This document shows, one piece after another, positions 1 through 64,000 of a stretch of 64,000 bases of DNA. Numbering within the stretch: position 1 is the stretch's first letter; the number at the start of each line of letters is the position of its first letter. Origin of the DNA: Blasia pusilla. Its lineage: Eukaryota. The translations under genes and the position numbers were made by a program. The stretch spans positions 44,578,001 to 44,642,000 of the forward strand of contig CM114271.1 in assembly GCA_050084515.1 (NCBI GenBank), in the 5' to 3' direction. The notes under the pieces were generated by a model. The model was not told where the DNA came from. It saw only the letters and a list, made by a program, of their open reading frames with translations, and did no database searches.

Positions 1-594
1 TGGTCTTCATCTTAAGATTCGCTAGGTGTACGAGCAAGGTCAAGATGATACACTATCAATGAAAATACATATGTGTTGTTTATTCTCTCGACTTAAGCCT
101 TAAGTGTTAGTGTTTAGTGCAACGAGCGATTGATCTAGCTTGTGGATATGTTGTGCTGCTTTTATTCCCGTGGTCCAAAGAAATGCATCTCACAACTAAG
201 TCCTACAATTGAGTTCTTCGTCGAATCAGATTAGGACTTCCGCCCAAAGTACCTGGAATCGAGCGAATAATTGCAACAGACGCAATCCCGAGGGCAAGCT
301 TTTGACAGTCGCCCTCAGGCAAAAACTCCAACCTAACTACTACCTATTCAAATCGACTAAGCCCTATTGAAATTTGACGATTCACTTCAAATATATTTAC
401 CCAAAGATTAGCATTGATAAATCGCACGACATACATTAGTAAGCTTACTCACCGGCTTCACACCATAGTGACATCGAGTATTGTATGACAGTTATGCTTA
501 GGCCTTTTCCGCATTCCTCTATACCACGGAATGCTTGAATGTACCAAAACTGATATTTGTTGCACTTCATGTCACCTTTCAATTTCTTCTTCTT

Positions 595-598
<4 letters not shown>

Positions 599-672
<74 letters not shown>
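599..672. repeat. (CT)n microsatellite
   Basis: Uninterrupted TC dinucleotide run; explains the poly-ER and poly-LS ORFs. Confidence 0.98.
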
Positions 673-675
<3 letters not shown>

Positions 676-980
676 TCCCTGAAAAGCAGGATGGGAACAC
701 AACTAAACTCTTGCGCCTTGTGTGACGATGGGGATGAAACCTCTAGTCATTACTTGGTCTCTTGCGCAAAATTCCCAACACACAAAGCGAGAGCATATGC
801 TCATATTGCTAAGCTGGTAGCATCATAATTGCTCAACACATTCAGTAGCCTTGATTCATTGCCCAAAGCTGTTGCACTGGTACGTAATGTCTATTGGGGA
901 TCCCAATCAGGTAAAGTAGATGGTATGGTGAAGAGTTTCTTGGTTGATACTTGGAAGCTCCGCACAAACATGTTGTTTGG
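673..980 (+). pseudogene. Probable 3' remnant of a LINE ORF2 (zf-RVT-like zinc knuckle)
   Basis: Translates as CALCDDGDETSSHYLVSC followed by W-KLRTNMLF. This resembles the C-x2-C..ET..H....C / IWxxRNxxxF tail of plant L1 ORF2. It contains a stop codon. Confidence 0.5.
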
Positions 981-1045
981 CCACTCATTGAGCCTTACCC
1001 GAATTTGAAAATATATTTGAGATTATACTACAGGAATTGAGCCTT

Positions 1046-1365
1046 ACCCGAATCTGACTCGTCGCGGATCGGAGTGGGTACTCGTTTTTTATGATCCACG
1101 ATTGCGCCATCCTCCACTTTAGCGACCTCTTGACGCACTGTAGGTTGAAGAGCTCGTCCTTGCTCCTTCCAGTCAACACCAAGAAGCAGCCCCTGTCACT
1201 CAGATAGGCGTCTGCAAAGGAGAACAATAGCGCGATTTGGTCATAAGAGAGCGGCACATTCCACTCAGGTACCCCGTCCGACGGATTCTCGCCCCAAAGT
1301 CGCAACCCCAAGGGCAGATCAGCGATCAAGAGATCCACCGCAACCTCTTCGACCACTCCATTCAC
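1046..1365 (-). pseudogene. Cargo-gene exon of copy A: amino-methyltransferase motif IV region
   Basis: VNGVVEEVAVDLLIADLPLG...YLSDRGCFLVLTG...WIIKN, followed by a GTAAGG donor. The same exon occurs at ~21905-22220 (+) and ~25600-25920 (-). Confidence 0.7.
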
Positions 1366-1757
1366 CAAGCTCGTGAGTCTTTCATAGCAGTGGATGAAAA
1401 TTTTATGTCTGTTTGATTTCTTCTCCAAATTGGAACCATCTTTGTATCCAAAGATGTTAGGGTGGACGGTACGCAAGACATAATAGGTGAGCAGATCCAA
1501 AGTGACCTCGGACCAGTAAAGTATGGAATCTCCTACCTTTAGCAAATGGTCAATCTGAGTTACTGCCCGCCTCGAATTTGTCTGTTTCCCAAGTAGACGG
1601 TCTAGAATTTCCTAGTGCTCCGAGCTCTACGTTTGCAACTCCAAGCTCTGCAGATCCGGCTTCGACTCCAACTTCACATGCTCGTACCAATGTTCTTCCT
1701 AAAGAGATTCCGGATGTTATCAACCTCATTGGATCTGTCGGACAATAATCGGGCCCT

Positions 1758-4405
1758 TTGTCCGCTTACTCGTTCCTCTTGCGAGTATCAGGCAATAGTT
1801 TGCTTTCGTCTCTGGCCTTGAAAATGTTCAAGCACATTCTCGTCGACAAGCTGCCGCCCATGTATGATGGTAATTGCATTTTTGAGTTGCCTCCACTTGC
1901 TGCTCCTGCTCAAAAAAAAGATGGAGGACGTCTGAAGGGTATGGACAGAAAGTCTCATTGTCATCGATGGTGCAGGCTTCAACGGACTAGTGCTTCAATT
2001 CCAGATGGTCCTTGGATTGTCTCCCGCCGCCAATGCGTGGGAGCCTTGGAGTGTAGAAGTCCAGCATGCCCGTATCTAGAGCCCAACGCGCGAGTCAATA
2101 TGTCGCAATTCCCCCCCAAGAATGCAGAAACTCCATACGAGGTCGGTGCCACCATACCGCCGGGAGGCCACCGATGTCCTCATTGTCAGGCATCGCCCTT
2201 CTGCGTTGGAGCGTATCCCGCATACATATTTTTCATTGTCCACGACTTGAGCTCCACGTCAGAGTACACAAGGCTGGAAGTTCATGTTGGCTCCCACACT
2301 CATCCAATGACCGATGCAATTTAGAGACACATCAAGGAGGATGTGGCGAAGAAAGTTGCCGAGGTCTACAGAAACTCTCGGGTTCAAAGCCCGGAGTGAT
2401 CAAGCTCACAACGGCATCAAAAATTTGTGAAAAATTGCTTGGAATCCCTGGACAGGGCGAGATCACGGCGGTTGAGGAGAAACAACTCTGGGAAAATCTC
2501 GCATTTCTCGCTGATCCTAAATGCTTCCGGAATTTTCTGCGTCAAATACGGGTTCTGGATGGGAAGACGGCCGAAATGGATGCCATCTCCAGAATCAAGG
2601 CCAACTCCAGATTTCCATTTATTCAGAGATGGCAATTCATGGGCTAAGGAGGCGAGGGATCCAGGGCCTATGTCTTCAAAATGTCAACCACAGGTCCGTC
2701 GAGTGGCCTCGATCTTATAGATCGAATGAGGGAAGGGGAAGATCTTTACGGCAGCTGGGTAAGTTTTGATATTTGCTACAAAGTGCTCAACGGATGGTTG
2801 ACAATGGGTGCTCATGTTTATCATCATGTGGACAAGGGACTCAAAACTATATTTGTCCGTGAAGTAAAGGCAGAAGACGTTGGCAGTTTGAAGATGTGCT
2901 GGTTACTCTTATTGGAGGTGGTGAAGGAAAACAAAAGGCCACCTCCGAAAATTTATGGGTTCATGGCGGACAATGCACAACCTGGGTGGATTGCTATCCG
3001 GGAAGTGTTCTGGGGTGGAGAGGTTCAACCGGAGAGGGAAAGGTCGGATGCTTTCCATTGGCATGATATGTGACCAGTACACCAAATCTTGCATCAAGGA
3101 GAATAAGAGGACAGAGCATGTCACTCTACTCCAACGCTGCAAGGACAACAAAACCTTGAAGCAGGCCATGAAATGCCAAGAAGAACTTCATGGGTGGTGG
3201 AAGAAGCATGCGATTGAGGGGAAGTACAAAGAGTTGTGCTATTGGTTGAGTTGGTGGACTGTACGTATGAGACAATGGGGAAACTTCATGCGGCAGGTGA
3301 GTTCACTATTTTGTCTTGTCAAGCTCACGCTGAGAATTGTTTGTAAAGTTGTAGCTCAGGGTGAGAAGCGTGGGAACTATAGGGATTTCAAACCAAAGAA
3401 ACCAAGCAAGCTTTCGGATGCGACGGGTTGCCCGAGTGTGCAACCCGACGGAAACCGACGGGTTTCCCGAGTGTGCAACCCGATGGAAACCGACGGGTTG
3501 CATCCAGATTTTTGGTGCAACCCGAGTGTGCAACCCGTCGGGACCCGACGGGTCACAGATTCGTTCATGGGATGCCTCGGCCTTGCAACCCGTCTGGTTC
3601 CGACGGGTTGCAGTAGGTGGGTTTAAGGTAACAACACGTCGGGACCCGACGGGTCGCAGAGTCGTTCATGGGATGCCTCGGGCCTGCAATCCGTCTGGTT
3701 CCGACAGGTCGCTTATTTCTTTGACTCCTGAGTTATTTTCGTTCCCTTCTAACATTGCCGTCGTTGCAGGGATTGAACGTTCATGAAAATGCCCTCTGCC
3801 CCAACACAAGAAGAGCAGAAAGTGTTCATTCCTCTTGGAGGTCGTCACAAGCATGCCAACGAATTTCACTTGTGAAGGCATGCCAACAAGACCAGGCAAG
3901 AGCAATGCAATAGTCTGCAGCATCCCATATCTTTCTCACAAAAGGCATAACAAAAGGAAAGGGGCCGTCGATCTACGAGCTCTATGTCAGGGCGGCTGTG
4001 AGATCTGGTGATGAAAAAATGTATGTGGAAGCCTTCAACCGGTGCGTAGGTGGAACTCCACTCGAGCAAGACGTACACATTGGTGGGGATAATCGTGGGC
4101 GGGTTTCAAGACGTCCCATATAGATGGTGGTAGAGCAGTCCGAGCGAGACTCATGGAGACCAGATAAGTATCTTGACTTCAGGCAGGTGAAGAGGCAGCA
4201 TCGTGGAACAAATCCGGTGATTGATTTGGATGAGGAAATTACGCCGCTCATGTATTCCGGGACCCTAGACCCATCCCAAATCCGTGATGGAGTTACTTCT
4301 CCAAAATTAGTGAATGTTTTATTTCAAAAGCCCTCCGTTGCTGGAAGTTCGCAACATCCTGTCACTAGGGTAGTTCAACAATATGGGATTCTGGTAATGG
4401 AGGTG
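1758..4405 (+). pseudogene. MULE transposase of copy A, 5' part (GCM-like Zn domain plus DDE core; intron 3297-3769)
   Basis: Contains RRQCVGALECRSPACP..CPHC..HVGSHTHP, WVSFDICYK (D1), FMADNA (D2) and DAFHW (CxxH position). After the GTGAGT..TTGCAG intron comes PNTRRAESVHSSW (E). Stops and frameshifts are present. Confidence 0.85.
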
Positions 4406-4829
4406 CACTAGAAGAAATGTGTGGTTTTTATGACTAGGCTATAAATGACTCACCAAAAGAATGACTCAAATTATGACTAAAATGGTTTAGTCATAAAAAT
4501 TATGTTCATGCAACTCACTTAGTCATTTGCTTATGACTAAAGGAGTTATCAATACCCTTTAGTCAAGACTAGTCGTATTTATTTCACTTGTCTAGTAATA
4601 CCTAGTCATAAACACAGACTAATCTGCTTAAGCAATCCATGCTCCAATGTTAAGGAATTTTTTTATTGCTGTTGGGATCAATACCATGTGTTCTTGGGCT
4701 TTGAGTACCTCTGCTCCTCTGGAAGACCATTCTTGATTTTTGGACCCTCTTCAAGGGGGGGGGGGTGTAGGAAAGATGTCATGAAGGAGGAAGATGGCAT
4801 TGAGTATCATTATATTGACTCTTGTGGCA

Positions 4830-6245
4830 TTTTAATGTTAAGATGCTTTTAACGTTTCTTCCAACCATTCAATGGTGGTGAAACTTGGCACAAACCTTGT
4901 AATTAAATCCCTCCACAATTTCAATGATTCCGATATGCTATTTAAGCCCCTATGCTAATACCAAAAATTAAAAAACCTTATTTAGGAATTACGGTTTTTA
5001 ATTCCATTTATGAGTGGTCATTTGTAAATTTTGCTTCTCTTGTGTTGATGGGATTGGGGTGCTTTGGGAAAAGTTTCATGATTTTTGGGCTCATAGTTAA
5101 GGCGGAGGGCAGAAAATGGTGGATCAAGAAGATGGTAACATGGTGATATCTTTTCTTGCCACCATTGGATGGTGATGAATCTTTGTCATAGCCTTTTCAT
5201 TAAATCCCTCCACAACTTCAACGGTTCAGATCTGCCATTTACGCTCCCATGCTAATACCAAAGATCAAAAACCTTATTTAGGGTTTACAAAATTTAATTC
5301 CATGTGTGAGTGGTAATTTGTAATTTTTTCCTTTCCCCTTTGTTCCAGGGATTGGGGTGCAACTTTGGGATAAGTTTCATGCTTTTTGGACTCATGGTAA
5401 TGGGGGAGGGGAGAAATGGCGGATCAAGAAGGAGGATGAGGACTTTGACTAATCTTGTTCCAAGTCGTTGACTCATTTTCATGGTAACATGGTGATAACC
5501 TTCTTCCCACAATTGGATAGTGATGAATCTTTGCCATAGCCCTGTTATTAAATCCCTCCACAACTTCAACGGTTCAGATCAGCCATTTAAATTCCCATGC
5601 TGATACAAAAAATCAAAAACCTTATTCAAGGTTTACGGTTTTTAATTCCATGTGTGAGTGGTCATTTGTAATTTTTTATTTTCCCTTGTGTTTGAGGGAT
5701 TTGGGTGCCCCTTTAGGAAACTTTTCATGATTTTTTGACTCATGGTAATTTGGGAGGGGAGAAAATGGTGGATGAAGAAGGAGGACAAGGACTTTGAGTA
5801 GTCTTGTTCTAAGCCATCGTGTCATTTTGATGGTAGCATGGTGATAACATTTCTTGCCACCATTGGATGGTGATGAATCTTAGCCATAGCCTTTTCATTA
5901 AATCCTTCCACAACTTCAACGGTTCAGATCTTTCATTTAAGCTCCCATGCTAATAAAAAAATCAAAAACCTTATGTAGGGTTTACGGTGTTTAATTCCAT
6001 GTGTGAGTGGTCATTTGTAATTTTTTATTTTCCCTTGTGTTTCAGGGATTGGGGTGCCGCTTTGGAAAAAGTTTCATGATTTTTGGACTCATGGTAATAG
6101 GGGAGGGGAGAAAATGGTGGATCAAGACGGAGGATGAGAACTTTGGGTACTCTTGTTCCAAGCCATTGTGTTATTTTCATGGTAACATGGTGATAAACTT
6201 CTTCCCACCATTAGATGAATCTTTGCCATAGCCTTTCATTAAATC
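4830..6245. repeat. Degenerate tandem repeat, ~4 units of ~300-350 bp, inside the CACTA
   Basis: TTAAATCCCTCCACAA or a close variant recurs at ~4903, 5200, 5547, 5898 and 6240, with conserved intervening sequence. Confidence 0.9.
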
Positions 6246-6750
6246 CTCTTGTAGTGGAGTACGCTGTTTGAGCTGTTGGGAGATGGAGTGAACGGTGAGG
6301 TCGGTTTCTCCTGTTTTATGGATCCACCCAAGGACGAGAGGAGGTATGAAAAATAGGTTCACATCAATTTATGTGGGATGTTTCCATGACATTTAGGGCT
6401 AATTACATACAAATATTAACCTAAACCTCTTACAAAAGGATGCTCCAAAAATCATGTGACACTTCATTTACGTGGCTTATATTGTATGATGTGACATATT
6501 ACTTACGCGGCGTGGCTCGGAAGATCTTTTGTTCTCTTTCAAAGTTCTCTTGGCGCGAAGGAGAAGAATTCATTTGAGGTTTGAATTTTTTTAGGTATTT
6601 TCATTATGTCACAATGCCGTTCTCTCTATCAGGGTTCCTCTCTCTTCAAAATGCTATTTCCTTCTTGCGAAGATATGTCGCACACTCTCGACAGATTGCG
6701 ATTGTCGTGTCGCTTCTGACATTCCCTCATCGTCATCGCTCTCCATTGCG

Positions 6751-7020
6751 TTGGCCATGGCTAATTGCCCTTCCCTACTCTTGCGGGCTACTGCCGCTGC
6801 TACTGCATCCCTACCACCTTTATTGCGCAAGAACTCATTGCTTGGACTTCAAGCTTTCACGAGCGGAGAGGCGCAGGTAGTTTATAACGATGGTGCCGAG
6901 TCGGTGTCTTCATCTTCTTGTGCTGCAGGGAAGAAGAGAACTCTCGAAGAGTTGACATGGGATCACTCTTTCATTTGTGAGCTTCTTGGAGATTCTCTGA
7001 CCGGAGATTCTGTACGCCAG
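6751..7020 (+). pseudogene. Captured first exon of a plant SelO/YdiU-family protein adenylyltransferase
   Basis: A transit-peptide-like leader is followed by KKRTLEELTWDHSFICELLGDSLTGDSVRQV. This matches my recollection of the plant SelO N-terminus (LEDLNWDHSFVRELPGDPR...REV). It ends at a CAG|GTATAT donor, and I recognise no downstream exons. Confidence 0.75.
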
Positions 7021-7615
7021 GTATATTACATAGTTTCCTGCCAAAAAGAGAGAATGAATGAATGAAACGATTGAGAGAGAGATGGTAGTACCTAGCTTTT
7101 GATAAGCTCTCCAGTGCCAATAGTGCTTTGCTTGTGAGGATGCTGAAAAGGTGGAGTACGTTGGGCTTTGTGTTTGCAGGTGTGGCTGGAAAAGAGGTTC
7201 TTAGGCGCCGTGCACACCTCGGAGTGGTTCAACACTGCCGATTGCAGCATCAAAACTGGTCTAATTGCCACTGTTATCGTTTCACAGGTTTTACTGAGCT
7301 CATCTTTAATTTTCTCCTGCTCACTTGTCATGATCTTTTGTTGTTGTTCTGGCCTCTTTTCCCGCAATGTGAATTGACGAAAACTGGCTCGCACTTGCTC
7401 GAGGAAAGAAAATTGCTCAGCAGTATACTTGCCCAACGCAATATAGGAATGCGGAGCCTAAATTTCGCTGATAATCACTAGTTTTGCTAGCCATCTCGTA
7501 GCTCATGTATATGGAGGTGCACAGTGGATCTTGGGAGCAGGAATTTTGTAGAGTTTTGTGTCAGCTCGTGGACTCCCATTTTAAAAGAAATGCTATAGGT
7601 TCTCCTCTTCGGGGT

Positions 7616-7717
<102 letters not shown>

Positions 7718-8272
7718 CCCAAGAATTTGAAGTGCGGTGGCTTGCGGATGTTGGTGGCAGGCTACAAATGTATCACACCAGTGAGTCTGACCGAGTGTTG
7801 TGGAGGACTGTCACCAGAAAGCCCTTCGTCTTTGCCGCCTTTGATAGAGGACCCTTTGAAGAGAGTAGAGGCTCGTTTGCAATTCACAAAAAAGGCAAAA
7901 TTCTATGCAGCCATCAAACCGTGGAGGAAGTCACTCTAGCTTGGCCCTCGGAAGCGTTTTCTAAATTTTCTCCCGGTTGCTCTGGGACCAATTGGTTTAG
8001 CCTCTCTCAACAAAGGGGGGATCACTCGTTCAAATGTGAGCTAGAACAGTCTAGTCTGATGTGGTGGTCTGTAGGTCGGGTCGGGTTCAAACCCTTAGAA
8101 TTTGAGCTGGGAGGACCAGGTGGGCAAAGTGGGAGTGATTATGAGCAAGGTCTTGCTCTCCCGGCGTCCCCTAGTGCGCATTCCTTCGTTTCTGCGAGCA
8201 ACCATCCAAGACCAACATACAGACACAAAACACGAAGAGTAGAAAAAAGAAAGGTAGAAAGCATAGCCACTA

Positions 8273-8362
8273 GAGAGGACACTAGTGCAGAGAAAATTTC
8301 ATGGCACAGAAAAATCCTATCATACTCTTGAAGTCAAATTTTCTCTGCACTAGTGTCCTCTC
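8273..8362. repeat. Perfect 27-bp inverted repeat with 36-nt loop
   Basis: GAGAGGACACTAGTGCAGAGAAAATTT (8273-8299) and its exact reverse complement (8336-8362). Confidence 0.95.
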
Positions 8363-11300
8363 GAAGTTGAGAACTTAAGTTGAAGTTTTGATGGTTTGCG
8401 GGGATGATTCGAGTTGATTTTTTGCTTCATATGGTGCGTTTTTTGCCTATTCCCAACCCGGAGCTACAATTTCCTAGTTTTATGCACTCAATGTTGGGCT
8501 CCGATTATTCAGCGGAGAAGGTGTCTAATCATTTCTGTTGCTGTACAAGCACATGCGTCGTTTGGATTTGGCATATTTCATTTCTGAGAAAAACACTGCT
8601 GAGAGACGATACTTAGTCTTCTCAATAGAGGGGTCTCTCTTTCCTTTTTAGAGAGAGAATTGGTCGAAAACACTGACGTCGGGTAGACAGACTTGTCCTT
8701 TGATCCAAATGCTCCTTACCTGGTTGAGGCTGGTTATTACTCGGGACGTGTGCGGGAGGCTGCTCATTCTAATTTCTCACTTTTCACGTATGCTGGGACT
8801 CTCGATTGCATAGGCTTCCATCCAAGCGTAGTTAAAGGCTTAATCATCACTGTTTATGCCATATGTTCGCCCGCCTTCGTCTCTTGTTGACTGGACAGAT
8901 TTGGAGCATTGTATTCGGATCTGTGAGGCAAGAAGGTCTCGCTACTAGTTTCATTTCAAACATTTGGTGGCCAACAATCCAAGAGCATGATAGGTTAAAG
9001 CATTGCTCATGCATAATTTCTGTGGGATATATTGTCCTTTGGGCCTCAGACTTCAAAAGCATAGATCGTGGATGGAGTGAGTGTATTTAAAGAGTTGGAT
9101 TTTTTTTGGTATGTGCCATATTTCCATTCTTCTGCAATTAGATTCCTGCACATGAAGTCATCTCAACCTTGCATTAGCTTGGCTGAAGCTGTGGTCGTCC
9201 TCCCATGCTTTTTGGATCTGAGCCTTGAACCCAAGATTTAAGGTAGATCCATTGACACACAATCTCTGCAATTTCCTTGCTCAATCCTTGTTCATACATT
9301 GTAACTACCGAGTTGTTAGGAGTCAAGAGCCAAAGATGACTCTTCTACTTTTTTGCAGATTTATTTCCATTCCCGGCTTATTGCAGGATTCCCATAGTGC
9401 CTTCAGATAGAAGCTCTCACTCTCATAGCCATTCCCTCACTCTTACATAACAGTCCAATGTCTCCTAAACATATTGTGTATAAGACCATTGGGTTCACAG
9501 TCTATAAGATTGGGTGAATGACATTCATCTGCAACTCAGGTATAAATTCTTGTCGAATGGCAGTATAGAACATGTTGGTGAGTGTAAAAAAAATAACATC
9601 ATTTGCTATTTTGAATTTATGAGCTTGACAACAAAGGTCATCCTCAAGCATATTGTGTAATCTTTAGCTACCTGATTTGATTTTTGAAGGTTGAAGAAGT
9701 CTGGCACATCCCTGTACCCATCGAGCCGCGGATTGATGAGCAAGGCCATCTTAGAATGTAACAACTGGCAACCATATGTGGTCCATACCTGAAGATCATG
9801 AAGGGATGTTGGCCTTCCTATTTTTTAATATTCTTAAGAGTGTGTTCAGTTGTATTTAAATTACTCTACAATTTCAAAGATTTTATTAGCAATTTACCTG
9901 CATTTCCTCCAAGGGAGCAATGTCTCTATGTGCTTAGCATCTGTTAAGTATATATAGAATGTGGTTGTGCCCTCATGGCGTTGTGGAGTTCCCTATGCAC
10001 TAACTCACTCCTTGTCAAATCATGACTTTGAGAAGAATGTGCAGGTGGGAGTAGTCTACTTATCTTCATATAGCTCGAATGGAAAGATTTTTTTGCAACA
10101 ATTATGTAGAATGCTACTCATATGGGGATCCAGAGTTCTCAGGCTTAATGATCAATTTTTGAGTGCATTAGTGAGTAGTACATCATTCAACCCTCTCTCG
10201 TTGGAAGTGTAATGGCATTTCACCAATGGTATTCCTTTCTCCTTAGCCAGGGTCCAAGGGGGATAGCTTTAGAGACGTATATGCCAAAGTAGATTAGTTC
10301 ATGATCAGATTCAAAACACTGGTGTTACTTTGTGATGATTGAAACCAGATGAGTGGAGGCAGGCACAGAGAATAGGGAGTGAGTTGCTCCTGAACTTTTG
10401 TGAACTGGAGATCTTCAGTTTCTCCCGCACTGGTGTAGACCTTTGATCTCATTGGCGATGACCCGCGAGTAGCATGTGGTTTGGTAAACGTACCGTGCCG
10501 TGGTGATTGAGTTGAGAGTTCCACTCCATCTTGTGTGACGGGAAGATCGTATCTAGGGATAGTCACCTGAGATAAATGTTATCTGTCAATCTTCAACTTC
10601 ACGCCCCTCAATACCAAGTCTTGGGATATAATTTGTAATTAGTAGAGATTGGGTTGAATTTAGATGATGGTAATATGCCATGCATCACTTGAAACTATGC
10701 TAATTCTGATATAAGATCTTACTTTTAAGACACTTATATTTTGTTCTTTTTGCATTTCATCCCCTTGCAGTTGAGTTGCCATGTTGTTGGTTGTGTGCCC
10801 TTATTCCAAATGCTATAATATGCTTAGGTGTATGCTTTAGTGTTGTAATTCAAAACAGAAATGGACATGAGGATTTCAATAACTTAGATCCAATAACAAT
10901 TGAAAGATCTTTCAAAAGGCATTAATAAATAGATCAAAAACTCAAAAAATGAAATCTATATTCATTATGAGTCATATTAAAATTATCGGTGTAGTGAGCT
11001 CTCATTTCTACCTAGTCAGTAAAAATGACTCATTCTGTCATGTCTGTAACTATCACAGTCATATTGTTACGTCTACACTAGTTGTAGGGCCTTCTACTCT
11101 AGTCATGTGTTACTACTCGGCGAGTGATTAAAGGTGATTGCATGAGTACACTAAAGTATTAAGAAAAAAATTGAAATGACTACACGAGTTGTTAACTATG
11201 ATTGAATCCAAAAATTTAATGACTCGTGGAGACATAACTATTACCGCCAAGTGGATTCCTCACCCATGGGGCACACTTGTCATATTGTTATTGGATATTG

Positions 11301-11687
11301 TGTACTATTACATGACTACACATGACTATTGTAGTCATTGATGGTAACTAGACAGATGCCCTAGATATGACTACATGAGTTGTCTTCCATAGTCCACGTC
11401 ATCACTGACATGTCACACCAATTAGTCCACGTCATACGTTAACGTATCATTATTCCACGTCATCTAAGTGACGTGTAAGTCATGGCCTCATGACTACATC
11501 CTCTAGTCATGTATCAGTATCCACGTAAGCTGACCATCCTAGTTAGCCTAGTTAGCCTAGTCGCCAAACGAATATGACTTGGATTTTGTGTCTAAAGTAG
11601 TCGTTAGTCATTGCCAGTCGTGCAATGTAAAGTATGACTCATATGAGTCATATAACCTAGTCATAAAACCAAGGATTTCTTCTAATG

Positions 11688-12542
11688 GTGGATTGCAACC
11701 TAAAACGGTGGCATATATCTCGGAGCAACCCAGGACGTGGACCCACCTGCAGGGCATGATCTAATGGCATTAGGAGAGCATGCGGCACTTTCCTAAATAA
11801 GAATGTACAAGGACTAGACGACCCGCTGGGTTTTGGGGACTCAAAACCTTTGATCGTTCACGAGGACCGGGATCAATTGAAGTACTTCTTACGCCCAAAT
11901 GAATCTTGCGCTTTCGAAAGTCTTATCCGGCCGCCATTGGAGCTCGGGAATACCCCACGATTTGGCCCATCGCCGCAGGGACGAATCGCACTCAAGACGA
12001 AGTGGACAATCTTACAAGTGCCGATTTCAGACTCAGAGACGGGGAAGTTCGAGCATGTTCAAGATTACAGAGACCTTCGATTTCGTATTCAACCCAAGAT
12101 TGATGTCAACATGTACCGGAGAAGGTGGATGATCTCAATCCATTATTTCTGTTTGAGTCTAGAAATGGGGTGAAGAGAAACAAAATGTGTAGGCCAACGG
12201 TGGAGAGCAAAGCTTAATTGCATCACTCAGGAGGCAAAAATGGAGATAATCGCCACGAAAGATGTCTTGAGTGGCAATGGAATAGGAAGGATGTATTGGG
12301 TCAGGAACAACACTGTAAATTCAAGTGTCACAGGGGTGTATGTGGTGCACATTTGTTGCTTTCCCACATGTTCATATGATGACTTTGTCCAAAGAGAGAC
12401 AAGTGGCAAAAGGTATTTCCCTTGTAAGCACATGTACTATGTGTTTCTTTGGTAGTTTTAAGAGAGTCGGAGGTAGGAGTAGGAATCCCGACCACCCTCA
12501 TCCCTCAAAGAAGTGCGAAGTATTTTAAACAAACCACTTTAA
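11688..12542 (+). pseudogene. MULE transposase of copy A, 3' part with SWIM zinc finger
   Basis: Resumes after the CACTA. YVVHICCFPTCSYDDF...FPCKHMYYV is a SWIM CxC..CxH motif with one Cys mutated. Confidence 0.85.
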
Positions 12543-12942
12543 GGATGCAAAATGAGGTTTTAGATTGTACTTTCATTTTTCCTGAACCTTCACTTTGAGC
12601 TTGAACTCTATTCAGCCCGGGGCAAATGATAGATTTTTTCCAGACCTTGGATGGAAAAAGTGATTGGTTCCACACTTATGATTCCACTGATTTTTCAGTT
12701 TTGTATATTTTGTGCAATTTGCAACTCGTCGGACTCAGAGGGGTTGCCAAAATATGGAAGAGGAAAAAAAAATTGTGGGACTGCTTAATATATGAACAAA
12801 AAACTGCAAAAAAATTCAAACAAAAAGTTTCCTCTCTTCAACCCAACGGAAACTCTCTTTGAAAAATATTATCTATTTCGGTTGAAGGTAGTTTCCTCTC
12901 TCCTCTCTCCTCTCTTCCTCTCTTCCTTCTCCTCTTACCGCA

Positions 12943-13479
12943 TGGAGGAGGCACACGTCCATGATCTTGACAAGTGCAATCGTGTTGATGATGGGCTCCA
13001 CCACATGACCAACAAGTAACAGTAGGCGGCTGCAAGTGAGCCGAATATGAAGGCGCAGGTCTCTATGGCACGGCCTCCCAGTATCCTCCCTGAGCTCGTG
13101 GTGCCACAGTCGACCTATCTCAGAGTCCACGTTGCTGCACATGTAGTGAAGGCAATCGTGATTGCTCTTGCCAAGAACCCGTGGTGGCTACGCTCTCCTC
13201 CGCCATGTTGCGCTCAATGTTCTCGGCGGTCCTAAAAACATCTCTCAACGTAGGGGAGGTGTTCATAAGAAGCACCCCCTCCCGCACTTGTGTCCGTAGG
13301 GTCCGGTCCAGCATCACGTACCATGACTGGATAGCTTGAGCCTCTGTCACCCCCTTAGTGACATTGATCAACCGACACAAGCGAGTGTGAGCCTCATGCA
13401 AACTCTCACCCGGGCGCCTCTGGAAGTCGTGGATGCTCCACAACTTCTCCGTCCGTACCCCCTGGTAGCTCGCCCTCAA
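12943..13479 (-). pseudogene. Gypsy gag fragment, 3' half; target of the 21-kb MULE insertion
   Basis: LRASYQGVRTEKLWSIHDFQRRPGESL... continues directly from ...VEFFAELRA at 34897. It is homologous to the gag at 43140-44117. Confidence 0.85.
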
Positions 13480-14819
13480 GGGGCTGGTATTCTGGCAGGA
13501 GAGAGTAAGAGAGGAGAGGAAGAGAGGAGAGTCTCTCTTAAAAAAAAAGGGCCAAATCCGCCTCCTCTCTTCAAAACTTTTTGACATATTTGAGATTTTT
13601 GTTTGCTTTCAAATTCATGAAATCTTTAGAAGAGAGTAGGTAGTGGTCCACATTTGGCCCTAAAGAAACCTCCTTTTTCCAGGGGGCGAAAAACAAATAG
13701 ACATCATAAGACCACTACAAACATTTTTCCATCACTCTCCATGTGAGCCTAAGTTTTTAAACATTGCTTGTCTTGGTCTACAATAAGCAGTGCCCATGGG
13801 TATTTTTGTTGGAGGACCACCCGGATGCGCATCAGTACGATGCCAACCTCTCTTTTTGCAGGGAGTGTTGCTTGCATCATGGCCTTCCCTGAATTGCCTC
13901 ATAACCAAATTTCTGTTGGTTATGAGTGGTGTATGCTCAAGACCAACTTTGTGAAATGTGAACACATGAGACGATAATTGAACCAAAAGATTGTTAGCTG
14001 TCTGGAGTAAAGAGGAAGTGATGTCGCTTCATTCAGATCCTCCCAACCCGTCGGAATTTTACAGGTTGCAACTCTTGGGGGCCTCCAACTCTTGCAACCC
14101 ATCGAAATTTTATAGGTTGCAACTCTTGCAACCCATCGGAATCAGATGGCTTGCACCCCTTGCAAGAAAGCTCACCATAAGAAAGGAAAGATTTCTCAGT
14201 GTGATTCCCTTCCACCCTGCACCCACGAAAATCCAGCGGGTTGGGAATCTAAAATGGCAATCCGACAGGTAGTAGGAATCCTGCACATCTTAGACAAGAA
14301 AAGAAGCCTACAATTGGTTGACGAATGTAGGGGAACCAAACAAAAGTTAAGAAGCCCGCCACAATGTGTCAGAAGTTGGTCTCACAGGGAAAGAGTCCGA
14401 TCACTCAAGCAACCAACTTGTCGGAATCCGACAACTTGCCTGGAAATGGTTAAAAAGTTGCAGTGGGCAAAAAGGTTGAAGTTGCAACCCGTCGGAATCA
14501 TACGGGTTGCAAAATTGTAATTTTGAGTAGCTAAAAGAACACAATCCATAAGTCCAAAAAAACATTTTCCAGCAAACTTTTACAAACATCATTATCGATT
14601 GAAAAAATCTCGTCCTTTATTACCTCCGAAGGAACCTCGGAAATGTACATTTGACCTAGTCTATGATTACTTCAGCCTCGTCATCTACAAATTTACTCCT
14701 AACTCTCCTAGGTTCCTATACAAAAGGAATGTCCTGGGATACAAGTGGCTCCTCTGGCTGATTGTAGACGGGGATCAAAAATATTGGCGAATTCGAGAGG
14801 CTTGGCCCCCCCCCCTAGG

Positions 14820-17621
14820 TAAGACATTCACTGATTTTGGAGAAGGGTCTTCATCACGGATTTGGGATAGGTCCGGGGTCCCTGAATACCTGGGCGGCGT
14901 AATTTCCTCATCCAAATCAATCACCAGATTTGTCCCTCGATGCTGCCTCTTCACCTGCCTGAAGTCAAGATACTTATCAGGTCTCTATGAGTCTCGCTCG
15001 GACTGCTCTACCACCATATGTATGGGACGTCTTGAAACCCCCCCACAAATATCCCCACCTATGTGTACGTCTTGCTCGAGTGGAGTTCCAGCTACGCACC
15101 GGTTGAAGGCTTCGACATACAATTTTTCATCACCAGATCTCACAGCCGCCCTGACATAGAGCTCGTAGATCGACGGCCCTTTTCCTTTTGTTATGCCTTT
15201 TGTGAGAAAGATATGGGTTGCTGCAGACTATTGCATTGCTCTTGCCTGGTCTTGTTGGCATGCCTCCACAAGTGAAATTCGTTGGCATGCTTGTGACGAC
15301 CTCCAAGAGGAATGAACACTTTCTGCTCCACTTGTGTTGGGGCGAGGAGGGCATTTTCATGAACGTTCAATCCCTGCAATGACGGCAATGTTAGAAGGGA
15401 ACGAAAATAACTCAGGAGTCAAAGAAATAAGCGACCTGTCGGAACCAGACGGGTTGCAGGCCCGAGGCATCCCATGAACGACTCTGCGACCCGTCGGGTC
15501 CCGACGTGTTGTAACCTTAAACCCACCTACTGCAACCCGTCGGAACCGGACGGGTTGTAAGGCCGAGGCATCCCATGAACGACTCTGTGACTCGTCGGGT
15601 CCCGAATGGTTGCACACTCGGGACGACACCAAACATCTGGATGCAACCCGTCGGTTTCCGTTGGGTTGCACCCTGGGGCAACCCGTCGGTTTCCGTCGGA
15701 TTGCACACTCGGGCAACCCGTTGGTTTCCGTCGAGTTGCACACTCGGGCAACGCGTCGCATCCGACAACTTGCTTGGTTTCTTGGGTTTGAAATCCATGT
15801 AATTCCCACGCTTCTCACCCTGAGCTACAACTTTACAAACAATTCTCAGCGTGAGTTTGACAAGACAAAATAGTGAACTCACCTGCCGCATGAAGTTTCC
15901 CCATTGTCTCATACGTACAGTCCACCAACTCAACCAAGAGCACAACTCTTTGTACTTCCCCTCAATCGCATGCTTCCTCTACCACCCATGAAGTTCTTCC
16001 TGGCAGTCCATGGCCTGCTTCAAGGTTTTGCTGTCCTTGCAGCGTTGGAGTAGAGTGACATGCTCTGTCCTCTTATTCTCCTTGATGCAAGATTTTGTGT
16101 ACCGGGTCCTGATCGTTGCCAATGGAAAGCATCCGACCTTTTCCTCTCGGTTGAACCTCTCCACCCTGAACACCTCCGGATAGCAATCCACCCAGGTTGT
16201 GCATTGTCCGCCATGAACCCATAAATTTCCGGAGGTGGCCCTTGTTTTCCTTCACCACCTCCAATAAGAGTAACCAAACACATCTTCAAACTGCCAACGT
16301 CTTCTGCCTTTACTTCACACACAAATATAGTTTTGAGTCCCTTCTCCACATGGTCATAAACGTGAGCACCCATTGTCAACCATCCGTTCAGCAGTTTGTA
16401 GCAAATATCAAAGCTTACCCAGCTCCTGTAAAGATCTTCCCCTTCCCTCATTCGATCTATAAGATCGAGGCCACTCGAGGGACATGTGGTTGACATTTTG
16501 AAGACATAGGCCCTGGATCCCTCGCCTCCTTGGCCCATGAACTGCCATCTCTGAATGAATGGAAATCTGGAGTTGGCCTTGATTCTGGGGATGGCATCCA
16601 TTTCGGCCGTCTTTCCATCCAGAACTTGTATCTGACGCAGCAAATTCCGGAAGCATTCAGGATCAGCGAGAAATGCGAGATTTTCCCTAGAGTTGTTTCT
16701 CCTCAACCGCCGTGATCTCGCCCTGTCCAGGGATTCCAAGAAATTGTTCACAAATTTGTGATGCCGTTGTGAGCTTGATCACCCGGGCTTTGAACCGGAG
16801 AGTTTTCAGAGACTCGACAACTTTCTTCGCCACATCCTCCTTGATGTGTCTCTGAATTGCATCGGTCACAGGATGAGTGTGGGCGCCAACATGGACAGCC
16901 AGCCTTGTATACTCTGACGTGGAGCCCAAGTCGTGGACAATGAAAAATATGTATGCATGACACGCTCCAATGCAGAAGGGCGATGCGACAATGAGGACAT
17001 CGATGGCCTCCGCGATATGGTGGCACCGACCTCGTATGGAGTTTCTGCATTCTTGGGAGGGAATTGCGGACGTATTGACTGCTTTGTTGCGCTCTAGATA
17101 CGGGCATCTTTGGACTTCTACACTCCAAGGCTCCCATGCATTGGCGGCGGGAGACAATCCAAGGACCATCGGGATGGAAGCACCTGGTCCGTTGAAGCTT
17201 TGCACCATCGATGACAATCGGACTTTCTGTCCATACCCTTGGCGTCCTCCATCCTTCTTTTGAGCATGAGCGACAAGTGGAGGCAACTCAAAAATGCAAT
17301 TACCATCGTGATGCGTGGGCGGCTTGTCGACAAGAATGCGCTTGAACATTTTCAGGGCAGAGACGAAAGCAAACTATTGCCCGATACTCGCAAGAGAAGA
17401 GCAGTAGGCGGACACAGGGGCCCGATTGGTGTCGGCAAATCCGAGGTTGATAACATCCGAATCTCTTTAGGAAGAACAACATTATTCGAGTGTGCGAAGT
17501 TGAGTCGGCGGATCTGCAGAGCTTGGAGTTGTAAACGAGAGCTCGGAGCACTAGGAAATTCTAGACCGTCTACTTGGGAAACAGACGATTCAGGGGGGGC
17601 CGTAAACTCTGTATTGACCAT
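14820..17621 (-). pseudogene. MULE transposase of the nested copy (heavily frameshifted, SWIM end missing)
   Basis: WVSFDICYK, FMADNA, DAFHW and PNTSGAESVHSSW on the minus strand. Confidence 0.85.
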
Positions 17622-18984
17622 TTGCTAGAGGTAGGAGATTCCATACTTTACGATGTCCGAGGTCACTTTGGCTGGACCGTCTCACCTATTATGTCTTCCG
17701 TACCTTCCACCTAACATCTTTGGATACAAAGATGGTTCCAATTGAAGAAGAAATCGAGCAGATGTAAAATTTTCATCCTTTGCTCTGAAAGACTCACGAG
17801 CTTGGGGTCGAATGATTTCTTATTGAGGAAGGGCCGCATGGATGAGCGCCACAAGTGATCTTAACATAATTATCCATTCCAAGAAGATTCCTACTGGGAG
17901 GAGCGAGAATGAGAATGAGAATGAGAATATTTAATTTATAGTGAATAGGAAACAGATACTCTCGGTGATTTTTTCTTGACAAGATGAATTCGGTGGGGAC
18001 ATTGCGACACAATGGATCCATTCAGAACACATTCAATTCTATTGCAATATGTTACCGGATTTGGGAAGTAGAGGGTTGCGCATCACTTGGAACCCGTCGA
18101 GTCCTGGTAACTCGAAATTACCGAAGCTTATCAAAGCTGGCAACCCGTCGGCATCGGACGGGTTGCATGCTTCTCGCTAAACATTGTCGAAGTGAGCAAC
18201 CCGTCGCTCTCGAAGCGACTTGCGAGATACCGCTCCTTCTTGCTCAAAGATGCCGGAGGCGTGCAAACCGTCATTTCAGCGAGTTCGCGGGTGCCTCGCC
18301 TTTTAGCCCAAAGACGGCGAGGCGTGCAACCCGTCGCCGTCAACGGGTTGCGCAAAGGGCTCGCCTTGTGGTGCGACCAGCCAGACTCCGGCGACTTGCA
18401 TGGGAAGCCATCGTTCCTAACCCTTGATGAGGGAAGCGTGCAACCCAGCGGTCTCGGCGGATTGCCCAAAATACGCCCCGTTCCGTCCCAAGCAGCGCAA
18501 CATGTCGGTCTCCGGCGGGTTGCGCGGTACCTGCGTTCTTTTCCGAAGGCAGCGGGCGCTCAACTGCCGGTCTCGCGGATTGCTCAGCGCGCGTGGCGGC
18601 GTACCAGGATGGCGGAGCCGCGCAACTGTCGACTCCGGCGGGTTGCGATTTTTCACGCCGGACTTCCGTAACATCCGCACGCGTCGCCGTTGAAAGGACG
18701 AGCGGGACCAACGGTCAGCCCAACGGCTAGAAAAGTATAAATAGGGCAGAAATCGCTCATTTCCGGTTTCTCATTTCGCGATCTTCATTCCTCCTCCTCA
18801 CTCACACTCCCGAAAGCGGTGGTGATCGATCTGAAGGGCATTTCACGCGGCGACACATCGCGAGTCGATAGGAGGGAACGAGAGTGAGCGGTTCGACCGG
18901 CGATATCGGGGCGATTCGAGCTAACCATCAAGGCGAGACGAGCTCCCATCTCGACATCAAGCAAAGCGATCGATCAAGGGTTTC

Positions 18985-21900
18985 GTGGACATAGGTGGAG
19001 GCATTTCGGAAAAATGCGAGGAAAAAAACAAGCCAACAAGTCAGGGAGCTTCACTCCCAAGTCCATTAGGACTCTGCGTCGACTTCTCCAGGCCTCGTTC
19101 GGCGAATGAAATTAGGCAGCAGGAAATCGAGGAGCGGGAAAGGGAAGCGGAGATGCACAACCAAGTGCTTACGGCGAGGCGTGTTCAAGCGGCGCAAGAT
19201 AAACAAAACGAAGAGGCCGAGACGTCGCAGGCCTTGAAGAAAAGGATCGCCGACGAAAAGAGAGAAAAGAAGCGTCTGGACGCGTCGGTGAGGAGGGCAA
19301 AATTGGCTAAAGCGAGGCGGGAAAAAGCGATAGCCATTGACGATAGCCCAGCCCATCCAACCGCAAGTGTTGAGATGCGGGAAATGTCCCCCATGAAGTC
19401 GGGGACACAATCAACATAGTGGAAACAACACCGATTCAAATCGATGACAGCGAGGTCATGAGGACCGCCAGCGTGGAGATGGTGGACATGGCCGAAGAAG
19501 CCGGAGAGCGGTCATTCTCGATTCCAAGCCCGGCGGAGGACATCGACCTCTATCGGATCGATGAGTTCCCAGTCGATTTGCCAGCCCCTGTCTCAGACAA
19601 GTTAGCTGGTCAAGAAACCGACTCCATTGGAGGCACATTTCTGCGTGAAGGCAGTGGTCCTTCATCCATACCCTCATCACATGGCGACGGTGGAGATGGC
19701 AATGCATGCCATGAACACGTGAGTATCTTTAACACTTTCGCAACTCGTCGGACTCGGCGGTTGCTCGATTGATGAATGGGTTAGGTTTGTTTAGGCAGAA
19801 AGCAACTCGTCGGACTCCGACGGGTTGCTAGACTGCACGCTTTTCCGGATGTTTTTTTAAGATTGCAACTCGTCGGACTCTGACGACTTGTTTGATGGAA
19901 CATAGATTTAACTAGTTTTTGGCCCAAAGCAAACCCCGTGAGTCCGATGGGTTGCTCGACAAAGTCCCTTGTGAGGATGTTTTTGAAGTGCAACTCGTCG
20001 GACTCCGGCGAGTTGCAATCTTAAAAAACATCCAAAAACGTCGATCCGCAACCCGTCGGAGTCGGCGAGTTGCTTACCTCGATTAGCAAATCTGAATGCA
20101 AACCGTCGGACTCCACGGGTTGCATCATTTAGCTTGTTGCTAGAATCCGACCCTGGGCGGCGACCCGTCGGAGTCCGGCGGGTTCAGGAACCCATGTAAT
20201 TTCCTGACGGGTTGAGTTTGGATGTGCACGATTGTATCGGAGGGGAATGTCACCCACCATTGGATCGGGCTGCGATCGGGTGAGGAAGGTGCTTACGACG
20301 CACCGGAGAAATCTGAGGGGTTCTTGGCGTGCCCTCGTCAATCAGATGCTTGCAAAGGGTGCTCAGTTAAGAAGAAAACTTGGGCAAACAAGTTTATTTC
20401 TCAAGATCTGCCCGTAACCATCCTTTCTTTGGTCGAAGATCAGGCCGCGAAGAAAAGCGCAGACCGGAGCCGAGCGGATGGAGAAGGTATCTGCGTCTGG
20501 CGCGTAAATTCATCAAGCTGTTGTATCTGCTGCAACGAAATACACTGGCGAGCAAGATGCAGCGATACATCAACATTCTCAACCCCGATCTTGGTGGGAG
20601 TTCTACAAGGAGCTCAAGGCGATTATCAAGCGTCGGCGGAAGAGGGATGAAGATCCGCATGGTCGGATTGGGGAGAAAGTGTCGCTGGATCGCGTGCATC
20701 GTTTTGGCGTTATCCGGGATTAGCGAGTTCAGGAGGATACAAGGCGATGAAAATCAGTCTCGAGGGCTCAGAGGCCGGAAGAGGGCGACACACCATCCCT
20801 GGGTGTGTCCGATCGATGATCTCGCATTGGCTACGCAAATGGTCGTTCGGGACGCGTTGCGGTAATCGGGAAGTCCGTCTTTGGGACGGTGCATAGCGGA
20901 GCTCGAGAAGATTAGAGCCCATTCCGGAAGCAAACCTTGAAAGTTCGGAGATTACGAGGTTTGGCTCGAAGACATCGAGGACAAGCCAACCAAGAACCCC
21001 GGATTCAAGACCATGTTCAAGGTTTGCGTCCTCCTCAGCGAGCTTGACGAAGAAGTAGAGGGTAACAAATGGGATCAGCGAAGAAGAAGCGAGATCTACA
21101 GAGCGGACGGACTGATAATGTTCGACTAAAAGCGCCCAACGGATGGTATTCGGTACCTCGTCTAGTGTAAGAACGCAGTGCGTGGGAAAATTACCGGTAG
21201 CCTTGAAATTGTGGGCCGCGGCCCGGATGCGAGAGACATTCTCCATATCGGACGTGGAGATGGCCACAAGACATGTCGGATTGGGAGGTGGAGAATTGCC
21301 CCATTTGGCTCGACTTCAACGACCTGAAGACATCACGGATAAGGACTTACGAGTGCTTCATGATGCACGATGGCCTCAGGACAAGACGACATCCCCAATT
21401 TCGTCGGCACCAAGACTTCTTCGGAGGAGATGCTGAAGAGCAGCCCACGAGGCAGTTGAGTTGGCTTCCAAGGTCCGGACAGCCAAAGACAAATCCACAG
21501 TGGGTCTCAAAGGCAAGGCGAGGGGAGGGAAAAATTCAGAGGCCGAGACTTCCCAAAGAGAGCTGAAGATGAGAGGCAGAGGCGGAATCGTCCCGGACGA
21601 GCGGGGAGAGAGGGTCGGACAGGTCCTCGGCGAAGAAAACGCCACGAATCCGAGGTCATAGAAACCCGACAAGCCGTCCCAGACTAGGAGAAGCGGAAGC
21701 GAGAGGTGCGGGTTGTCCCAAGGAGAATACAACCCATCATCCTTGGGAAGACACAGGACAAACAACGACCGGACAAGCGTCCTCCTTCAATTCACCTCTT
21801 TCTTTGGATGAGTGAAAGCGACTTTGGTTCTCAGCGTCGACAAGCGCCATCGAAAAATTGACAACGCGGGACGGAAGCTCCAACAAAACGGCACGCTGCC

Positions 21901-23170
21901 TGGGCGGTGAATGGAGTGGTGGAAGAGGTTGTGGTGTATCTCTTGATCGCCGATCTGCCCTCGGGGTTGCGACTTTGGGGCTTAAAATCCGCGGACGAGG
22001 TACATGAGTGGAATGCCGCTCACTTATGACCAGATTGCACTTTTGTTCTCCTTTGCGCGCCTATCTCCCGAGTGTGGGGCTGCTTCTTGGTTGTTGACCG
22101 GAGGGAGCGAGGCGAGCTCTTCAACCTCGGTCGTCAAGAGGTCGCAAAAGTGGAGGACGACACAATCGTGGATCATAAAAAACGAGTACCCACTCCGATC
22201 CGCGACGAGTCAGATTCGGGTAAGGCTCAATTCATGTACAATACTTTCAATTATCTTATAATGATGTGTAGAATGAGAGTCAATCTGGGTTTTTTTTGTC
22301 CGTGAGCAACCCGTCGGAAGGCGACGGGTTGCAAGCTTAGAGCAGCCCATGCTTGGCTGAGAGCAACCCGTCGGTTTCCGACGGGTTGCGCGATTGATTT
22401 TGGTTTTTGGATGCAACCCGTCTAATAGCAACGGGTTGCTATCAGACGGGTTGCTCTCAGGCAAGCATGGGCTGGTCTAGGCCAGCAACCCGTCGCCTTC
22501 CGACGGGTTGCATCCGAAAACCAAAATCAACTTGGAAAACCCAAAAGCAACCGCAACCCGTCGGGTTCCGGCCGGGTTGGTCCGGACAAAACAACCCGTC
22601 GGACTCAAACAAGAGTTGATCCAAAGTCGATTATTGAAAATCTTCTCAAAGCGACTTCTTTAGTTTCGACATTGTTTCGTCTTTGATTCTGGATGGACCA
22701 CTCCTACATGTCTTTGCCGTTCGCCCGAGCACAATTTTCAGGTGTTCAAGATCCAAGATCTTGTGGATCCATGCTTAGATGGGTACAACTTAGATTTTTG
22801 TACAATTCCCGGAATTTACATGCAAGACGATACCGCTTCGGGAGGAAGGAAAAGTCGCCGACCGATGCAACGCTCATCGAGCTGCTCAAGGCCGGGTGAC
22901 TTGGTGTTCGATTTAGTGGGCCTTTCGGGGCGAGTATCGAGGCGCTGGCAAAGTGGCAGGAACATTCTCCGCCTCGAGGAAGGCAGGCTGTTTGACCTTT
23001 GCAAGCGAGGCAAAGGCATAATACAAAAGACTCGTTGGGCGTACAACTCTCCACCGAAGCCGAGCTCGGTTCTAGAGCCACCCTTGGTAGTGACTCCATC
23101 GTCACTTCCAACGATTCCCAAAATCGGAGGGCAAGGCGAAAGTGATTTTGCAAGAGCTCTCGGACGATGA
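18985..23170 (+). pseudogene. Cargo gene of the nested copy: coiled-coil N-terminus, ParB segment deleted, beta-class amino-MTase-like C-terminus
   Basis: LLIADLPSG lies at ~21940-21965. At ~22830-22985 it reads YRFGRKEKSP..MQ.LIELL.RPGDLVFDLVGLSG....SGRNIL.LE across frameshifts. This follows the N6_N4_Mtase pattern KP..L...LI....GD.VLDPF.GSG....GR..IG.E. Confidence 0.7.
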
Positions 23171-25599
23171 CGAGTGAGTTCAAAGAACTCAACGACCGCT
23201 TTGATCGCAGCGTTTGGAGTAGGGAGTTTTTGATAATTTGGCAAAAGATTTCATAGAATAGATCAAATGTACAATTCCGAGCTTTTTTTGGATGATATAA
23301 AGCAGAAGATTTTTTCGATCGATGGTGGTGCTTGTAAATGTTTGCTGATCATTTTTCTTTTCGAATGAGATCGTCTATGTACTTCACGGACTTCTACTTT
23401 GCAACCCATCGGATTTCTCCGCTTGCAACTTTCACTTTATGACCATCGCAACCCGGATTTCTCCTCCTTGCAACTTTTCGCTTTTTTGACCATCTTGCAC
23501 CCTTTTACCACCTCCAGGCAACATGCGATTCGCAGGTTTCTGATCGGACCCTTTCCTGTTGGTCCAACTTTAGAGGGAGTCTGGCGGGCTTCTTCCTTGG
23601 CACCTTCCCCTCAACTCGTAAAGGCATCGAGGCTTCTTTTCTTCTCGAGGCGTGTTGGATTCCTTCTACTGTGCGGTTGCCATAGTGGTATTATCGGGAC
23701 GGAGCGGATATTGATCTTTGGATGGGTGTCACATTGCATTCGGAGCGTACAAGGTATATTGCCGAGGAAGGCGGTGGGACTCGAGCAGGTTACATGGGAC
23801 CGTTATGGTGTACCTAGGGGGGCCAAGGCTCGAGTCGCCAACATTTTCGATCCCCGTCTACAATCGGCCGGAGGAGCCACTTGAATCCCAAGACATTCCT
23901 TTGTACGCATCACCGAGGAGAGTTAGGAGTAAATTTGTAGATGACGAGGTGAAGAAATCATAGACTAGGTGAAATGTACATTTCCGAGGTTCCTTCGGAG
24001 GTAATAAAGGACGAGATTTTTTCAACCCATAATGGTGTTTGAAAAAGTTTTCTGGAATATGTTTTTGGACTTGTGGATTGTGTTCTTTTAGCTACTCAGA
24101 ATTACAATTCTGCAACCCGTATGATTCGACTTTTTGCTTTTTGCCCATCGCAACTTTTTAACCATTTCGGCAACCTCTCGGATTCAGCGGGTTGACTGCT
24201 AGAGTGATCGGACTCTATCCCGGTGAGACCAACTTCTTGCGCATTGTGGCGGGCTGCTTGACTTTTGGCTCGTTCCCCTTCATTCGTCCAACCAGTTGTA
24301 GGCTTCTTTGCTTGTCTAAGATGTGCAGGATTCCTACTACCTGTCGGATTGCCATTTTGGATTCCCAACCCGTTAGATCGTCGTGGGTGCAGGGTGGAAG
24401 AAAATCACTTCTAAAAATCTTTCCTTTTCTTATGGTGAGCTTTCTTATGGGATGGGAGGGGTGCAGCTTCTCGGTTTCTTAGCCTAAGGATCTGATTTGT
24501 TCACATTTCAGAAAGTTGGCCTTGAGCAGATACCAATCATAACCGACAGAAAGTTGGTCTTGGGGCAATTTAGGGGAGGCCATGATGCAGGCAACAATCC
24601 CTGCAAAAAGAGAGGTACCCATCCGGGTGGTCCTCCAACAAAAATACCAAGGGTACTGCTTTTTGTTGACCGAGACAGGGAATGTTAAGAAACTTAGGCT
24701 CACATGGAGAGTGATGGAAAAATGTTTAGGGTGGTCTTATGATGTCTCCTTTTTTCTCGCCCCCAGGAAAGAGGAGGTTTTTTTAGGGCCAAATGTGGAC
24801 CATTAAATACTCTCTTCTAAAGATTTCCTGAATTTGAAAGCAAACAAAAATTTCAAATATGTCAAAAAGTTTTGAAGAGAGGAGGCGGATTTGGCCTTTT
24901 TTTTTGAAGAGAGACTCTCCTCTCTTCCTCTCTTCCTCTCCTCTCTTACTCTCTCCTGTCAGAATACCAGCCCCCCTAGGTACACCATAACGGTCCCATG
25001 TTACCTGATTTGAGTCCCACCGCCTTCCTTGGCAGTATATCTTGTACGCTCTGCAATGTGACACCCATCTAGTATCAATATGTGCTCCGTCCTTGGTAAT
25101 ACCATGATGGCAATCCCACACGCAGTAGGAATCCAACACGTCTAAGAGAAGAAAAGAAGCCTACGCCTTCTTTTACGATACTAGGGGAAGGTGCCAAAGT
25201 GAAGAAGCCGGCCAGACTGCCTCTTAAGTTGGACCAACAGGGAAAGACCCTGGAAGTGGTTTAAAAGGTGCAGTGGTCAAAAAGTGAAAAGTTGCAAGCC
25301 GTGGAAATCCGACGAGTTGCAAAATAGAAGTCCGCGGAGTACATATATGATCAACCCGTCGGAAGGCGACGGGCACAGGGAAAACGCATTACCACATGCA
25401 ACCCATCGGAACCCGACGGGTTGCAGTTGCTTATGGTTTTTCCCTGTGGTTCCGGAAAGCTGCAACCCGTCGGAAAGCGACGGGTTGCTCTCAGCCAAGC
25501 ATGGGCTGCTCTAAGCCAACAACATGTCGCCTTCCGATGGGTTGCTCACGGACAAAAACAACGTCGGAGATATACAATCTGGAGACATGAATAGAGCCT

Positions 25600-28500
25600 T
25601 ACCCAAATTTGACTCGTCGCGGATCGAAGTGGGTACTCGTTCTTGATGATCCACGATTGCGCCGTCCTCCACTTCAGCGACCTCTTGACGCACTGGAGGT
25701 TGAAAAGCTTGTCCTCGCTCCCTCGTGTCAAAACTAAGAAGCATCCCCTGTCACTCAGATAAGCGTCTGCAAAGGAAAACAGGAGCGCGATCTGGTCATA
25801 AGAAAGGGGAACATTCCAGTCTAGGACCCCGTCCGACGGATTCTCGTCCCACAATCACAACCCCGAGGGCAAATCAGCGATCAATAGATCCACCGCCACT
25901 TGTTCGACCACTCCATTGACCTTCCAAGGAGCGTGCCCGTTTCGTTGAAGCTTCCGTCCCAGCGTTGTCAATTTATCAATGGCAGGTGTCGACGCTTGAG
26001 AACTGAAACTTTTCAGCTCATCCAGTAAATTTGTGAACTGAAGGAGGACGCTTGTCCGGGTCGTTGTTTCTCTATGTCTTCCCAAGGATGATGGAGTGTA
26101 TTCTCCTTGGGACAACCCTGGCGCCTCTCGCTTCCGCTTCTCTCGAGTCTGCGGTCGGCTTGTCGGGGTCTCTATGACCTCAGACTCTAGTGGGGTTTTT
26201 TTTGCGGAGGACCTGGTCCGACCCTCTCTCCCCGCTTGCCCGGATGATTCCGGCTCTAGCCTTGAATCTTCAGCCTCTCTGTGGGAAGACTCGGCCTCGG
26301 AATTCTTCGCTCCCCTCGCCTTGCCTTTGAGACCCGCTGTGGATTTGTCTTTGGCTATGTGGACCTTGGAAGCAACTCCGTTGTCTCGAGGGCTTGCTCT
26401 TCCACATCTCCTTTGAAAAAGTCTTCAGGTTGCACAAAATTGGGGATGTCGTCCCGTCTTGCGGCCACTGCATCATGAAGCACGTGTAAATCTTTCTCGG
26501 TAATGTCCTCAGGGTCGTTGAAGTCCAGCCAAATCGGGCAATTCTCCACCTCCCAATCGGACATGCGCCGAGCCATCTCCGTGTCGTACATGGAGAATGT
26601 CTCTCCATCGGGCGGAGAAGCCCACAATTTGCAGGCTGCCAGTATTTTTTCCCAAGTACCTGCATTCTTACAATGGGCGAGGTACCTGAACACCATCCGT
26701 TGGGCAGCTCTTAGTCGAACTGAATCGGCCGCCTGCTCCTGAAGATCTCGCTTCTTCTTTGCGAGATCCCTTTTGTTCCCCTCGATTTCTTCGCCAAGGT
26801 CTGCCTGAGGGAGGATGCAATCCTTGAACATCGTCTTGAAACCTGGGTTTTTGATGGGCTTGTCCCGGATGTCATCGAGCCAAAGTTCGAAATCTACAGC
26901 ACTTTCTAGGTTTGCTTCATCGGGAATGGGCTATATTCTTTTGAGTTCCACTTGGAGACCGTCCAGTATGGACTTCCCAAGAAGCCACAACGCGTCCCAG
27001 AACGACCATTCGCGGAGCGAGTGGGAGATCACTTGATCAGAGACACCCAGAGGATGGTGTGCCGCCCTCTTTTGGGCCTCGGTTCCCTCGAGACTCATTT
27101 TCATCAGTCGAATTCTCCTAAATTCGCTTATTCCAGACAACGCAAATCAATGCACGCGATCGAGAGACACTTTCTCCCCAATCCAACCTTGCGGATCTTC
27201 ATCCCTTTTCCGTTGGCACTTGATAATCGCCTTCAGCTCCTTGTAAAACTCCGGACCAAGGTCGGGGTTGAGAATGGCGATGTAGCGCTGCATCTTGCTT
27301 GCCGTGTACTTCGTAGGTGCAGATACTGCAACTTGGATGAATTTTGCATGCTCAGACACAGATACTTTCTCCCTCCGCTCCAACTCCAATGCAGCGCTCT
27401 TCTTCGCGGCCTATATCTTCAACCAGCAAAGGATTGTGACGGCTGCATCTTGGGAAATAAACTTATTTGCCCAAGTCTTCTTTTTGATTTGTGCACCCTT
27501 TGCCAAAGATTCGATTTACGGGCGTCGCCAAAAACCCTTGTACTCTGCCAAAGTGCGTCGTAAGCACTTTCTTCACCCGATCGCAATCCTGGATCCAGTG
27601 GTGGGTGACATTCCCCTCCGATACAATCCTGCACATCCAAACTCAATATAAGAAATTTTGTAAGGTACATGGGTTCCTGCAACCCGTCGGACTCCGACAG
27701 GTCGTCATAGCTCAAGGTCGGATTCTAGCAACGAGCTAAATTATGCAACCCATCGGAGTCCAACGGATTGCATTCAGATTCATGATTGCCTGGTTTCAAC
27801 CCGTCGGACTCCGACGGATTGTCAGATAGTCCATATCAAAAGTGAACATAGCAACCCGTCAGAGTCCGACAGGTTGCGCAATTGCAATGAAAGCTGCAAT
27901 TTAACGCGAAAAATGTAGCTTCCAACTTCCGAATGCAACTTGTCGGACTAAGACGAGTTGCTTTCGCCCAAAAACATCAAAAAACCTCCAAAAATAGCTT
28001 CGAGTCAAGCAACCCGTCGGACTCCACGAGTTGCTTTGGGCCAAAATCATACTAAACCTATGGTCAGTCGAATAACTCGTCGGAGTCCGATGAGTTGCTT
28101 TCTTCAAAAAACATTCAAAAAATGCGGCGAGTCGAGCAACTCGTCAGACTCCGACGAGTTGCTTTCTTCAAAATACATCCAAAGAATGCGGCCTATCGAG
28201 CAATTTGTCGGACTCCGACGAGTTGCTTTGGGCCAAAAACATACTAAACCTGTGGTCAGTCGAACAACTCATTGGACTGCAATGAGTTGCTTTCGGCCAA
28301 AAACATCCTAACCCATTCATCAATCGAGCAACTCGTCGGAGTTCAAAGAGTTTTGTTTGGCCAAAAACATCCCAAAAATAGTGGCGACTCAAACAACTTG
28401 TTGGAGTCCGACGGTTTGCAGCAAGAAGAAACTTACCTGTTCATGGCATGCATGGCCATCTCCACGGTCACCATGTAATGAGGGTATGGATGAAGGACCA

Positions 28501-29660
28501 CTGCCTTCACGCAAAAATGTGCCTCTAAGGACTTTGGGTGCTCCTATGCAAACTTTGTCCACGCCATGAACATGTGATTTCCATCCCAGATGAAGAAATG
28601 CAGATTCCTCATCGAGCTGAATTCCGTCCCCTCTACTTGCCTTCTGAATTCCTGATCTCTCATTCTCCAGAATGTGTCGAGCTTTTCCAAGTCCTCCTCT
28701 GTAACCAGCGCTTGGGTTCTATGGTCATCGTAAGGCTGAACATAGAACGGAGGGAAGCTGTCGACGTAGGATGCTGTAGCCGCCGATTGTTTGAGCTTTG
28801 CAATATCCTCGTCAGACTGAATTTCGCGGACGTACTCCATTGTCCGCAATCGGCAGAGTGGAATTCTCGAGGCGTTGTGGCCCTCCATCAGTGCCATCTG
28901 CTTTACCACTTGTCACAACCGGGACAAGATCAATAAGCTACACTGAATTGCCAATGAATTGCAAGATGGGCCTTCACATAATTCAAAAAACTCAGATCCT
29001 CTCTTACCCGCTCGAAGATTGGGTCGGTTTCTTGACCAGCCAACTGCTTTGAGACAGCAGCTGGCAAGTCCACTGGAAACTCGTCGATGTGATAGAGGTC
29101 GATTTCTTCCGCCGGGCTTGGAGACGAGGATGACCGCTCTCCTACTTCTTTAGCAATGTCCACCATCTCCACGCTGGCGGTCCTCATGACCTCATCGTTC
29201 GTGATTTGAACTACGGCCGTTTCCGCTATATTGCTTGTGTCCCCGGACTTCATCAGGGATATTTCCCGCATCTCAACACGTTCGGTTGGACGGGCAGGGC
29301 TGTCGTCAATGGCTGTTGTTTTTTTCCTCGCTTTAGCCAATTCTGCTCTCCTCACCGATGCGTCCAGACGCTTCTTTTCTCGCTTTTCGTCGGCGACTCT
29401 TTTCTTCAAGGCCTGCGACATCTCAGCCTCTGCGTCGCATTTTATCGAGCGCCTCTTGTACACGTTTCGCAAGAAGCTCCTGGTTATGCATCTCCGCTTC
29501 CCTTTCCCGCTCCTTGATTTCTTGCTGCCTTATCTCATTTGCCGAACGAGGCCCTGGAGATGGTGACGCAGGATTCCTAATGGACTTGGGAGTGAATTTC
29601 CCAGACTTATTTTCTTGAGCTTTTTTCCTCATTATTTTTCCCGGAAATTCCTCCACCCAT
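25600..29660 (-). pseudogene. Cargo gene of the outer copy: coiled coil + ParB/Srx-like domain + amino-MTase motif IV exon (last exon deleted)
   Basis: IPLCRL...VREI...DIAKLK...FFIWDGNHMFMAW (28571-28597) matches the ParB DGxxR box with R replaced by M. VAVDLLIADLPSG lies at ~25860-25900. A palindrome-rich intron spans ~27680-28435. Confidence 0.68.
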
Positions 29661-29987
29661 GTCCACGATGAATCGCATGATCAGTCGCCTTGCAGATGTC
29701 GAGATGAGTCGCCTTGATGGGTAGCTCGAATTGTCTCGCGATCGTTCGGTCGAACAATCTCGCGATCGTTCGGTCGTATCGTCTCGCGATGACTCGCCGT
29801 GTGAAGCGCCCCTTGGTATGTGATCAGCTGAAGTGCGGGAGAGCAATAGAGATCGCAAAATGGGAAACTAGAAATGAGCAATTTCTCCCCTATTTGTACT
29901 TTTCTAGCCGTTGGGCTGACCGTTGGGTCGCGTCGTCCTTCCGACGGCGACGTGCCGGCCGTTACGGAAGTCTGGACGTGAAAAATG

Positions 29988-30670
29988 GCAACCCGTCGGA
30001 GTCCGACAGGTTGCGCGCCTCCGCCGTCGTGGGACAATAACGCGAGGTGCGCGAGCAACCCGTCGGAGACCGACAGGTTGAGCGCCTCCGCCGTCTTCGG
30101 AGAAGAACGCGAGGTAACCCGCCCAACCCGTCGTAGACCGACAGGTTGCGCGCCTCCGCCGTCTTTGGACAAGAACGGGACGTACCCGCGCAACCCGTCG
30201 GAGACCGTTGGGTTGCACGCTTCCCTCGTCAAGGGTTAACAACGCGGGCTTCCTGCGCAACTCGTCGGAGGCCGACAGGTTGCACGCTTCCTTCATGTAA
30301 GCGAAACAAGGCGAGGCCCTTGCGCAACCCGTCGGAGGGCGACGGGTTGCACGCCTCGCCGTCTTTGGGCAAGAAGGTGCGGCACCCACGGAACTCGTCG
30401 AGAACAAACGGTTTGCATGCTTCCTTCATGTAAGTGTTACACCGTGAGATAATTGGGCAACCCGTCTGATGCCGACGGGTTGCAAGCCTCCGCCATCTTC
30501 GGGCAAGAAGGCGCGGTATTCAAGCAACTCGTCCGAGAGTGACGGGTTGCCAGCTTTGATCATGTTTGCGTTTCAAGGTAAGGCAGAAGCGTGCAACCCA
30601 TCCGAAGCCTACGGGTTGTAGGCTTTGCTCAGCTTGGGTTAAAAGTTGAGTTACCAGGACTCCGACGGGT
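29988..30670. repeat. Tandem ~67-bp units, each containing the palindrome GCAACCCGTCGG-N3-CCGACGGGTTGC
   Basis: Units start at ~29988, 30054, 30122, 30189, 30256 and 30324. They lie between the two divergent genes, with an equivalent array at ~18080-18650. Confidence 0.9.
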
Positions 30671-30899
30671 TCCAACAAAATGAAGTGTGCTTCGCAACCC
30701 ACGTCTCTACTTCCCAAATCCTGTAACAGATTGCAACAGAATTGAATCGGTTCCAACAGAATTGAATCCATTGTTTCAGAAAATTTCACCTACCAAACTT
30801 CATCTTGTTAGTAAAATTCTGTCAGAAGTATCTGATTTCCTATTCACTATAAATTAAAAATTCTCATTCTCATTCTCACTCTCCTCCCGTACAAAATTC

Positions 30900-33800
30900 C
30901 TAGTGCTCCGAGATCTATTTTTGCAACTCCTAGCTCAGTAGATCCGGCTTCGACTCCAACTTCACACGCTCATAACAATGATGTTCTTCTTGCAGAGATT
31001 CCGAATGTTATCAACCTCAGTGGATCTGTCGGACACCAAGCGGGCCCTTTGTCCGCCTACTCGTTCCTCTTGCGAGTATCAGGAAATAGTTTGCTTTCAT
31101 CTCTGGCCTTGAAAATGTTCGAGCACATTCTTGTCGACGAGCAGCCGCCCACATACGATGGCAATTGCATTTTTGAGTTGCCTCCACTTGCTGCTCCTGC
31201 TCAAAAGAAAGATGGAGGACGCCTGAAGGGTATGGACAGAAAGTTTGATTGTCATCGATGGTGTAGGCTTCAACGGACTAGTGCTTCAATTCCAGATGGT
31301 CCTTGGATTGTCTCCCGCCGCCAATGCATTGGAGCCTTGGAGTGTAGAAGTCCAGCATGCCCGTATCTAGAGCGCAACAGGCGAGTCAATACGTCCCAAT
31401 TCCCCCCCAAAAATGCAGAAACTCCATACGAGATCGGTGCCACCATACCGCCGGGAGGCCATCGATGTCCTCATTGTCGCATCGCTTCTTTCGTTGGAGC
31501 GTGTCTGCATTCATATTTTTCATTGTCCACGACTTGGGCTCCACGTCGAGTACACAAGTCTGGCGTTCATGTTGGCTCCCACACTCATCCCGGACCGATG
31601 CAATTCTGGACACATCAAGGAGGATGTGGCCAAGAAAGTTGCCGAGGTCTCTGAAACTCTCCGGGTTCAAAGCCCGGAGTGATCAAACTCACAACGGCAT
31701 CACAAATTTGTGAACAATTGCTTGGAATCCCTGGACAAGGCGAGATCACACGCCGAGGAGAAACAATCGCGGGGAAAATCTCGCCTTTCTCGCTGATCCT
31801 GAATGCTTCCAGAATTTTCTGCGTCAAATACGGGTTCTGGATGGAAAGACGGACGAAATGGATGCCATCGCCAGAATCAAGGCCAACTCCAGATTTCCAT
31901 TCATTCAGAGATGGCAGTTCATGGGCCAAGGAGGCGAGGGATCCAGGGCCTATGTCTTTAAAATGTCAACCACAGGTCCGTCGAGAGGCCTCGATATTAT
32001 AGATCGAATGAGGGAAGGGAAAGATCTTTACGGCAGCTGGGTAAGCTTTGATATTTGCTACAAACTGCTGAACGGATGGTTGACAATGGGTGCTCACGTT
32101 TATCACCATGTGGACAAGGGACTCAAAACTATATTTTTCTGTGAAGTAAAGGCAGAAGACGTTGGCAGTTTGAAGATGTGCTGGTTACTCTTATTGGAGG
32201 TGGTGAAGGAAAACAAAAGGCCACCTCCGGAAATTTATGGGTTCATGGCGGACAATGCACAACCTGGGTGGATTACTATCCGGGAAGTGTTATGGGGTGG
32301 AGAGGTTCAACCGGAGAGGGAAAGGTCGGATGCTTTCCATTGGCAACAGTATGTGACCCGCTACACCAAATCTTGCATCAAAGAGAATAAGAGGACAGAG
32401 CATGTCACTCTACTCCAACGCTGCAAGGACAACAAAACCTTGAAGCAGGCCATGGAATGCCAGGAAGAACTTCATGGGTGGTGGAGGAAGCATGCGATTG
32501 AGGGGAAGTACAAAGAGTTGTGCTCTTGGTTGAGTTGGTGGACTATACGTATGATACAATGGGGAAACTTCATGCGGCAGTTGAGTTCACTATTTTGTCT
32601 TGTCAAGCTCACGCTGAGAATTGTTTGTAAAGTTGCAGCTCAAGTTGAGAAGCGTGGGAACTATAGGGATTTCAAACCAAAGAAACCAAGGAAGCTCGGG
32701 CAACCCGTCGGATGCGACGAGTTGCATCCAGAATTTTGGTGCAACCCGTAGACAAGTATGCAAGTCACATGTATAGAAGGCCTGCAAATAGTTCGACCCG
32801 GATGGCTTTCGGATGACTTGCACTTGGATGACTTGATCTTGCAACGCGTCTGAATCTGACGGGTTGCAGTAGGTGGGTTTAGGGTTGCAACACGTCGGGA
32901 CCCGACGGGTCGCAGAGTCGTTCATGGGATGCCTCGGCCTTGCAACCTGTCTGGTTCTGAGAGGTAGCTTATTTCTTTGACTCCCGAGTTATTTTTGTTC
33001 CCTTCTAACATTGCCGTCGTTGCAGGGATTGAACATTCATAAAAATGCCCTGAAGATAGTGTTCATTCCTCTTGGAGGTCGTCACAAGCATGCCAACGAA
33101 TTTCACTTGTGGAGGCATGCCAACAAGACCAGGCAAGAGCAATGCTACAGTCTCCAGCATCTCATATCTTCCTCACAAAAGGCATAACAAAAGGAAGGGG
33201 GCCGTCGATGTACGAGCTCTATGTTAGGGCGGCTGTGAGATCTGGTGATGAAAAACTACATGTGGAAGCCTTCAACCGGTGCGTAGCTGGAACTCCCCTC
33301 GAGCAAGACGTACACATTGGTGGGGATATTCATGGGCGCGTTTCAAGAGGTCCCATATAGATGGTAGTAGAGCCGTCCGAGCGAGACTCATGGAGACCTG
33401 ATAAGTATCTTGACTTCACGCAGGTGAAGAGGCAGCATCGAGGGACAAATCCGGTGATTGATTTGGATGAGGAAATTACGCCGCCCTGGTATTCAGGGAC
33501 CCCGGACCTATCCCAAATCCGTGATGAAGACCCTTCTACAAAATCAGTGAATGTCTTATTTCTAAAGCCCTCCGTTGTTGGAAGTTCACAACATTCTGTC
33601 ACTGGGGTGGTTCAACAATATGGGATTCCGTTAATGGAGGTGGATTGCAACCTAAAACGGTGGCATATATCTCGGAGCAACCCAGGACACGGACCCACAT
33701 GTAGGGCACGATCTGATCGCATTAGGGGAGCATGCGGCACTTTCCTAAATAAGAACTGTACAAGGACTGGACGACCACTGCCTGGGTTTTGGGGACTCAA

Positions 33801-34508
33801 AACCTTTGATCGTTTCACGAGGATCGGGGATCAATTGAAGTACTTCTTATGCCCAAATGAATCTTGCGCTTTCCGAAAGTCTTATCCGGCTGCCATTGGA
33901 GCTCCGGGGAATATCCCCATGATTTGGCCCATCGCCGTAGGTACGAACTGCACTCAAGACAAAGTGGACAATCTTACAAGTGCCGGTTTCAGACTCGTAG
34001 ACGGGGGAAGTTTGGAGCATGTTTGCGCTACAGAGTCCTTTACATTTCGTATTCAACCCAAGATTGATATCAACATTACCCGGAGAAGGTGGATGATCTC
34101 AATCCACTATTTCTGTTTGAGTCTAGAAATGGGGTGAAGAGAAACAGAATGTGTAGGCCAACGGTGGAGAGAGCAAAGCGAATTGCATCAGTTCGGGAGG
34201 CAAAAATGGAGATCATCGCCATGAAAGATGTCCTGAGTGGCAATGGAATAGGAAGGATGTATTGGGTCAGGAACAACATTGTAAATTCAAGGGTCACAGG
34301 GGTATATGTGGTGCACATCTGTTGCTTTCCCACATGTTCATGTGATGACTTTGTCCAAAGAGAGACAAGTGGCAAAAGTTATTTCCCTTGTAAGCACATG
34401 TACTATGTGTTGCTGGTAGTTTTAAGAGAGTCGGAGGTAGGAGTAGGAATCCACCAACCAATTTTTTCCCTCAAAGAAGTGCGAAGTATTTTAAACAAAC
34501 CACTTTGA
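30900..34508 (+). pseudogene. MULE transposase of the outer copy (best preserved): GCM-like, MULE DDE, SWIM
   Basis: The 297-aa ORF at 31858-32751 has D1, D2 and DAFHW. SWIM CFPTCSCDDF..FPCKH lies in 34089-34508. The intron donor is mutated (CAG|TTGAGT at 32581), and frameshifts are present. Confidence 0.88.
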
Positions 34509-34896
34509 GGATGCAAAATGAGGTTTTAGATTGTACTTTCATTTTTCAAGAAACTTCACTTTTAGCTTGAACTCTATTCAGCCCAGGGCAAATGGTAGAT
34601 TGTTTCCAGACCTTGGATGGAAAAAGTGATTGGTTCCACACTTCTGATTCCACTGATTTTTCAGTTTTGTATATTTTGTGCAATTTGCAACCGGTCGGAC
34701 TCAGATGGGTTGCCAAAATATGGAAGAGAAAAAAAGAAGTGTGGGATTGCTTAATAACTGAGCAAAAAAGTGCAAAAAAATTCACACAAAAAGTTTCCTC
34801 TCTTCAACCCAACGGAAACTCTCTTAAAAAAATTTTATCTATTTCGGTTGAAGGTAGTTTCCTCTCTCCTCTCTTCCTCTCCTCTTACCGCACCTC

Positions 34897-35520
34897 CTCG
34901 CCCTCAACTCAGCAAAGAACTCAACCACGGGGTTGAACCTGGGACGAACCTGACTAGACGGTGCAACTGATCTAGTGCGAGTGACTCCTCCTAAAACATC
35001 ACTAGTGGAAGAGGAAGTAGCCTCTCCTGACTCCTCCTCCTCATCTGGGAACGGCTCCTTCCATGACACATAGTGTGGGTCGTAGTAGAGTCGCCATGCC
35101 TCAATCTCCTGCGCATATCTGTGGGAGAACTCATGGTAATCGTCCATGGGTGCCCCCTCTAAATGCTAGAACATATTATTCCATGTTGTAAACGGGTTGA
35201 ACTCTCTAGAGTTCCTAGCCCGCTATGAGTCACACCAACTCCTAAACTCTGTAACGAAGTCGTGTAGCTCTATGGTGCCTACTGCACCCGAAAACCTACA
35301 CGATCCCCTAGCCCGATCGTCCATCTCGTACGCCCAACTGGTAGGACCACTCAATGTGTATGGTGGATCACTAACACACTCCTCTACACGCTCCCCCTCG
35401 TTTAAAGATGACACAGAAGAAGATCGAGGTGGTCTCTCACGTGGAGACCTTCGAAACCTCGCACCACTCCGGGTAAACCCTCCGGAGCTACTCTCAGGTC
35501 CACTACCTCACCTCTCAAAA
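34897..35520 (-). pseudogene. Gypsy gag fragment, 5' half
   Basis: RFSGAVGTIELHDFVTEFRSWCD...LEGAPMDDYHEF...FNPVVEFFAELRA; homologous to 43140-43703 and 54400-55100. Confidence 0.85.
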
Positions 35521-35898
35521 TCTTGAAAGGACGCCGTGATGGCCCTCGTGCCCGTCTTACACGATCACTCTCAACCTCACGAATAATACCTCAATCACTC
35601 ATCCCAAACATGCGGCACTCGATCTACACTCTCCCTCCCCGAGACGTATAACGTGCGGCAACAAGCGGCGTGGTGCGGCAAATCGACCAGGCTATCATCT
35701 CATCGACAACCTACCTTCAACTTTGGACATCCCACATAGGTCTATGTCCCCTAAACCACATATATAAATGATGCTCTCAGCATCCGCACAACCCAATATC
35801 CCCAAATAAACAACCAAAATCCCAGAATCCCTCACGCGTGCAGCGTAAAAGACCACAATGGGTAACCTTAACACATGTCGATGACGCTCCTCAGCAAC

Positions 35899-38838
35899 TG
35901 TAAATCTCAACCCCAACTCGGTCTTGGAGACAGCTCCTCCAATCAGCAAGTCATACTCCTCCCGTATTGAGGCTGCTCAAAACTCCTCGATAGATAGTGT
36001 GGTTCCATCGGAACGGTGCAGCGTTGCAGGCGGCACGAAACGGCTACGAACGGCACGGCCCTCGATGGTGGGATGCAGCACTCGGTGGCATACCCTCCTC
36101 AATCAACAATAAACCCACACTTTGCTCCATAATGACGATGTGGCTCCGCGATCGAGACAATCCGGTGTGGCCACGAGCGGCACGGCACGACAATCGACAG
36201 CGCATTGCGGCGATGGGTGTCACGGAAAGGTACTCAATCGTCGTCGAGTGGCTACCAATCACAAGATATCATCATGAATAAAAAATCGAACACCATAACC
36301 GGAGATCATCTGCCATCACTGGTTGATGACCAAACTGCCATGACGGTGGTGGCCAAAACAAAGTACGTGGTGGCAACGCAAGTCAGAGAATCAATGAACG
36401 TTGTGGAAGATCCTCCACTCCGTAAGGAGGGCAATGGCAATCAAAGGGTGGACAACGGCCGAATGCGGGTCTGAGCAACGTTGGGTGACGGCAACGGCCG
36501 ACGATGGACGGTGGACCGTTGATGGTGACGACGGACCATTGATCGTGATGGTTGATCGTTGATGGTGACTATGACGGCGACGGCCGTCACCGGTGTCGTG
36601 TCGAGAATCTTTCTTCGAGCAAGGGCGGGCCTTCTAGCTGCGGTAGATGCGGTCGATGCAAGGTGAACTCTCTAATAAGTTCTCCTTTTTCAATAAAAAA
36701 TTATGATGTACACTCTCCATTCTCTCACGACACGTATCACAAATGGAAGTGCCGAGGCGATCACTTCTTCGGAACATCGGACCCCGAAATTCCTAACTAT
36801 AAAATCCCTATAAACTATTTTACGTTTGTACACGAGGAAGATAGCACAACTAGTGTTAAACCCTACTTGACCAGGCCTATTGACATCCATGGATCGCTAT
36901 ATAAGGACATACAAAGTACAATCCCATGTCCTTCCATATGTGACAATAGGAAGAATCACCGGAGTTGGAGATTGCATGACCTGGTTCATGAACGCCTCCC
37001 CAAAGTGATAAACTAAATAGCGAGTGAACTCGTGCCTATCTACAAAAAGTACCTTGACATGGTAAGGGTTGAGGAAAGGAAAGTCGAGCACAGCTCGTGC
37101 TCCACCCCTATCCATGCTTGACAGACATTCTCTACTCTCCTCAAGAATGGGTTTTGGCGGAGATATTCTCCCAAGAGGGGTAATCCAATCTCATTGGGAA
37201 AGTAACAAGCCAAAACATCCGCTATTTTAGTATGACTAAACTCCTCTACGGTGACAAACCTCTCATCCCCACACATACACACACCACACTCTAGAAACCT
37301 CTCGAAGAATAGACCATGATCAAGTTACTCTCCCAAGAAGGGTGATCCACTCTCATTGGAAGAGTAAGCAATCCCAAAGCCATACACTCAAGAGAGACAC
37401 GAGAGACTCAAGATGTGGAATAGAAGGTGATGAACCCTTGAAGGTCCCTCCTCTTTATATACTCACAAGGGATCCACAAGAGTACGAAATAGAGCTTATC
37501 TTATCTTGTGCCACATGGCTTCCTCTCAAGGCTTAGCCAATCACATTTTGACACAAGAAGATTTCCTCTTATCTCTTCCAAAATATCCTCTTTTATCCAC
37601 TTGATATTTTCCAAATTACCCCAACTAACCTAGCCACCAACCAAGACTACTTTTGCTTTTCATTAAAGCAATTACTTTACTTTTATAAAGTCATCTTTTA
37701 TTTATTACCTCCTTTTCCTAAAGTTGGGCCCCCATAAAAAAGGCACCATAAAGAGGTTTAAACATAAGAATCTCCTTTTTCTAAGCCAATTTACTTAATA
37801 CTAATGAAACTCTATCTAACACTTAATGACGAAGGAGTTTACACACTGGTTGATTTTACTATACACATCGGCATGGCGGCTGGTTTAGGGTTTGAACAAT
37901 TTAACCCTAAAAATTGCCTAGCAATGGAAGTTTTGCAAGATTGACCATAACTTTCTTCTCACAACTCCAAATTGCACATTGTTTAATGCATAGCATGCAC
38001 AACTTCATGATCTACGACAACGTTAAAAAAATATTTAGAATCAAATATTTGAGTAAAAACTGAAGGGGACTATTGTAAAGCCTAATGTCTCTTTCTCCTA
38101 CACAAAATTTGGCAGTGCTTCCGCGCTGATTTCTCCCAACGAAAATGTAAAACCTGTAAAAATACAAATCAGCAAGCTACATGGTGCTCCCGAAAGCACC
38201 GGCATGGGGCAACCCGCCCCCATAATCAATCCCTATCAAAAATTGGGCAGCACTTCCGCGCATCACTCTTCCACACGAAAAATCGGCAAATGCAAAGAAC
38301 AATCAAAGCATCCCTTGCTCCAGTGAGCACTCCCATGAGCCTCTAAATAGGAAACACCTTCCCCAAACTGCAAAAACAACGAGTGACCTCCCCCATGAAG
38401 CTCTCTCACTCTCTCTTTGTAAAGTAAGATCCAATCTCTCTCACAACACCATAGTTCTCACATGTGTGCACTCTCTCTCATGTCAAACCAAACCCACTCT
38501 CCTAATGAGAGGTTTGGGTTACATTCACAAGGCAAGGAACCATAGCTCCGCCGCCTCATGCCAAGAGGTTCAACAAAGTGAGAATGAGCTCTCAAGCTCT
38601 CTTTCCTTGAGATATGCCCCACCCCTCTCCCAAGCTCTCTCCATGGTAACCTATTCTCCCAAGTCACCTCCTTGGCTCTTGACCTGATTTAGGACGTTAA
38701 GGGCCACTTACCAAAAATAAAAAGTTGGTCATATACTCAAAATGGTACTTACCTAGAATAGTAAGTTCCTCAATATGGCTCCAAATGAGCCGAAACGAAG
38801 GGGAAACCTTCTTTCTCAAGTTTCCTGAGGCCTTAGCA
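35899..38838. repeat. Interspersed LTR-like repeat (TG...CA), copy 1, with ~1.3 kb extra internal sequence
   Basis: Collinear with 44554-46192 from TGTAAATCTC to GGCCTTAGCA. No TSD was found. Confidence 0.6.
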
Positions 38839-41520
38839 ATGCGGATCCCTGGACCCCTCAACGTACCCAAATCATGCATACTAAATGCAAAACAACTCCT
38901 ATAACTCCTAAGGAACTGGTGTATCTGACGCCGGTCTCCTCTTGTCAACTTAGGGCCCATATCTGGCCCCCAAGTCTCCATCGTAACTCCAGTAGGACTC
39001 TCCGGCGCGGATATCGGTGGTTGCTTTGGTGCAACCCCGTCTTCGACAATAGAACTCTCATCTACATGTGTAGTACCCGGAACGGGGGTTGATATTCTGG
39101 TAGGAGAGAGTAAGAGAGGAGAGGAAGAGAGGAGAGTCTCTCTTAAAAAAAAAGGGCCATATCCGCCTCCTCTCTTAAAATTTTTTTGACATATTTGAAA
39201 TTTTTGTTTGCTTTCAAATTCATGAAATCTTTAGAAGAGAGTAGATAGTGGTCCATATTTGGCCCTAAAAAAACCTCCTTTTTCTTGGGGGCGAAAAAAA
39301 AGTAGACATCATAAGACCACTACAAACATTTTTCCATCACCCTCCATGTGAGCCTAAGTTTCTTAACATTACCTGTCTCGATCTACAATAAGCAATGCCC
39401 ATGGGTATTTTTGTTGGAGGACCACCCGGATGCCAACCTCTCTTTTTGCAGGGATTGTTGCCTGCATCATGGCCTCCCCTAAATTGCCCCATAACCAACT
39501 TTCTGTTGGTTATGAATGGTGTCTGCTCAAGACCAACTTTGTGAAATGTGAACACATGAGAGGATAATTGAACCAAAAGATTGTTAGCTGTCTGGAGTAA
39601 AGAGGAATTGATGTCCCTTCATTCAGATCCTAAAGCAGAGAAACCGAGAACCTGCACCCCTCCCAACCCGTAAGAAAGCTCATCATAAGAAAGGAAAGAT
39701 TTTTAGAAGTGATTTTCTTCCACCCTGCACCCACGACAATCTAACAGGTTGGGAATCCGAAATGGCAATCCGACAGGTAGTAGGAATCTTGCACAACTTA
39801 GACAAGAAAAGAAGCCTACAACTGGTTTGACGAATGTAGGGGAATGAGCCAAAAGTTAAGAAGCCCGCCACAATGCGACAAAAGTTGGTCTCACAGGGAA
39901 AGAGTCCGATCACTCAAGCATCCAACCTGTCGGAATCAGACACCTTGCCTGGAAATGGTTAAAAAGTTGCAGTGGGCAAAAAGCTCAAAGTTGCAACCCG
40001 TCGGAATCATACGGGTTGCAAAATTGTAATTCCGAGTAGCTAAAATAACACAATGCACTAGTCCCAAAAAAATTTCCAGCAAACTTTTACAAACACCATT
40101 GTCGGTTGAAAAAATCTCGACCTTTATTACCTCCGAAGGAACCTCGGAAATATACATTTGACCTAGTCTATGATTTCTTCAGCCTCGTCATCTACAAATT
40201 TACTCCTAACTCTCCTCGGAGACAGTACAAAAGGAATGTCTTGGGATACAAGTGGCTCCTCTGGCCAATTGTAGACGGGGATCGAAAATGTTGGCAAATT
40301 CGAGAGCCTTGGCCCCCCCCTAAGTATGCCATAACGGTCCCATGTAACCTGATTTGAGTCTCACCGCCTTCCTCGGCAGTATACCTTGTACGCTCTGCAA
40401 TGTGACACCCATCTAGTATCAATATGTGCTCTGTCCTTGGTAATACCATTATGGCAATCGCACAGGTGTAGTAGGAATCAACACGCGTCGAGAGAAGAAA
40501 AGAAGCCTAAACGTGCGCTTTTACGAGTTGAGGGGAAGGTGCCAAGGGAAGAAGCCCGCCAGACTGCCTCTTAAATTGGACCAACATGGAAAGAGTCCGA
40601 TCAGGCAACCTGCCGGAATCGGACAGGTTGCCTGGAAGTGGTAAAAAGGTGCTCTCGTCAAAAAGTGAAAAGTTGCATGCAGGAGAAATCCGACGGGTTG
40701 CAAAATAGAAGTCCGCGGAGTACATAGACGATCACATTCGAAAAGACATAAAAAATGTTCAGCAAACTTTTACAAGCACCACCATCGTTCGGAAAAATGA
40801 TCTCCTTTATATCATCCGAAAAAAGCTCGGAACTGTACATTTGATCTATTTTATGAAATCTTTTGCCTCATCATCAAATAACTCCCTACTCCAAACGCTG
40901 CAGTCAAGCTGGATCCTTGAGTTCTTTGAACTCACTCGTCATTGTGTGAGAGCTCTTGCAAAATTACTTTCGGCCTTGCCCTCCCGATTTTCGGAATCGT
41001 TGGAAGTGACAATGGAGTCACTACCAATGGTGGGTCTGGAACCGGAGCTCTCTCCTCTCTCCTCTCTTCCTCTCTTCCTCTCCTCTTACCGCACCTCTAC
41101 CCGGAAGGAACCACGCTCAATGATGTGGCTATCATCTTCTGGCCTACCTGTAAACCATCCCAAGAAGTCCAAGGGTGTCTCTCCCGATCACCCTGGTGTG
41201 TCGATGTCATTGGGTCTCGCCCCTAGCCAGTGCCTCAACCGTCTCGCTAGGCATGGGGGTCCCCAATGCAACTTTTGTGATGTGTCGTATCCTCAAGCGA
41301 CATTGCTCAGCTACTCCTAAGCTGAAAATCCATGTCAAGCAGACCGAAGACATGACGTCGTGATGCCTCCGATAGTGACGGTACTACCGTCACTCTTGTG
41401 GGTAATCCCATCGCTCGCTCTCACTCATTGGCATTGGGCTCCACCAACCTCTGTACTTGGTTATCCCAAACCAAGCTAGGTCCGGCCTCCTTGAATGCAT
41501 AGGAAGCGGGAAAACTCACT
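38839..41520 (-). pseudogene. Fragment of a second DNMT-bearing Gypsy (MTase C-terminus to pre-RT linker), interrupted by a 2-kb MULE
   Basis: VSFPASYAFKEAGPSLVWD..LVEPNANE*ERAMG and ETWGPDMGPKL..LRSYRSCFAFSMHDLGTLRGPGIRI parallel 51000-51630. Confidence 0.8.
39085..41097 (+). mobile_element. Non-autonomous 2-kb deletion derivative of the MULE
   Basis: Both family ends are present. The TSD is TACCCGGAACG (39074-39084) / TACCCGGAAGG (41098-41108), a 10/11 match. Confidence 0.92.
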
Positions 41521-43089
41521 GTCACATTCGAGTAGCCGATAGGCCGAGATCTATCATGGATGGGGCGTAGGAGCCAACGGACAATCTTGATTTTGACTTT
41601 GTCCCACGGTGTCGGATAAGGTTGAGGATAGGTCCATTGTGTCAGGAACGTTGTTTTTGACAACTTTCTTGTTGAGGTCTTTCATAGCCGGATGACTTGT
41701 TGACCAGGTCACCCGCCCCTGGTAACTTGTGCACGCATGGTACCAAGGCGATAGCTATTCTTAGAAAAGAGCCTTTTGGATCTTCCCAACCCTATGTAAA
41801 GGAGGAAGATGGCTTTCCTAAGCCATCTTTCTCATGTTGGGCCATTGGAGCACCTCTCTTGTATGTATGTGAGATAGGACTAGGGTGCTAGCGTCCGGAT
41901 TCCTTAATAACGTAGGGTGGACGAGGCTCGATATGCCGATGTAGATTGAGGAGTGGAGGTTTAGGCCGGGTGTGCCATTTTTACTACTCTTTATTTTTGC
42001 ATGAGAAAGATGTCAGGGGGCTTGTGGGAATTCGTTGTTTGCAGACAGGCAAGCGAGTTGCCTCGATCGGGGATTCCCTGGAGACACTGTGTGACGTTTG
42101 TGTGTCATTTTTATGTTCGGAAGGCTATGCGTGGAAGCGCTGTCCGTTTTTTCTCAGATTTTGCTGGTACGGGTTCATGGGGGATAGCAGCAGGGTGTGG
42201 CGTAGGTTGTGACGGCGGGTGTTCACGAGTGGGTCGTCGACCAATGAGCGGTAAAGGTCACGGAGGTGGCCGGGTGCGGAGGTGCCCCCCCCCATGATGT
42301 GATTGGGAGCGCCATGGTTGGCGACGTCCCACCGCGGTACATACCGGATAAGGTAGGCATGGACGTGGTTAGTCAGACAAATGTAGTCGGGCAAGATTGA
42401 CGTGGTAAAGGCACGGGTGACATGATAGATGGTCTGACATGGTTGAGTTCGGACGGGGTTGAGTTGAGGTTGCGAGGCACGTTTGGGGGTGGCCAGACAG
42501 ATTTTTCAGAGCGTAATATTTTCGGGCGTGACTGGGATTTGTGAGGGTTGTGGTGGAGAGTGTTTTGAGGGAGTGGTAGTGCTGGAGACACATGCACTGA
42601 CGCCGACGAGTAGTCCGCATTTGCTGACGGGAGGTTCGACGTGTTGGTCGAGGAGAGTGTCGTGTTGCAGAGGTTGCCGTACCACATGGAGGAGTGGGTG
42701 TTGACGGTGTGTAGGTTGGAGGGAGTGATGAGGTTACCCATTCGAGTCCCTTCTCCCGCACTTGTTGTATGTGATTGAGAGTGCTCGGTATCGGGTAGTA
42801 TCTCGTGCTAGGTGGATGCACTGATGGTGACGAGTGTAGACTCTTTCCATGTGTAGCATGTTGGTGGATATACGGCGGTTTCCGAGTAGGGGTCGCATGT
42901 ATGACCCGAGGGTGTCGCTAGGTTAGGTGAGTCAGTTGGAAGGCTCATGGTGAGCCCGAGTGTTGAGTGTGCGTGAGGCCGGGTGTGTCATCACGGGATT
43001 GATGTTAGCATAGGTGAGCTAGTGAGGAGTGTGGCAGACTCTCGGTGAGTTTGAGTGCTTGAGCGGGTGAGACAGGGTTTTCATCACGG

Positions 43090-44345
43090 CGTTCTTTCAA
43101 GGTTCGGAAGAACGGGGCAGTGCAAGCAGTAGTAGTGGTGTGATACGGAGTGGAGTGAGATACCGAGGGGTTACGAGCGAGGAGCTACCGCGACATCCAT
43201 CCGCGGCTGGATCATTATCACTAGACATCGGGTCTCGTGACGAGATCGCAGACGGAGGCAGTATCACTTGGCAGGAGATGGACGACATGGGCCATCGGGG
43301 CATACGTCGTTTCTCGGGTGGAGTGGGCACCATCGGCTTAGATGATTTTATCCAGGAGTTCGACATGTGGTGCGACTTCCAGGAGATACGGACCCCGACA
43401 CGGTTCAACCCTTTCATGGCATGGAAGGGGTTGTTCCAGCACTTGGAGGATCCTCTGATGGATGATTATATGGAGTTTCGATCACTATATTCACTAGAGA
43501 TCGATGCCTCGAGGATGTATTGGGCTCCAAGGTATGTGTCCACTAGTGGTCACGAGGCATATGATGGGATCGTGAGAGGAGATATACCCACACCATCAGG
43601 TCGGAGACTAGATGGAGAGGAGGACTCTGAGACAGGCAATGTGGCAGAGACCTCTGGTGGTCGAGGGCCATCCAACTTCAGTCCCACAGTGGAGTTCTTC
43701 TGAAAATTGGGGAAGAGCTATCAGGGCGTACGCACCGACAAGCTGAAGAGTCTACATGATTTTCAGCGACGATCGGGTGAGAGTCTGAAAGAGGCATTCA
43801 CACGCATGAGGACGCTGATCATTGCTACGTATGGAGTGACTGAGGCGCTGTCAGTCCAGTATTGGTACGGGGTTTTGGACCGAGAACTACGGAGGAGAGT
43901 CCGAGATGCGGTGGTGATTCACATAGCGAAGCCCACATTGAAGGTGGTTTTTGAGTTGTCTAAGCGTATTGAACTCAACCTGAGTGAGGAGCAGGTAGTG
44001 ACCGCTGGATTTTCTCGAGAGTCAACGGGTCCTGGCGGCGGTGGATCGCACATGTGCCGGCGAGCACCGTACCACGGGAGCGGGCAGTGTGCCGGAGAGA
44101 GCGAGGCGTCATCGTGAGCCTATGAGGCAACAACCTGTTCCTACATATGTTGCCCAACAGGGACCGATGTTGTCTTGTTAGACGTGTGGAGGAGCCCATA
44201 GGCAGAGAGACTGCACACAGCATGGGAAAGGACCACGAGCGGCTCCGATTGCTCAAGAGCCAGAGAGGATGGCCCCACCACAATACCAGTGTGACTACTG
44301 CCACAGATATGGTCACACTAGGGATAGAGGTTTTGACCTTCGTCA
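43090..44345 (+). pseudogene. Gypsy gag with CCHC-type knuckle (same broad family)
   Basis: ORFs 43140-43703 and 43707-44117 are separated by one stop codon. A degenerate knuckle YQCDYCHRYGHTRDRGFDL follows. Confidence 0.82.
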
Positions 44346-44553
44346 AGGGGCACGTCCAGAGGTAGGTGTCACGTCTTTTGTGTGTGCGTTCGGTGACAAC
44401 AATGTATGTTGTGTAGCGATGTGTATGCGCACGACAATTGTCACATCTTTTAGGATAGATCGGTGAGATTTAGTAGAGCGCCTTCACGAGTAGTGGAGGA
44501 CATGCTCAGTAGGTCGAGGATGATAATAATGTCGATGTCGCTCCTTGACACAT

Positions 44554-46192
44554 TGCAAATCTCGACCCCAACTTGGTCGTGAAGATAACTCTTCCAATCA
44601 GCAAGTTGTACTTCTCTCGTACTGACGCTGCTCAAACCTCTTCGATGTGCGGTGCACGTTCCGCGGTCCGCTGCGGCATTGGCGGCACGGAACGGCTACA
44701 AACGACATGGCACTCGGGAATGGGGTGAGCGGCATTCCCTCCTCAATCAGAAATTCACACGCTCTACTTCTAAGTGAAGGAGCGGATCCGCGATTGAGAC
44801 GGTGCGGTCTGGCCACGGCGCGGCAATCGGCGTCGCGTTGCGGCTACGGGCGTCACGGCACGGTACTCATCCAGCAACTACCAATCACAACATAGCAACA
44901 TGAAATGAAAACTCAAATACCATAACCCGGGGTCATCTGCAATCACTGGTTGATGAAAAAATTGTGATAACGGTGGCGGCGAAACCAAAGTATGTGGTGG
45001 CGGGGCAAGTCAGAGAATCAACGGTGGTCATGGAAGACCCTCCACTCTGTAATGGCGGCAATGGCAACCAAGGGTGGACAACAACCGAACGCATCTCTAA
45101 GCAACGCTAGGCGGCGGCAGAGGCTCACAATGGATGGTGGACGGTTGATGGTAATAGTTGAACGTTGATGGTGATGGTGATGGTTGACCATTGACGGTGA
45201 CTATGACGGCAACTGGTTTAATGTTTGAATAATTTAACCTTGAAAATCATCTAGCAATGGCAGTTTTGCAAGATTGACCATAACTTTTTGCTCTCAACTC
45301 CAAATTGCACATTGTTTGTTGTATAGCGTGCACAGCTTGAGGATCTACAATGAAGTTAAAAAACATTTGAAATCTAACATTTAAGTAAAAATTGACAGGG
45401 ACTGTCGTAAAACCCAATGTCTCTTTCTCCTAAGCAAAATTCGGCAGTGCTTCCACGCTGATTTCTCCCAAAGAAAATGTAAAACCTATGAGAACACAAA
45501 TCAAAAAGCTACATGGTGCTCTCGAGAGCACCGATATGGAGCAATACGCCCCCATACTCAATTCCTATCAAAAATTGGGTAGTGCTTCCGCGTGCCACTC
45601 TTCCGTACAAAAAATCAGCAAAGCAAAACAGCAAACTCGCACGGCTCTTGCTCCGGTGAGCACTCCCATGATCCATGAAGCAGGGGACACAGTCCCCCAA
45701 CTTGTACCAAACATCGAGCAACCAGCAAGCTCCCCATGAAGCTCTCTCACGTACTCAATTTTCTCTTTGTAAAATAAGATCCAATCTCTCTCACAACACC
45801 ATAGTTCTCACATGTGTGCACTCTCACATGTCTCTCTCAATGTCAAACCAAACCCACTCTCCTAATGAGAGGTTTGGGTTACACACACAAGGCAAGCAAG
45901 ACCATAGCTCTGCCGCCTCATGCCAAGAGGTTCAACAAAGAGATAATGAGCTCTCTCTCCTTGAGGTATACCCCTCCGCTCTCCCAAGCTCTCTGCATGG
46001 TAACCTATGCTCCCAAGTCACCTCCTTGGCTCTTGACCTGATGTAAGAGGTCAAGGGCCACTTACCAAAAATATAAAGTTGATCATATACTCAAAATGAT
46101 ACTTACCTAAAATAGTAAGTTTCTCAATATGGCTCCAAATAAGCCGAAACGAAGGGGAAACCTGCTCTCTCACGTTTTATGGGGCCTCAACA
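44554..46192. repeat. Interspersed LTR-like repeat (TG...CA), copy 2
   Basis: TGCAAATCTC...GGCCTCAACA, homologous to 35899-38838. No TSD. Confidence 0.6.
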
Positions 46193-47307
46193 GGTCATCC
46201 ATGATCTATTGAGCCTATTCTACACCAATCACGAAGGCGCTCTACTAGATCTCACCGATCTATCCTAAAAGACGTGACATGCTCTTGTTTATGAGAGGAT
46301 TGTGGCTCATTATAGTATAGGTGTTCATGAGAGGGTCGTCACTCATTATAATATAGATGTTGTAAGGGTTTGAAATGATGCCATGTCGGAGAGCTTCCTA
46401 GCATAAAATGAAAAAAGTTGCCAAAAATCATCGAAATAAATACTTTTGTCGAAAATTTCTTATATTGAAACGTTGGTGGAATTAACAAGATTCGTAGTCA
46501 AATTCTGCAATATAGTACCCTTATCTCTGGAGAGCATTTCTTCATATGGGTAGCATGTGTCTTTATACAAACCCCACAAGGAAAAAAACATTTGAGGTTG
46601 AAAATTCAGCTAAGGACAAGCAAACAACACAGTTGAAATAACTAAAGAATGGTAGAGGGAGGTTGTGTGAGAATCATAACTATTGTTCCATCATATTACG
46701 ATGTTAAGAAATTTCATATCGATATATGTTTAATTTTTGTGACTTGAAACTCTTTCATGTTACTACATTGCAAAAAATTGAGTTGGTGAATCATAATCTA
46801 GTGCGTATGTGAGCCTAGCACAAAGATCCACATCTAGAACTCATTAATGAGAATGGTTAAAAAAACCATAAATTTTTAGTGTTTTACATGATATAATTGA
46901 GTCAACGAGAGCTTTACTTTGTGTCAAAAGTAAGCAAATAATTTTCTTGTGGAAGCTTTTGGGATGACAGTCTTCATCCACCATTCTTAAAGAAGTCAAA
47001 CATCGATTGCAACACCAATAAACAATTTTAGGTGGTAGATATGGTTTTTTATTCACAAAATGGATGAAGTCCAACCTATCACCATTTACTACACAAAATG
47101 GGAAGGAGGAAAATCCTTCTCATTATCAGATATCCTAAATATCTTGATCGGTTCATCTGATCAAACTCCAAAAGTATGGAATTCAACGAGTACTTCTTAG
47201 TTGATTGCAAGAAGATTTTGGTATAAGTTTGTAGATTGCTCTAAGTGGAATGTATGTCTGTCTAACTATGTTCAATGGCATTCAATACAATAGAAAGTAG
47301 TAGTAGT

Positions 47308-47414
47308 TGTTGTGCGAATCCACATCGTCATACAACATACATCGTTGACATACCATACTCACATACGTACATAACATAGACGAGAGTATCCACAAACGCA
47401 AGTGTACCACAACT
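47308..47414. repeat. Repeat A, terminal copy (107 bp)
   Basis: Identical to 47784-47890 except for one substitution that I can see. Confidence 0.96.
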
Positions 47415-47416
47415 GG

Positions 47417-47781
47417 AATCCGTGAAAGACCTACTGTCATAAAACACGTTTACAATCACATACAATCGAGCCAAACCCACTCCACGATGGGAGAATCCAG
47501 GTCGAAGCTTGCGGGAAACACCATAGCCAAGAGCTCTACTCACTACCAAGGCTAACTCCCAACGCAACAGGCTCAACTCAAAGAATCGACTATTCTTTGA
47601 GTGCACTCCACCTTATATCCTCCAACTTAAGAGCGGGCCCTACTGGGAAACTCACCCCCAACTGAGTAACCCCCAACCCTATGTATGGAACCGCATCTCT
47701 ACCAAGCCACTACGGTCCTACATAAGGAATGTCCTCTACTAGCACACTATACTCTACGACATAATCTGTATGGTCATGACA
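47417..47781. repeat. Repeat B, internal copy (365 bp)
   Basis: Matches 56731-57095 with about 8 substitutions, counted by eye. Confidence 0.96.
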
Positions 47782-47783
47782 GC

Positions 47784-47890
47784 TGTTGTGCGAATCCACA
47801 TCGTCATACAACATACATCGCTGACATACCATACTCACATACGTACATAACATAGACGAGAGTATCCACAAACGCAAGTGTACCACAACT
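47784..47890. repeat. Repeat A, internal copy (107 bp)
   Basis: Direct repeat of 47308-47414, joined to B through ATGACA-GC-TGTTGTG. Confidence 0.96.
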
Positions 47891-48064
47891 CGCCCCCTAA
47901 TGGCGGTTAGGTCCTCTAACTCCCAGGTAGCCCTATACATCTACTACATGCTATACACCTTCTTGGGTGCCCGAATCGAAGGCCGGGTGCTAGGTTGCCC
48001 CATCGTTAGTCGCACATCCGTAATCCATATCATGCAAAGATCAAGTCATCTACCTCTCCTAAGT

Positions 48065-48198
48065 ACATCGAGGACAAACCCACCTTCCAAAGAGGAACGA
48101 CATCCAAACGTGGAGTCAAACACATCATGTGCCAACCCCTAGAACACCGATCACACACCAACATACGGGTGCGTTACAGCAGACCCACACAACATGCA
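48065..48198 (-). pseudogene. PHD finger at the integrase C-terminus (not in the ORF track)
   Basis: Manual translation across two frameshifts gives CMLCGS...MLVCDRCSRGWHMMCLTPRLDVVP.GRWVCPRC, a complete C4HC3 pattern. Confidence 0.88.
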
Positions 48199-48299
48199 CC
48201 TCAAGCTAGCACGTATCATGGCTAAGCTTGGGTCAACAAGATACCATCCACATTTGGAAGATGACATGGCGCACAATTACGCAATGGTCCTTCCAAACA

Positions 48300-49400
48300 A
48301 CTCCATCACGACCCTCCAATATGAGAACTCCAGAAGCTAACACCTCGCGACTCGTAAAATAGTGCGGCTGCCGTCACATCCAACGTTGTCGGGGCAATCT
48401 GCTGCAAATAGACATAGTCCCCACATGGAACCTCTAATCGATGGTCGATAACCTCCACCTCGAATGGTTGCATACCGCAACGTATCCTGTGTTGAACAAT
48501 GGCAAGATTCTCAAAGGTGTTGGCATAACTCTCCGAAAGAGCTCCGCCGCTGAGAACACACCTCATCCACATCTCGGGTCATCAAGGTTCACCACCTCAC
48601 TAGACTCCCGACAATTCTTGCTTTGGCAAGTCCGGATCTCGGCCGTATATAAAAGTAAGGTGAGAAGGAAGCCAAGGATGCTTGGCGGCGAACCTATACC
48701 CCATGGCTAACCATGGCAATCTGAATATCCGGTCTCAAGATGCCCCCCCTTCAGAGGGCCATACTTGCGCAATGCCCTCTTCACCGTCTCAACCACACGC
48801 TCGGCCAAACCATCCGCCTCTGGATGATCTCGAGACGTGGTCCGATGATCAATCAACGCCTTGTCACACAAGACCTGAAACTCACCAAACTCAGACGTAC
48901 CCTGGTCAAAGACTTCAGCTGGTGCACCAAAATGACTAAGCACTCTATCCGAAACGCATACGCCGTTCCTCACTCGCCTTGTCCGGTAATGCCACCAACT
49001 CAATCCACTTGGAGAAGTGCTCCACCATCACCAACACATATCGATGATGTAAATAGTCAACCAGCATTAACGGTCCCGCAAAGTCCACACTCCAACGGTA
49101 ACCCAACCCCATAATAGGCAAGGGGTGTAATTGTGGTGTAGGGGCATTAAATGATGCCCTCACCCGGTCACAAACCATACAACGTGACACCAACTGATGC
49201 ACCTGAGTATGCATGCCACGCCACCAATCTTGGCCAAGGAGTAAGCTATACGACGCTTTACCCCAAAATGTCCCAACTCCTCATGGGCATGTCGCACAAT
49301 GCTCTCTCTCGAGCCAAATGTGGCACTACTCGTACTCTACTATCCTCCCACACGCGGAGAATATGTGTTCCCTCCAATCGATACCTCTTAGCACGTTGAA
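48300..49400 (-). pseudogene. Retroviral-type DDE integrase
   Basis: VSRCMVCDR (zinc domain), LHPLP..GLGYRWSVDFAGPL, FGAPAEVFDQG.EF and DHPEADGLAERVVETVKRAL. Confidence 0.93.
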
Positions 49401-49689
49401 GAACACGGTCTCGCTCCTTGGCACTCACTATGCCTGGCACCCTACCGGTCCGTAGGAACTCCAACACCAACGCATCATCATGAATATCACGCTGATCTGT
49501 ACCACCATCTCCAACCTTAGGATCGAAGGTGGCCATCTACCCTCGACTAGAGTAAGATATCATGTGGTCCTCCATACTAGAGTCCACCCCTAACCAACAT
49601 AAAAAGGCGGATGCATGCCAACCTGGCACCATCTCCTCATCAACCTCGCCATGCCATCTAGCCCCTGTTGTATCCTCTTGGCTAGTACA

Positions 49690-51000
49690 TGGGTTCCTAC
49701 TCAACCCATCAGCATCAAGGTTGGCAACTCCAGGTCTATGTACCACCCGGAAGTCATACTCTGTAAGATAAGAGCCCACCGTGCAAGCTTCCTGTAAGCT
49801 TGTCCGACTCCATCAACCACTTGAGCGGTTGGTGATCGAGAACAAGGGTAAATTGGGTGCCAAACAAGTAACACCTAAAGTGTGCCATGAGCCCACACTC
49901 TTGCCAAGCACTCTCCCTCATATGAACTATAGCGCGACTCCGCTGCATTATTCGAACGACTTGCATAGGCCACCACAAACTCCATGTGCTCATCATCATG
50001 TTGTGTCAACACCGCTCCAAGTCCCAACCTACTCCAATCAGTGTGTAACTGAAATGGGCGCCCTCTGATAGGTCTCCTCAAGATAGGCGCCGCCACCAAC
50101 TGGGCCTTAAGCTCCACAAAAGCTCTCTCCTGATCATCTCCCCAGTGCCACTCTTGATATGATTTCAGCAATTGGTTCAAAGGCTTTGCCATAGCACTAA
50201 ATCCCTTCACATACCTCCGATAGTAGTTCGCCAATCCCATGAATGCTCGAACTCTACTCACATCTATCGGACGCGGAATAAGTGCAATAGCCTCCACCTT
50301 TGCTTGCTGAACTCCCAAACCACCTGGATAGATCACATGACCCAAGTACTCAACATCCTCATGGAAGAACTTACACTTTCCTGGATGCAAACGTAGACCA
50401 TGAGCCTTCAACCGCTCAAACACCATCTGCAAATGTATCGATGCTCCTCCACCGTGTTATTCTTGAACACCAAGATATCATCAATGTAACAAGAACAAAA
50501 TCCAACCCCTGCTAGGATCTCCGTCCATCACTCTTTGAAACTTCGGCAGGTGCATTCTTCAACCCAAAGGGTAAGAATTTCCTTTGGTACAAACAATCCT
50601 TGCCATGAGAGTTGACACCCCAAAATCTTGTCTTGGCCTTGTCACTCTCCCGAATCGGCAATTGATGGTATCTGCCGAAGATCAAAATCTTGAAAATCTT
50701 TACTGTCCCACCACATCAAAGATCTCCTCGGTGTAGGCATGGCATACCTATCGGCCTTGGTTTTCCGATTGATAGAACGGTAATCTCCACACATCCGCCT
50801 ATCCGTGTAGTTGCCATGCATATCCTTTTTAGCGAGGCATGACAATGGTGATGCATACTCTCCATGCGACAACTCCACTAATCCGCCTCCAAAGGTCCAA
50901 CGCCCTACTGAATCAAGTCCCTCTCCATATCACTATATCGGTAGGGACGACGGAAGATTGGCGTATCACTAGCCAAATCAATCCGTATACCGGGTCCAAC
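49690..51000 (-). pseudogene. Reverse transcriptase and RNase H (Ty3/Gypsy)
   Basis: RMCGDYRSIN..DRYAMP, LPFGLKNAPA, YIDDILV (~50470), LHPGKCKF..VEYLGH, LHTDWSRLGLGAVL, DHQPLKWL and RPGVANLDADGLSR. Confidence 0.96.
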
Positions 51001-51379
51001 CAGAGAACCCAACTCCTTCATGCTAAAGGCCAAACAACTCCTATAAGCACGTAGGAGGCGTGTGTCAGCGTCGTTTCTCACCTCCCGTAGCTTGGGCCCA
51101 AGTAATGGCTCCCAAGTCTCCTCCCTTTGGCACACTAGAGGGGAGGGGCGATGCCATTGGTCTGCTCATAACCCCCTCACAAGATGGTACACCCTTAGCT
51201 ACACCATCATCGAGCAAATAACTCCTCCACCAAAGCATGAGCAACCAACTCCACATGCCCGACCATTACATCCCATTTACTCCAAGGATGCAAAATACTA
51301 CTCTCCTCGCCTTGGCCGATGCCTCTACCGTCCGGTAGCCATCGAGCTCATTACAAGGGGTGGAAGACCCCCAGACATA

Positions 51380-52401
51380 GTCCGAAGTCGACGCATTTTG
51401 CTCGGCCATACCAAGACTCAAAATCCAAGTCAAACAATTCAGGTCCATGGCCTGACCCAACACATGATGTCGTGAAGCCTCGAAATAGAAGCAACTGGGC
51501 ATTTGTCACACCGAGAGCAAATCCCATCGCACGCTCTCTCTCATCAGCGTTAGGCTCCACCAATGTCGCACATGAGAATCCCATACAAGCCCCGGACCAC
51601 CTTCCTTGTAGGCATGTGACGAGGGAAAACTCACAAATGTGGGTAGTGCCATCCTAGGCTAGCCCACACGGTTCACCTTGCCATGGGTGACCGATCAATA
51701 ACCCTCACCACTTGAGAAAGTCGCCCAAAGATATCAAGATACTATCCTTTGTAAAGCGAGGATCGCACCGCATCATATGCTCGACGTAGAACCTCCCTAG
51801 GCAACAAGTTTGTCCACCACAAGCGTGGACGATGTGCACGCGAGCCAACTCGCGCTGCATCCAACAACACCACTGGTCCAATCCAAGACCGCACCTCATG
51901 AACACTCGCCATCATCCGGGTTCGAGTGTCACCCAACAATGGAACATTCTCCAGAATGTAAGCTAGAGCACGTGTCTGATGAACCTGAAGATGTCGTAAC
52001 ACCCGTAACATCTCCCAAAACAATCGAGACCTAGGGTCATGTAATCCCTCACCACGACCAGCACGTGTATGACCCTGACATGGCCATCCAGCAATCACCA
52101 AATCCACAGGACCAACCCTCTCAAGGTCCTGCGCCCCCAACAATGCAATGTGTGATGGTAAAGCACGCTGGTACCCACGAATAGCTGATGGCGGCAACAA
52201 CTCAGGATATCTCCGCATCAACTGACCAATATGTCGGGATGAGACTCTCTGGGCCGTCTCATCTCGCTCCACATACACGTATCTCCCATGACAGAATACC
52301 GGCTGCAACATCGCCGCCAAACCGGTGCTAATCCCACCAAAGAGATCTAACACACAAATGCCCTCCGCGGATCTTTGCCATACAATGGGTGTAGTATCCA
52401 A
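51380..52401 (-). pseudogene. C5 DNA cytosine methyltransferase domain (DNMT3-like) inside pol
   Basis: Motif I is VLDLFGGI, II is YVERD, IV is AGWPCQG, VI is ILENV and VIII is RAHRPRLWWTN. IX (EPNADERERAMGF) and X (RHHVLGQAMD) follow after frameshifts. Confidence 0.93.
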
Positions 52402-52849
52402 AGGGGATAACCAACTGGGCAGAAGTAGGAGTCCGCCGTGGGGCGTCCTCTTCCTCGTGAGGTATATGACCTCACACCAAGCCTCTGCACTAGGCGATCA
52501 CCCTCTGCCGTAGTGCACCGCTGAACTCCAAAGTGGCACATCCAACGATGAGGATGCCTTTGCTGCAAAAATAGGGACCTCCTCTACCTCCTCATGCGCA
52601 GGAGAATCCATAGCGTAAAACATTACCCTCCAAAAAGTCTCTGGCCAAGTGACTACTCCACTAAAACCAGCCACAGATGCTAACATGCTTTGTTGGGGAG
52701 ACCCTCTGGTCGAGCCCCATAAATAAATCTCATAGGAACTTGGCTCATACGTCCATCCCGGACTGCCAACCAGGTCTCAGAAGATTTGTCTCGACCCGAT
52801 AATCCATCCGAAAACCCATCGGGTACAATAATCATCGCTCCTCCAACTA

Positions 52850-53200
52850 GTACATCATACGACTCGGTGATGTGACTATCGTGAGATACTCCCAACCGGG
52901 AGCTATCGGTCGCATGATCTGGTCTCAAATCAGAAAAACTTTTCCCGTGTCATGAATTGAGACCTATCATTGGCTCCTCCAAGTGATGTTTGAATTTGGA
53001 ATGGGCAAGGCTCAAGCTCTGACCTCCGAATACCCAAACCAATACATGCCGCCTTTCCCAACATCAAAGGTTGGGCACGAGAGTCTAACAAGACTCTATC
53101 TGGTCTATACACCTGTCCTGTAGGACTCACCAATCGGAAGATCCCACTCCGGTTGTCCAACATACATACACCAGGTGTAAGCCTCTCACGATCAATGGCT
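52850..53200 (-). pseudogene. Aspartic protease
   Basis: RVLLDSRAQPLMLG is a DSGA motif with G replaced by R. A downstream YDVLVGG is also present. Confidence 0.75.
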
Positions 53201-53959
53201 GGCCGGGCTGGTAATGCATCCATCTTCGCCGCTGCTGCCTGCCAAGTAGCATTGGTACTCAATGCTACTCCTGACATAGAGGGTCGCTCCACCGCAACAC
53301 CCTCATCCACCTCAACACGTGTAGCAGTAACACCCCCACGTTCACACAACGTGGCTGCTAACTAAAATACAGGAGCTAAGTCAACTCCTAAAGCCATCAG
53401 CTCCGTGGCCGGAAAAAATGGGGATCCCAACACCGAAATTGCCATCCATAATCTTGTATTGAATCTTTGCATCCGTGTCTACTACACGCGATGTAGATGC
53501 CTCAGTCCCCACTGTCGGCTCAATAGGCTGCGTAGGAACCATGGATGGAGTCCTAAGCACCTCAGACAACAAGAATGACTGGGGAAGCCTAGCTTGCCTC
53601 CCAGCCTCACCCCTCTGTGGGTCCAACTCCTGAAGAGCACCACGTGGCTCGACGCTCGAGTGGCTCCTCTCAGAATCGCGGTGATGCCTCACCTTTGTCT
53701 TTGCACTCGCCATATAAGAGAGATCATCCCCTCCATAAGAGGTGGAAGCCCTTGCTCCCGAACCTGATCTATGCTCGATACCGACCATAGTAGCCAACCT
53801 GCTCCAATCTGCTCAATCTGGCAGCCATAGGCGACTTGTCGAGTGGTAGGGGTAGCCACCGTAGGCTCTCCAACCACCTGGTCCACCTCTACCACCCCTA
53901 CCACCTCTACCACCTCGGCCTCTCGGAGCTACTCCACCACGGCCACGGCTTGATCTCAA

Positions 53960-55200
53960 CTCGGATGGAGATCAAAGCAACGCTCTCGAGGATGATCTAG
54001 TCTCCGCAATGATCACACTTGAGTTGGGGCCGACGAGGCCCATCCTCCAAAGTCCGTCTCCCATCCTCTTGGGGACAAAACTTCCTAACATGATCACCTC
54101 CACATGTCCAACATGATCGCCCTTGGGGCAGCAAATGAAGGCAATGGTCTCTGCACAAATGTCCCTCTAGGACTTGACGAGGTCGCGTGTACCCCCACGA
54201 CTCCCACTACTACTACCACCACCACTACTACGAGACTGTGGTGAGGGTGGGTGCTGAACCGAGAAGTAGTAGTTGTATCCCTCTTGAATGCGGATGTCAC
54301 CACTCTCTCCTTCACCATGTTAAGCTCAATCTTCTCGAGATAAAGCAAACACATGGGTCAATGTGGGTGAATCATCACTCATAAGAGTAGCATCACGTAC
54401 CCCTACGGCGCAAATCTCTGTCCAAGATCCTGCATTAAAATCGATGCTGATCCTCGGTCACACCAGGTAATCGAAATCAGCGTCGATACAGTGTATGCCT
54501 CACGAAGACTCTCACCAGTCTTTCGCTCAAAGTCTGAAGATTCCTCAACTTCTCCGTCTTCACTCCACGATAGTTCTTCTTCAACCTCTTGAAGAACTCT
54601 CGCAACCGGGCTGAACGATGGTGGGGCACTAGTACCTCCACTAGTACCCCCACTAGTACCTCCACTTTGGTACCCCCCACTCCGGCTCGTACTGCACCAC
54701 TCAACGTCGGGTTGGTGGCATAGTAGGAGCACTACTACCAATACCACCATGGGTGATAGACACATAGCCTGGAGACCAATATTGTCTCCATGCCTCAATC
54801 TCAACAACATGGTCCTTCCTAAACTCATGGTAATCATCCATGGGTGGTCCTTCCAAGTCTTTGAAACAACCCCTTCCAAGCCAAGAAGGGTGTAAACAAC
54901 GCGTGGCGTTCCGCAACACATCGCATATCACACCACGTATCAAACTCTTGCATGAAGTCCTCCAACTCAATGGTGCCCACTTTGCACCGAGTATCGTGGT
55001 GGGCCCTTCATGGCCCCATATCCACCGTCCATGTCCCAAATCAATGGAGCGCAACACTCGATAACAACGTAGAAGACTCGGTGTTTGGAACACCCTGGTC
55101 CTCCTCTTCATCAACCGTCGGAAGTGGAAAAGGTAGCCGATACCTAAATCCAATCCGTGTGAAACCACCCTTTATCCGCACCACGGTCCCCAACGAGACC
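53960..55200 (-). pseudogene. Gag with CCHC zinc knuckle
   Basis: LEGPPMDDYHEF, REFFKRLKKNYRGVKTEKLRNLQ, and a KCDHCG..DHPRERC knuckle near 53975-54020. Confidence 0.82.
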
Positions 55201-56730
55201 ACCCGACAGCTACGTGATGACCAACGCCGATGCCGCACCACCACCAAATTACCCAAGTGACGTCGATGTCGCTCTACTATTGTAGCTCTACTAGCTATGG
55301 GTGTAGGCAATCTAACCTCTCATCACCACAAGAAGTCTCCCCACGTCTCATCTGGTCATCACTCCGGCCTCACTATCGTGAGCACCACAGGAGTAACACT
55401 ACTCGGAAATCAGCGTCAACCCTAACAATGGGCGCAAGCAAAAAGCACGATGGAGGGGATCGCATACAGAAGTCCAACGACAACCCTCCAACCGCAAATG
55501 GAAATCAAGATAACACAATCCACCAAACGTGGTGCCCCCTGAATCCACAAAACCCACCACACAATTCTAACGCAATAGCTACTCCGCCGCGGGTCGATGA
55601 CGTGCTAGTCGAACTCGCAGCACCTGAAAATATCACTTGCATGGAGAGGCTACACCGTACTATGCGCTAGAGGTACATCAACCAAAAACCTGAGATGCAT
55701 AAAGCGCCTAACACATCTCCAAACACCACCAAATGAGCTACAACAGTCTGTACACTGGCATAGTTAAGAACTCAGCAGTTAAGCGTCCTCTAGGCAGAAG
55801 AGCCCAAAGATGGGTGACCAGTTATGCAAAACTCAAATCCCAAATCCTGCAAAAATTGCCTCACGCCCAAGCAAGCAAGCTTGCTTGCTTGCTCCTTGCT
55901 CCTTGCTCCTTGCTCCGCCTCTCACGCCCACTCGCCCCGAGCTACCACGAGTTGCCTCAAATGCTCGAGACATGCCCCTATCGCCCCGTTCCCCACGCTT
56001 CGCCATGCTTCGCTATGGAGAGAGGTCCAACCAGGGCGCCCCCAATGGGATAGGCGTCTCCAACAATGAACGAGTCACCAACCAACCAGCCCCTCCGATC
56101 CGCTGTCCACCATAGCCAAACCTTGAGCTAGTCCGCGAAATTTCGATCAGAAATTACTTCACAAATACGTGACCGAAATCAAATCTATTTCGATCAGAAT
56201 TCAATTGACCACCATAGCTATCTCCCCACAAAAACTCAGCTACAACCAAGCTCCGTACTCTGAGCTAAAAATCAGACAAACTTGCTGTCCATACACCTCT
56301 AGAACCGCAAATCCGACAGCGCTTCCGCCAAGTTTCATGCACGCAGAAATCCGCAACGCTCCACGCACTCGAGCAGATAGCTTCACATGAGATCACAATA
56401 CAAGTAGCAATAGGAACCTCTCACCTGATCTGGATGAACTTCAACAGAGCTTCCGCACTCCAAGCTCTCCACATCAGAAAACTATCGAACACGAACCAGA
56501 ATCTTCAATGCTTGATAACTTCCAACTCCCTTGACGAAATCGGCGATCTACAGCACGTTGGAAAGCTCTCAGCAAGGCGCTTCTTTCCCAACTGACCACG
56601 CACCTGATTCACACCTCCAGCATAGGCAACAAGCCCCGAACATCCACGGCTGAGTACACAATCAGCCCTAACCAGATCCTACTGATCTACAATCGAAGCT
56701 ACCATCGATCTACTCCAATTCTTTGAGTGA

Positions 56731-57095
56731 AATCTGTGAAAGACCTACTGTCATAAAACACATTTACAATCACATACAATCGAGCCAAACCCACTCCACG
56801 ATGGGAGAATCCAGGTCGAAGCTTGCGGGAAACACCATAGCCAAGAGCTCTACTCACTACCAAGGCTAACTCCCAACGCAACAGGCTCAACTCAAAGAAC
56901 TGATTGTTCTTTGAGTGCACTCCACCTTATATCCTCCAACCTAAGAGCGGGCCCTACTGGGAAACTCACCCCCAACTGAGTAACCCCCAACCCTATGTAT
57001 GGAACCGCATCTCTACCAAGCCACTACGGTCCTACATAAGGAATGTCCTCTACTAGCACACTATACTCTACGACATAATCCGTATGGTCATGACA
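56731..57095. repeat. Repeat B, terminal copy (5' end of the element)
   Basis: Matches 47417-47781 and ends ATGACA|TAGT. No adjacent copy of repeat A. Confidence 0.96.
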
Positions 57096-60000
57096 TAGTC
57101 TCCTTTCTACACCTTTTTATGCTACATTGTTCTAGCCACATTAGTAGAAAAAAATTGATCTCTATGCAAAACTACCACTTAGGAGATCTATTGTGAACTT
57201 AGGTAGTGCTAAGGTTTAGAGTATAGACCATTCCTATCTTTTACCATTCCCATAATTTTTGGCCAATTCAAGGCATCACATGTGGTGACTAGCATTACAA
57301 GACTAACTCTGAAAACTAAGCCTCTTCTTAACTTGCACCAATGACTAGTAGAGCATGAAGAGTTAATTTGTGGGACAACTTCAGAGATTAAGGTATAAGT
57401 ATTTCATCACAAAAAAATTCAACTCGATTGATCATGTCAATATGGATGGAACATTAGTTAGAGGTCTTCTTGGTTTAGTCCTCGTCCTCTTTTTCTTATT
57501 GAGAACTCTCTTTCTCACACAATAGAAATTGGCACAACTACATCATCATATATTTCCATTGTTTCCACAAATCATAATACGTTCTTTATCAGGTGTTGGT
57601 TTGGAAAACTAGAATCTCTTAGTGCTTAAATGGGTTGTGGGAGAATAGCCACATTGAGATGGAGAATACATCAATAGACTGTTGAAACATTTCTTCTATC
57701 AAAATCCAATCAAGAGTCAAGTTACTCCAAGGAGTTGTTTAGAGCATAATGGAGCACGAGAAAGATTGAATGTGTTGGACCTAGTTTGATCTAACTAGGT
57801 CTAACACAACAACCTAGCTTATTACATGGGCATTCGAGGAGTCCAACCTATTCTACTCGAAAAGCCCAAGGGTCTTACCAAGGCTAATACTGATTTTGCA
57901 TCGAACAAAAGAACATGCCTAGCTATTGCAAGGAACTTATAGACGTGAAAATTAATCTAAAAAACTTTGGAATATGATCGCAAGGACAATTACGCACCTA
58001 AGGGTACAAAAGGGTTCTACATGAAGGATTCTCCACTCTTGCAAAAATGGAAAAAAAAAAAGGATTGACTACCACTTATAAACCTGAACCAAGGGACAAA
58101 TTGCTTATCTCATATGGAAATACCATAAAAAAAAGGAAATGAACGATATGGGTGGTGGTTATATTCGTTAGATGATCCAATAACCACTAACATTAGTGCC
58201 AAAGTACTAGAACAAGTAAATAGGATGCATAAAATGAAGTTATTATTGTAGTTGGAAACTAATCATGTTGCTTTTTTTGCATTTGAGGCCTAACCACTCT
58301 TGGAAAACCAATCAACTTAAAGGGTCAGCCTATTGTTATGCAACAAAAGGTAAAGAAGGACCAGCAAGGCAGGAAAATAACTTTGTAAATGGTTGTATGG
58401 GATCCAATGGGATCTCTTCTTCGAAGTCAATCAGATGAAAAAGATATTATTATATGGCACATATGGAACTGGGTTTCGGTTACTCAAGGCAAAAGGACCA
58501 TGGGAAAATGCACTTGCATTCAGGTTTTTCCTACATGAGGCTTGGTTTCCATATGGGGGTTTCATTTCAACAACTTATGGGTTCTAGGAACCAACTTATA
58601 TTAATTATACTAAAATAGGAGATTGGTGAATATCATTTGATTTTTGGTGGGCTCAACACCATAATAGTTGCAATGACAAATAAGCAATGTTTCAAGGAGG
58701 GTCTGACACCAAGAATATGATGGTGCATGCTTCCAACAACAATGTGCTCTTTGCTAGTCTGATTCCATGTTTGCAATAGTTAGAACCTATGAGAAGGCCT
58801 AAACATTCATGAGTGCACTCTAGAACCTTCACAAGACATTCACAACCCAGGTTGCTTGCTACCTTGTGAGAGCATTTTGGTTCAATGAATTATGTATGTA
58901 ACAGCATGTTGGGAAATTTTTAGTCATGTTAAGTCACTGTATCCACATTAGATGATCCTCTATTATTCATGCACAAGAGACACTCAAGTTGAAGTACAAA
59001 AAATATGAGATTGGAAAGCCTCCAAATGTGTACAATTAGAAAACACTTGTTTCATTGTGGCGACACGAAGCTGATGTTGTGGATATTGGATGGTCCCTAG
59101 ACAACTCCATGGTTACAAATGGAGTTTAAACAAGAATTTTTTGGTTTCCTAGTGGTTTCTATGTTGTAAAATATTGAAAATATTTTAGATCTCCAAGGCC
59201 ACCATTAACTAGTAATTTGAAACACATGGTACCCTTAGACTAATCTTGTGTCAGGCTTGTAACCATAGACTTGTACTAAGCAGATAGACAATGTGACCCT
59301 TTAGAAATTAAATGATCAATACATAGGGTACTTGCTAAAGAGATAACATCTATGTTATTTAAACTCTAGCTGCTATGTCTACGAGTGCATAGTTAACATC
59401 TACTTATACCTTCCTCATCTTTTTAGAATATTTGAATTAACTTTCATAGGCTTATCATCATTTGGATGTATAAACAGACTTCAAAATTTTCCAAAAGGCA
59501 CTTGAGTAGTATGATCCTAACAAGCTACATTTGGCTTTGGTAGAATCTATAAGCCCACTGAGAAAAATTCAACACAATGATCTCCAAGTTCAACTACTCA
59601 AGGAAGGTACGCATGTGGGCTCCATCATAATTTATGTGGCTACTTCCAAGAATAATAAATGAAAGCTTTATCGACCTAAGATATATTGGAAACAACTCCT
59701 CATCAATGTGTGAGGGTGTGTGGCTAAGGTACATTCAAAAGCTTCTAAAGAGGGGTGCTACTCATAAACTTTGAATATAATGTCAAAGAATAAGGTTTGA
59801 TTTGTCTCACTTTGTGAAATTCAAAGGACTATAACGTCGAGCGACATACAAGTGTAACCATATGGAGTGATAATTCAAAGGGATCCCACTACTCCACCCA
59901 CTTCAAAGCAAGCTTCTTAGATCCTATAAGAAGGAAGTCCAAATTTTATGTCGAGAGTAGATTGGATTGGCATTGAAGCTATCCATACAACAAAGTTAGG

Positions 60001-63000
60001 ATGTGGTTTACTAGCCAAACTTTCACACTAAGACTCAATGGTTTTGGAGATGAAATATATGTGTCCCGGCCATGGGGCACATGATTAGATCTCCATCATG
60101 AATTATGCATGTATGCGAACAATGGTCGAGGTAGTAACCTAGATTGGCAACCAGATTGAGTAATAGGGGTAGGAACCTCTTCAAACACAAAATAGCAAGG
60201 TAGTTTATCTCATGGATGCCAACCCTCTACTCTACCCTCACTTTTTTTAAAGTGCGTCACTCTTGCTACAACGACATTGCATGCACCTAACACTTAAAGA
60301 TGGACAAGGAGATATATTTGTTCCATAGCATATAATAATAATAAATAGCAACTTCCAATGTGTGAGAAATTGATATGGTACTGACAAAGAACACTGAAGC
60401 TTCTGACAAGCTATCCAACATGTAGTATAGTGATGAAAGAGAATTATAACGGAAATCATGGTCAGAAGTTAGGACACTAAAAAAATGAGTCACAGTTGAA
60501 CATCCTCAGATAGAATCTATGATTTGTAGAGAATAGAGGGAACCGTTTCACGCACCTCAAGAGGTACACACCTGGCAAGTATTTAAGGTCATATAGGTAA
60601 AGTAACTTCTAGATTGAAAAAAAATAATTTTTCAAACAGAAAAACATTGAAAAAATGCCATACGCGTTGCAGCTCTGGCCTCAATCATTTTCAACATGAA
60701 AAGTGTAGAAAAAAGTCACTCACAATAAAGATTTGAAAATATATGATCAACAACACTACTCATGAATAGAAAAAAGCAATGCTCTATACACAATCACTAA
60801 CCAACACATAAACATGAGCAATGATAGCCATTTAATCATTAGTAAACAAGAGCAACATACTACTCAAGCAAAGAAAAAATGGGACACCAGAAAAAAGTGA
60901 CATGTTTTGTAGAGGAATAAAAAAATTTCACCTTAAAGAAACTAATTGGGCACATAGATAATTTGGACTACAAAAATATAAAAATTATGAGTGAGTTCAA
61001 AGCAATCATTCAAGTACAAAAATTCAAACACTGAGCAAAGGACACACAACGAACACATCTTTCAATTACCTTTAATTGAACTGTCAAATAACGTAGATCA
61101 TACGAACCAAATGTGTGTACCTCAACAAACATATGTTTGTGAAAGCAATTGAGGGAAATTGGAAAGATAATGCTTTATCAAAAAGTGAGCATAGAACAGC
61201 TGAAATAAGTATAAATACTTGTCAAAACAAGTACGAGTGAGTTTGAAGCAATCATTCAAGTAAAAAGAATTAAATATGAAGCAAAGGACACAGTGTAAAC
61301 ACAACTCTAAACTATCATTGACTGAAATATTAAGTAGTATCATAAATCACACAAACCCAAATGTATGTGCCTCAAAGAAAATATGCATGTGAAGGAGATT
61401 TAGAGAAAATAAGGAAGAAAATGCTTTTTTTGAAGAGCGAACATAGAACCTATGACAGAAAGGATATATACCCAAGAAAAAAACATGGGATTCCTTGTGC
61501 GATGACATTTTCTTCAACCCATGTCAATGAATAAGTTGGAGAAATCTACAAAACATGGTCGTAATTGTGAGAGAGCCCACATTTCACACATTTAGACCCT
61601 CGTCATTAACAAAATTTCTAAACAATCTAAACGAATAACTTGATGAATACAAGAAGCATGGCCACAACTTAATGATGGCAAGTAGTTTAAAGATTTAGAT
61701 CATCCTCATAGAGTTGATTGACGGTGAACATTAATGGAAAAAAGTAGGATTGATCCAAGTGAACACGACAAGCTCAATAAAAAATCACAAAAAAAAATGC
61801 AAGCTAGTATACCATAGGCATCTATCATTGTGGTATGTGACACAACATTTAGGATTACGCTACACTGCTTAGAGAAGAGTTCGCCTAAAGGGCTATTGTG
61901 GCATACTTAGAAATCTCTAAAAATAAAGATGAGTTATATTTGGGGTCATAACAAGAACTACACTCATATCACCAAGATAATAAACACAGGAGGGAACTCA
62001 TTAGGTTATGTCTATATCCTAGGCCTCAATTATAATATAAAAAATAGCAAAATGGTTGAATACTATGTTTATCTTATGCCAAAATAAAAGTTCAAAATAG
62101 AATTCATATGCCCTCATTTTTTTGCAAAGATGAAGATAATATTAAAGTTCATTTGGATGTATGATAATCTTATTCTACATATGTATTTGAGTGCAAACAT
62201 ATATATTGTCCAAAAAAATGACGTGTTTTATCAAGAAATTTTGATTATATTCAACTATCCTATAATGGTCATAAAGAAGATAGTTCCATGTAAGGGAAAA
62301 TTAACCTTTTCCACATAGTATTCAAAGGCTAAAGTCAATTACAAATCTACCAAGAAGGGATGAAAACCATAAAGCTCTACTAGTAGTTGTAAAGAAAGTT
62401 GGTTCTAGCACACTACATGCCATATTTAATTCTTAGTTCTTTTATAAAGGATGCCACAAGAAATGACACATTGTAAGCTATAATACTATTTGCGCTAGGG
62501 TTAAGAAATACTAATGGCGTCTTTGATTAGTGTAAGATTCTTCTATAAGAAGTTATGACAAATTTTGTGGTTAAGATTTTACAAATTATTTGGAAGTACT
62601 ATCACTAAAACTTGTTTTAAATCGTAGTTCTATCATCAATTTGGCACCAAATATCCGGAGGTGTAAAAAAACAGGTGTGAAAAGCAATACCTGCAAAAAG
62701 TATTTATTTTTAGCCGGCAAGTTACAGATGTTTAGAGGGAGCAGGACATTTCTCATAGAGGGAGCGGTCTCCCTCTATGAGAAATTAGAAATAAGTAACC
62801 ACCTGCAACAATTAACGCAATAAGTAACAACTGCAACAATTAACGCAGAATAATTCGGAGGAAACTTTCTTATTTATTTTCCACCATTAAGGTCTTTCTG
62901 TCCATTTTCATCATCACAATTACTCTTTCAATGCTGCAGTCTGGCCTGTGTTTTTTCTCTGTGAAATTACAATTCTACACTTAATCCCTAATATCCAGCA

Positions 63001-63395
63001 CAAAACAAGATTGTTTCTCGACTACATGCTCACAACCTGAAATAGAGGCTCGAAACAGTACTACAAGGAGTGAATGAAAGCAACGACCAAGTGTAAATAT
63101 CAAGATAATGCTGACTACACTCCATGGTCAGGTTGGTAAGCAACATCGGCATGGAAAACGTATACACTATGGACTGCTTCACGAGGCTTGAATTGTTCCC
63201 AAAAGACACCTGAGTATTCACTTGACAAAACCTGCTTGGTTTATACATAAAGGATGCTCCGACCTGGAAATGGCCTTTTCATTCCATGCAAGTTCTACAT
63301 CAGTTGTTGACGAACTGATGACCACCTTCTATTCAACTCTCTAAACTCTTTAATCTCGACCCAAGTCATCAGAAGCTTCAAGTAACAGCTTGTAT

Positions 63396-63587
63396 GCACA
63401 TTGGGGATCAGAATGCCATTTCAAATTGCCATTACGGTTGCCTTGTTGGCTAAAGGCAAATTGGCCCCTAAAATTCAGCGTCATATTTAACGCACATTGG
63501 GGATCAGAATGCCATTTCAAATTGCCATTACGGTTGCCTTGTTGGCTAAAAGAAAATTGGCCCCTCAAATTCAGCGTCATATTTAAC
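63396..63587. repeat. 96-bp tandem duplication
   Basis: 63396-63491 and 63492-63587 are nearly identical. Confidence 0.95.
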
Positions 63588-64000
63588 ACGGTCCAGGACA
63601 ATGTCACCACTAGTGACAGTTGACTATTCTTTCTAAGGAGAATCGTGAGCTCAACAGTTTCACGTTGTCGATGAGCACGGTCAGTAGTTATAGTGGGCAG
63701 TACCCCGAAGACTCATAACTATTAAAATGGGTGAATGGTGCAAATGGATGGCTGGTTACAATAGTGTTTATCCTATTGGAAGAAAATACGAGCACCGCTG
63801 AAGGTGAAACAAATAAGCTCCAGCTCCCTCAAGTAGCTACCAATCCTTTTTATGACCTGCAACAGCATTGGTTCACTTATCAAAAGGAAATGAAAAAATG
63901 AGCCTTTCAACATTTCTAGAATGTAGACAGATAAACAACAACGGATTGGTAGCCCCAATTGACAACCGATCCACGAATTCACGTAGCCAAGTCCCCTGAA

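What the first reader, a model, noticed from the sequence alone, without database searches (positions are those of the whole stretch)
13480..34896. Mutator-like transposon carrying a ParB-like + beta-class amino (N4C/N6A) DNA methyltransferase cargo gene
Seen: an ~11-kb element with 11-bp TSDs encodes a MULE transposase and a divergent, intron-containing second gene. Pieced together from three copies, that gene reads coiled coil, then FFIWDGNH(M) (28571-28597), then VDLLIADLP(S/L)G, then RKEKSP..LIELL.RPGDLVFD...SG...GRNIL.LE (22830-22985). Established: catalytic motif IV before SAM-binding motif I is the beta arrangement of the N6_N4_Mtase family. ParB-MTase fusions occur in phages and prokaryotic mobile elements. 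Bacterial-derived N4C methyltransferases have been reported in bdelloid rotifers and Marchantia. Arabidopsis VANDAL MULEs carry accessory anti-silencing genes. Inference: this element may mark or protect its own DNA with a non-5mC modification, and could be a mobile reservoir for plant amino-MTases. Caveat: motif IV lacks the aromatic residue of D/S-P-P-Y and motif I is degenerate here, so it may be a catalytically dead DNA-binding derivative.
Basis: partly seen in the sequence, partly recalled or inferred. Interest (0 to 1): 0.9.

Follow-up and report, generated by a model that had tools for sequence, protein, structure and literature searches.

The report
Plant transposon with degenerate methylase-like gene
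Nested, decayed copies of a very abundant Mutator-type DNA transposon carry a second gene that ends in a far-diverged relative of bacterial DNA amino-methyltransferases lacking the usual catalytic motif; its proposed ParB domain could not be confirmed.

Summary
13480-34896 is an ~11.3-kb element with an exact 11-bp target-site duplication, and a second ~10.2-kb copy is nested inside it. A third, internally deleted copy lies at 1013-12914. All the quoted peptide motifs are at the stated places.

The methyltransferase (MTase) reading is supported in part. The motif-IV exon belongs to a family with no Pfam hit in any member scanned; two members are named, both from Riccia liverworts. Its profile matches a beta-class N6_N4 MTase reference (hhalign Prob 91.8, score 47.8; 100 shuffles max 18.1) but not an MT-A70 reference. 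In a ~32%-identical metagenomic relative, three successive ORFs tile that reference as IV-VIII, X-I, then the motif-II region. Joined, they give E 6e-13 and Prob 97.1. So the two MTase halves are exons of one gene in the beta order.

Motif IV is D-[LIV]-P-x-[GHEN] in 12 of 12 family members, never (D/S)PP(Y/F/W). Motif I is also degenerate. A pseudo-enzyme or altered enzyme is therefore more likely than a canonical N6A/N4C MTase.

The ParB reading is not supported. Pfam, three ParB profiles and AlphaFold gave nothing; only a language-model lead remains.

All three copies here are pseudogenes. The elements also hold 54 copies of a 25-bp palindrome, a candidate binding site. I class this as a new variant of a known kind (transposon-borne MTase-like accessory genes).

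The parts
13469..13479 (.). Left copy of the 11-bp target-site duplication CTCGCCCTCAA of the outer element
   Evidence: The word occurs only twice in the window, here and at 34897. It abuts the terminus GGGGCTGGTATTCTGG, which is shared with two other copies.
34897..34907 (.). Right copy of the 11-bp target-site duplication
13480..14821 (+). Outer element, left terminal region 'R' (part 1), interrupted by the nested copy
   Evidence: Matches 39085-40320 at 91% and, inverted, 24974-23817. The junction was read.
24983..34896 (+). Outer element, remainder: rest of R (with a deletion), gene 2 on the minus strand, transposase on the plus strand, and the short right end ...CTCTTACCGCACCTC
14822..24974 (-). 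Nested second copy. Its transposase is on the minus strand and truncated at the left end; gene 2 is on the plus strand; a full R end lies inverted at the right. It is flanked by CCTAGGTA (14814-14821 and 24975-24982).
1013..12914 (+). Third copy. Most of gene 2 is deleted, a foreign ~7.3-kb insertion sits at 4405-11687, and the right end matches that of the outer element.
30836..34508 (+). Transposase gene of the outer copy. Several ORFs; the catalytic core is 31714-32751 (GFMAD ... SDAFHW) and the SWIM finger is in 34068-34508.
28547..28912 (-). Gene 2 exon with FFIWDGNHMFMAW, the proposed ParB-like part (outer copy only). Its identity is not established.
26355..27443 (-). Gene 2 middle domain (..ILNPDLGPEF.., ..CPIWLDF..), shared with the Riccia proteins
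   Evidence: tblastn of P0007 residues 30-314 hits 27299-26385 at E 2e-19.
25603..25926 (-). Gene 2 MTase-like N-half (motifs IV to VIII) of the outer copy, with one in-frame stop after VDLLIADLPSGL
1048..1374 (-). Intact MTase-like N-half exon of the third copy, used as the query. It ends at a GTAAGG donor site.
21907..22228 (+). MTase-like N-half of the nested copy (frameshifted)
22843..22981 (+). MTase-like C-half (motif X, motif I, motif-II region) of the nested copy. A frameshift lies between LIELLK and PGDLVFD. This is the only copy of this exon in the window.
   Evidence: Whole-genome reads show that the exon is common in the family.
22307..22578 (.). One of about nine clusters of the 25-bp palindrome CAACCCGTCGG-N3-CCGACGGGTTG. 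This one lies in the intron between the two MTase-like exons. Other clusters: 3441-3711, 15432-15738, 18141-18522, 19803-20185, 25295-25544, 27680-28418, 29989-30618, 32842-32912.
39085..41050 (+). Separate copy of the R terminal region, belonging to a further element

Best explanation
The region holds two nested, dead copies of an abundant ~11-kb Mutator-superfamily DNA transposon, and a third copy lies upstream. The host is a land-plant-like genome; the nearest named relatives of gene 2 are in Riccia liverworts.

Each element has two divergently oriented genes:
- a DDE transposase with a C-terminal SWIM finger;
- a multi-exon accessory gene of roughly 900 aa or more.

SHOWN.
- The 3' exons of the accessory gene encode a far-diverged, circularly permuted (beta-order: IV-VIII, then X-I-II) relative of N6_N4 DNA amino-methyltransferases.
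- In this family the catalytic tetrapeptide is D-[LIV]-P-x-[GHEN] instead of (D/S)PP(Y/F/W), and motif I is degenerate.

INFERRED.
- The domain is most likely a pseudo-enzyme, or at least not a canonical N6A/N4C MTase. It would be kept as a DNA- or SAM-binding module of a transposon accessory factor, acting in cis on the element.
- The 25-bp palindromes that occur in arrays only inside the elements are its likely binding sites.
- The function would be to help transposition or to shield the element from silencing.

The N-terminal 'ParB-like' exon remains of unknown fold.
For: STRUCTURE. The 11-bp target-site duplication occurs only twice in 64 kb. The nesting and the three copies were read.

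MTase HOMOLOGY OF THE WINDOW'S OWN EXON.
- I built a beta-MTase reference profile (HMM) from 44 IMG/VR relatives of YhdJ. I chose 45 of the 74 loci and dropped 1 for internal stops.
- Against all 2038 six-frame ORFs of the window, the best ORF is the motif-IV exon: 8.5 bits, HMM positions 37-126, colinear.
- 0 of 1000 shuffles reach its 9.2 bits.

A REAL PROTEIN FAMILY.
- An exhaustive HMMER search gave 9 proteins at E<=1e-3. Eight look real; the ninth is a Calx-beta repeat protein. Two are named: Riccia sorocarpa KAL3687003.1 and Riccia fluitans KAL2653794.1.
- The two Riccia proteins also share the middle domain of gene 2; both Riccia predictions run on a few residues past the same exon end, (S/H)(A/R)(T/A)(K/T/S)Q(F/I)(K/R).

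PROFILE COMPARISONS (hhalign).
- Family profile against the N6_N4 reference: Prob 91.8, E 7e-7, score 47.8 over 89 columns. 100 column shuffles gave a maximum of 18.1.
- Family profile against the MT-A70 reference: Prob 0.6, score 15.8.
- Control, N6_N4 against MT-A70: Prob 96.6, score 70.4.

THE TWO HALVES ARE ONE GENE.
- In metagenome locus L083, three successive same-strand ORFs match HMM positions 43-116, 199-228 and 229-253.
- Joined in silico they give 35.0 bits, E 5.9e-13 (for a single sequence), and hhalign Prob 97.1, score 72.8 over 197 columns. 60 shuffles gave a maximum of 24.8.

MOTIF IV. It is D-x-P with no second proline and no aromatic residue in 11 of 11 rows of alignment A1 and in L083.

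SUPPORTING LEADS. The ESM Atlas places the exon near amino-MTase clusters. The top VIA match is Trm14, Z 5.0 (weak).

PALINDROMES. 88 half-sites against 0.79 expected, and 54 full 25-mers against 0 in 50 shuffles. All lie inside element copies.

TRANSCRIPTION. RNA reads from related copies lie mainly in the orientation expected for sense transcripts. For the outer transposase this holds in 17 of 18 bin-by-run cells. For gene 2 of the outer copy it holds in 10 of 12 (this assumes the first mate is antisense).

PRECEDENTS. DIRS1 carries an inactive MTase domain (PMC4738411, passages). Red-algal Plavaka and Mutator elements carry N6A-MTase and ParB accessory genes, with inverted-repeat arrays next to the ParB gene (bioRxiv 10.1101/2025.02.11.637652, section 8).
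Against: - No exon or family member reaches any Pfam family at the thresholds used (E<=10 for the window exons, E<=1 for the family proteins).
- PDB sequence and profile searches found no MTase.
- Foldseek on the pLDDT-62.7 half-domain model gave nothing at E<=1e-3, and the VIA Z of 5.0 is tied with unrelated small alpha/beta folds.
- The C-half is seen only once in the window, needs a frameshift, and scores only 1.5 bits (2 of 1000 shuffles reach it).
- Its direct similarity to the L083 C-half is not significant: 269, 48 and 1204 of 2000 shuffles reach the three scores.
- No splice junction from RNA was seen.
- Loss of catalysis is inferred from motifs only. An invariant P and near-invariant W-N (P-x-W-N) 15-17 residues after D-x-P could supply the missing aromatic residue, and the motif-II glutamate is kept.
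- Binding of the protein to the palindromes is pure inference.
- Whether the Riccia homologues sit in transposons is unknown.
Confidence: 0.55

Rival explanations
1. One reading: gene 2 is an active ParB-MTase fusion of phage or prokaryotic type. It puts 6mA or 4mC on the element's own DNA to mark or protect it.
For: - Beta-class MTase homology.
- The motif-II glutamate, one motif-I glycine and an invariant P-x-W-N are retained.
- The ESM Atlas lists DUF6551, ParB_N and DUF3723 clusters for the upstream exon.
- ParB fold fusions to N6_N4 MTases are common in phages (PMC12704722, passages), and I found ParB-MT-A70 fusions in 6 of 23 bacterial MT-A70 loci.
- Palindrome arrays resemble parS sites.
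Against: - Motif IV lacks P-P-aromatic in 12 of 12 members.
- The ParB assignment failed every alignment-based test.
- The copy here has DGNHM, without the arginine of the ParB G-x-x-R motif.
- No methylation data were available.
Confidence: 0.17
2. Gene 2 is a captured host gene, carried Pack-MULE-like, with no role in the element's life. The Riccia homologues would be the host versions.
For: The two named homologues are ordinary 'hypothetical proteins' in Riccia genome annotations, each a single-member cluster. I could not see their surroundings.
Against: - The gene is present in all three copies.
- Whole-genome reads cover it about as deeply as the transposase, which implies hundreds to thousands of copies.
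- Motif residues are conserved at about 32% identity across members.
- It sits in a fixed divergent arrangement with the transposase.
Confidence: 0.15
3. The MTase likeness is a chance pattern in decayed transposon sequence.
For: No Pfam or PDB hit. Fold searches were inconclusive.
Against: - Best of 2038 ORFs, with 0 of 1000 shuffles reaching its score.
- hhalign score 47.8 against a shuffle maximum of 18.1.
- In an independent relative, three ORFs tile the profile in order with E 6e-13.
Confidence: 0.04

Closest known systems
Beta-class N6_N4 DNA methyltransferases (Pfam PF01555; e.g. E. coli YhdJ and phage relatives)
   Same: Profile-level homology over motifs IV-VIII and over X-I and the motif-II region, and the same permuted order.
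   Different: No Pfam hit. Motif IV is D-[LIV]-P-x-[GHEN], not (D/S)PP(Y/F). Motif I is degenerate. Almost no target-recognition segment lies between motifs VIII and X in the window's family. The gene is eukaryotic, has several exons and is carried by a transposon.
Phage and prokaryote ParB-fold + MTase fusions (PMC12704722; ParB-MT-A70 fusions found here)
   Different: The ParB module could not be shown here. About 400 aa of other sequence separates the candidate exon from the MTase-like domain.
Accessory genes PAG2 (N6A-MTase + SET) and PAG3 (ParB + 2OG oxygenase) of red-algal Plavaka and Mutator transposons (bioRxiv 10.1101/2025.02.11.637652, section 8 read)
   Same: Large DNA transposons carrying MTase-type accessory genes, with arrays of inverted repeats inside the element.
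   Different: A different lineage (land-plant-like). One gene, with no SET or oxygenase domain detected. Homology to the PAG genes was not testable because I had no sequences.
Inactive MTase domain of DIRS1 retrotransposons (PMC4738411, passages)
   Same: A transposon-borne amino-MTase domain with substituted catalytic residues, proposed to act by binding only.
   Different: DIRS1 is a retrotransposon, and its domain is of the M.EcoKI/TaqI-like group derived from PCIF1, not beta-class.
Arabidopsis VANDAL (non-TIR MULE) anti-silencing gene VANC (recalled; mentioned)
   Same: A Mutator-type element with weak terminal inverted repeats and an extra gene thought to act on the element's own DNA.
   Different: No sequence relation was tested. 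VANC is not an MTase-like protein (recalled).

Membership tests
N6_N4 (beta-class) DNA amino-methyltransferases | Sequence or profile homology to the Rossmann MTase core | tested here: met
   hhalign Prob 91.8, score 47.8, against a shuffle maximum of 18.1. L083 joined: 35.0 bits, Prob 97.1. The reference was my own, built from 44 YhdJ relatives, not Pfam's model.
N6_N4 (beta-class) DNA amino-methyltransferases | Permuted order: motifs IV-VIII before X, I, II | tested here: met
   In L083, ORFs 213-587, 701-985 and 934-1293 map to HMM positions 43-116, 199-228 and 229-253. In the nested copy, the motif-IV exon (to 22228) precedes the motif X/I exon (22843-22981) on the same strand.
N6_N4 (beta-class) DNA amino-methyltransferases | Catalytic motif IV (D/S)-P-P-(Y/F/W) | tested here: not met
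   D-[LIV]-P-[LTKNE]-[GHEN] in 11 of 11 rows of A1, and DIPEG in L083.
N6_N4 (beta-class) DNA amino-methyltransferases | SAM-binding motif I, D-P-F-x-G-S-G-T-T | tested here: not met
   FDLVGLSGRVS in the window and LDCTAATG/SS in L083. The aspartate and one glycine are kept; the rest is not.
N6_N4 (beta-class) DNA amino-methyltransferases | Reaches the Pfam PF01555 gathering score | tested here: not met
   No hit on single exons (E<=10) or on family proteins (E<=1). Spliced proteins could not be submitted.
N6_N4 (beta-class) DNA amino-methyltransferases | Methyl transfer to DNA | not testable with these tools
   Needs an enzyme assay or long-read methylation calls.
MT-A70 family | Profile homology | tested here: not met
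   Prob 0.6, score 15.8 for the family N-half; Prob 8.8 for L083 joined. The reference had low diversity (23 loci, effective number of sequences 1.09).
ParB/Srx N-terminal domain | Sequence or profile homology (PF02195 or relatives) | tested here: not met
   No Pfam hit at E<=10. A YbdM-type HMM, a broad ParB_N set and a set with ParB-MTase fusion N-termini gave hhalign scores of 15.4-17.5, Prob below 1, in three different registers; in the one shuffle-controlled run (score 16.1) the shuffle maximum was 16.9.
ParB/Srx N-terminal domain | Conserved arginine of the G-x-x-R (P-motif) box | tested here: not met
   The single copy reads DGNHMFMAW. It is a decayed copy, so this carries little weight.
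ParB/Srx N-terminal domain | Fold | tested here: inconclusive
   The single-sequence AlphaFold model has pLDDT 37.2. The ESM Atlas lists DUF6551 at 0.92, a cluster with ParB_N in 11% of members at 0.92, and DUF3723 at 0.89, with only 121-138 shared features.
Mutator superfamily (MULE) transposons | Target-site duplication of 8-11 bp | tested here: met
   11 bp for the outer copy; CCTAGGTA (8 bp, up to 11 given the ambiguous C-run) for the nested copy.
Mutator superfamily (MULE) transposons | Transposase related to IS256/MuDR DDE transposases | tested here: inconclusive
   No Pfam MULE or Transposase_mut hit. hhalign of the five-row family alignment against 18 IS256 transposases scored 30.5-32.4 (Prob 11-14) over the second-D/CxxH region. 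60 shuffles gave a maximum of 21.8. GFMAD and (C/D)xxHW are conserved. That (C/D)xxH is a Mutator signature is recalled, not tested.
Mutator superfamily (MULE) transposons | C-terminal SWIM/CCHC zinc finger | tested here: inconclusive
   SWIM at E 0.007, 16.3 bits, below the 19.6 cut-off. The pattern CSC..(15)..CKH is visible in 34068-34508.
Mutator superfamily (MULE) transposons | Long terminal inverted repeats | tested here: not met
   The ends of the outer copy share only a 22-bp AG-rich inverted word, 30 bp and 11 bp in from the termini. This resembles non-TIR MULEs (recalled).

The most novel reading that the evidence does not exclude
A land-plant transposon family encodes its own parS-like system. 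An accessory protein with a ParB-type loader and a rewired amino-MTase domain recognises the 25-bp palindrome arrays scattered through the element. (In the rewired domain, D-x-P plus a displaced P-x-W-N would replace DPPY.) The protein then methylates or clamps the element's DNA, giving the transposon a private non-5mC mark or shield against host silencing.
Probability: 0.1. Interest if true: 0.85.

Novelty: new variant of a known kind. Interest (0 to 1): 0.5.

Why it matters
Transposon-borne chromatin and DNA-modification genes are how mobile elements fight silencing. Cases are known in red algae, fungi, dinoflagellates, charophytes and Arabidopsis VANDALs.

This case adds a family with no Pfam hit in any member scanned. 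It is an MTase-derived accessory protein in a bryophyte-like land-plant lineage, carried by a family of hundreds to thousands of copies, together with a candidate cis-acting palindrome.

- If the protein is a pseudo-enzyme, it is a second example, after DIRS1, of a transposon keeping a dead MTase as a binding module.
- If it is active, land plants would have a transposon-encoded amino-MTase. The review read here (PMC4738411, passages) says land plants hold few N6A-MTases.

The same window also holds an LTR retrotransposon with a C5-DNMT domain, so this genome may be rich in methylase-carrying elements.

Tried and rejected
PFAM. Pfam on 10+6+5 ORFs or read-throughs of both genes gave nothing but a sub-threshold SWIM hit and noise.

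PDB SEQUENCE SEARCHES. phmmer of both exons and an HMM of the family found no MTase or ParB.

WORD-INDEXED PROTEIN SEARCH. The motif-IV ORF, searched with 'longer' and 'near' lengths, found no hit.

OTHER LIBRARIES. PHROGs and NCBIfam gave only E 0.1-0.3 hits. For the L083 C-half the sole hit in each library was a 'DNA methyltransferase'.

STRUCTURE.
- AlphaFold of the ParB-like exon alone gave pLDDT 37 and is unusable.
- Foldseek against the PDB with the N-half model gave no match at E<=1e-3.
- VIA wide gave a best Z of 5.0 (Trm14), tied with unrelated folds.

ParB REFERENCES. No signal from any of them.

PAIRWISE C-HALF. The nested copy's C-half against the L083 C-half was not significant.

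RNA. No RNA holder was listed. After laying three RNA runs, none of the 15 joints shown (of 431) was an RNA splice joint over gene 2. The splice pattern stays open.

OTHER.
- No whole genome is held for this window.
- L083's record cannot be searched with Pfam models.
- The earlier-findings index had nothing by place, sequence or words.
- I looked for annotated ParB-MTase fusions among phage and plasmid MTase hits. None was named as such, and the two I scanned had no ParB domain.
- I first thought the Riccia fluitans N-terminus matched the ParB-like exon. tblastn places it in the middle-domain exon instead, so I rejected that idea.

Full report
ANATOMY. A self-comparison of the window and reading of the junctions show that 13480-34896 is two elements, one inside the other.

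The outer element runs 13480-14821 and 24983-34896, about 11.3 kb. It starts with GGGGCTGGTATTCTGG. The same terminus opens two other copies of the ~2-kb terminal region 'R': the inverted one ending at 24974 and a separate one at 39085. The outer element ends ...CTCTTACCGCACCTC. It is flanked by CTCGCCCTCAA at 13469-13479 and 34897-34907, and that word occurs nowhere else in the 64 kb.

The inner element (14822-24974) is inserted in R and flanked by CCTAGGTA. Its far end is a full inverted R. Its near end is cut inside the transposase gene.

A third copy (1013-4405 plus 11687-12914) has lost nearly all of gene 2 and carries a 7.3-kb foreign insertion.

The two ends of the outer copy share only a 22-bp AG-rich inverted word, so the long inverted repeats typical of MuDR are absent.

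Whole-genome reads of the same coded organism pile up to 90-603 per orientation column after reading about 1% of a 139-Gb run. Most are 90-95% identical. This is an old family of very many copies.

TRANSPOSASE. No ORF hits Pfam MULE or Transposase_mut models. The only hit is SWIM, below threshold (E 0.007), with a visible CSC...CKH pattern. Three database homologues exist, and none has a Pfam hit. The five-row alignment conserves W.FD, GFMAD and R.(C/D)xxHW. Against 18 bacterial IS256-family transposases the family profile scores 30.5-32.4 in hhalign over the second-aspartate/CxxH region, while 60 column shuffles reach at most 21.8. Together with the 11-bp duplication, this makes 'Mutator superfamily, non-TIR type' the best label. 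It is not a proven one.

GENE 2, THE MOTIFS.
- The FFIWDGNHM exon exists only in the outer copy. The inner copy has a deletion there, and whole-genome reads that run off the inner copy at 19628 continue with the outer-copy sequence.
- The motif-IV exon is intact only in the third copy (ORF 985-1611). The outer copy has an in-frame stop, and the inner copy has frameshifts.
- The motif X/I exon exists only in the inner copy. It needs a frameshift between LIELLK and PGDLVFD, and the outer copy has lost it through a ~0.9-kb deletion.

All three copies are pseudogenes.

GENE 2, IS IT AN MTase? Direct library searches fail. I therefore built a beta-class reference from phage relatives of E. coli YhdJ. 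I used 45 of the 74 loci found, leaving out near-duplicates and partial matches, and dropped one more for internal stops. Several long members were confirmed as PF01555 by Pfam.

Searched without filters against all 2038 six-frame ORFs of the window, the top ORF is the motif-IV exon. It aligns colinearly to HMM positions 37-126 (8.5 bits), and 0 of 1000 shuffles reach its score. The C-half scores only 1.5 bits (2 of 1000 shuffles), though at the right place (HMM 209-224).

The exhaustive HMMER search of 1.84 billion representatives with the exon gave 9 proteins at E<=1e-3. One is a Calx-beta repeat protein and I set it aside. The other eight form a family. Two are named, both as hypothetical proteins, from Riccia sorocarpa and Riccia fluitans. 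The two Riccia proteins also cover the middle domain of gene 2 (tblastn E 2e-19); both Riccia predictions run on a few residues past the same exon end.

The family profile matches the N6_N4 reference in hhalign: Prob 91.8, E 7e-7, score 47.8 over 89 columns. 100 column shuffles give mean 12.1 and maximum 18.1, and the reversed profile scores 18.4. It does not match an MT-A70 reference (score 15.8), although the two references match each other (score 70.4).

GENE 2, ARE THE TWO HALVES ONE GENE? A JGI metagenome contig (L083, 1518 bp) encodes a relative about 32% identical to the window's exon. On one strand it has three successive ORFs.
- 213-587 holds the D-I-P-E-G exon.
- 701-985 ends ..PREKSVLLMQMLIEACSSPWDIILDCTAATG.
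- 934-1293 holds GSSIHACRNVHRHIVALEADVDIF.

They hit the reference at HMM positions 43-116, 199-228 and 229-253, so they tile it in order. Joined inside a script, they give 35.0 bits (E 5.9e-13 for one sequence) and hhalign Prob 97.1, score 72.8 over 197 columns. 60 shuffles reach at most 24.8, and the MT-A70 reference gives Prob 8.8.

This is comparative evidence that motifs IV-VIII and motifs X-I-II belong to one gene in the beta order. RNA evidence is lacking. Three RNA runs gave only 427-603 reads on 20 kb, mostly from other copies, and no splice joint over gene 2 appeared among the joints shown. The orientation of those reads fits sense transcription of both genes, if the first mate is antisense.

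GENE 2, IS IT AN ENZYME? In all 11 rows of the family alignment, and in L083, motif IV reads D-[LIV]-P-x-[GHEN], with no second proline and no aromatic residue. Motif I keeps its aspartate and one glycine only. The motif-II glutamate is kept. A P (invariant) and W-N (in at least 90% of rows), 15-17 residues after D-x-P, form a P-x-W-N of unknown meaning. Because these non-canonical residues are themselves conserved at about 32% identity, the domain is under selection but probably not as a standard N6A/N4C MTase. The precedent read here is DIRS1, whose MTase domain is judged inactive and a mere binding module (PMC4738411). The half-domain AlphaFold model (pLDDT 62.7) did not settle anything.

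THE ParB CLAIM. The exon has no Pfam hit at E<=10 and no PDB hit. I tested three references:
- 76 YbdM-type proteins;
- a broad set of 15 genomic ParB_N matches plus 4 YbdM-type proteins;
- the same set plus six N-termini of bacterial ParB-MT-A70 fusions that I found on the way.

hhalign scores were 15.4-17.5, with Prob below 1, in three mutually inconsistent registers. Shuffled exons, tested only against the third (largest) reference where the real exon scored 16.1, score up to 16.9. AlphaFold without an alignment gave pLDDT 37. Only the ESM Atlas lists ParB-related clusters, with low shared-feature counts. No further copy or homologue of this exon was available, so power was low. The claim is unconfirmed rather than disproved.

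PALINDROMES. The 11-mer CAACCCGTCGG (up to 1 mismatch) occurs 88 times against 0.79 expected. The 25-bp palindrome CAACCCGTCGG-N3-CCGACGGGTTG (up to 4 substitutions) occurs 54 times against 0 in 50 shuffles. All lie inside element copies, in arrays with spacings of roughly 35-140 bp (about 67 bp in the most regular array). The arrays sit between the two genes, in gene 2 introns (including the one between the MTase-like exons) and in the transposase region. The red-algal preprint describes arrays of inverted repeats next to a ParB-type accessory gene of Plavaka elements and proposes self-binding. The parallel is suggestive and untested.

PRIOR ART AND NOVELTY. A full-text search for ParB + methyltransferase + Mutator-like + transposon found 1 paper, the Bostrychia preprint. 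Its sections 8 and 21 report N6A-MTase+SET and ParB+2OG accessory genes in red-algal Plavaka and Chondrus Mutator elements. Passages of Iyer et al. 2016 state that land plants show few N6A-MTases. Passages of a 2025 PNAS survey report ParB fold fusions to N6_N4 MTases in phages. The Marchantia N4C enzymes are described as clustering with prokaryotic N4C MTases (passages). I could not compare them with this family.

I found nothing in these searches on a land-plant transposon with such a gene. I therefore rate it a new variant of a known kind: real and moderately interesting, but dead in this window, with unknown function and an unconfirmed ParB half.

Noticed in passing
window 47414-57095 (LTRs 47414-47781 and 56728-57095; DNMT-like ORF 51742-52497, minus strand): An LTR retrotransposon whose LTRs are 97.6% alike. 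Read on the minus strand, it carries RT/RNase H (PF17919 at E 1e-23) and, upstream of them, a C5 cytosine DNA methyltransferase domain (PF00145, E 2.3e-8, 34.3 bits, above the cut-off). Motifs FGG, PCQ and ENV are visible. DNMT capture by retrotransposons is reported for dinoflagellates and charophytes (PMC5890265; search listing and start of abstract only).
   Followed up: partly
window 3441-3711, 15432-15738, 18141-18522, 19803-20185, 22307-22578, 25295-25544, 27680-28418, 29989-30618, 32842-32912: Arrays of a 25-bp palindrome (CAACCCGTCGG-N3-CCGACGGGTTG). There are 54 copies, all inside copies of the element, at spacings of roughly 35-140 bp (about 67 bp in the most regular array). They could be protein-binding sites or hairpin-forming repeats.
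   Followed up: partly
window 14820-17560 vs 33558-30894, and 17900-22237 vs 30887-25585: The nested and outer copies are about 90% identical over the transposase half but only 76-81% over the gene 2 half. The family may be a mosaic of subfamilies, or gene 2 may evolve faster.
   Followed up: no
window 14814-14830: The nested copy keeps a target-site duplication although its left end is truncated inside the transposase gene. This fits a deletion starting exactly at the terminus after insertion (abortive excision or repair).
   Followed up: no
window 28816-28859: In all three RNA runs, 32-49 reads match only this 44-bp piece inside the ParB-like exon and carry unrelated sequence on both sides. 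An expressed transcript elsewhere shares a short stretch with the exon.
   Followed up: no
window 4824-6247: A tandem repeat of about 348 bp (4 or more units, 78-88% alike) inside the foreign insertion that splits the third copy.
   Followed up: no
window 35875-38833 and 44529-46187: Another dispersed repeat family (75-83% identity), unrelated to the element. The stretch 42001-44000 has an unusually high GC skew (0.32).
   Followed up: no
loci L270, L271, L272, L274, L276, L277: Bacterial ORFs of 392-444 aa that combine an N-terminal ParB_N-like domain with a C-terminal MT-A70 domain. They are 6 of the 23 MT-A70 loci returned from a sample of 201 genomes of one phylum.
   Followed up: partly

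Follow-up and report, generated by a model that had tools for sequence, protein, structure and literature searches.

How a retrotransposon with a DDE integrase comes to carry split direct repeats is the question raised by an element in the window, that is, the whole stretch of 64,000 nucleotides of Blasia pusilla DNA analysed here. Based on our data, this element is best explained as a dead member of the streptophyte 'Gypsy-DNMT' retrotransposons, with the coding order gag, protease (PR), C5 DNA methyltransferase (DNMT), reverse transcriptase (RT), RNase H, DDE integrase (IN) and PHD finger.

Layout and coding content of the element

Self-blastn, a repeat search and direct reading gave the minus-strand order TAGT|B(368)-leader-gag-PR-DNMT-RT-RNaseH-IN-PHD-A(107)-GC-B-A|TAGT. 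Read along the plus strand, the left TAGT is followed by A1 (beginning TGTTGTG), B1 (ending ATGACA), the spacer and A2 (again beginning TGTTGTG), then by the internal part (47891-56727), by B2 (ending ATGACA) and by the right TAGT. In coding orientation the element runs from TGTCATG to CACAACA. The split-repeat topology, the outer ends and the 4-bp TAGT duplication had all been proposed in a preliminary description of the locus, and each was confirmed. The repeats and their flanks are as follows; at each B/A boundary, a single base could belong to A as well as to B.

47304..47307, no strand: target-site duplication (TSD) TAGT, 3' side in coding orientation, equal to 57096-57099
47308..47414, minus: A1, terminal short-repeat copy with the element end ...CACAACA; 99.1% identical to A2 over 107 nt (98.2% over 110 nt, 47305-47414 against 47781-47890)
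47415..47781, minus: B1, internal long-repeat copy, starting TGTCATGACC; 97.6% identical to B2 over 368 nt (47414-47781 against 56728-57095)
47782..47783, no strand: spacer GC, 2 bp, centre of the near-palindrome CACAACA-GC-TGTCATG (direct reading)
47784..47890, minus: A2, internal short-repeat copy (self-blastn, repeat search)
56728..57095, minus: B2, 5'-terminal long-repeat copy, opening the element with TGTCATGACC (self-blastn, repeat search)
57096..57099, no strand: TSD TAGT, 5' side in coding orientation

Every reading frame of this copy is broken, the longest spanning 251 aa, and the copy is therefore old and dead. Its coding remnants nevertheless follow the Ty3/Gypsy (Metaviridae) order PR-RT-RNase H-IN, with the DNMT inserted between PR and RT (Pfam, tblastn).

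48102..48191, minus: PHD finger remnant after the integrase (Pfam PF00628, E 1.8e-4, below cutoff)
48707..49330, minus: DDE integrase, H2C2 zinc domain and catalytic core, frameshifted (Pfam, translation motifs, tblastn to P0045 and P0049)
49537..51138, minus: RT and RNase H (Pfam RT_RNaseH_2, E 5.7e-25, RT_RNaseH and the RVT_1 tail; YIDD motif; tblastn to P0008)
51231..52497, minus: C5 cytosine DNA methyltransferase, between protease and RT (Pfam PF00145, E 7.2e-10, 39.2 bits, cutoff 22)
52930..53361, minus: protease-like region, LLDSRAQPLMLGK aligned to LLDSGAQPLMLGK of homologues (alignment, tblastn), with no match in the Pfam search
53471..55032, minus: gag region, degenerate (tblastn to residues 1-511 of P0001)

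The methyltransferase motifs DLFGGISTG, GWPCQG and ENVP can be read in translation. Among the matches listed, this domain is 71-77% identical to bryophyte proteins, and the proteins nearest to the element come from Marchantia, Calypogeia and Sphagnum. In the homologous region of another copy, L001, the PHD finger matched PF00628 with an E of 2.6e-9 (37.4 bits). Both the methyltransferase and the C-terminal PHD finger had been overlooked in the preliminary description.

The A1-int-B1-A2-B2 topology is shared with PAT and Ngaro (PMC4157794) and could point to a DIRS/PAT/Ngaro-type element that integrates through a circle by means of a tyrosine recombinase. However, no match to Phage_integrase (PF00589) was found in any of the six frames at E <= 0.01. 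A DDE integrase is present instead, as had been claimed: Integrase_H2C2 (E 1.4e-4) and rve (E 1.1e-3) were matched, both below curated cutoffs in this copy, the D, D and E residues are legible in translation (WSVDFAG / VFDQGTSEF / DGLAERV), and homologues carry PF00665. Moreover, the element has TG..CA ends and 4-bp TSDs, and tyrosine-recombinase retroelements are not known to make TSDs. A tyrosine-recombinase element is thus extremely improbable.

Recurrence of the arrangement in other copies

In total, six elements were compared, five of them from short-read metagenome contigs. L001 is a complete element of the same layout, flanked by the TSD AAGG. Its B copies are 92% and its A copies 94% identical, and its repeats are therefore not an assembly duplicate. 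L005 and L014, also on metagenome contigs, have the 3' end A-NN-B-A, NN being the 2-bp spacer. In L003, B-int-A lies within the TSD ATTA and the NN-B-A part is missing; a 1-LTR-circle product, recombination between the A copies or an assembler skipping the repeat loop would fit this structure equally well. Taken together, A-NN-B-A forms the 3' end in four of the five elements where it was observed, and flank|B-leader the 5' end in four of four. The two identical terminal LTRs of Ty3/Gypsy elements were not found in the window copy, L001, L005 or L014, in which the integrated form is B-int-A-NN-B-A.

All three elements with two observed ends have perfect 4-bp TSDs at the start of B and the end of A (TAGT, AAGG and ATTA), and the ends across copies read TGTCATG...CACRACA, that is, TG..CA with a terminal inverted repeat TGTCATG / TGTCGTG, the TSDs lying in the 4-6 bp range of Ty3/Gypsy. 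The concern that TAGT might be a chance match within a (TAG)n run is answered by AAGG in L001 and ATTA in L003, found at the same element ends. The A/B junction, read previously as both integration ends abutted around a 2-bp spacer, has the same form in four of four copies, the spacers (GC, GC, AT and AC) differing by transitions only. Contigs from three organisms, sequenced in four runs, contain the junction as well. In X4, a run of an organism other than that of the window, it has the same form (B end, GC, A start), with the loose end GCTGTCGTGC after 57095, and X1 yielded at least eight variant junction contigs.

The broken frames of the window copy, in a region rich in other repeats, might suggest a one-off rearrangement or a misassembly of an ordinary LTR element. 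This is refuted by the recurrence of the layout in L001, L005 and L014, which come from other assemblies and have diverged repeat copies. The junction contigs of the four runs and the description of a Klebsormidium nitens element (PMC5890265) also speak against it, and we give it next to no credence. It is somewhat less far-fetched, but still very unlikely, that the structure arose by nested or tandem insertion, with a short, solo-LTR-like B-A derivative landing beside a B-int-A unit, or the reverse. Each unit does have TG..CA ends, and B-int-A alone occurs with its own TSD in L003. Nevertheless, the gap between the units is exactly 2 bp in four of four copies, with no internal target duplication, and in the window copy and L001 the outer TSD encloses the whole composite; separate insertions would not hit the same base every time. 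The split-repeat arrangement B-int-A-NN-B-A is the family-wide genomic form, and the check for such a layout with 4-bp TSDs elsewhere, called for in the preliminary description, was borne out by L001 in full and by L005 and L014 at the 3' end.

Putative priming signals and a proposed origin of the permuted form

Signals that could direct reverse transcription are found at two boundaries, namely before the internal A and after the 5' B.

47891..47899, minus: polypurine-tract-like AGGGGGCG, directly 5' of A2 in coding orientation (direct reading)
56718..56728, minus: putative primer-binding position ACTCAAAGAAT, reaching from the final base of B2 into the leader (complementarity, fold)
56890..56900, minus: GTTCTTTGAGT in B2, able to pair with the primer-binding position; proposed 5'-terminal 11 nt of the RNA (complementarity)
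56925..56931, minus: TATA-like TATAAGG, 31 nt upstream of GTTCTTTGAGT (direct reading)

The motif AGGGGG(G)C(G/A) abuts the internal A on its 5' side in all five copies concerned (window, L001, L003, L005 and L014). The bases right after the 5' B are CTCAAAGAATTGG, with no TGG directly there; the first TGG lies 11-19 nt downstream across copies, and direct reading of the copies revealed no tRNA-complementary primer-binding site (PBS) adjoining the 5' repeat. In three of four copies, a motif inside B is the exact complement of the 10, 15 and 10 nt that follow the 5' B, a match reached by 9, 0 and 17 of 2000 shuffles, which is only moderate for two of the copies. In the fourth copy, 10 of 11 positions pair, one of them with a compensatory change from C:G to U:A; this copy fails the exact-complement statistic (619 of 2000 shuffles). 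The TATA-like box precedes the GTTCTTTGAGT-type motif by 30-32 nt in all four, and minimum free energy folds paired nt 1-11 with the PBS position in three. Since the copies are related, their conserved polypurine tract (PPT) and primer motif are not independent evidence. From these signals we infer the RNA start site (from the TATA-like box), the primer and the definition of the LTR. The earlier suggestion of priming without a tRNA is consistent with these signals, complementarity and fold indirectly favouring self-priming; the element may alternatively use internal-tRNA priming in place of a PBS adjoining the 5' B.

A route to the genomic form can be proposed. Transcription would start in the 5' B, about 31 nt past the TATA box. 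The RNA would fold back with its initial 11 nt on the sequence just after B and prime the minus strand in a Tf1-like way, and the plus strand would begin at the PPT just before the internal A. With a PPT at the internal A and a self-complementary primer site at the 5' B, LTRs of the form A-GC-B are expected from reverse transcription, the product of which would be a linear cDNA with an ordinary A-GC-B LTR at both ends. Every such LTR would hold both integrase recognition ends abutted, in a palindrome that was ancestrally perhaps CACGACA-GC-TGTCGTG, and nicks after each CA, on the two strands and 2 bp apart, would produce ends resembling 3'-processed retroviral ends. A joint would form between the U5 end and the U3 start of this cDNA, either beforehand in a 2-LTR circle or by host end-joining after strand transfer, while the integrase would open the palindrome of the upstream LTR and insert the ends with a 4-bp staggered cut. 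The predicted product is B-PBS-int-PPT-A-GC-B|A between a 4-bp duplication, a permutation that would keep a complete R-U5-PBS...PPT-U3-R transcription unit. In four of four copies, the B|A joint is as long as a U5 end plus a U3 start should be, with no extra bases. The genomic form would then equal a head-to-tail joined (2-LTR-circle-like) cDNA opened inside the repeat.

We consider this the best explanation as a whole, that is, a Gypsy-DNMT element whose A-GC-B LTR cDNA is joined head-to-tail and opened at the internal palindrome by the integrase, and we put our confidence in it at about even, its mechanism being read from the anatomy. The earlier proposal that the element integrates from a circle junction fits the same anatomy with a modification. 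The abutted-end site would lie within each reverse-transcribed LTR, and what every cycle would newly create is a B|A junction, not A-GC-B. Since a symmetric 2-LTR circle would contain the palindrome twice in identical form, the permutation B-A-NN-B-int-A would be expected equally often. It was seen in none of the five informative elements, a one-sidedness that the circle-opening model does not explain. Linear ends are the substrate otherwise known for the integrases of LTR elements.

A single permutation in five of five informative elements is what would be expected of a directional reverse-transcription route. In such a route, unusual priming or template switching would directly make a linear cDNA starting with B and ending with A, the internal A-NN-B would be a template that bridges or restores, much as the internal complementary region is in DIRS-1, and the DDE integrase would use ordinary linear ends, with neither circle nor end-joining. 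TG..CA ends and 4-bp TSDs are the outcome of linear-end integration (PMC12440569), and DIRS-1 cannot do without its internal region and has mostly linear cDNA (PMC7192593). On the other hand, there is no purine-rich tract before B1 and no primer site after A, where the palindrome itself lies. It is at the other pair of boundaries that the PPT-like tract, which is conserved, and the self-complementary primer site are found. The transcript would run from the 5' B to the poly(A) site in the 3' B, so that the B|A joint, excluded from it, cannot be templated, and no stepwise route to the observed product could be written. We regard this directly made linear cDNA as possible but doubtful.

Comparison with known systems

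The element shares with PAT-like, Ngaro and DIRS elements the split direct repeats A1-int-B1-A2-B2 and an internal copy of the joined ends. It differs from them in having a DDE integrase in place of the tyrosine recombinase, TG..CA ends, 4-bp TSDs and RT and RNase H of Gypsy-type Pfam families.

Like Troyka, it belongs to a Gypsy-related lineage with unusual termini. As described in Kojima (2025; PMC12440569), Troyka is an LTR retrotransposon with 3-bp TSDs and CG..CG termini; identity with Troyka was rejected, given the 4-bp TSDs and TG..CA ends of the present family. Troyka had been put forward as a split-repeat Gypsy relative lacking integrase, and as described by Kojima it has neither trait.

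The absence of a tRNA-type PBS, together with a predicted RNA 5' end complementary to the sequence after U5, may be common to this family, Tf1/Sushi and the plant Tcn1 clade. In Tf1, self-priming involves 11 nt and an RNase H cut. Self-priming has also been predicted for moss Tcn1-clade elements (PMC6317226). Unlike these, the window element has a PHD finger and not a chromodomain after the integrase (no chromodomain match at E <= 1 in the three sense frames of the 3' regions of the window copy and L001), a DNMT domain and permuted repeats.

The closest precedent, overlooked in the preliminary description, is KnitGypsy-Dnmt3 of K. nitens, which combines Gypsy domains, Dnmt3 and DIRS-like repeats, its terminal repeats being 'the same as that of a DIRS retrotransposon' (de Mendoza 2018, PMC5890265, Fig. 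4c legend). A 2026 preprint treats 'streptophytes (Gypsy-DNMT3)' as known. Both elements have a Gypsy-type Pol, a C5 DNA methyltransferase within the polyprotein and DIRS-like A-coding-B-A-B repeats, likened by description only; the hosts are bryophyte-like in one case and an alga in the other. No protein named for K. nitens was among the 58 and 120 matches listed, and the account of KnitGypsy-Dnmt3 in de Mendoza (2018; PMC5890265), in its parts on this element, is silent on termini, TSDs, spacer, PPT/PBS and mechanism. The combination of Gypsy, DNMT and permuted repeats is thus already in print once, for an alga.

Finally, two abutted integrase ends, palindromic and with a short spacer, are also found at the junctions of retroviral 2-LTR circles and of IS3/IS30-type circles. 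IS circle junctions have spacers of 2-3 bp. Cleavage of the palindromic junction between the LTRs of 2-LTR circles is known for the integrases of foamy virus and HIV-1 (PMC1180852, PMC1905944). Those junctions are made by circularisation, whereas the abutted-end site of the window element would be hard-wired in every LTR and inherited, and the newly formed joint would be U5|U3 (B|A).

Split repeats as a family property

In the window element, find_repeats and self-blastn of 47200-57200 against the window recovered two pairs of direct repeats, a short one (A) and a long one (B).

Direct repeats of the window element
47305-47414 and 47781-47890, minus strand: repeat A, two copies, 98.2% identical over 110 nt
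47414-47781 and 56728-57095, minus strand: repeat B, two copies, 97.6% identical over 368 nt

Direct reading of the plus strand gives the order TAGT, TGTTGTG..A1, B1..ATGACA, GC, TGTTGTG..A2, internal region, B2..ATGACA, TAGT. All coding potential lies on the minus strand, so that in coding orientation the element reads B2-leader-genes-A2-GC-B1-A1, with the termini TGTCATG... and ...CACAACA and a 4-bp duplication on both sides. The layout given in the preliminary description was right to the base. The longest stop-free frame is 251 aa, and the copy is therefore dead.

A scan of metagenome contigs with an alignment of five homologs yielded 16 loci; the five layouts below were established by self-comparison, cross-blast and direct reading. 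Together with the window copy, the sample comprises six elements, all mutually related.

Layouts of related elements in metagenome contigs
L001: AAGG, B 1676-2017, internal region, A 10238-10350, GC, B 10350-10691, A 10693-10805, AAGG
L003: ATTA, B, internal region, A, ATTA; without the spacer-B-A part
L004: flank, B, leader
L005: A, AT, B, A, flank; 5' end beyond the contig
L014: A (internally deleted), AC, B, A, flank

Every 5' end observed (4/4) passes from flank into B and leader, four of the five 3' ends read A-spacer-B-A and then flank, and the target site duplication (TSD) is a perfect 4 bp in all three elements with both ends seen. The split-repeat layout is therefore a property of the element family. 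It recurs complete, with its AAGG duplication, in L001, where the two copies of B are 92% identical to each other and those of A 94%. The concern that the window copy might be a one-off rearrangement or misassembly is removed by the like layouts of L001, L005 and L014; that its TSD might be a chance product of a (TAG)n run is ruled out by the three perfect duplications. The mirror permutation, B-A-spacer-B-internal-A, was found in none of the five informative elements.

The family is also present in raw sequencing data. Window element 31-mers occur in runs from at least three organisms and, when contigs of four runs were aligned to the element, one run (X1) held 251,621 pieces of the family, which is thus very abundant there. 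At least eight variant contigs from X1 connect the end of B to the start of A, and in X4, from a different organism, the loose end after 57095 reads GCTGTCGTGC, that is, the GC spacer followed by the A start. Joints that start at 57092-57094 and lead back to either 47314-47323 or 47788-47791 fit B1-GC-A2 and a canonical 5' A-GC-B alike, B1 and B2 being near-identical. No joint from LTR to internal region appeared among the 15 joints (of 34) and 12 between-letter rows (of 55) that were listed, a lack which, with listings so limited, carries no weight.

No relative was found in a scan of viral contigs, and a scan of genome contigs gave a single distant one at 33% identity (L017; CADCWO010000201.1, 9285 bp), which encodes a gag-PR-DNMT relative and belongs, as deposited, to a cyanobacterial metagenome-assembled genome. 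The contig begins and ends with the same 127 nt, indicating a collapsed circular assembly that is uninformative on repeat layout. No further copy was found in the genome behind it, and the contig most probably represents a eukaryotic retrotransposon that was assembled into a circle and wrongly binned.

The whole window is rich in repeats. Beside the studied element, direct repeats at 38026-38302 / 45358-45634 (83%) and 38595-38838 / 45949-46192 (90%), about 7.34 kb apart, resemble the paired LTRs of an ordinary LTR retrotransposon, and weak similarity to the studied element (69-75%) is seen at 43322-43540, 41404-41519 and 38837-38904. Several direct repeats on a kilobase scale (88-96%; 1030-4116 versus 25585-33353 and 12227-14813 versus 34193-40320), spaced by about 29.28 kb and by about 22.0-25.6 kb, may represent a segmental duplication or else very large elements bounded by long terminal repeats. 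At 28026-28375, 29989-30580 and 4835-6113 lie tandem arrays whose units measure about 64, 67 and 348 bp. On the L003 contig, a stretch of 650 bp situated upstream of the element (2162-2812) is 72% identical to a portion of the element's own coding region (11086-11729) and is a fragment of a second related copy nearby.

Ends, internal junction and candidate priming sites

In all copies B begins with TGTCATGACC and A finishes with (T/C)GCAC(A/G)ACA, the two forming an inverted repeat (TGTCATG versus TGTCGTG). Flanked as they are by 4-bp TSDs, the start of B and the end of A are the ends handled by the integrase. They match usual LTR elements, described as having TG..CA ends and TSDs of 4-6 bp (PMC12440569).

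At the internal junction both element ends are abutted across a 2-bp spacer in all four copies (GC, GC, AT and AC). Each variant departs from CAGCTG by one or two transitions, from which it follows that the ancestral junction was a perfect 16-bp palindrome, CACGACA-GC-TGTCGTG, with a spacer that is inherited rather than remade in each cycle. As the spacers differ, we considered whether they could be IS-style footprints of the parent's flank, an explanation rejected as unnecessary because every change is a C>T or a G>A transition. Contigs from X1, X3, X4 and X5 likewise differ from the window copy (47000-57400) mostly by transitions; in X1 we counted G>A 85, T>C 80, C>T 62 and A>G 51, with 12-26 for each transversion class. 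Such a spectrum fits the decay of a methylated repeat.

In five of five copies the internal A is immediately preceded, on its 5' side, by a polypurine tract, AGGGGG(G)C(G/A), which is absent 5' of B1, at the start of the terminal unit. Immediately after the 5' B stands CTCAAAGAA(T/C), which together with the last A nucleotide of B is complementary to GTTCTTTGAGT within B. The exact complement measures 10 nt in the window copy, 15 nt in L001 and 10 nt in L003, lengths reached by 9, 0 and 17, respectively, of 2000 mononucleotide shuffles of each B. In L004 it is only 7 nt, which 619 of 2000 shuffles attain; there 10 of 11 positions pair, and a two-sided change (ATTC / GAAT) preserves a pair. The GTTCTTTGAGT motif is found 30-32 nt downstream of a TATA-like box in four of four copies. 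As the copies are related, the conservation of these motifs is non-independent evidence. With the RNA start predicted from this box and placed at the motif, the minimum free energy fold pairs nt 1-11 with the site after B in three of four copies. Self-priming in Tf1 has the same geometry, with the RNA start paired to a site after the 5' repeat. Self-priming has been predicted for the moss Tcn1 clade (Neumann et al. 2019, PMC6317226). Finally, if B is counted as far as the primer site and A is taken to begin at the polypurine tract, their summed length is exactly that of the B|A joint in four of four copies.

A possible route of integration

From the positions of the polypurine tract and primer site, textbook reverse transcription would yield a linear cDNA with A-GC-B LTRs, in which U3 would be A, GC and the first ~195 nt of B, and R-U5 the remainder of B. 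The integrase ends would then already be abutted within each LTR. Nicks after each CA on the two strands, 2 bp apart, would produce two recessed CA-3'OH ends with 2-nt 5' overhangs, shaped like 3'-processed retroviral ends. Foamy virus and HIV-1 integrases have been reported to cut palindromic LTR-LTR junctions (PMC1180852, PMC1905944). If, as we suppose, it is the upstream LTR whose palindrome is used, and the U5 end of the cDNA is joined to the U3 start, either in a 2-LTR circle or by host end-joining after transfer of both cut palindrome halves to the target, the product would be B-PBS-int-PPT-A-GC-B|A with a 4-bp TSD, exactly the observed form. This permutation would retain a full R-U5-PBS...PPT-U3-R unit, from the promoter in the 5' B to the 3' B, the last A being required solely as an integrase end. 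The B-int-A form of L003 would be expected from a 1-LTR circle or from cuts at both palindromes, but could also derive from A/A recombination or assembly collapse.

On the anatomy of the elements, integration by such a permuted 2-LTR route might as readily prove right as wrong. It leaves the missing mirror permutation without explanation, which would be accounted for by its main rival: a different route of reverse transcription that would make the linear B...A ends directly, with the internal A-spacer-B as restoring template, by analogy with the internal region of DIRS-1 (PMC7192593). Such a route, however, would lack primer sites at the places required and could not template the B|A joint, and we regard it as rather unlikely. 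Returning to the permuted 2-LTR route, it is possible, though we advance this only tentatively, that throughout a green-lineage clade integrases of the retroviral (DDE) type normally use an inherited palindrome of abutted ends inside each LTR, every functional insertion being a permuted 2-LTR circle.

Coding content and relation to known elements

ORF pieces and six-frame read-through translations of the window element matched the Pfam domains RVT_1, RT_RNaseH_2 (E 5.7e-25), RT_RNaseH, Integrase_H2C2 and rve, and the integrase D, D and E are legible in WSVDFAG, VFDQGTSEF and DGLAERV. All six frames, translated through their stops, were free of tyrosine recombinase matches in Pfam (E <= 0.01). 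Two domains absent from the preliminary description were also recognized: a C5 cytosine DNA methyltransferase (PF00145; E 7.2e-10, over the curated cutoff) and, after the integrase at 48102-48191, a PHD finger (PF00628) whose match, weak in the window element, is stronger in the corresponding part of L001 (9302-10237; E 2.6e-9). By tblastn with homologs, the order is gag, protease-like, DNMT, RT, RNase H, IN, PHD. Proteins of Marchantia polymorpha, Calypogeia fissa and Sphagnum are 71-77% identical to the window DNMT piece, which marks the host as bryophyte-like. Chlorophytes commonly carry another, distant architecture, RT-RNase H-DNMT-IN-PHD (147 matches; Haematococcus, Monoraphidium and Chromochloris among the carriers). 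This large chlorophyte clade shares the IN-PHD end and has its DNMT between RNase H and IN.

A Gypsy element combining DDE integrase, DNMT and DIRS-like repeats is already in print for one alga. KnitGypsy-Dnmt3 of Klebsormidium nitens carries a Dnmt3-type domain in its Gypsy Pol ORF (de Mendoza et al. 2018, PMC5890265), and the legend of Fig. 4c equates its terminal repeats with those of a DIRS retrotransposon. Our literature search found no further paper under that name and no other description of split repeats in an element with DDE integrase; a 2026 preprint counts 'streptophytes (Gypsy-DNMT3)' among known cases. We class the window element as a bryophyte-type addition to this known kind. 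Of the earlier interpretation, the DDE integrase, the lack of a tRNA-type primer site next to the repeat and the relevance of the abutted ends hold, while the headline novelty is cut by the 2018 report. Troyka, mentioned in the preliminary description as a split-repeat relative without integrase, was rejected as a comparison: it is a lineage of LTR elements whose TSDs are 3 bp long and whose termini are CG..CG (PMC12440569).

The available text of PMC5890265 is silent on the mechanism of KnitGypsy-Dnmt3 and on its termini, TSD, spacer and primer sites. Neither there nor in the literature search did we find an earlier description, for such elements, of TG..CA ends with 4-bp duplications, of a palindromic junction with a fixed 2-bp spacer, or of a polypurine tract and self-primer placed so that the LTR of reverse transcription and the unit of integration are out of register. 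To our knowledge, this anatomy of junction, TSD and primer site and its reading as a permuted 2-LTR form are new, and the termini, junction and priming sites make the DIRS-like oddity interpretable. Marchantia polymorpha, a tractable model, has long open reading frames of the Gypsy-DNMT family (P0001, a homologous protein of 1278 aa), which makes the question testable at the bench.

If true of a whole green-lineage clade, the proposed route would give retroviral integration from circle junctions, a route long abandoned, a natural example, and would be an independent origin of split direct repeats, without tyrosine recombinase. If right for the present family, it would show that such repeats can form with no tyrosine recombinase, and would link LTR-element integration, retroviral circle-junction cleavage and the abutted-end chemistry of IS elements, which are usually handled apart. 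Whereas chromoviruses carry a chromodomain after the integrase, the window element and L001 have a PHD finger in that place, and its combination with a DNMT recalls how reader and writer are paired in host Dnmt3 enzymes.

Follow-up and report, generated by a model that had tools for sequence, protein, structure and literature searches.

Introduction

Retrotransposons that carry a DNA methyltransferase of their own were described in 2018, with published cases from a dinoflagellate and a filamentous alga (PMC5890265), and what such enzymes do has been a question since then. KnitGypsy-Dnmt3 of Klebsormidium nitens has DIRS-like repeats and domains that are typical of Gypsy elements (PMC5890265, Fig. 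4c legend). SymbioDIRS-Dnmt3 of Symbiodinium is a tyrosine-recombinase (DIRS) element, in the authors' view the product of an independent capture, and its enzyme is given there as the only one of this kind with demonstrated de novo CG methylation, in yeast (PMC5890265). For the Klebsormidium enzyme, the yeast assay showed no methylation, a result that the authors call inconclusive, and the human DNMT3B control was likewise inactive there. De Mendoza et al. further raise RNA as a target of LINE-borne enzymes as well as effects on the host methylome. The survey table of that study contains, among non-seed land plants, only Physcomitrella and Selaginella; liverworts and Sphagnum lay outside its sampling. 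In the corresponding passages of other sources (PMC12344493, PMC11982613, PMC10952607, PMC6453930, PMC5784723 and the preprint 10.64898/2026.05.21.726589), the only hosts cited are 'streptophytes' or Klebsormidium.

Here, we analysed a stretch of 64,000 nucleotides from Blasia pusilla (contig CM114271.1, positions 44,578,001 to 44,642,000), referred to as the window, in which all coordinates below are counted. The starting point was an earlier note that described a DNMT3-like domain in a retrotransposon and mentioned DNMT-bearing elements of dinoflagellates and charophyte algae, in agreement with the record for dinoflagellates and the charophyte Klebsormidium (PMC5890265). Compared by description, the element family in the window appears to be kin in kind to KnitGypsy-Dnmt3: shared features are a non-rearranged methyltransferase of the DNMT3 type, free of introns, in a Gypsy coding region, Ka/Ks values below 0.2 on this domain, a DIRS-style repeat arrangement together with Gypsy-like domains, and a streptophyte host. 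Unlike in KnitGypsy-Dnmt3, the hosts are land plants (liverworts and Sphagnum). SymbioDIRS-Dnmt3 also has a retrotransposon-borne DNMT3-type enzyme, but differs in its recombinase, its dinoflagellate host and its presumed separate origin (PMC5890265). The kind of element is already known from de Mendoza et al. (2018), and our analysis concerns its anatomy, hosts and expression strategy in this family.

Results

A decayed Gypsy-type element in the window

A decayed Gypsy-type retrotransposon of 9.8 kb (9788 bp) spans positions 47308-57095 on the minus strand, on which all features described here lie. Pfam searches and tblastn comparisons with relatives gave the domain order gag, protease, methyltransferase, reverse transcriptase (RT), RNase H and integrase. 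We assign a probability of about 85% to the joint reading, identification and anatomy together, that this copy is a dead Ty3/Gypsy-type element with a pseudogenised methyltransferase.

In element orientation, the copy is preceded by the target-site duplication ACTA (57096-57099), which pairs with the same four bases at 47304-47307 on the 3' side, and begins with the terminal repeat A1 (56731-57095, 365 nt, starting with TGTCATG). The decayed gag-like region (53962-55032) matches residues 1-352 of the Marchantia protein P0001 in several frames (tblastn) and contains a CX2CX3HX4C zinc knuckle near 54075-54113, as read from the three-frame translation. The aspartyl protease region was located by tblastn and motif at 52900-53445; its active-site motif reads LLDSRAQP (53068-53091) where relatives have LLDSGAQP, a change from DSG to DSR, and even in the intact relative L041 the protease is matched weakly by Asp_protease_2. 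The methyltransferase domain (51380-52401) is followed by a degraded junction to RT, where a TGA in the RT frame (51166-51168) lies one base off the family's conserved TAG in the alignment. Contigs from the window's own source organism carry TAG-CAG-CCA at this junction, with loose ends at 51170. The frameshifted RT (50438-51138, tblastn with P0008) contains YIDDI at 50474-50488, and the end of its domain is covered by RVT_1 in an ORF at 49875-50456 with 26 bits, below the cut-off of 29.6 bits. RNase H (49764-50456) is matched by RT_RNaseH_2 (E 5.7e-25) and RT_RNaseH (E 3.5e-15).

The frameshifted integrase (48758-49767), comprising the zinc-binding H2C2 and DDE core parts, was located by tblastn with P0008 and P0045, and the ORF at 48945-49280 gave weak matches to Integrase_H2C2 and rve, both below their cut-offs. 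At the integrase C-terminus there is a PHD-like zinc finger (48120-48155, motif CDRCSRGWHMMC), and Pfam detects PHD with E 2.6e-10 at the matching place in ORF2 of L041. A polypurine tract (47891-47898) lies directly upstream of the internal repeat B1 (47784-47890, 107 nt, ending in CACAACA), and a G-run occupies the equivalent place in L023, L037, L054 and L061. After two further nucleotides follows A2 (47417-47781), which is 97.8% identical to A1, and the 3' end is formed by the terminal repeat B2 (47308-47414), 99% identical to B1 and also ending in CACAACA. Protease, methyltransferase, RT and integrase are all broken, and tblastn revealed many further frame changes across pol.

A second, fragmentary methyltransferase piece from another decayed copy is present at 41157-41519. 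It comprises the C-terminal region around motifs IX-X, contains stops, and shows 40% identity to P0001 over 124 aligned columns (tblastn, E 8e-17; 59% over 59 residues) and 75% identity to the main copy (blastn). The window as a whole is rich in repeats, with fragments of other copies and 66 ORFs of at least 130 amino acids; a Pfam match was absent from the five of these ORFs that were tried. Among the sequencing runs listed for this sequence, none is recorded as RNA. Short contigs from three runs that were guessed to be RNA, and that may include DNA, covered 28, 23 and 25 of the 30 bins, the methyltransferase among them, at a depth of 5-13.

The methyltransferase domain and its assignment

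The stop-to-stop ORF at 51742-52497 (251 amino acids) matches Pfam DNA_methylase (PF00145; E 7.2e-10, 39.2 bits, cut-off 22), and the intact relative L041 reaches 51.1 bits. The earlier note had proposed this check on a frameshift-corrected consensus, the place of which was taken here by the ORF itself and naturally intact relatives. Its motif reading was borne out in coordinates and order, including the intact PCQ and ENV: motif I (LDLFGGISTG, 52321-52350), motif IV (GWPCQG, 52072-52089), motif VI (ILENVP, 51940-51957) and motif VIII (HRPRLWWTN, 51808-51834) are followed by motif IX (EPNADERERAMGF, 51519-51557) in a second frame and motif X (VLGQAMDLNCLTW, 51425-51463) in a third. The putative motif II (YVYVERDE, 52258-52281) is labelled by position only. 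This order along the gene (I, IV, VI, VIII, IX, X) is not circularly permuted as it is in DRM. Relative to P0001, the domain has acquired in-frame stops at 51742-51744 and 51659-51661 and three frame changes, near 51677-51679, near 51565 and between about 51519 and 51500. Hence, the window copy contains no open, translatable methyltransferase gene at 51380-52401. Across 61 diverse sequences, conservation is highest in the columns of the catalytic residues: the cysteine of motif IV and the glutamate of motif VI are invariant, and at least 90% of the sequences retain the asparagine of ENV and the arginines of motif VIII.

Ranking against solved structures by sequence profile and by fold classifies the enzyme as DNMT3-type, as the earlier note had proposed. 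A single-sequence phmmer search of the PDB returned DNMT3A first (E 1.7e-8), with M.HaeIII at 1e-3. In the profile search, DNMT3A scored 2.4e-20 (76 bits), followed by tobacco DRM with 2.8e-11 (46 bits), M.HhaI with about 1e-7 (34 bits) and DNMT2 with 1e-3 (21 bits). The DRM chains align to the profile only via their C-terminal half, and none of the 56 PDB matches at E≤0.01 in this search was titled DNMT1 or chromomethylase (CMT). An AlphaFold2 model of the relative P0004, built from a 61-sequence alignment, reached a pLDDT of 85 and a pTM of 0.82; an earlier model from 8 sequences (pLDDT 51) was set aside. With the P0004 model as the query of a fold search, DNMT3A, 3B and 3C alone made up the best 50 ranked matches, with target-normalised TM values of 0.79-0.83 for catalytic-domain chains and E-values down to 2.7e-18. 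The animal enzymes share the order of motifs I-X and a target-recognition region that is short compared to bacterial enzymes. In contrast to them, the family shows only 19-22% identity, has no PWWP or ADD domain, is preceded by gag and protease, and spaces motifs VIII and IX by about 100 residues, compared to about 50 in DNMT3A. In a protein atlas, the domain fell into generic PF00145 clusters only, the first of which was mostly Streptophyta.

Position in the polyprotein and a conserved stop codon

The window's own junction between methyltransferase and RT is scrambled by indels, and the coding layout given here is that of relatives. L041 has two ORFs of 1369 and 1047 amino acids in one frame with a single TAG between them. 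Pfam finds Asp protease and DNA_methylase in ORF1, and RVT_1, RNase H, Integrase_H2C2, rve and PHD in ORF2. In L041, as in about ten gene models (1250-1380 amino acids), gag-protease and the methyltransferase form one in-frame fusion, and the methyltransferase has no introns in the elements. Among the 57 loci with a usable match to the RT start, 37 have an in-frame stop at most 60 nt upstream of it (26 TAG, 11 TAA), and in 36 of these 37 the stop is followed by CAR-YYN. Variation in the two codons that follow the stop stays within this pattern: CAA-CCC occurs in 29 of the 36, and the full CAR-YYA in 6. The context of the largest subfamily is CAA-CCC and hence not the full CAR-YYA.

A readthrough stop ahead of the replication enzymes is also found in gammaretrovirus gag-pol. 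In tobacco mosaic virus, UAG followed by CAR-YYA serves as the signal for readthrough, which reaches about 10% in vivo (PMC2754532). The junction resembles this signal in TAG-CAR with two pyrimidines and in the long conserved frame behind the stop, but it differs in belonging to a retrotransposon, in following protease and methyltransferase rather than Gag, and in showing the full YYA in only 6 of 36 copies. By its context, the conserved stop would thus be of the leaky, tobamovirus-like type. As the methyltransferase ends the gag-protease frame before such a stop, it would be made with Gag and not in the low amounts of Pol. This dosage does not extend to the whole family, since the most distant group (20 loci) has no stop between methyltransferase and RT, and in L050 a single frame of 847 amino acids covers both. 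The earlier note had placed the domain between protease and RT within pol: the position stands, whereas a continuous pol does not, because the domain closes the gag-protease frame and is followed by the conserved stop. For the same reason, packaging with pol has to be revised for the window's clade, where the enzyme would be a Gag-side product.

Repeats and termini

Split direct repeats in the arrangement A1...B1-A2-B2 are present in the window and in L023, L037, L054 and L061 (4 of 9 loci examined, the others being incomplete or without such a pair). The 5' end bears repeat A alone, and B follows the polypurine tract inside the element and recurs at the 3' end. A plain LTR layout is absent: no two identical long terminal repeats flank the internal region. 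A1 and A2 of the window copy differ at 8 positions, all of them transitions and 4 at CpG. The termini are of the TG...CA type (TGTCATG...CACAACA). Perfect 4-bp target duplications were found in 4 of 5 copies examined (the window, L054, L037 and L023), and L061 matches in 3 of 4 bases. Inspection by eye of the sequence after A1 revealed no clear tRNA match for a primer-binding site. The A1-B1-A2-B2 order with its internal pair near the 3' end is also seen in PAT/Ngaro tyrosine-recombinase retrotransposons (PMC4157794), from which the present elements differ by their DDE integrase, TG...CA termini and 4-bp target duplications. Pfam scans of L041 did not detect a tyrosine recombinase.

Family size, hosts and phylogeny

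Searches for the domain yielded 14574 representatives of 50%-identity clusters at E≤1e-3, 2676 at 1e-10 and 514 at 1e-30, and each of the best 150 representatives belongs to the element family. There were 58 longer proteins among the relatives. Metagenome contigs contributed 196 related stretches, of which 80 were taken as loci. A stop-free frame of at least 428 amino acids over the methyltransferase was found in 7 of the 80, and most copies are dead. The 514 clusters, the 196 metagenome stretches and the second fragment at 41157-41519 make the methyltransferase a feature of the family and not of a single copy. In intact relatives it is open and in frame, in contrast to the out-of-frame or single-copy domain that the earlier note had named as a possible outcome.

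Organism names were attached to 23 of the 120 matches listed, and all 23 are liverworts or Sphagnum (Marchantia, Riccia, Calypogeia and Sphagnum); a Klebsormidium record was absent from these named matches. The element family is therefore large and resides in bryophytes, both liverworts and peat mosses, and for bryophytes the suggested extension of the range to land plants holds. This range, the leaky stop and the family size appear to be unreported in the literature searched, which did not cover subscription journals.

A second architecture dominates the same methyltransferase family, namely polyproteins of the order RT-RNaseH-methyltransferase-integrase-PHD from metagenome and EukProt records; a word-index search with P0054, which has the methyltransferase between RNase H and integrase, gave 63 relatives. 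The methyltransferases of both forms are homologous (36-40% identity, E 1e-20 to 1e-31), and both forms have Gypsy RT, RNase H, integrase and PHD. They differ in the position of the methyltransferase, which lies between RNase H and integrase in 91 of the best 150 representatives compared to 13 of 150 with the protease-RT position of the window. The methyltransferase tree, inferred with FastTree only, comprises domains of the element family and is unrooted. In this tree, one branch separates the two positions, corresponding to a single change, and the branch uniting the protease-methyltransferase-RT type has a support of 89. The window domain belongs to a clade of nine rows with Marchantia polymorpha proteins (support 67), enclosed by clades with supports of 96 and 100.

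Selection

The comparison of dN/dS across copies that had been proposed as a check was conducted with the Nei-Gojobori method (NG86) and revealed purifying selection on the methyltransferase of intact relatives (dN/dS 0.11-0.14). Values for the domain were 0.139 for L040-L041 (dS 0.26) and 0.108 and 0.128 for two pairs with L046; dS exceeds 1 in most pairs, and L040-L041 is the only unsaturated one. Between L041 and L046, the protease (0.145) and the methyltransferase (0.129) are similarly constrained, compared to 0.44 in the flanking linker and 0.36 in the tail. The strongest constraint in the element is seen in ORF2 (0.059, dS 1.2). Since dN/dS is low in the ORF1 domains as well as in ORF2, both sides of the stop have been selected while the stop was kept. 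The dead sister copies L003 and L007 evolve neutrally (dN/dS 0.94).

Discussion

The observed layout suggests the following expression scheme for the window's clade. Gag, protease and methyltransferase would be translated as a first frame, which is closed by the conserved TAG and CAR-YYN, with RT, RNase H, integrase and PHD in phase behind it. Most ribosomes would end at the TAG, which would make Gag-protease-methyltransferase the main product, and a minority would read through and supply the replication enzymes. The particle would then incorporate the methyltransferase in amounts similar to those of Gag. We tentatively favour the element's own new cDNA, or its fresh insertion, as the most likely substrate of de novo methylation, although we hold this at somewhat below even odds.

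Two alternatives concern the coding structure. The methyltransferase could be foreign to the element, be it as a host DNMT fragment captured by one copy, as a nested insertion or as an assembly chimera, and the frameshifts in the region and the repeat-rich window with its fragments of other copies would fit such an origin. We consider it highly improbable, because the same domain occupies the same place in 13 of the 150 best representatives, in gene models of Marchantia, Calypogeia and Sphagnum and in the 80 metagenome loci. The in-frame fusion to gag-protease in L041 and about ten gene models, the lack of introns and the purifying selection within elements likewise speak against it. With the domain taken as an integral part of the element, the conserved stop could still be a true terminator, with RT-RNaseH-integrase obtained by reinitiation, splicing or supply in trans. 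The CAA-CCC context of the largest subfamily, which falls short of the full consensus, would be compatible with this. However, ORF2 begins in phase directly after the stop and requires no start codon, in copies separated by more than one synonymous substitution per site. The strong constraint on ORF2 (dN/dS 0.059) and the restriction of post-stop codons to CAR-YYN point in the same direction, which renders a terminator rather unlikely compared to readthrough.

The enzyme may be active on a target other than the element's own cDNA, for instance host chromatin, rival elements in trans, a mark at the insertion site, or RNA. Production on a par with Gag could leave a large share of the enzyme free in the cell, and both an RNA target and effects on the host methylome have been raised by de Mendoza et al. 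(PMC5890265). Schmid et al. (PMC5784723) list five DNA methyltransferases for Marchantia and the list includes no DNMT3, which would leave a niche for such an activity. The best sequence and fold matches are to DNA-acting DNMT3 and not to the tRNA enzyme DNMT2 (E 2e-20 compared to 1e-3), and most copies are dead; we therefore see another target as unlikely, albeit as the most serious competitor to methylation of the element's own DNA. Alternatively, the domain might have been kept as a DNA-binding or tethering module after loss of catalysis, in line with the negative yeast result for the Klebsormidium domain (PMC5890265) and a motif VIII-IX region of about twice the DNMT3A length. This is about as improbable as a terminating stop, given that conservation among 61 sequences peaks at the catalytic residues and that dN/dS of the domain is as low as that of the protease. 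The yeast result itself was equalled by the inactive human DNMT3B control (PMC5890265).

A wider scheme can be built on methylation of the element's own cDNA. In it, a Gypsy lineage would set its own epigenetic state by means of a Gag-fused DNMT3 at capsid-like dose, in-particle methylation of cDNA and integration from a circular two-LTR-type cDNA, and it might contribute de novo methylation to liverwort hosts. The circular cDNA would be opened by the DDE integrase at a palindromic ...ACA-NN-TGT... site within one LTR, which would account for the split direct repeats, the TG...CA ends and the 4-bp duplications. The combination of all these parts is speculative, and we regard it as a long shot. 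If it were true, liverworts, with a Marchantia list that lacks DNMT3, may get de novo methylation from such elements.

Cytosine methylation is the main route by which plants silence transposons, which makes a transposon with its own de novo methyltransferase a paradox. The dinoflagellate and the filamentous alga in which such elements were described are hard to manipulate. Liverworts and peat mosses, among them the genetic model Marchantia polymorpha, harbour elements of this kind widely and in diverse forms, which makes the question accessible to ordinary plant genetics and methylome studies. In addition, the leaky stop would yield a testable prediction on dosage, namely that in the window's clade the enzyme is made with Gag and not with Pol.

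A decayed Gypsy-DNMT3 copy

The earlier note had described DNMT3-like C5-methyltransferase motifs in order, with PCQ and ENV intact, within a pol region (51380-52401); the surrounding Gypsy-type element spans 47308-57095 (minus strand). A Pfam scan matched PF00145 (C-5 cytosine DNA methylase) to a stop-to-stop open reading frame (ORF) of 251 amino acids (51742-52497, minus strand) with 39.2 bits (E 7.2e-10; cut-off 22 bits). This frame contains motif I (52321-52350), motif IV GWPCQG (52072-52089), motif VI ILENVP (51940-51957) and motif VIII (51808-51834), while motif IX (51519-51557) lies in a different frame and motif X (51425-51463) in another again, all on the minus strand. The observation was thus correct, but the gene of the window copy is dead: measured against the Marchantia model P0001, it is interrupted in frame by stop codons at 51742-51744 and 51659-51661 and shifts frame three times. 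Many further frameshifts are spread across the element.

On the same strand, a gag-like region and an integrase surround the methyltransferase, together with a protease whose active-site DSG is changed to DSR (53068-53091), a reverse transcriptase (RT) with YIDDI (50474-50488), an RNase H (Pfam E 5.7e-25) and a PHD-like finger (48120-48155). The element in the window is real but no longer alive, and it belongs to an already known kind, Gypsy-DNMT3. The PHD finger closes the integrase here and in the metagenome locus L041 (5086-8226; Pfam E 2.6e-10), at the position where many plant Gypsy elements have a chromodomain, and the same finger occurs in elements of the RT-RNase H-methyltransferase-integrase type.

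Type of the methyltransferase

Single relatives searched against all solved structures had DNMT3A as their best match (E 1.7e-8 and 1.9e-6) and 3B and 3C as the next, with bacterial enzymes, DRM and DNMT2 far lower. A profile built from eight family sequences again ranked DNMT3A first (E 2.4e-20, 76 bits), ahead of tobacco DRM (E 2.8e-11, 46 bits), Arabidopsis DRM2 (E 1.6e-9), M.HhaI (E about 1e-7, 34 bits) and DNMT2 (E about 1e-3, 21 bits); no chain titled DNMT1 or chromomethylase appeared at E<=0.01. A first structure model was poor (pLDDT 51). The model of the related protein P0004 from a 61-sequence alignment reached pLDDT 85 and pTM 0.82, and its top 50 fold matches were all DNMT3A, 3B or 3C, with target-normalised TM values of 0.79-0.83 to catalytic-domain chains at 19-22% identity. 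Furthermore, DRM enzymes have a permuted motif order, unlike this family. Sequence profile, predicted fold and unpermuted order thus bear out the DNMT3-like assignment, which is well supported as a ranking against solved structures.

Position in the polyprotein and the stop before RT

The 150 best representatives were sorted by local domain probes. The enzyme was placed between RNase H and integrase in 91, of which 35 were complete from RT to PHD finger, and after the protease or before RT, as in the window, in 13; the other 46 were methyltransferase-only pieces. In a FastTree phylogeny of 234 domains, the protease-methyltransferase-RT type formed one group (57 rows, support 89), and a single change suffices for the two positions.

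In L041, ORF1 (976-5082, 1369 amino acids) carries the methyltransferase together with a zinc knuckle and an aspartyl protease. Only one TAG (5083) stands between it and ORF2 (5086-8226, 1047 amino acids), which runs on in phase and matches RVT_1, RNase H, Integrase_H2C2, rve and PHD. Loci L046 and L040 are built alike, and the Marchantia models P0001, P0005 and about eight others of 1250-1380 amino acids stop roughly 100-135 residues past motif X. The position between protease and RT stood, but not its description as part of pol, as the enzyme closes the gag-protease frame in L041, with a stop before RT.

Among 57 loci with a usable RT-start match, 37 have an in-frame stop at most 60 nt upstream of the RT start (26 TAG, 11 TAA); TAA would be the expected outcome of G-to-A decay of TAG. 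CAR-YYN directly follows the stop in 36 of the 37 (CAA-CCC in 29, full CAR-YYA in six), and no locus in the junction tally has a sense codon at the stop position. According to the accessible text of PMC2754532, CAR-YYA after UAG is the leaky-stop signal of tobacco mosaic virus, with about 10% readthrough. The window junction is disturbed by two additional bases, and its TGA is displaced by one base from the TAG of the family; contigs from the same organism read TAG-CAG-CCA at this point. Contigs of the presumed RNA runs X12 and X13 part from the window at 51170, exactly at the methyltransferase-RT junction, and read Ala-stop-Gln-Pro-Met-Ala-Ser; sister copies thus keep the junction that the window copy has lost.

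The 20 loci left over are all members of the most distant group (for example L050:3710-10290, L054:3629-8373 and L061:3951-8720), in which the methyltransferase frame is open into RT; in L050 a single ORF of 847 amino acids spans both. Here gag overlaps pol at an offset of one base and closes with a conserved TGA-GGG-CYC, which looks like a classical -1 frameshift instead of a leaky stop. Recoding strategy would thus vary within the family.

Purifying selection

The dN/dS comparison across copies suggested by the note (Nei-Gojobori, NG86) gave low values for the methyltransferase domain: 0.139 for L040-L041 (dS 0.26), 0.108 for L040-L046 and 0.128 for L041-L046 (both dS about 1.3-1.4; 0.129 for the latter with slightly different bounds). 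Values for L003/L007 versus L021 were 0.17-0.19, near saturation, and the two dead sister copies L003 and L007 gave 0.94. Between L041 and L046, gag showed 0.116 (saturated), the protease 0.145, the linker before the methyltransferase 0.44, the tail 0.36 and ORF2 0.059. With 0.129 versus 0.145, the methyltransferase is conserved as carefully as the protease. That ORF2 is kept despite the stop ahead of it argues, at the level of sequence, for readthrough.

Repeats and ends

Repeat A (365 nt; 56731-57095 and 47417-47781) and repeat B (107 nt; 47784-47890 and 47308-47414, either side of the second A), on the minus strand, form pairs of 97.8% and 99% identity. Read along the element, A1 is followed by the coding region, the polypurine tract, B1, 2 nt, A2, 2 nt and B2; A starts with TGTCATG, B finishes with CACAACA, and ACTA flanks both ends. 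The same layout was found in four of nine loci examined (L023, L037, L054, L061), the remaining five being incomplete or without such a detectable repeat pair. The 4-bp duplications are perfect in L054, L037 and L023 and agree at three of four bases in L061. PAT and Ngaro elements share this 'split direct repeat' layout (PMC4157794, accessible part), but here the integrase is of the DDE type, the ends are TG...CA and the target site is duplicated. For KnitGypsy-Dnmt3, de Mendoza et al. describe DIRS-element repeats alongside domains of the usual Gypsy kind (PMC5890265, legend to Fig. 4c).

All nine differences within the window repeat pairs are transitions, four of the eight in repeat A at CpG sites, and CpG observed/expected is 0.72 over the element, as would be expected if a methylated insertion were in decay.

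In the window (47308-47898 and 56731-57095) and in L023, L037, L054, L061, L041 and L046, the polypurine tract implies an LTR reading B then A, whereas the integrase logic (TG...CA, 4-bp duplication) implies A then B. The B-to-A joint, ...ACA-NN-TGT..., is a near palindrome resembling a two-LTR circle junction, and circular cDNA opened at this joint would fit the layout. The intact-looking L041 (1-9317) carries 3' of ORF2 the polypurine tract, B and the first part of A, with no second A detectable 5' of ORF1 in this stretch; similar GC-rich sequence lies at both contig ends.

Copy number and hosts

The domain is no one-copy accident. The 251-amino-acid ORF retrieved 58 longer proteins (best 71-77% identical); many are gene models of Marchantia polymorpha, while Calypogeia fissa and Sphagnum supplied others. 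With a methyltransferase profile, 14574 cluster representatives passed E<=1e-3, 2676 passed 1e-10 and 514 passed 1e-30; each of the best 150 scored E<4e-72. Scanning metagenome contigs yielded 196 related stretches, 80 of them kept as loci, only seven with a stop-free methyltransferase frame of at least 428 amino acids. The window itself holds a second methyltransferase fragment (41157-41519) as well as pieces of gag and RT from other copies; those of gag or the RT start (12955-13551, 34881-35309 and 38790-38987, minus; 43278-44340, plus) share 32-59% protein identity with Marchantia and Sphagnum models, so that the window is a nest of such elements from the same or related families. In one DNA run, 236,279 contigs match the element at >=90% likeness, covering 30 of 30 bins, so the family must be highly abundant in the organism sequenced. 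Air metagenome runs gave shares of 0.15-0.20. An unrelated repeat family has three copies in the window (1749-3783, plus; 15360-17373, minus; 31714-32748, plus) with ORFs of up to 345 amino acids; the three that were scanned (2925-3623, 16023-16778, 31714-32748) had no Pfam match. A GA-rich simple repeat at about 7560-7720 (plus) encodes an alternating Arg/Glu run within two overlapping ORFs.

The earlier note had raised a possible range extension, should the host be a land plant, and the named relatives agree. Of 260 proteins at E<=1e-20, 120 matches were listed, and the 23 among them with organism names are all embryophytes, specifically bryophytes: Marchantia polymorpha (13), Calypogeia fissa (5), Sphagnum troendelagicum (2), Sphagnum tenellum, Riccia sorocarpa and Marchantia paleacea (1 each), with no vascular plant or Klebsormidium among these 23. 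The window domain groups with Marchantia polymorpha proteins (FastTree); its host is probably a liverwort. In the accessible material of de Mendoza et al. (PMC5890265), the supplementary table covers only Physcomitrella and Selaginella as non-seed land plants, and the text does not mention Marchantia, moss or liverwort. Later papers, in their accessible parts, repeat 'streptophytes' with that citation (PMC12344493; preprint 10.64898/2026.05.21.726589), and the available text of Schmid et al. lists five Marchantia methyltransferases, none element-borne (PMC5784723). Our literature search, subscription journals lying outside its coverage, turned up no earlier description of such elements from bryophytes.

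Proposed working and significance

Building on what is demonstrated (the domain with its type and place, a conserved stop followed by a frame under selection, the make-up of repeats and ends, and purifying selection), we propose that the default product would be Gag-protease-methyltransferase, and that a minority of ribosomes would pass the stop to make RT-RNase H-integrase-PHD. The enzyme would thereby enter particles at Gag-like amounts and may methylate new cDNA or the new insertion. In the accessible text of PMC5890265, de novo CG methylation is shown only for a dinoflagellate DIRS-borne DNMT3; in the yeast assay, neither the enzyme from Klebsormidium nor the human DNMT3B control produced a signal. 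The purpose could be camouflage, cDNA protection, steering of chromatin state or self-restraint, all of which are discussed there by de Mendoza et al.

What makes the finding valuable is the bryophyte, and thus land-plant, range of the family, including a genetic model, its great diversity and the two positions of the methyltransferase in the polyprotein; in the clade of the window element, a conserved stop of the leaky type places the enzyme on the Gag side.
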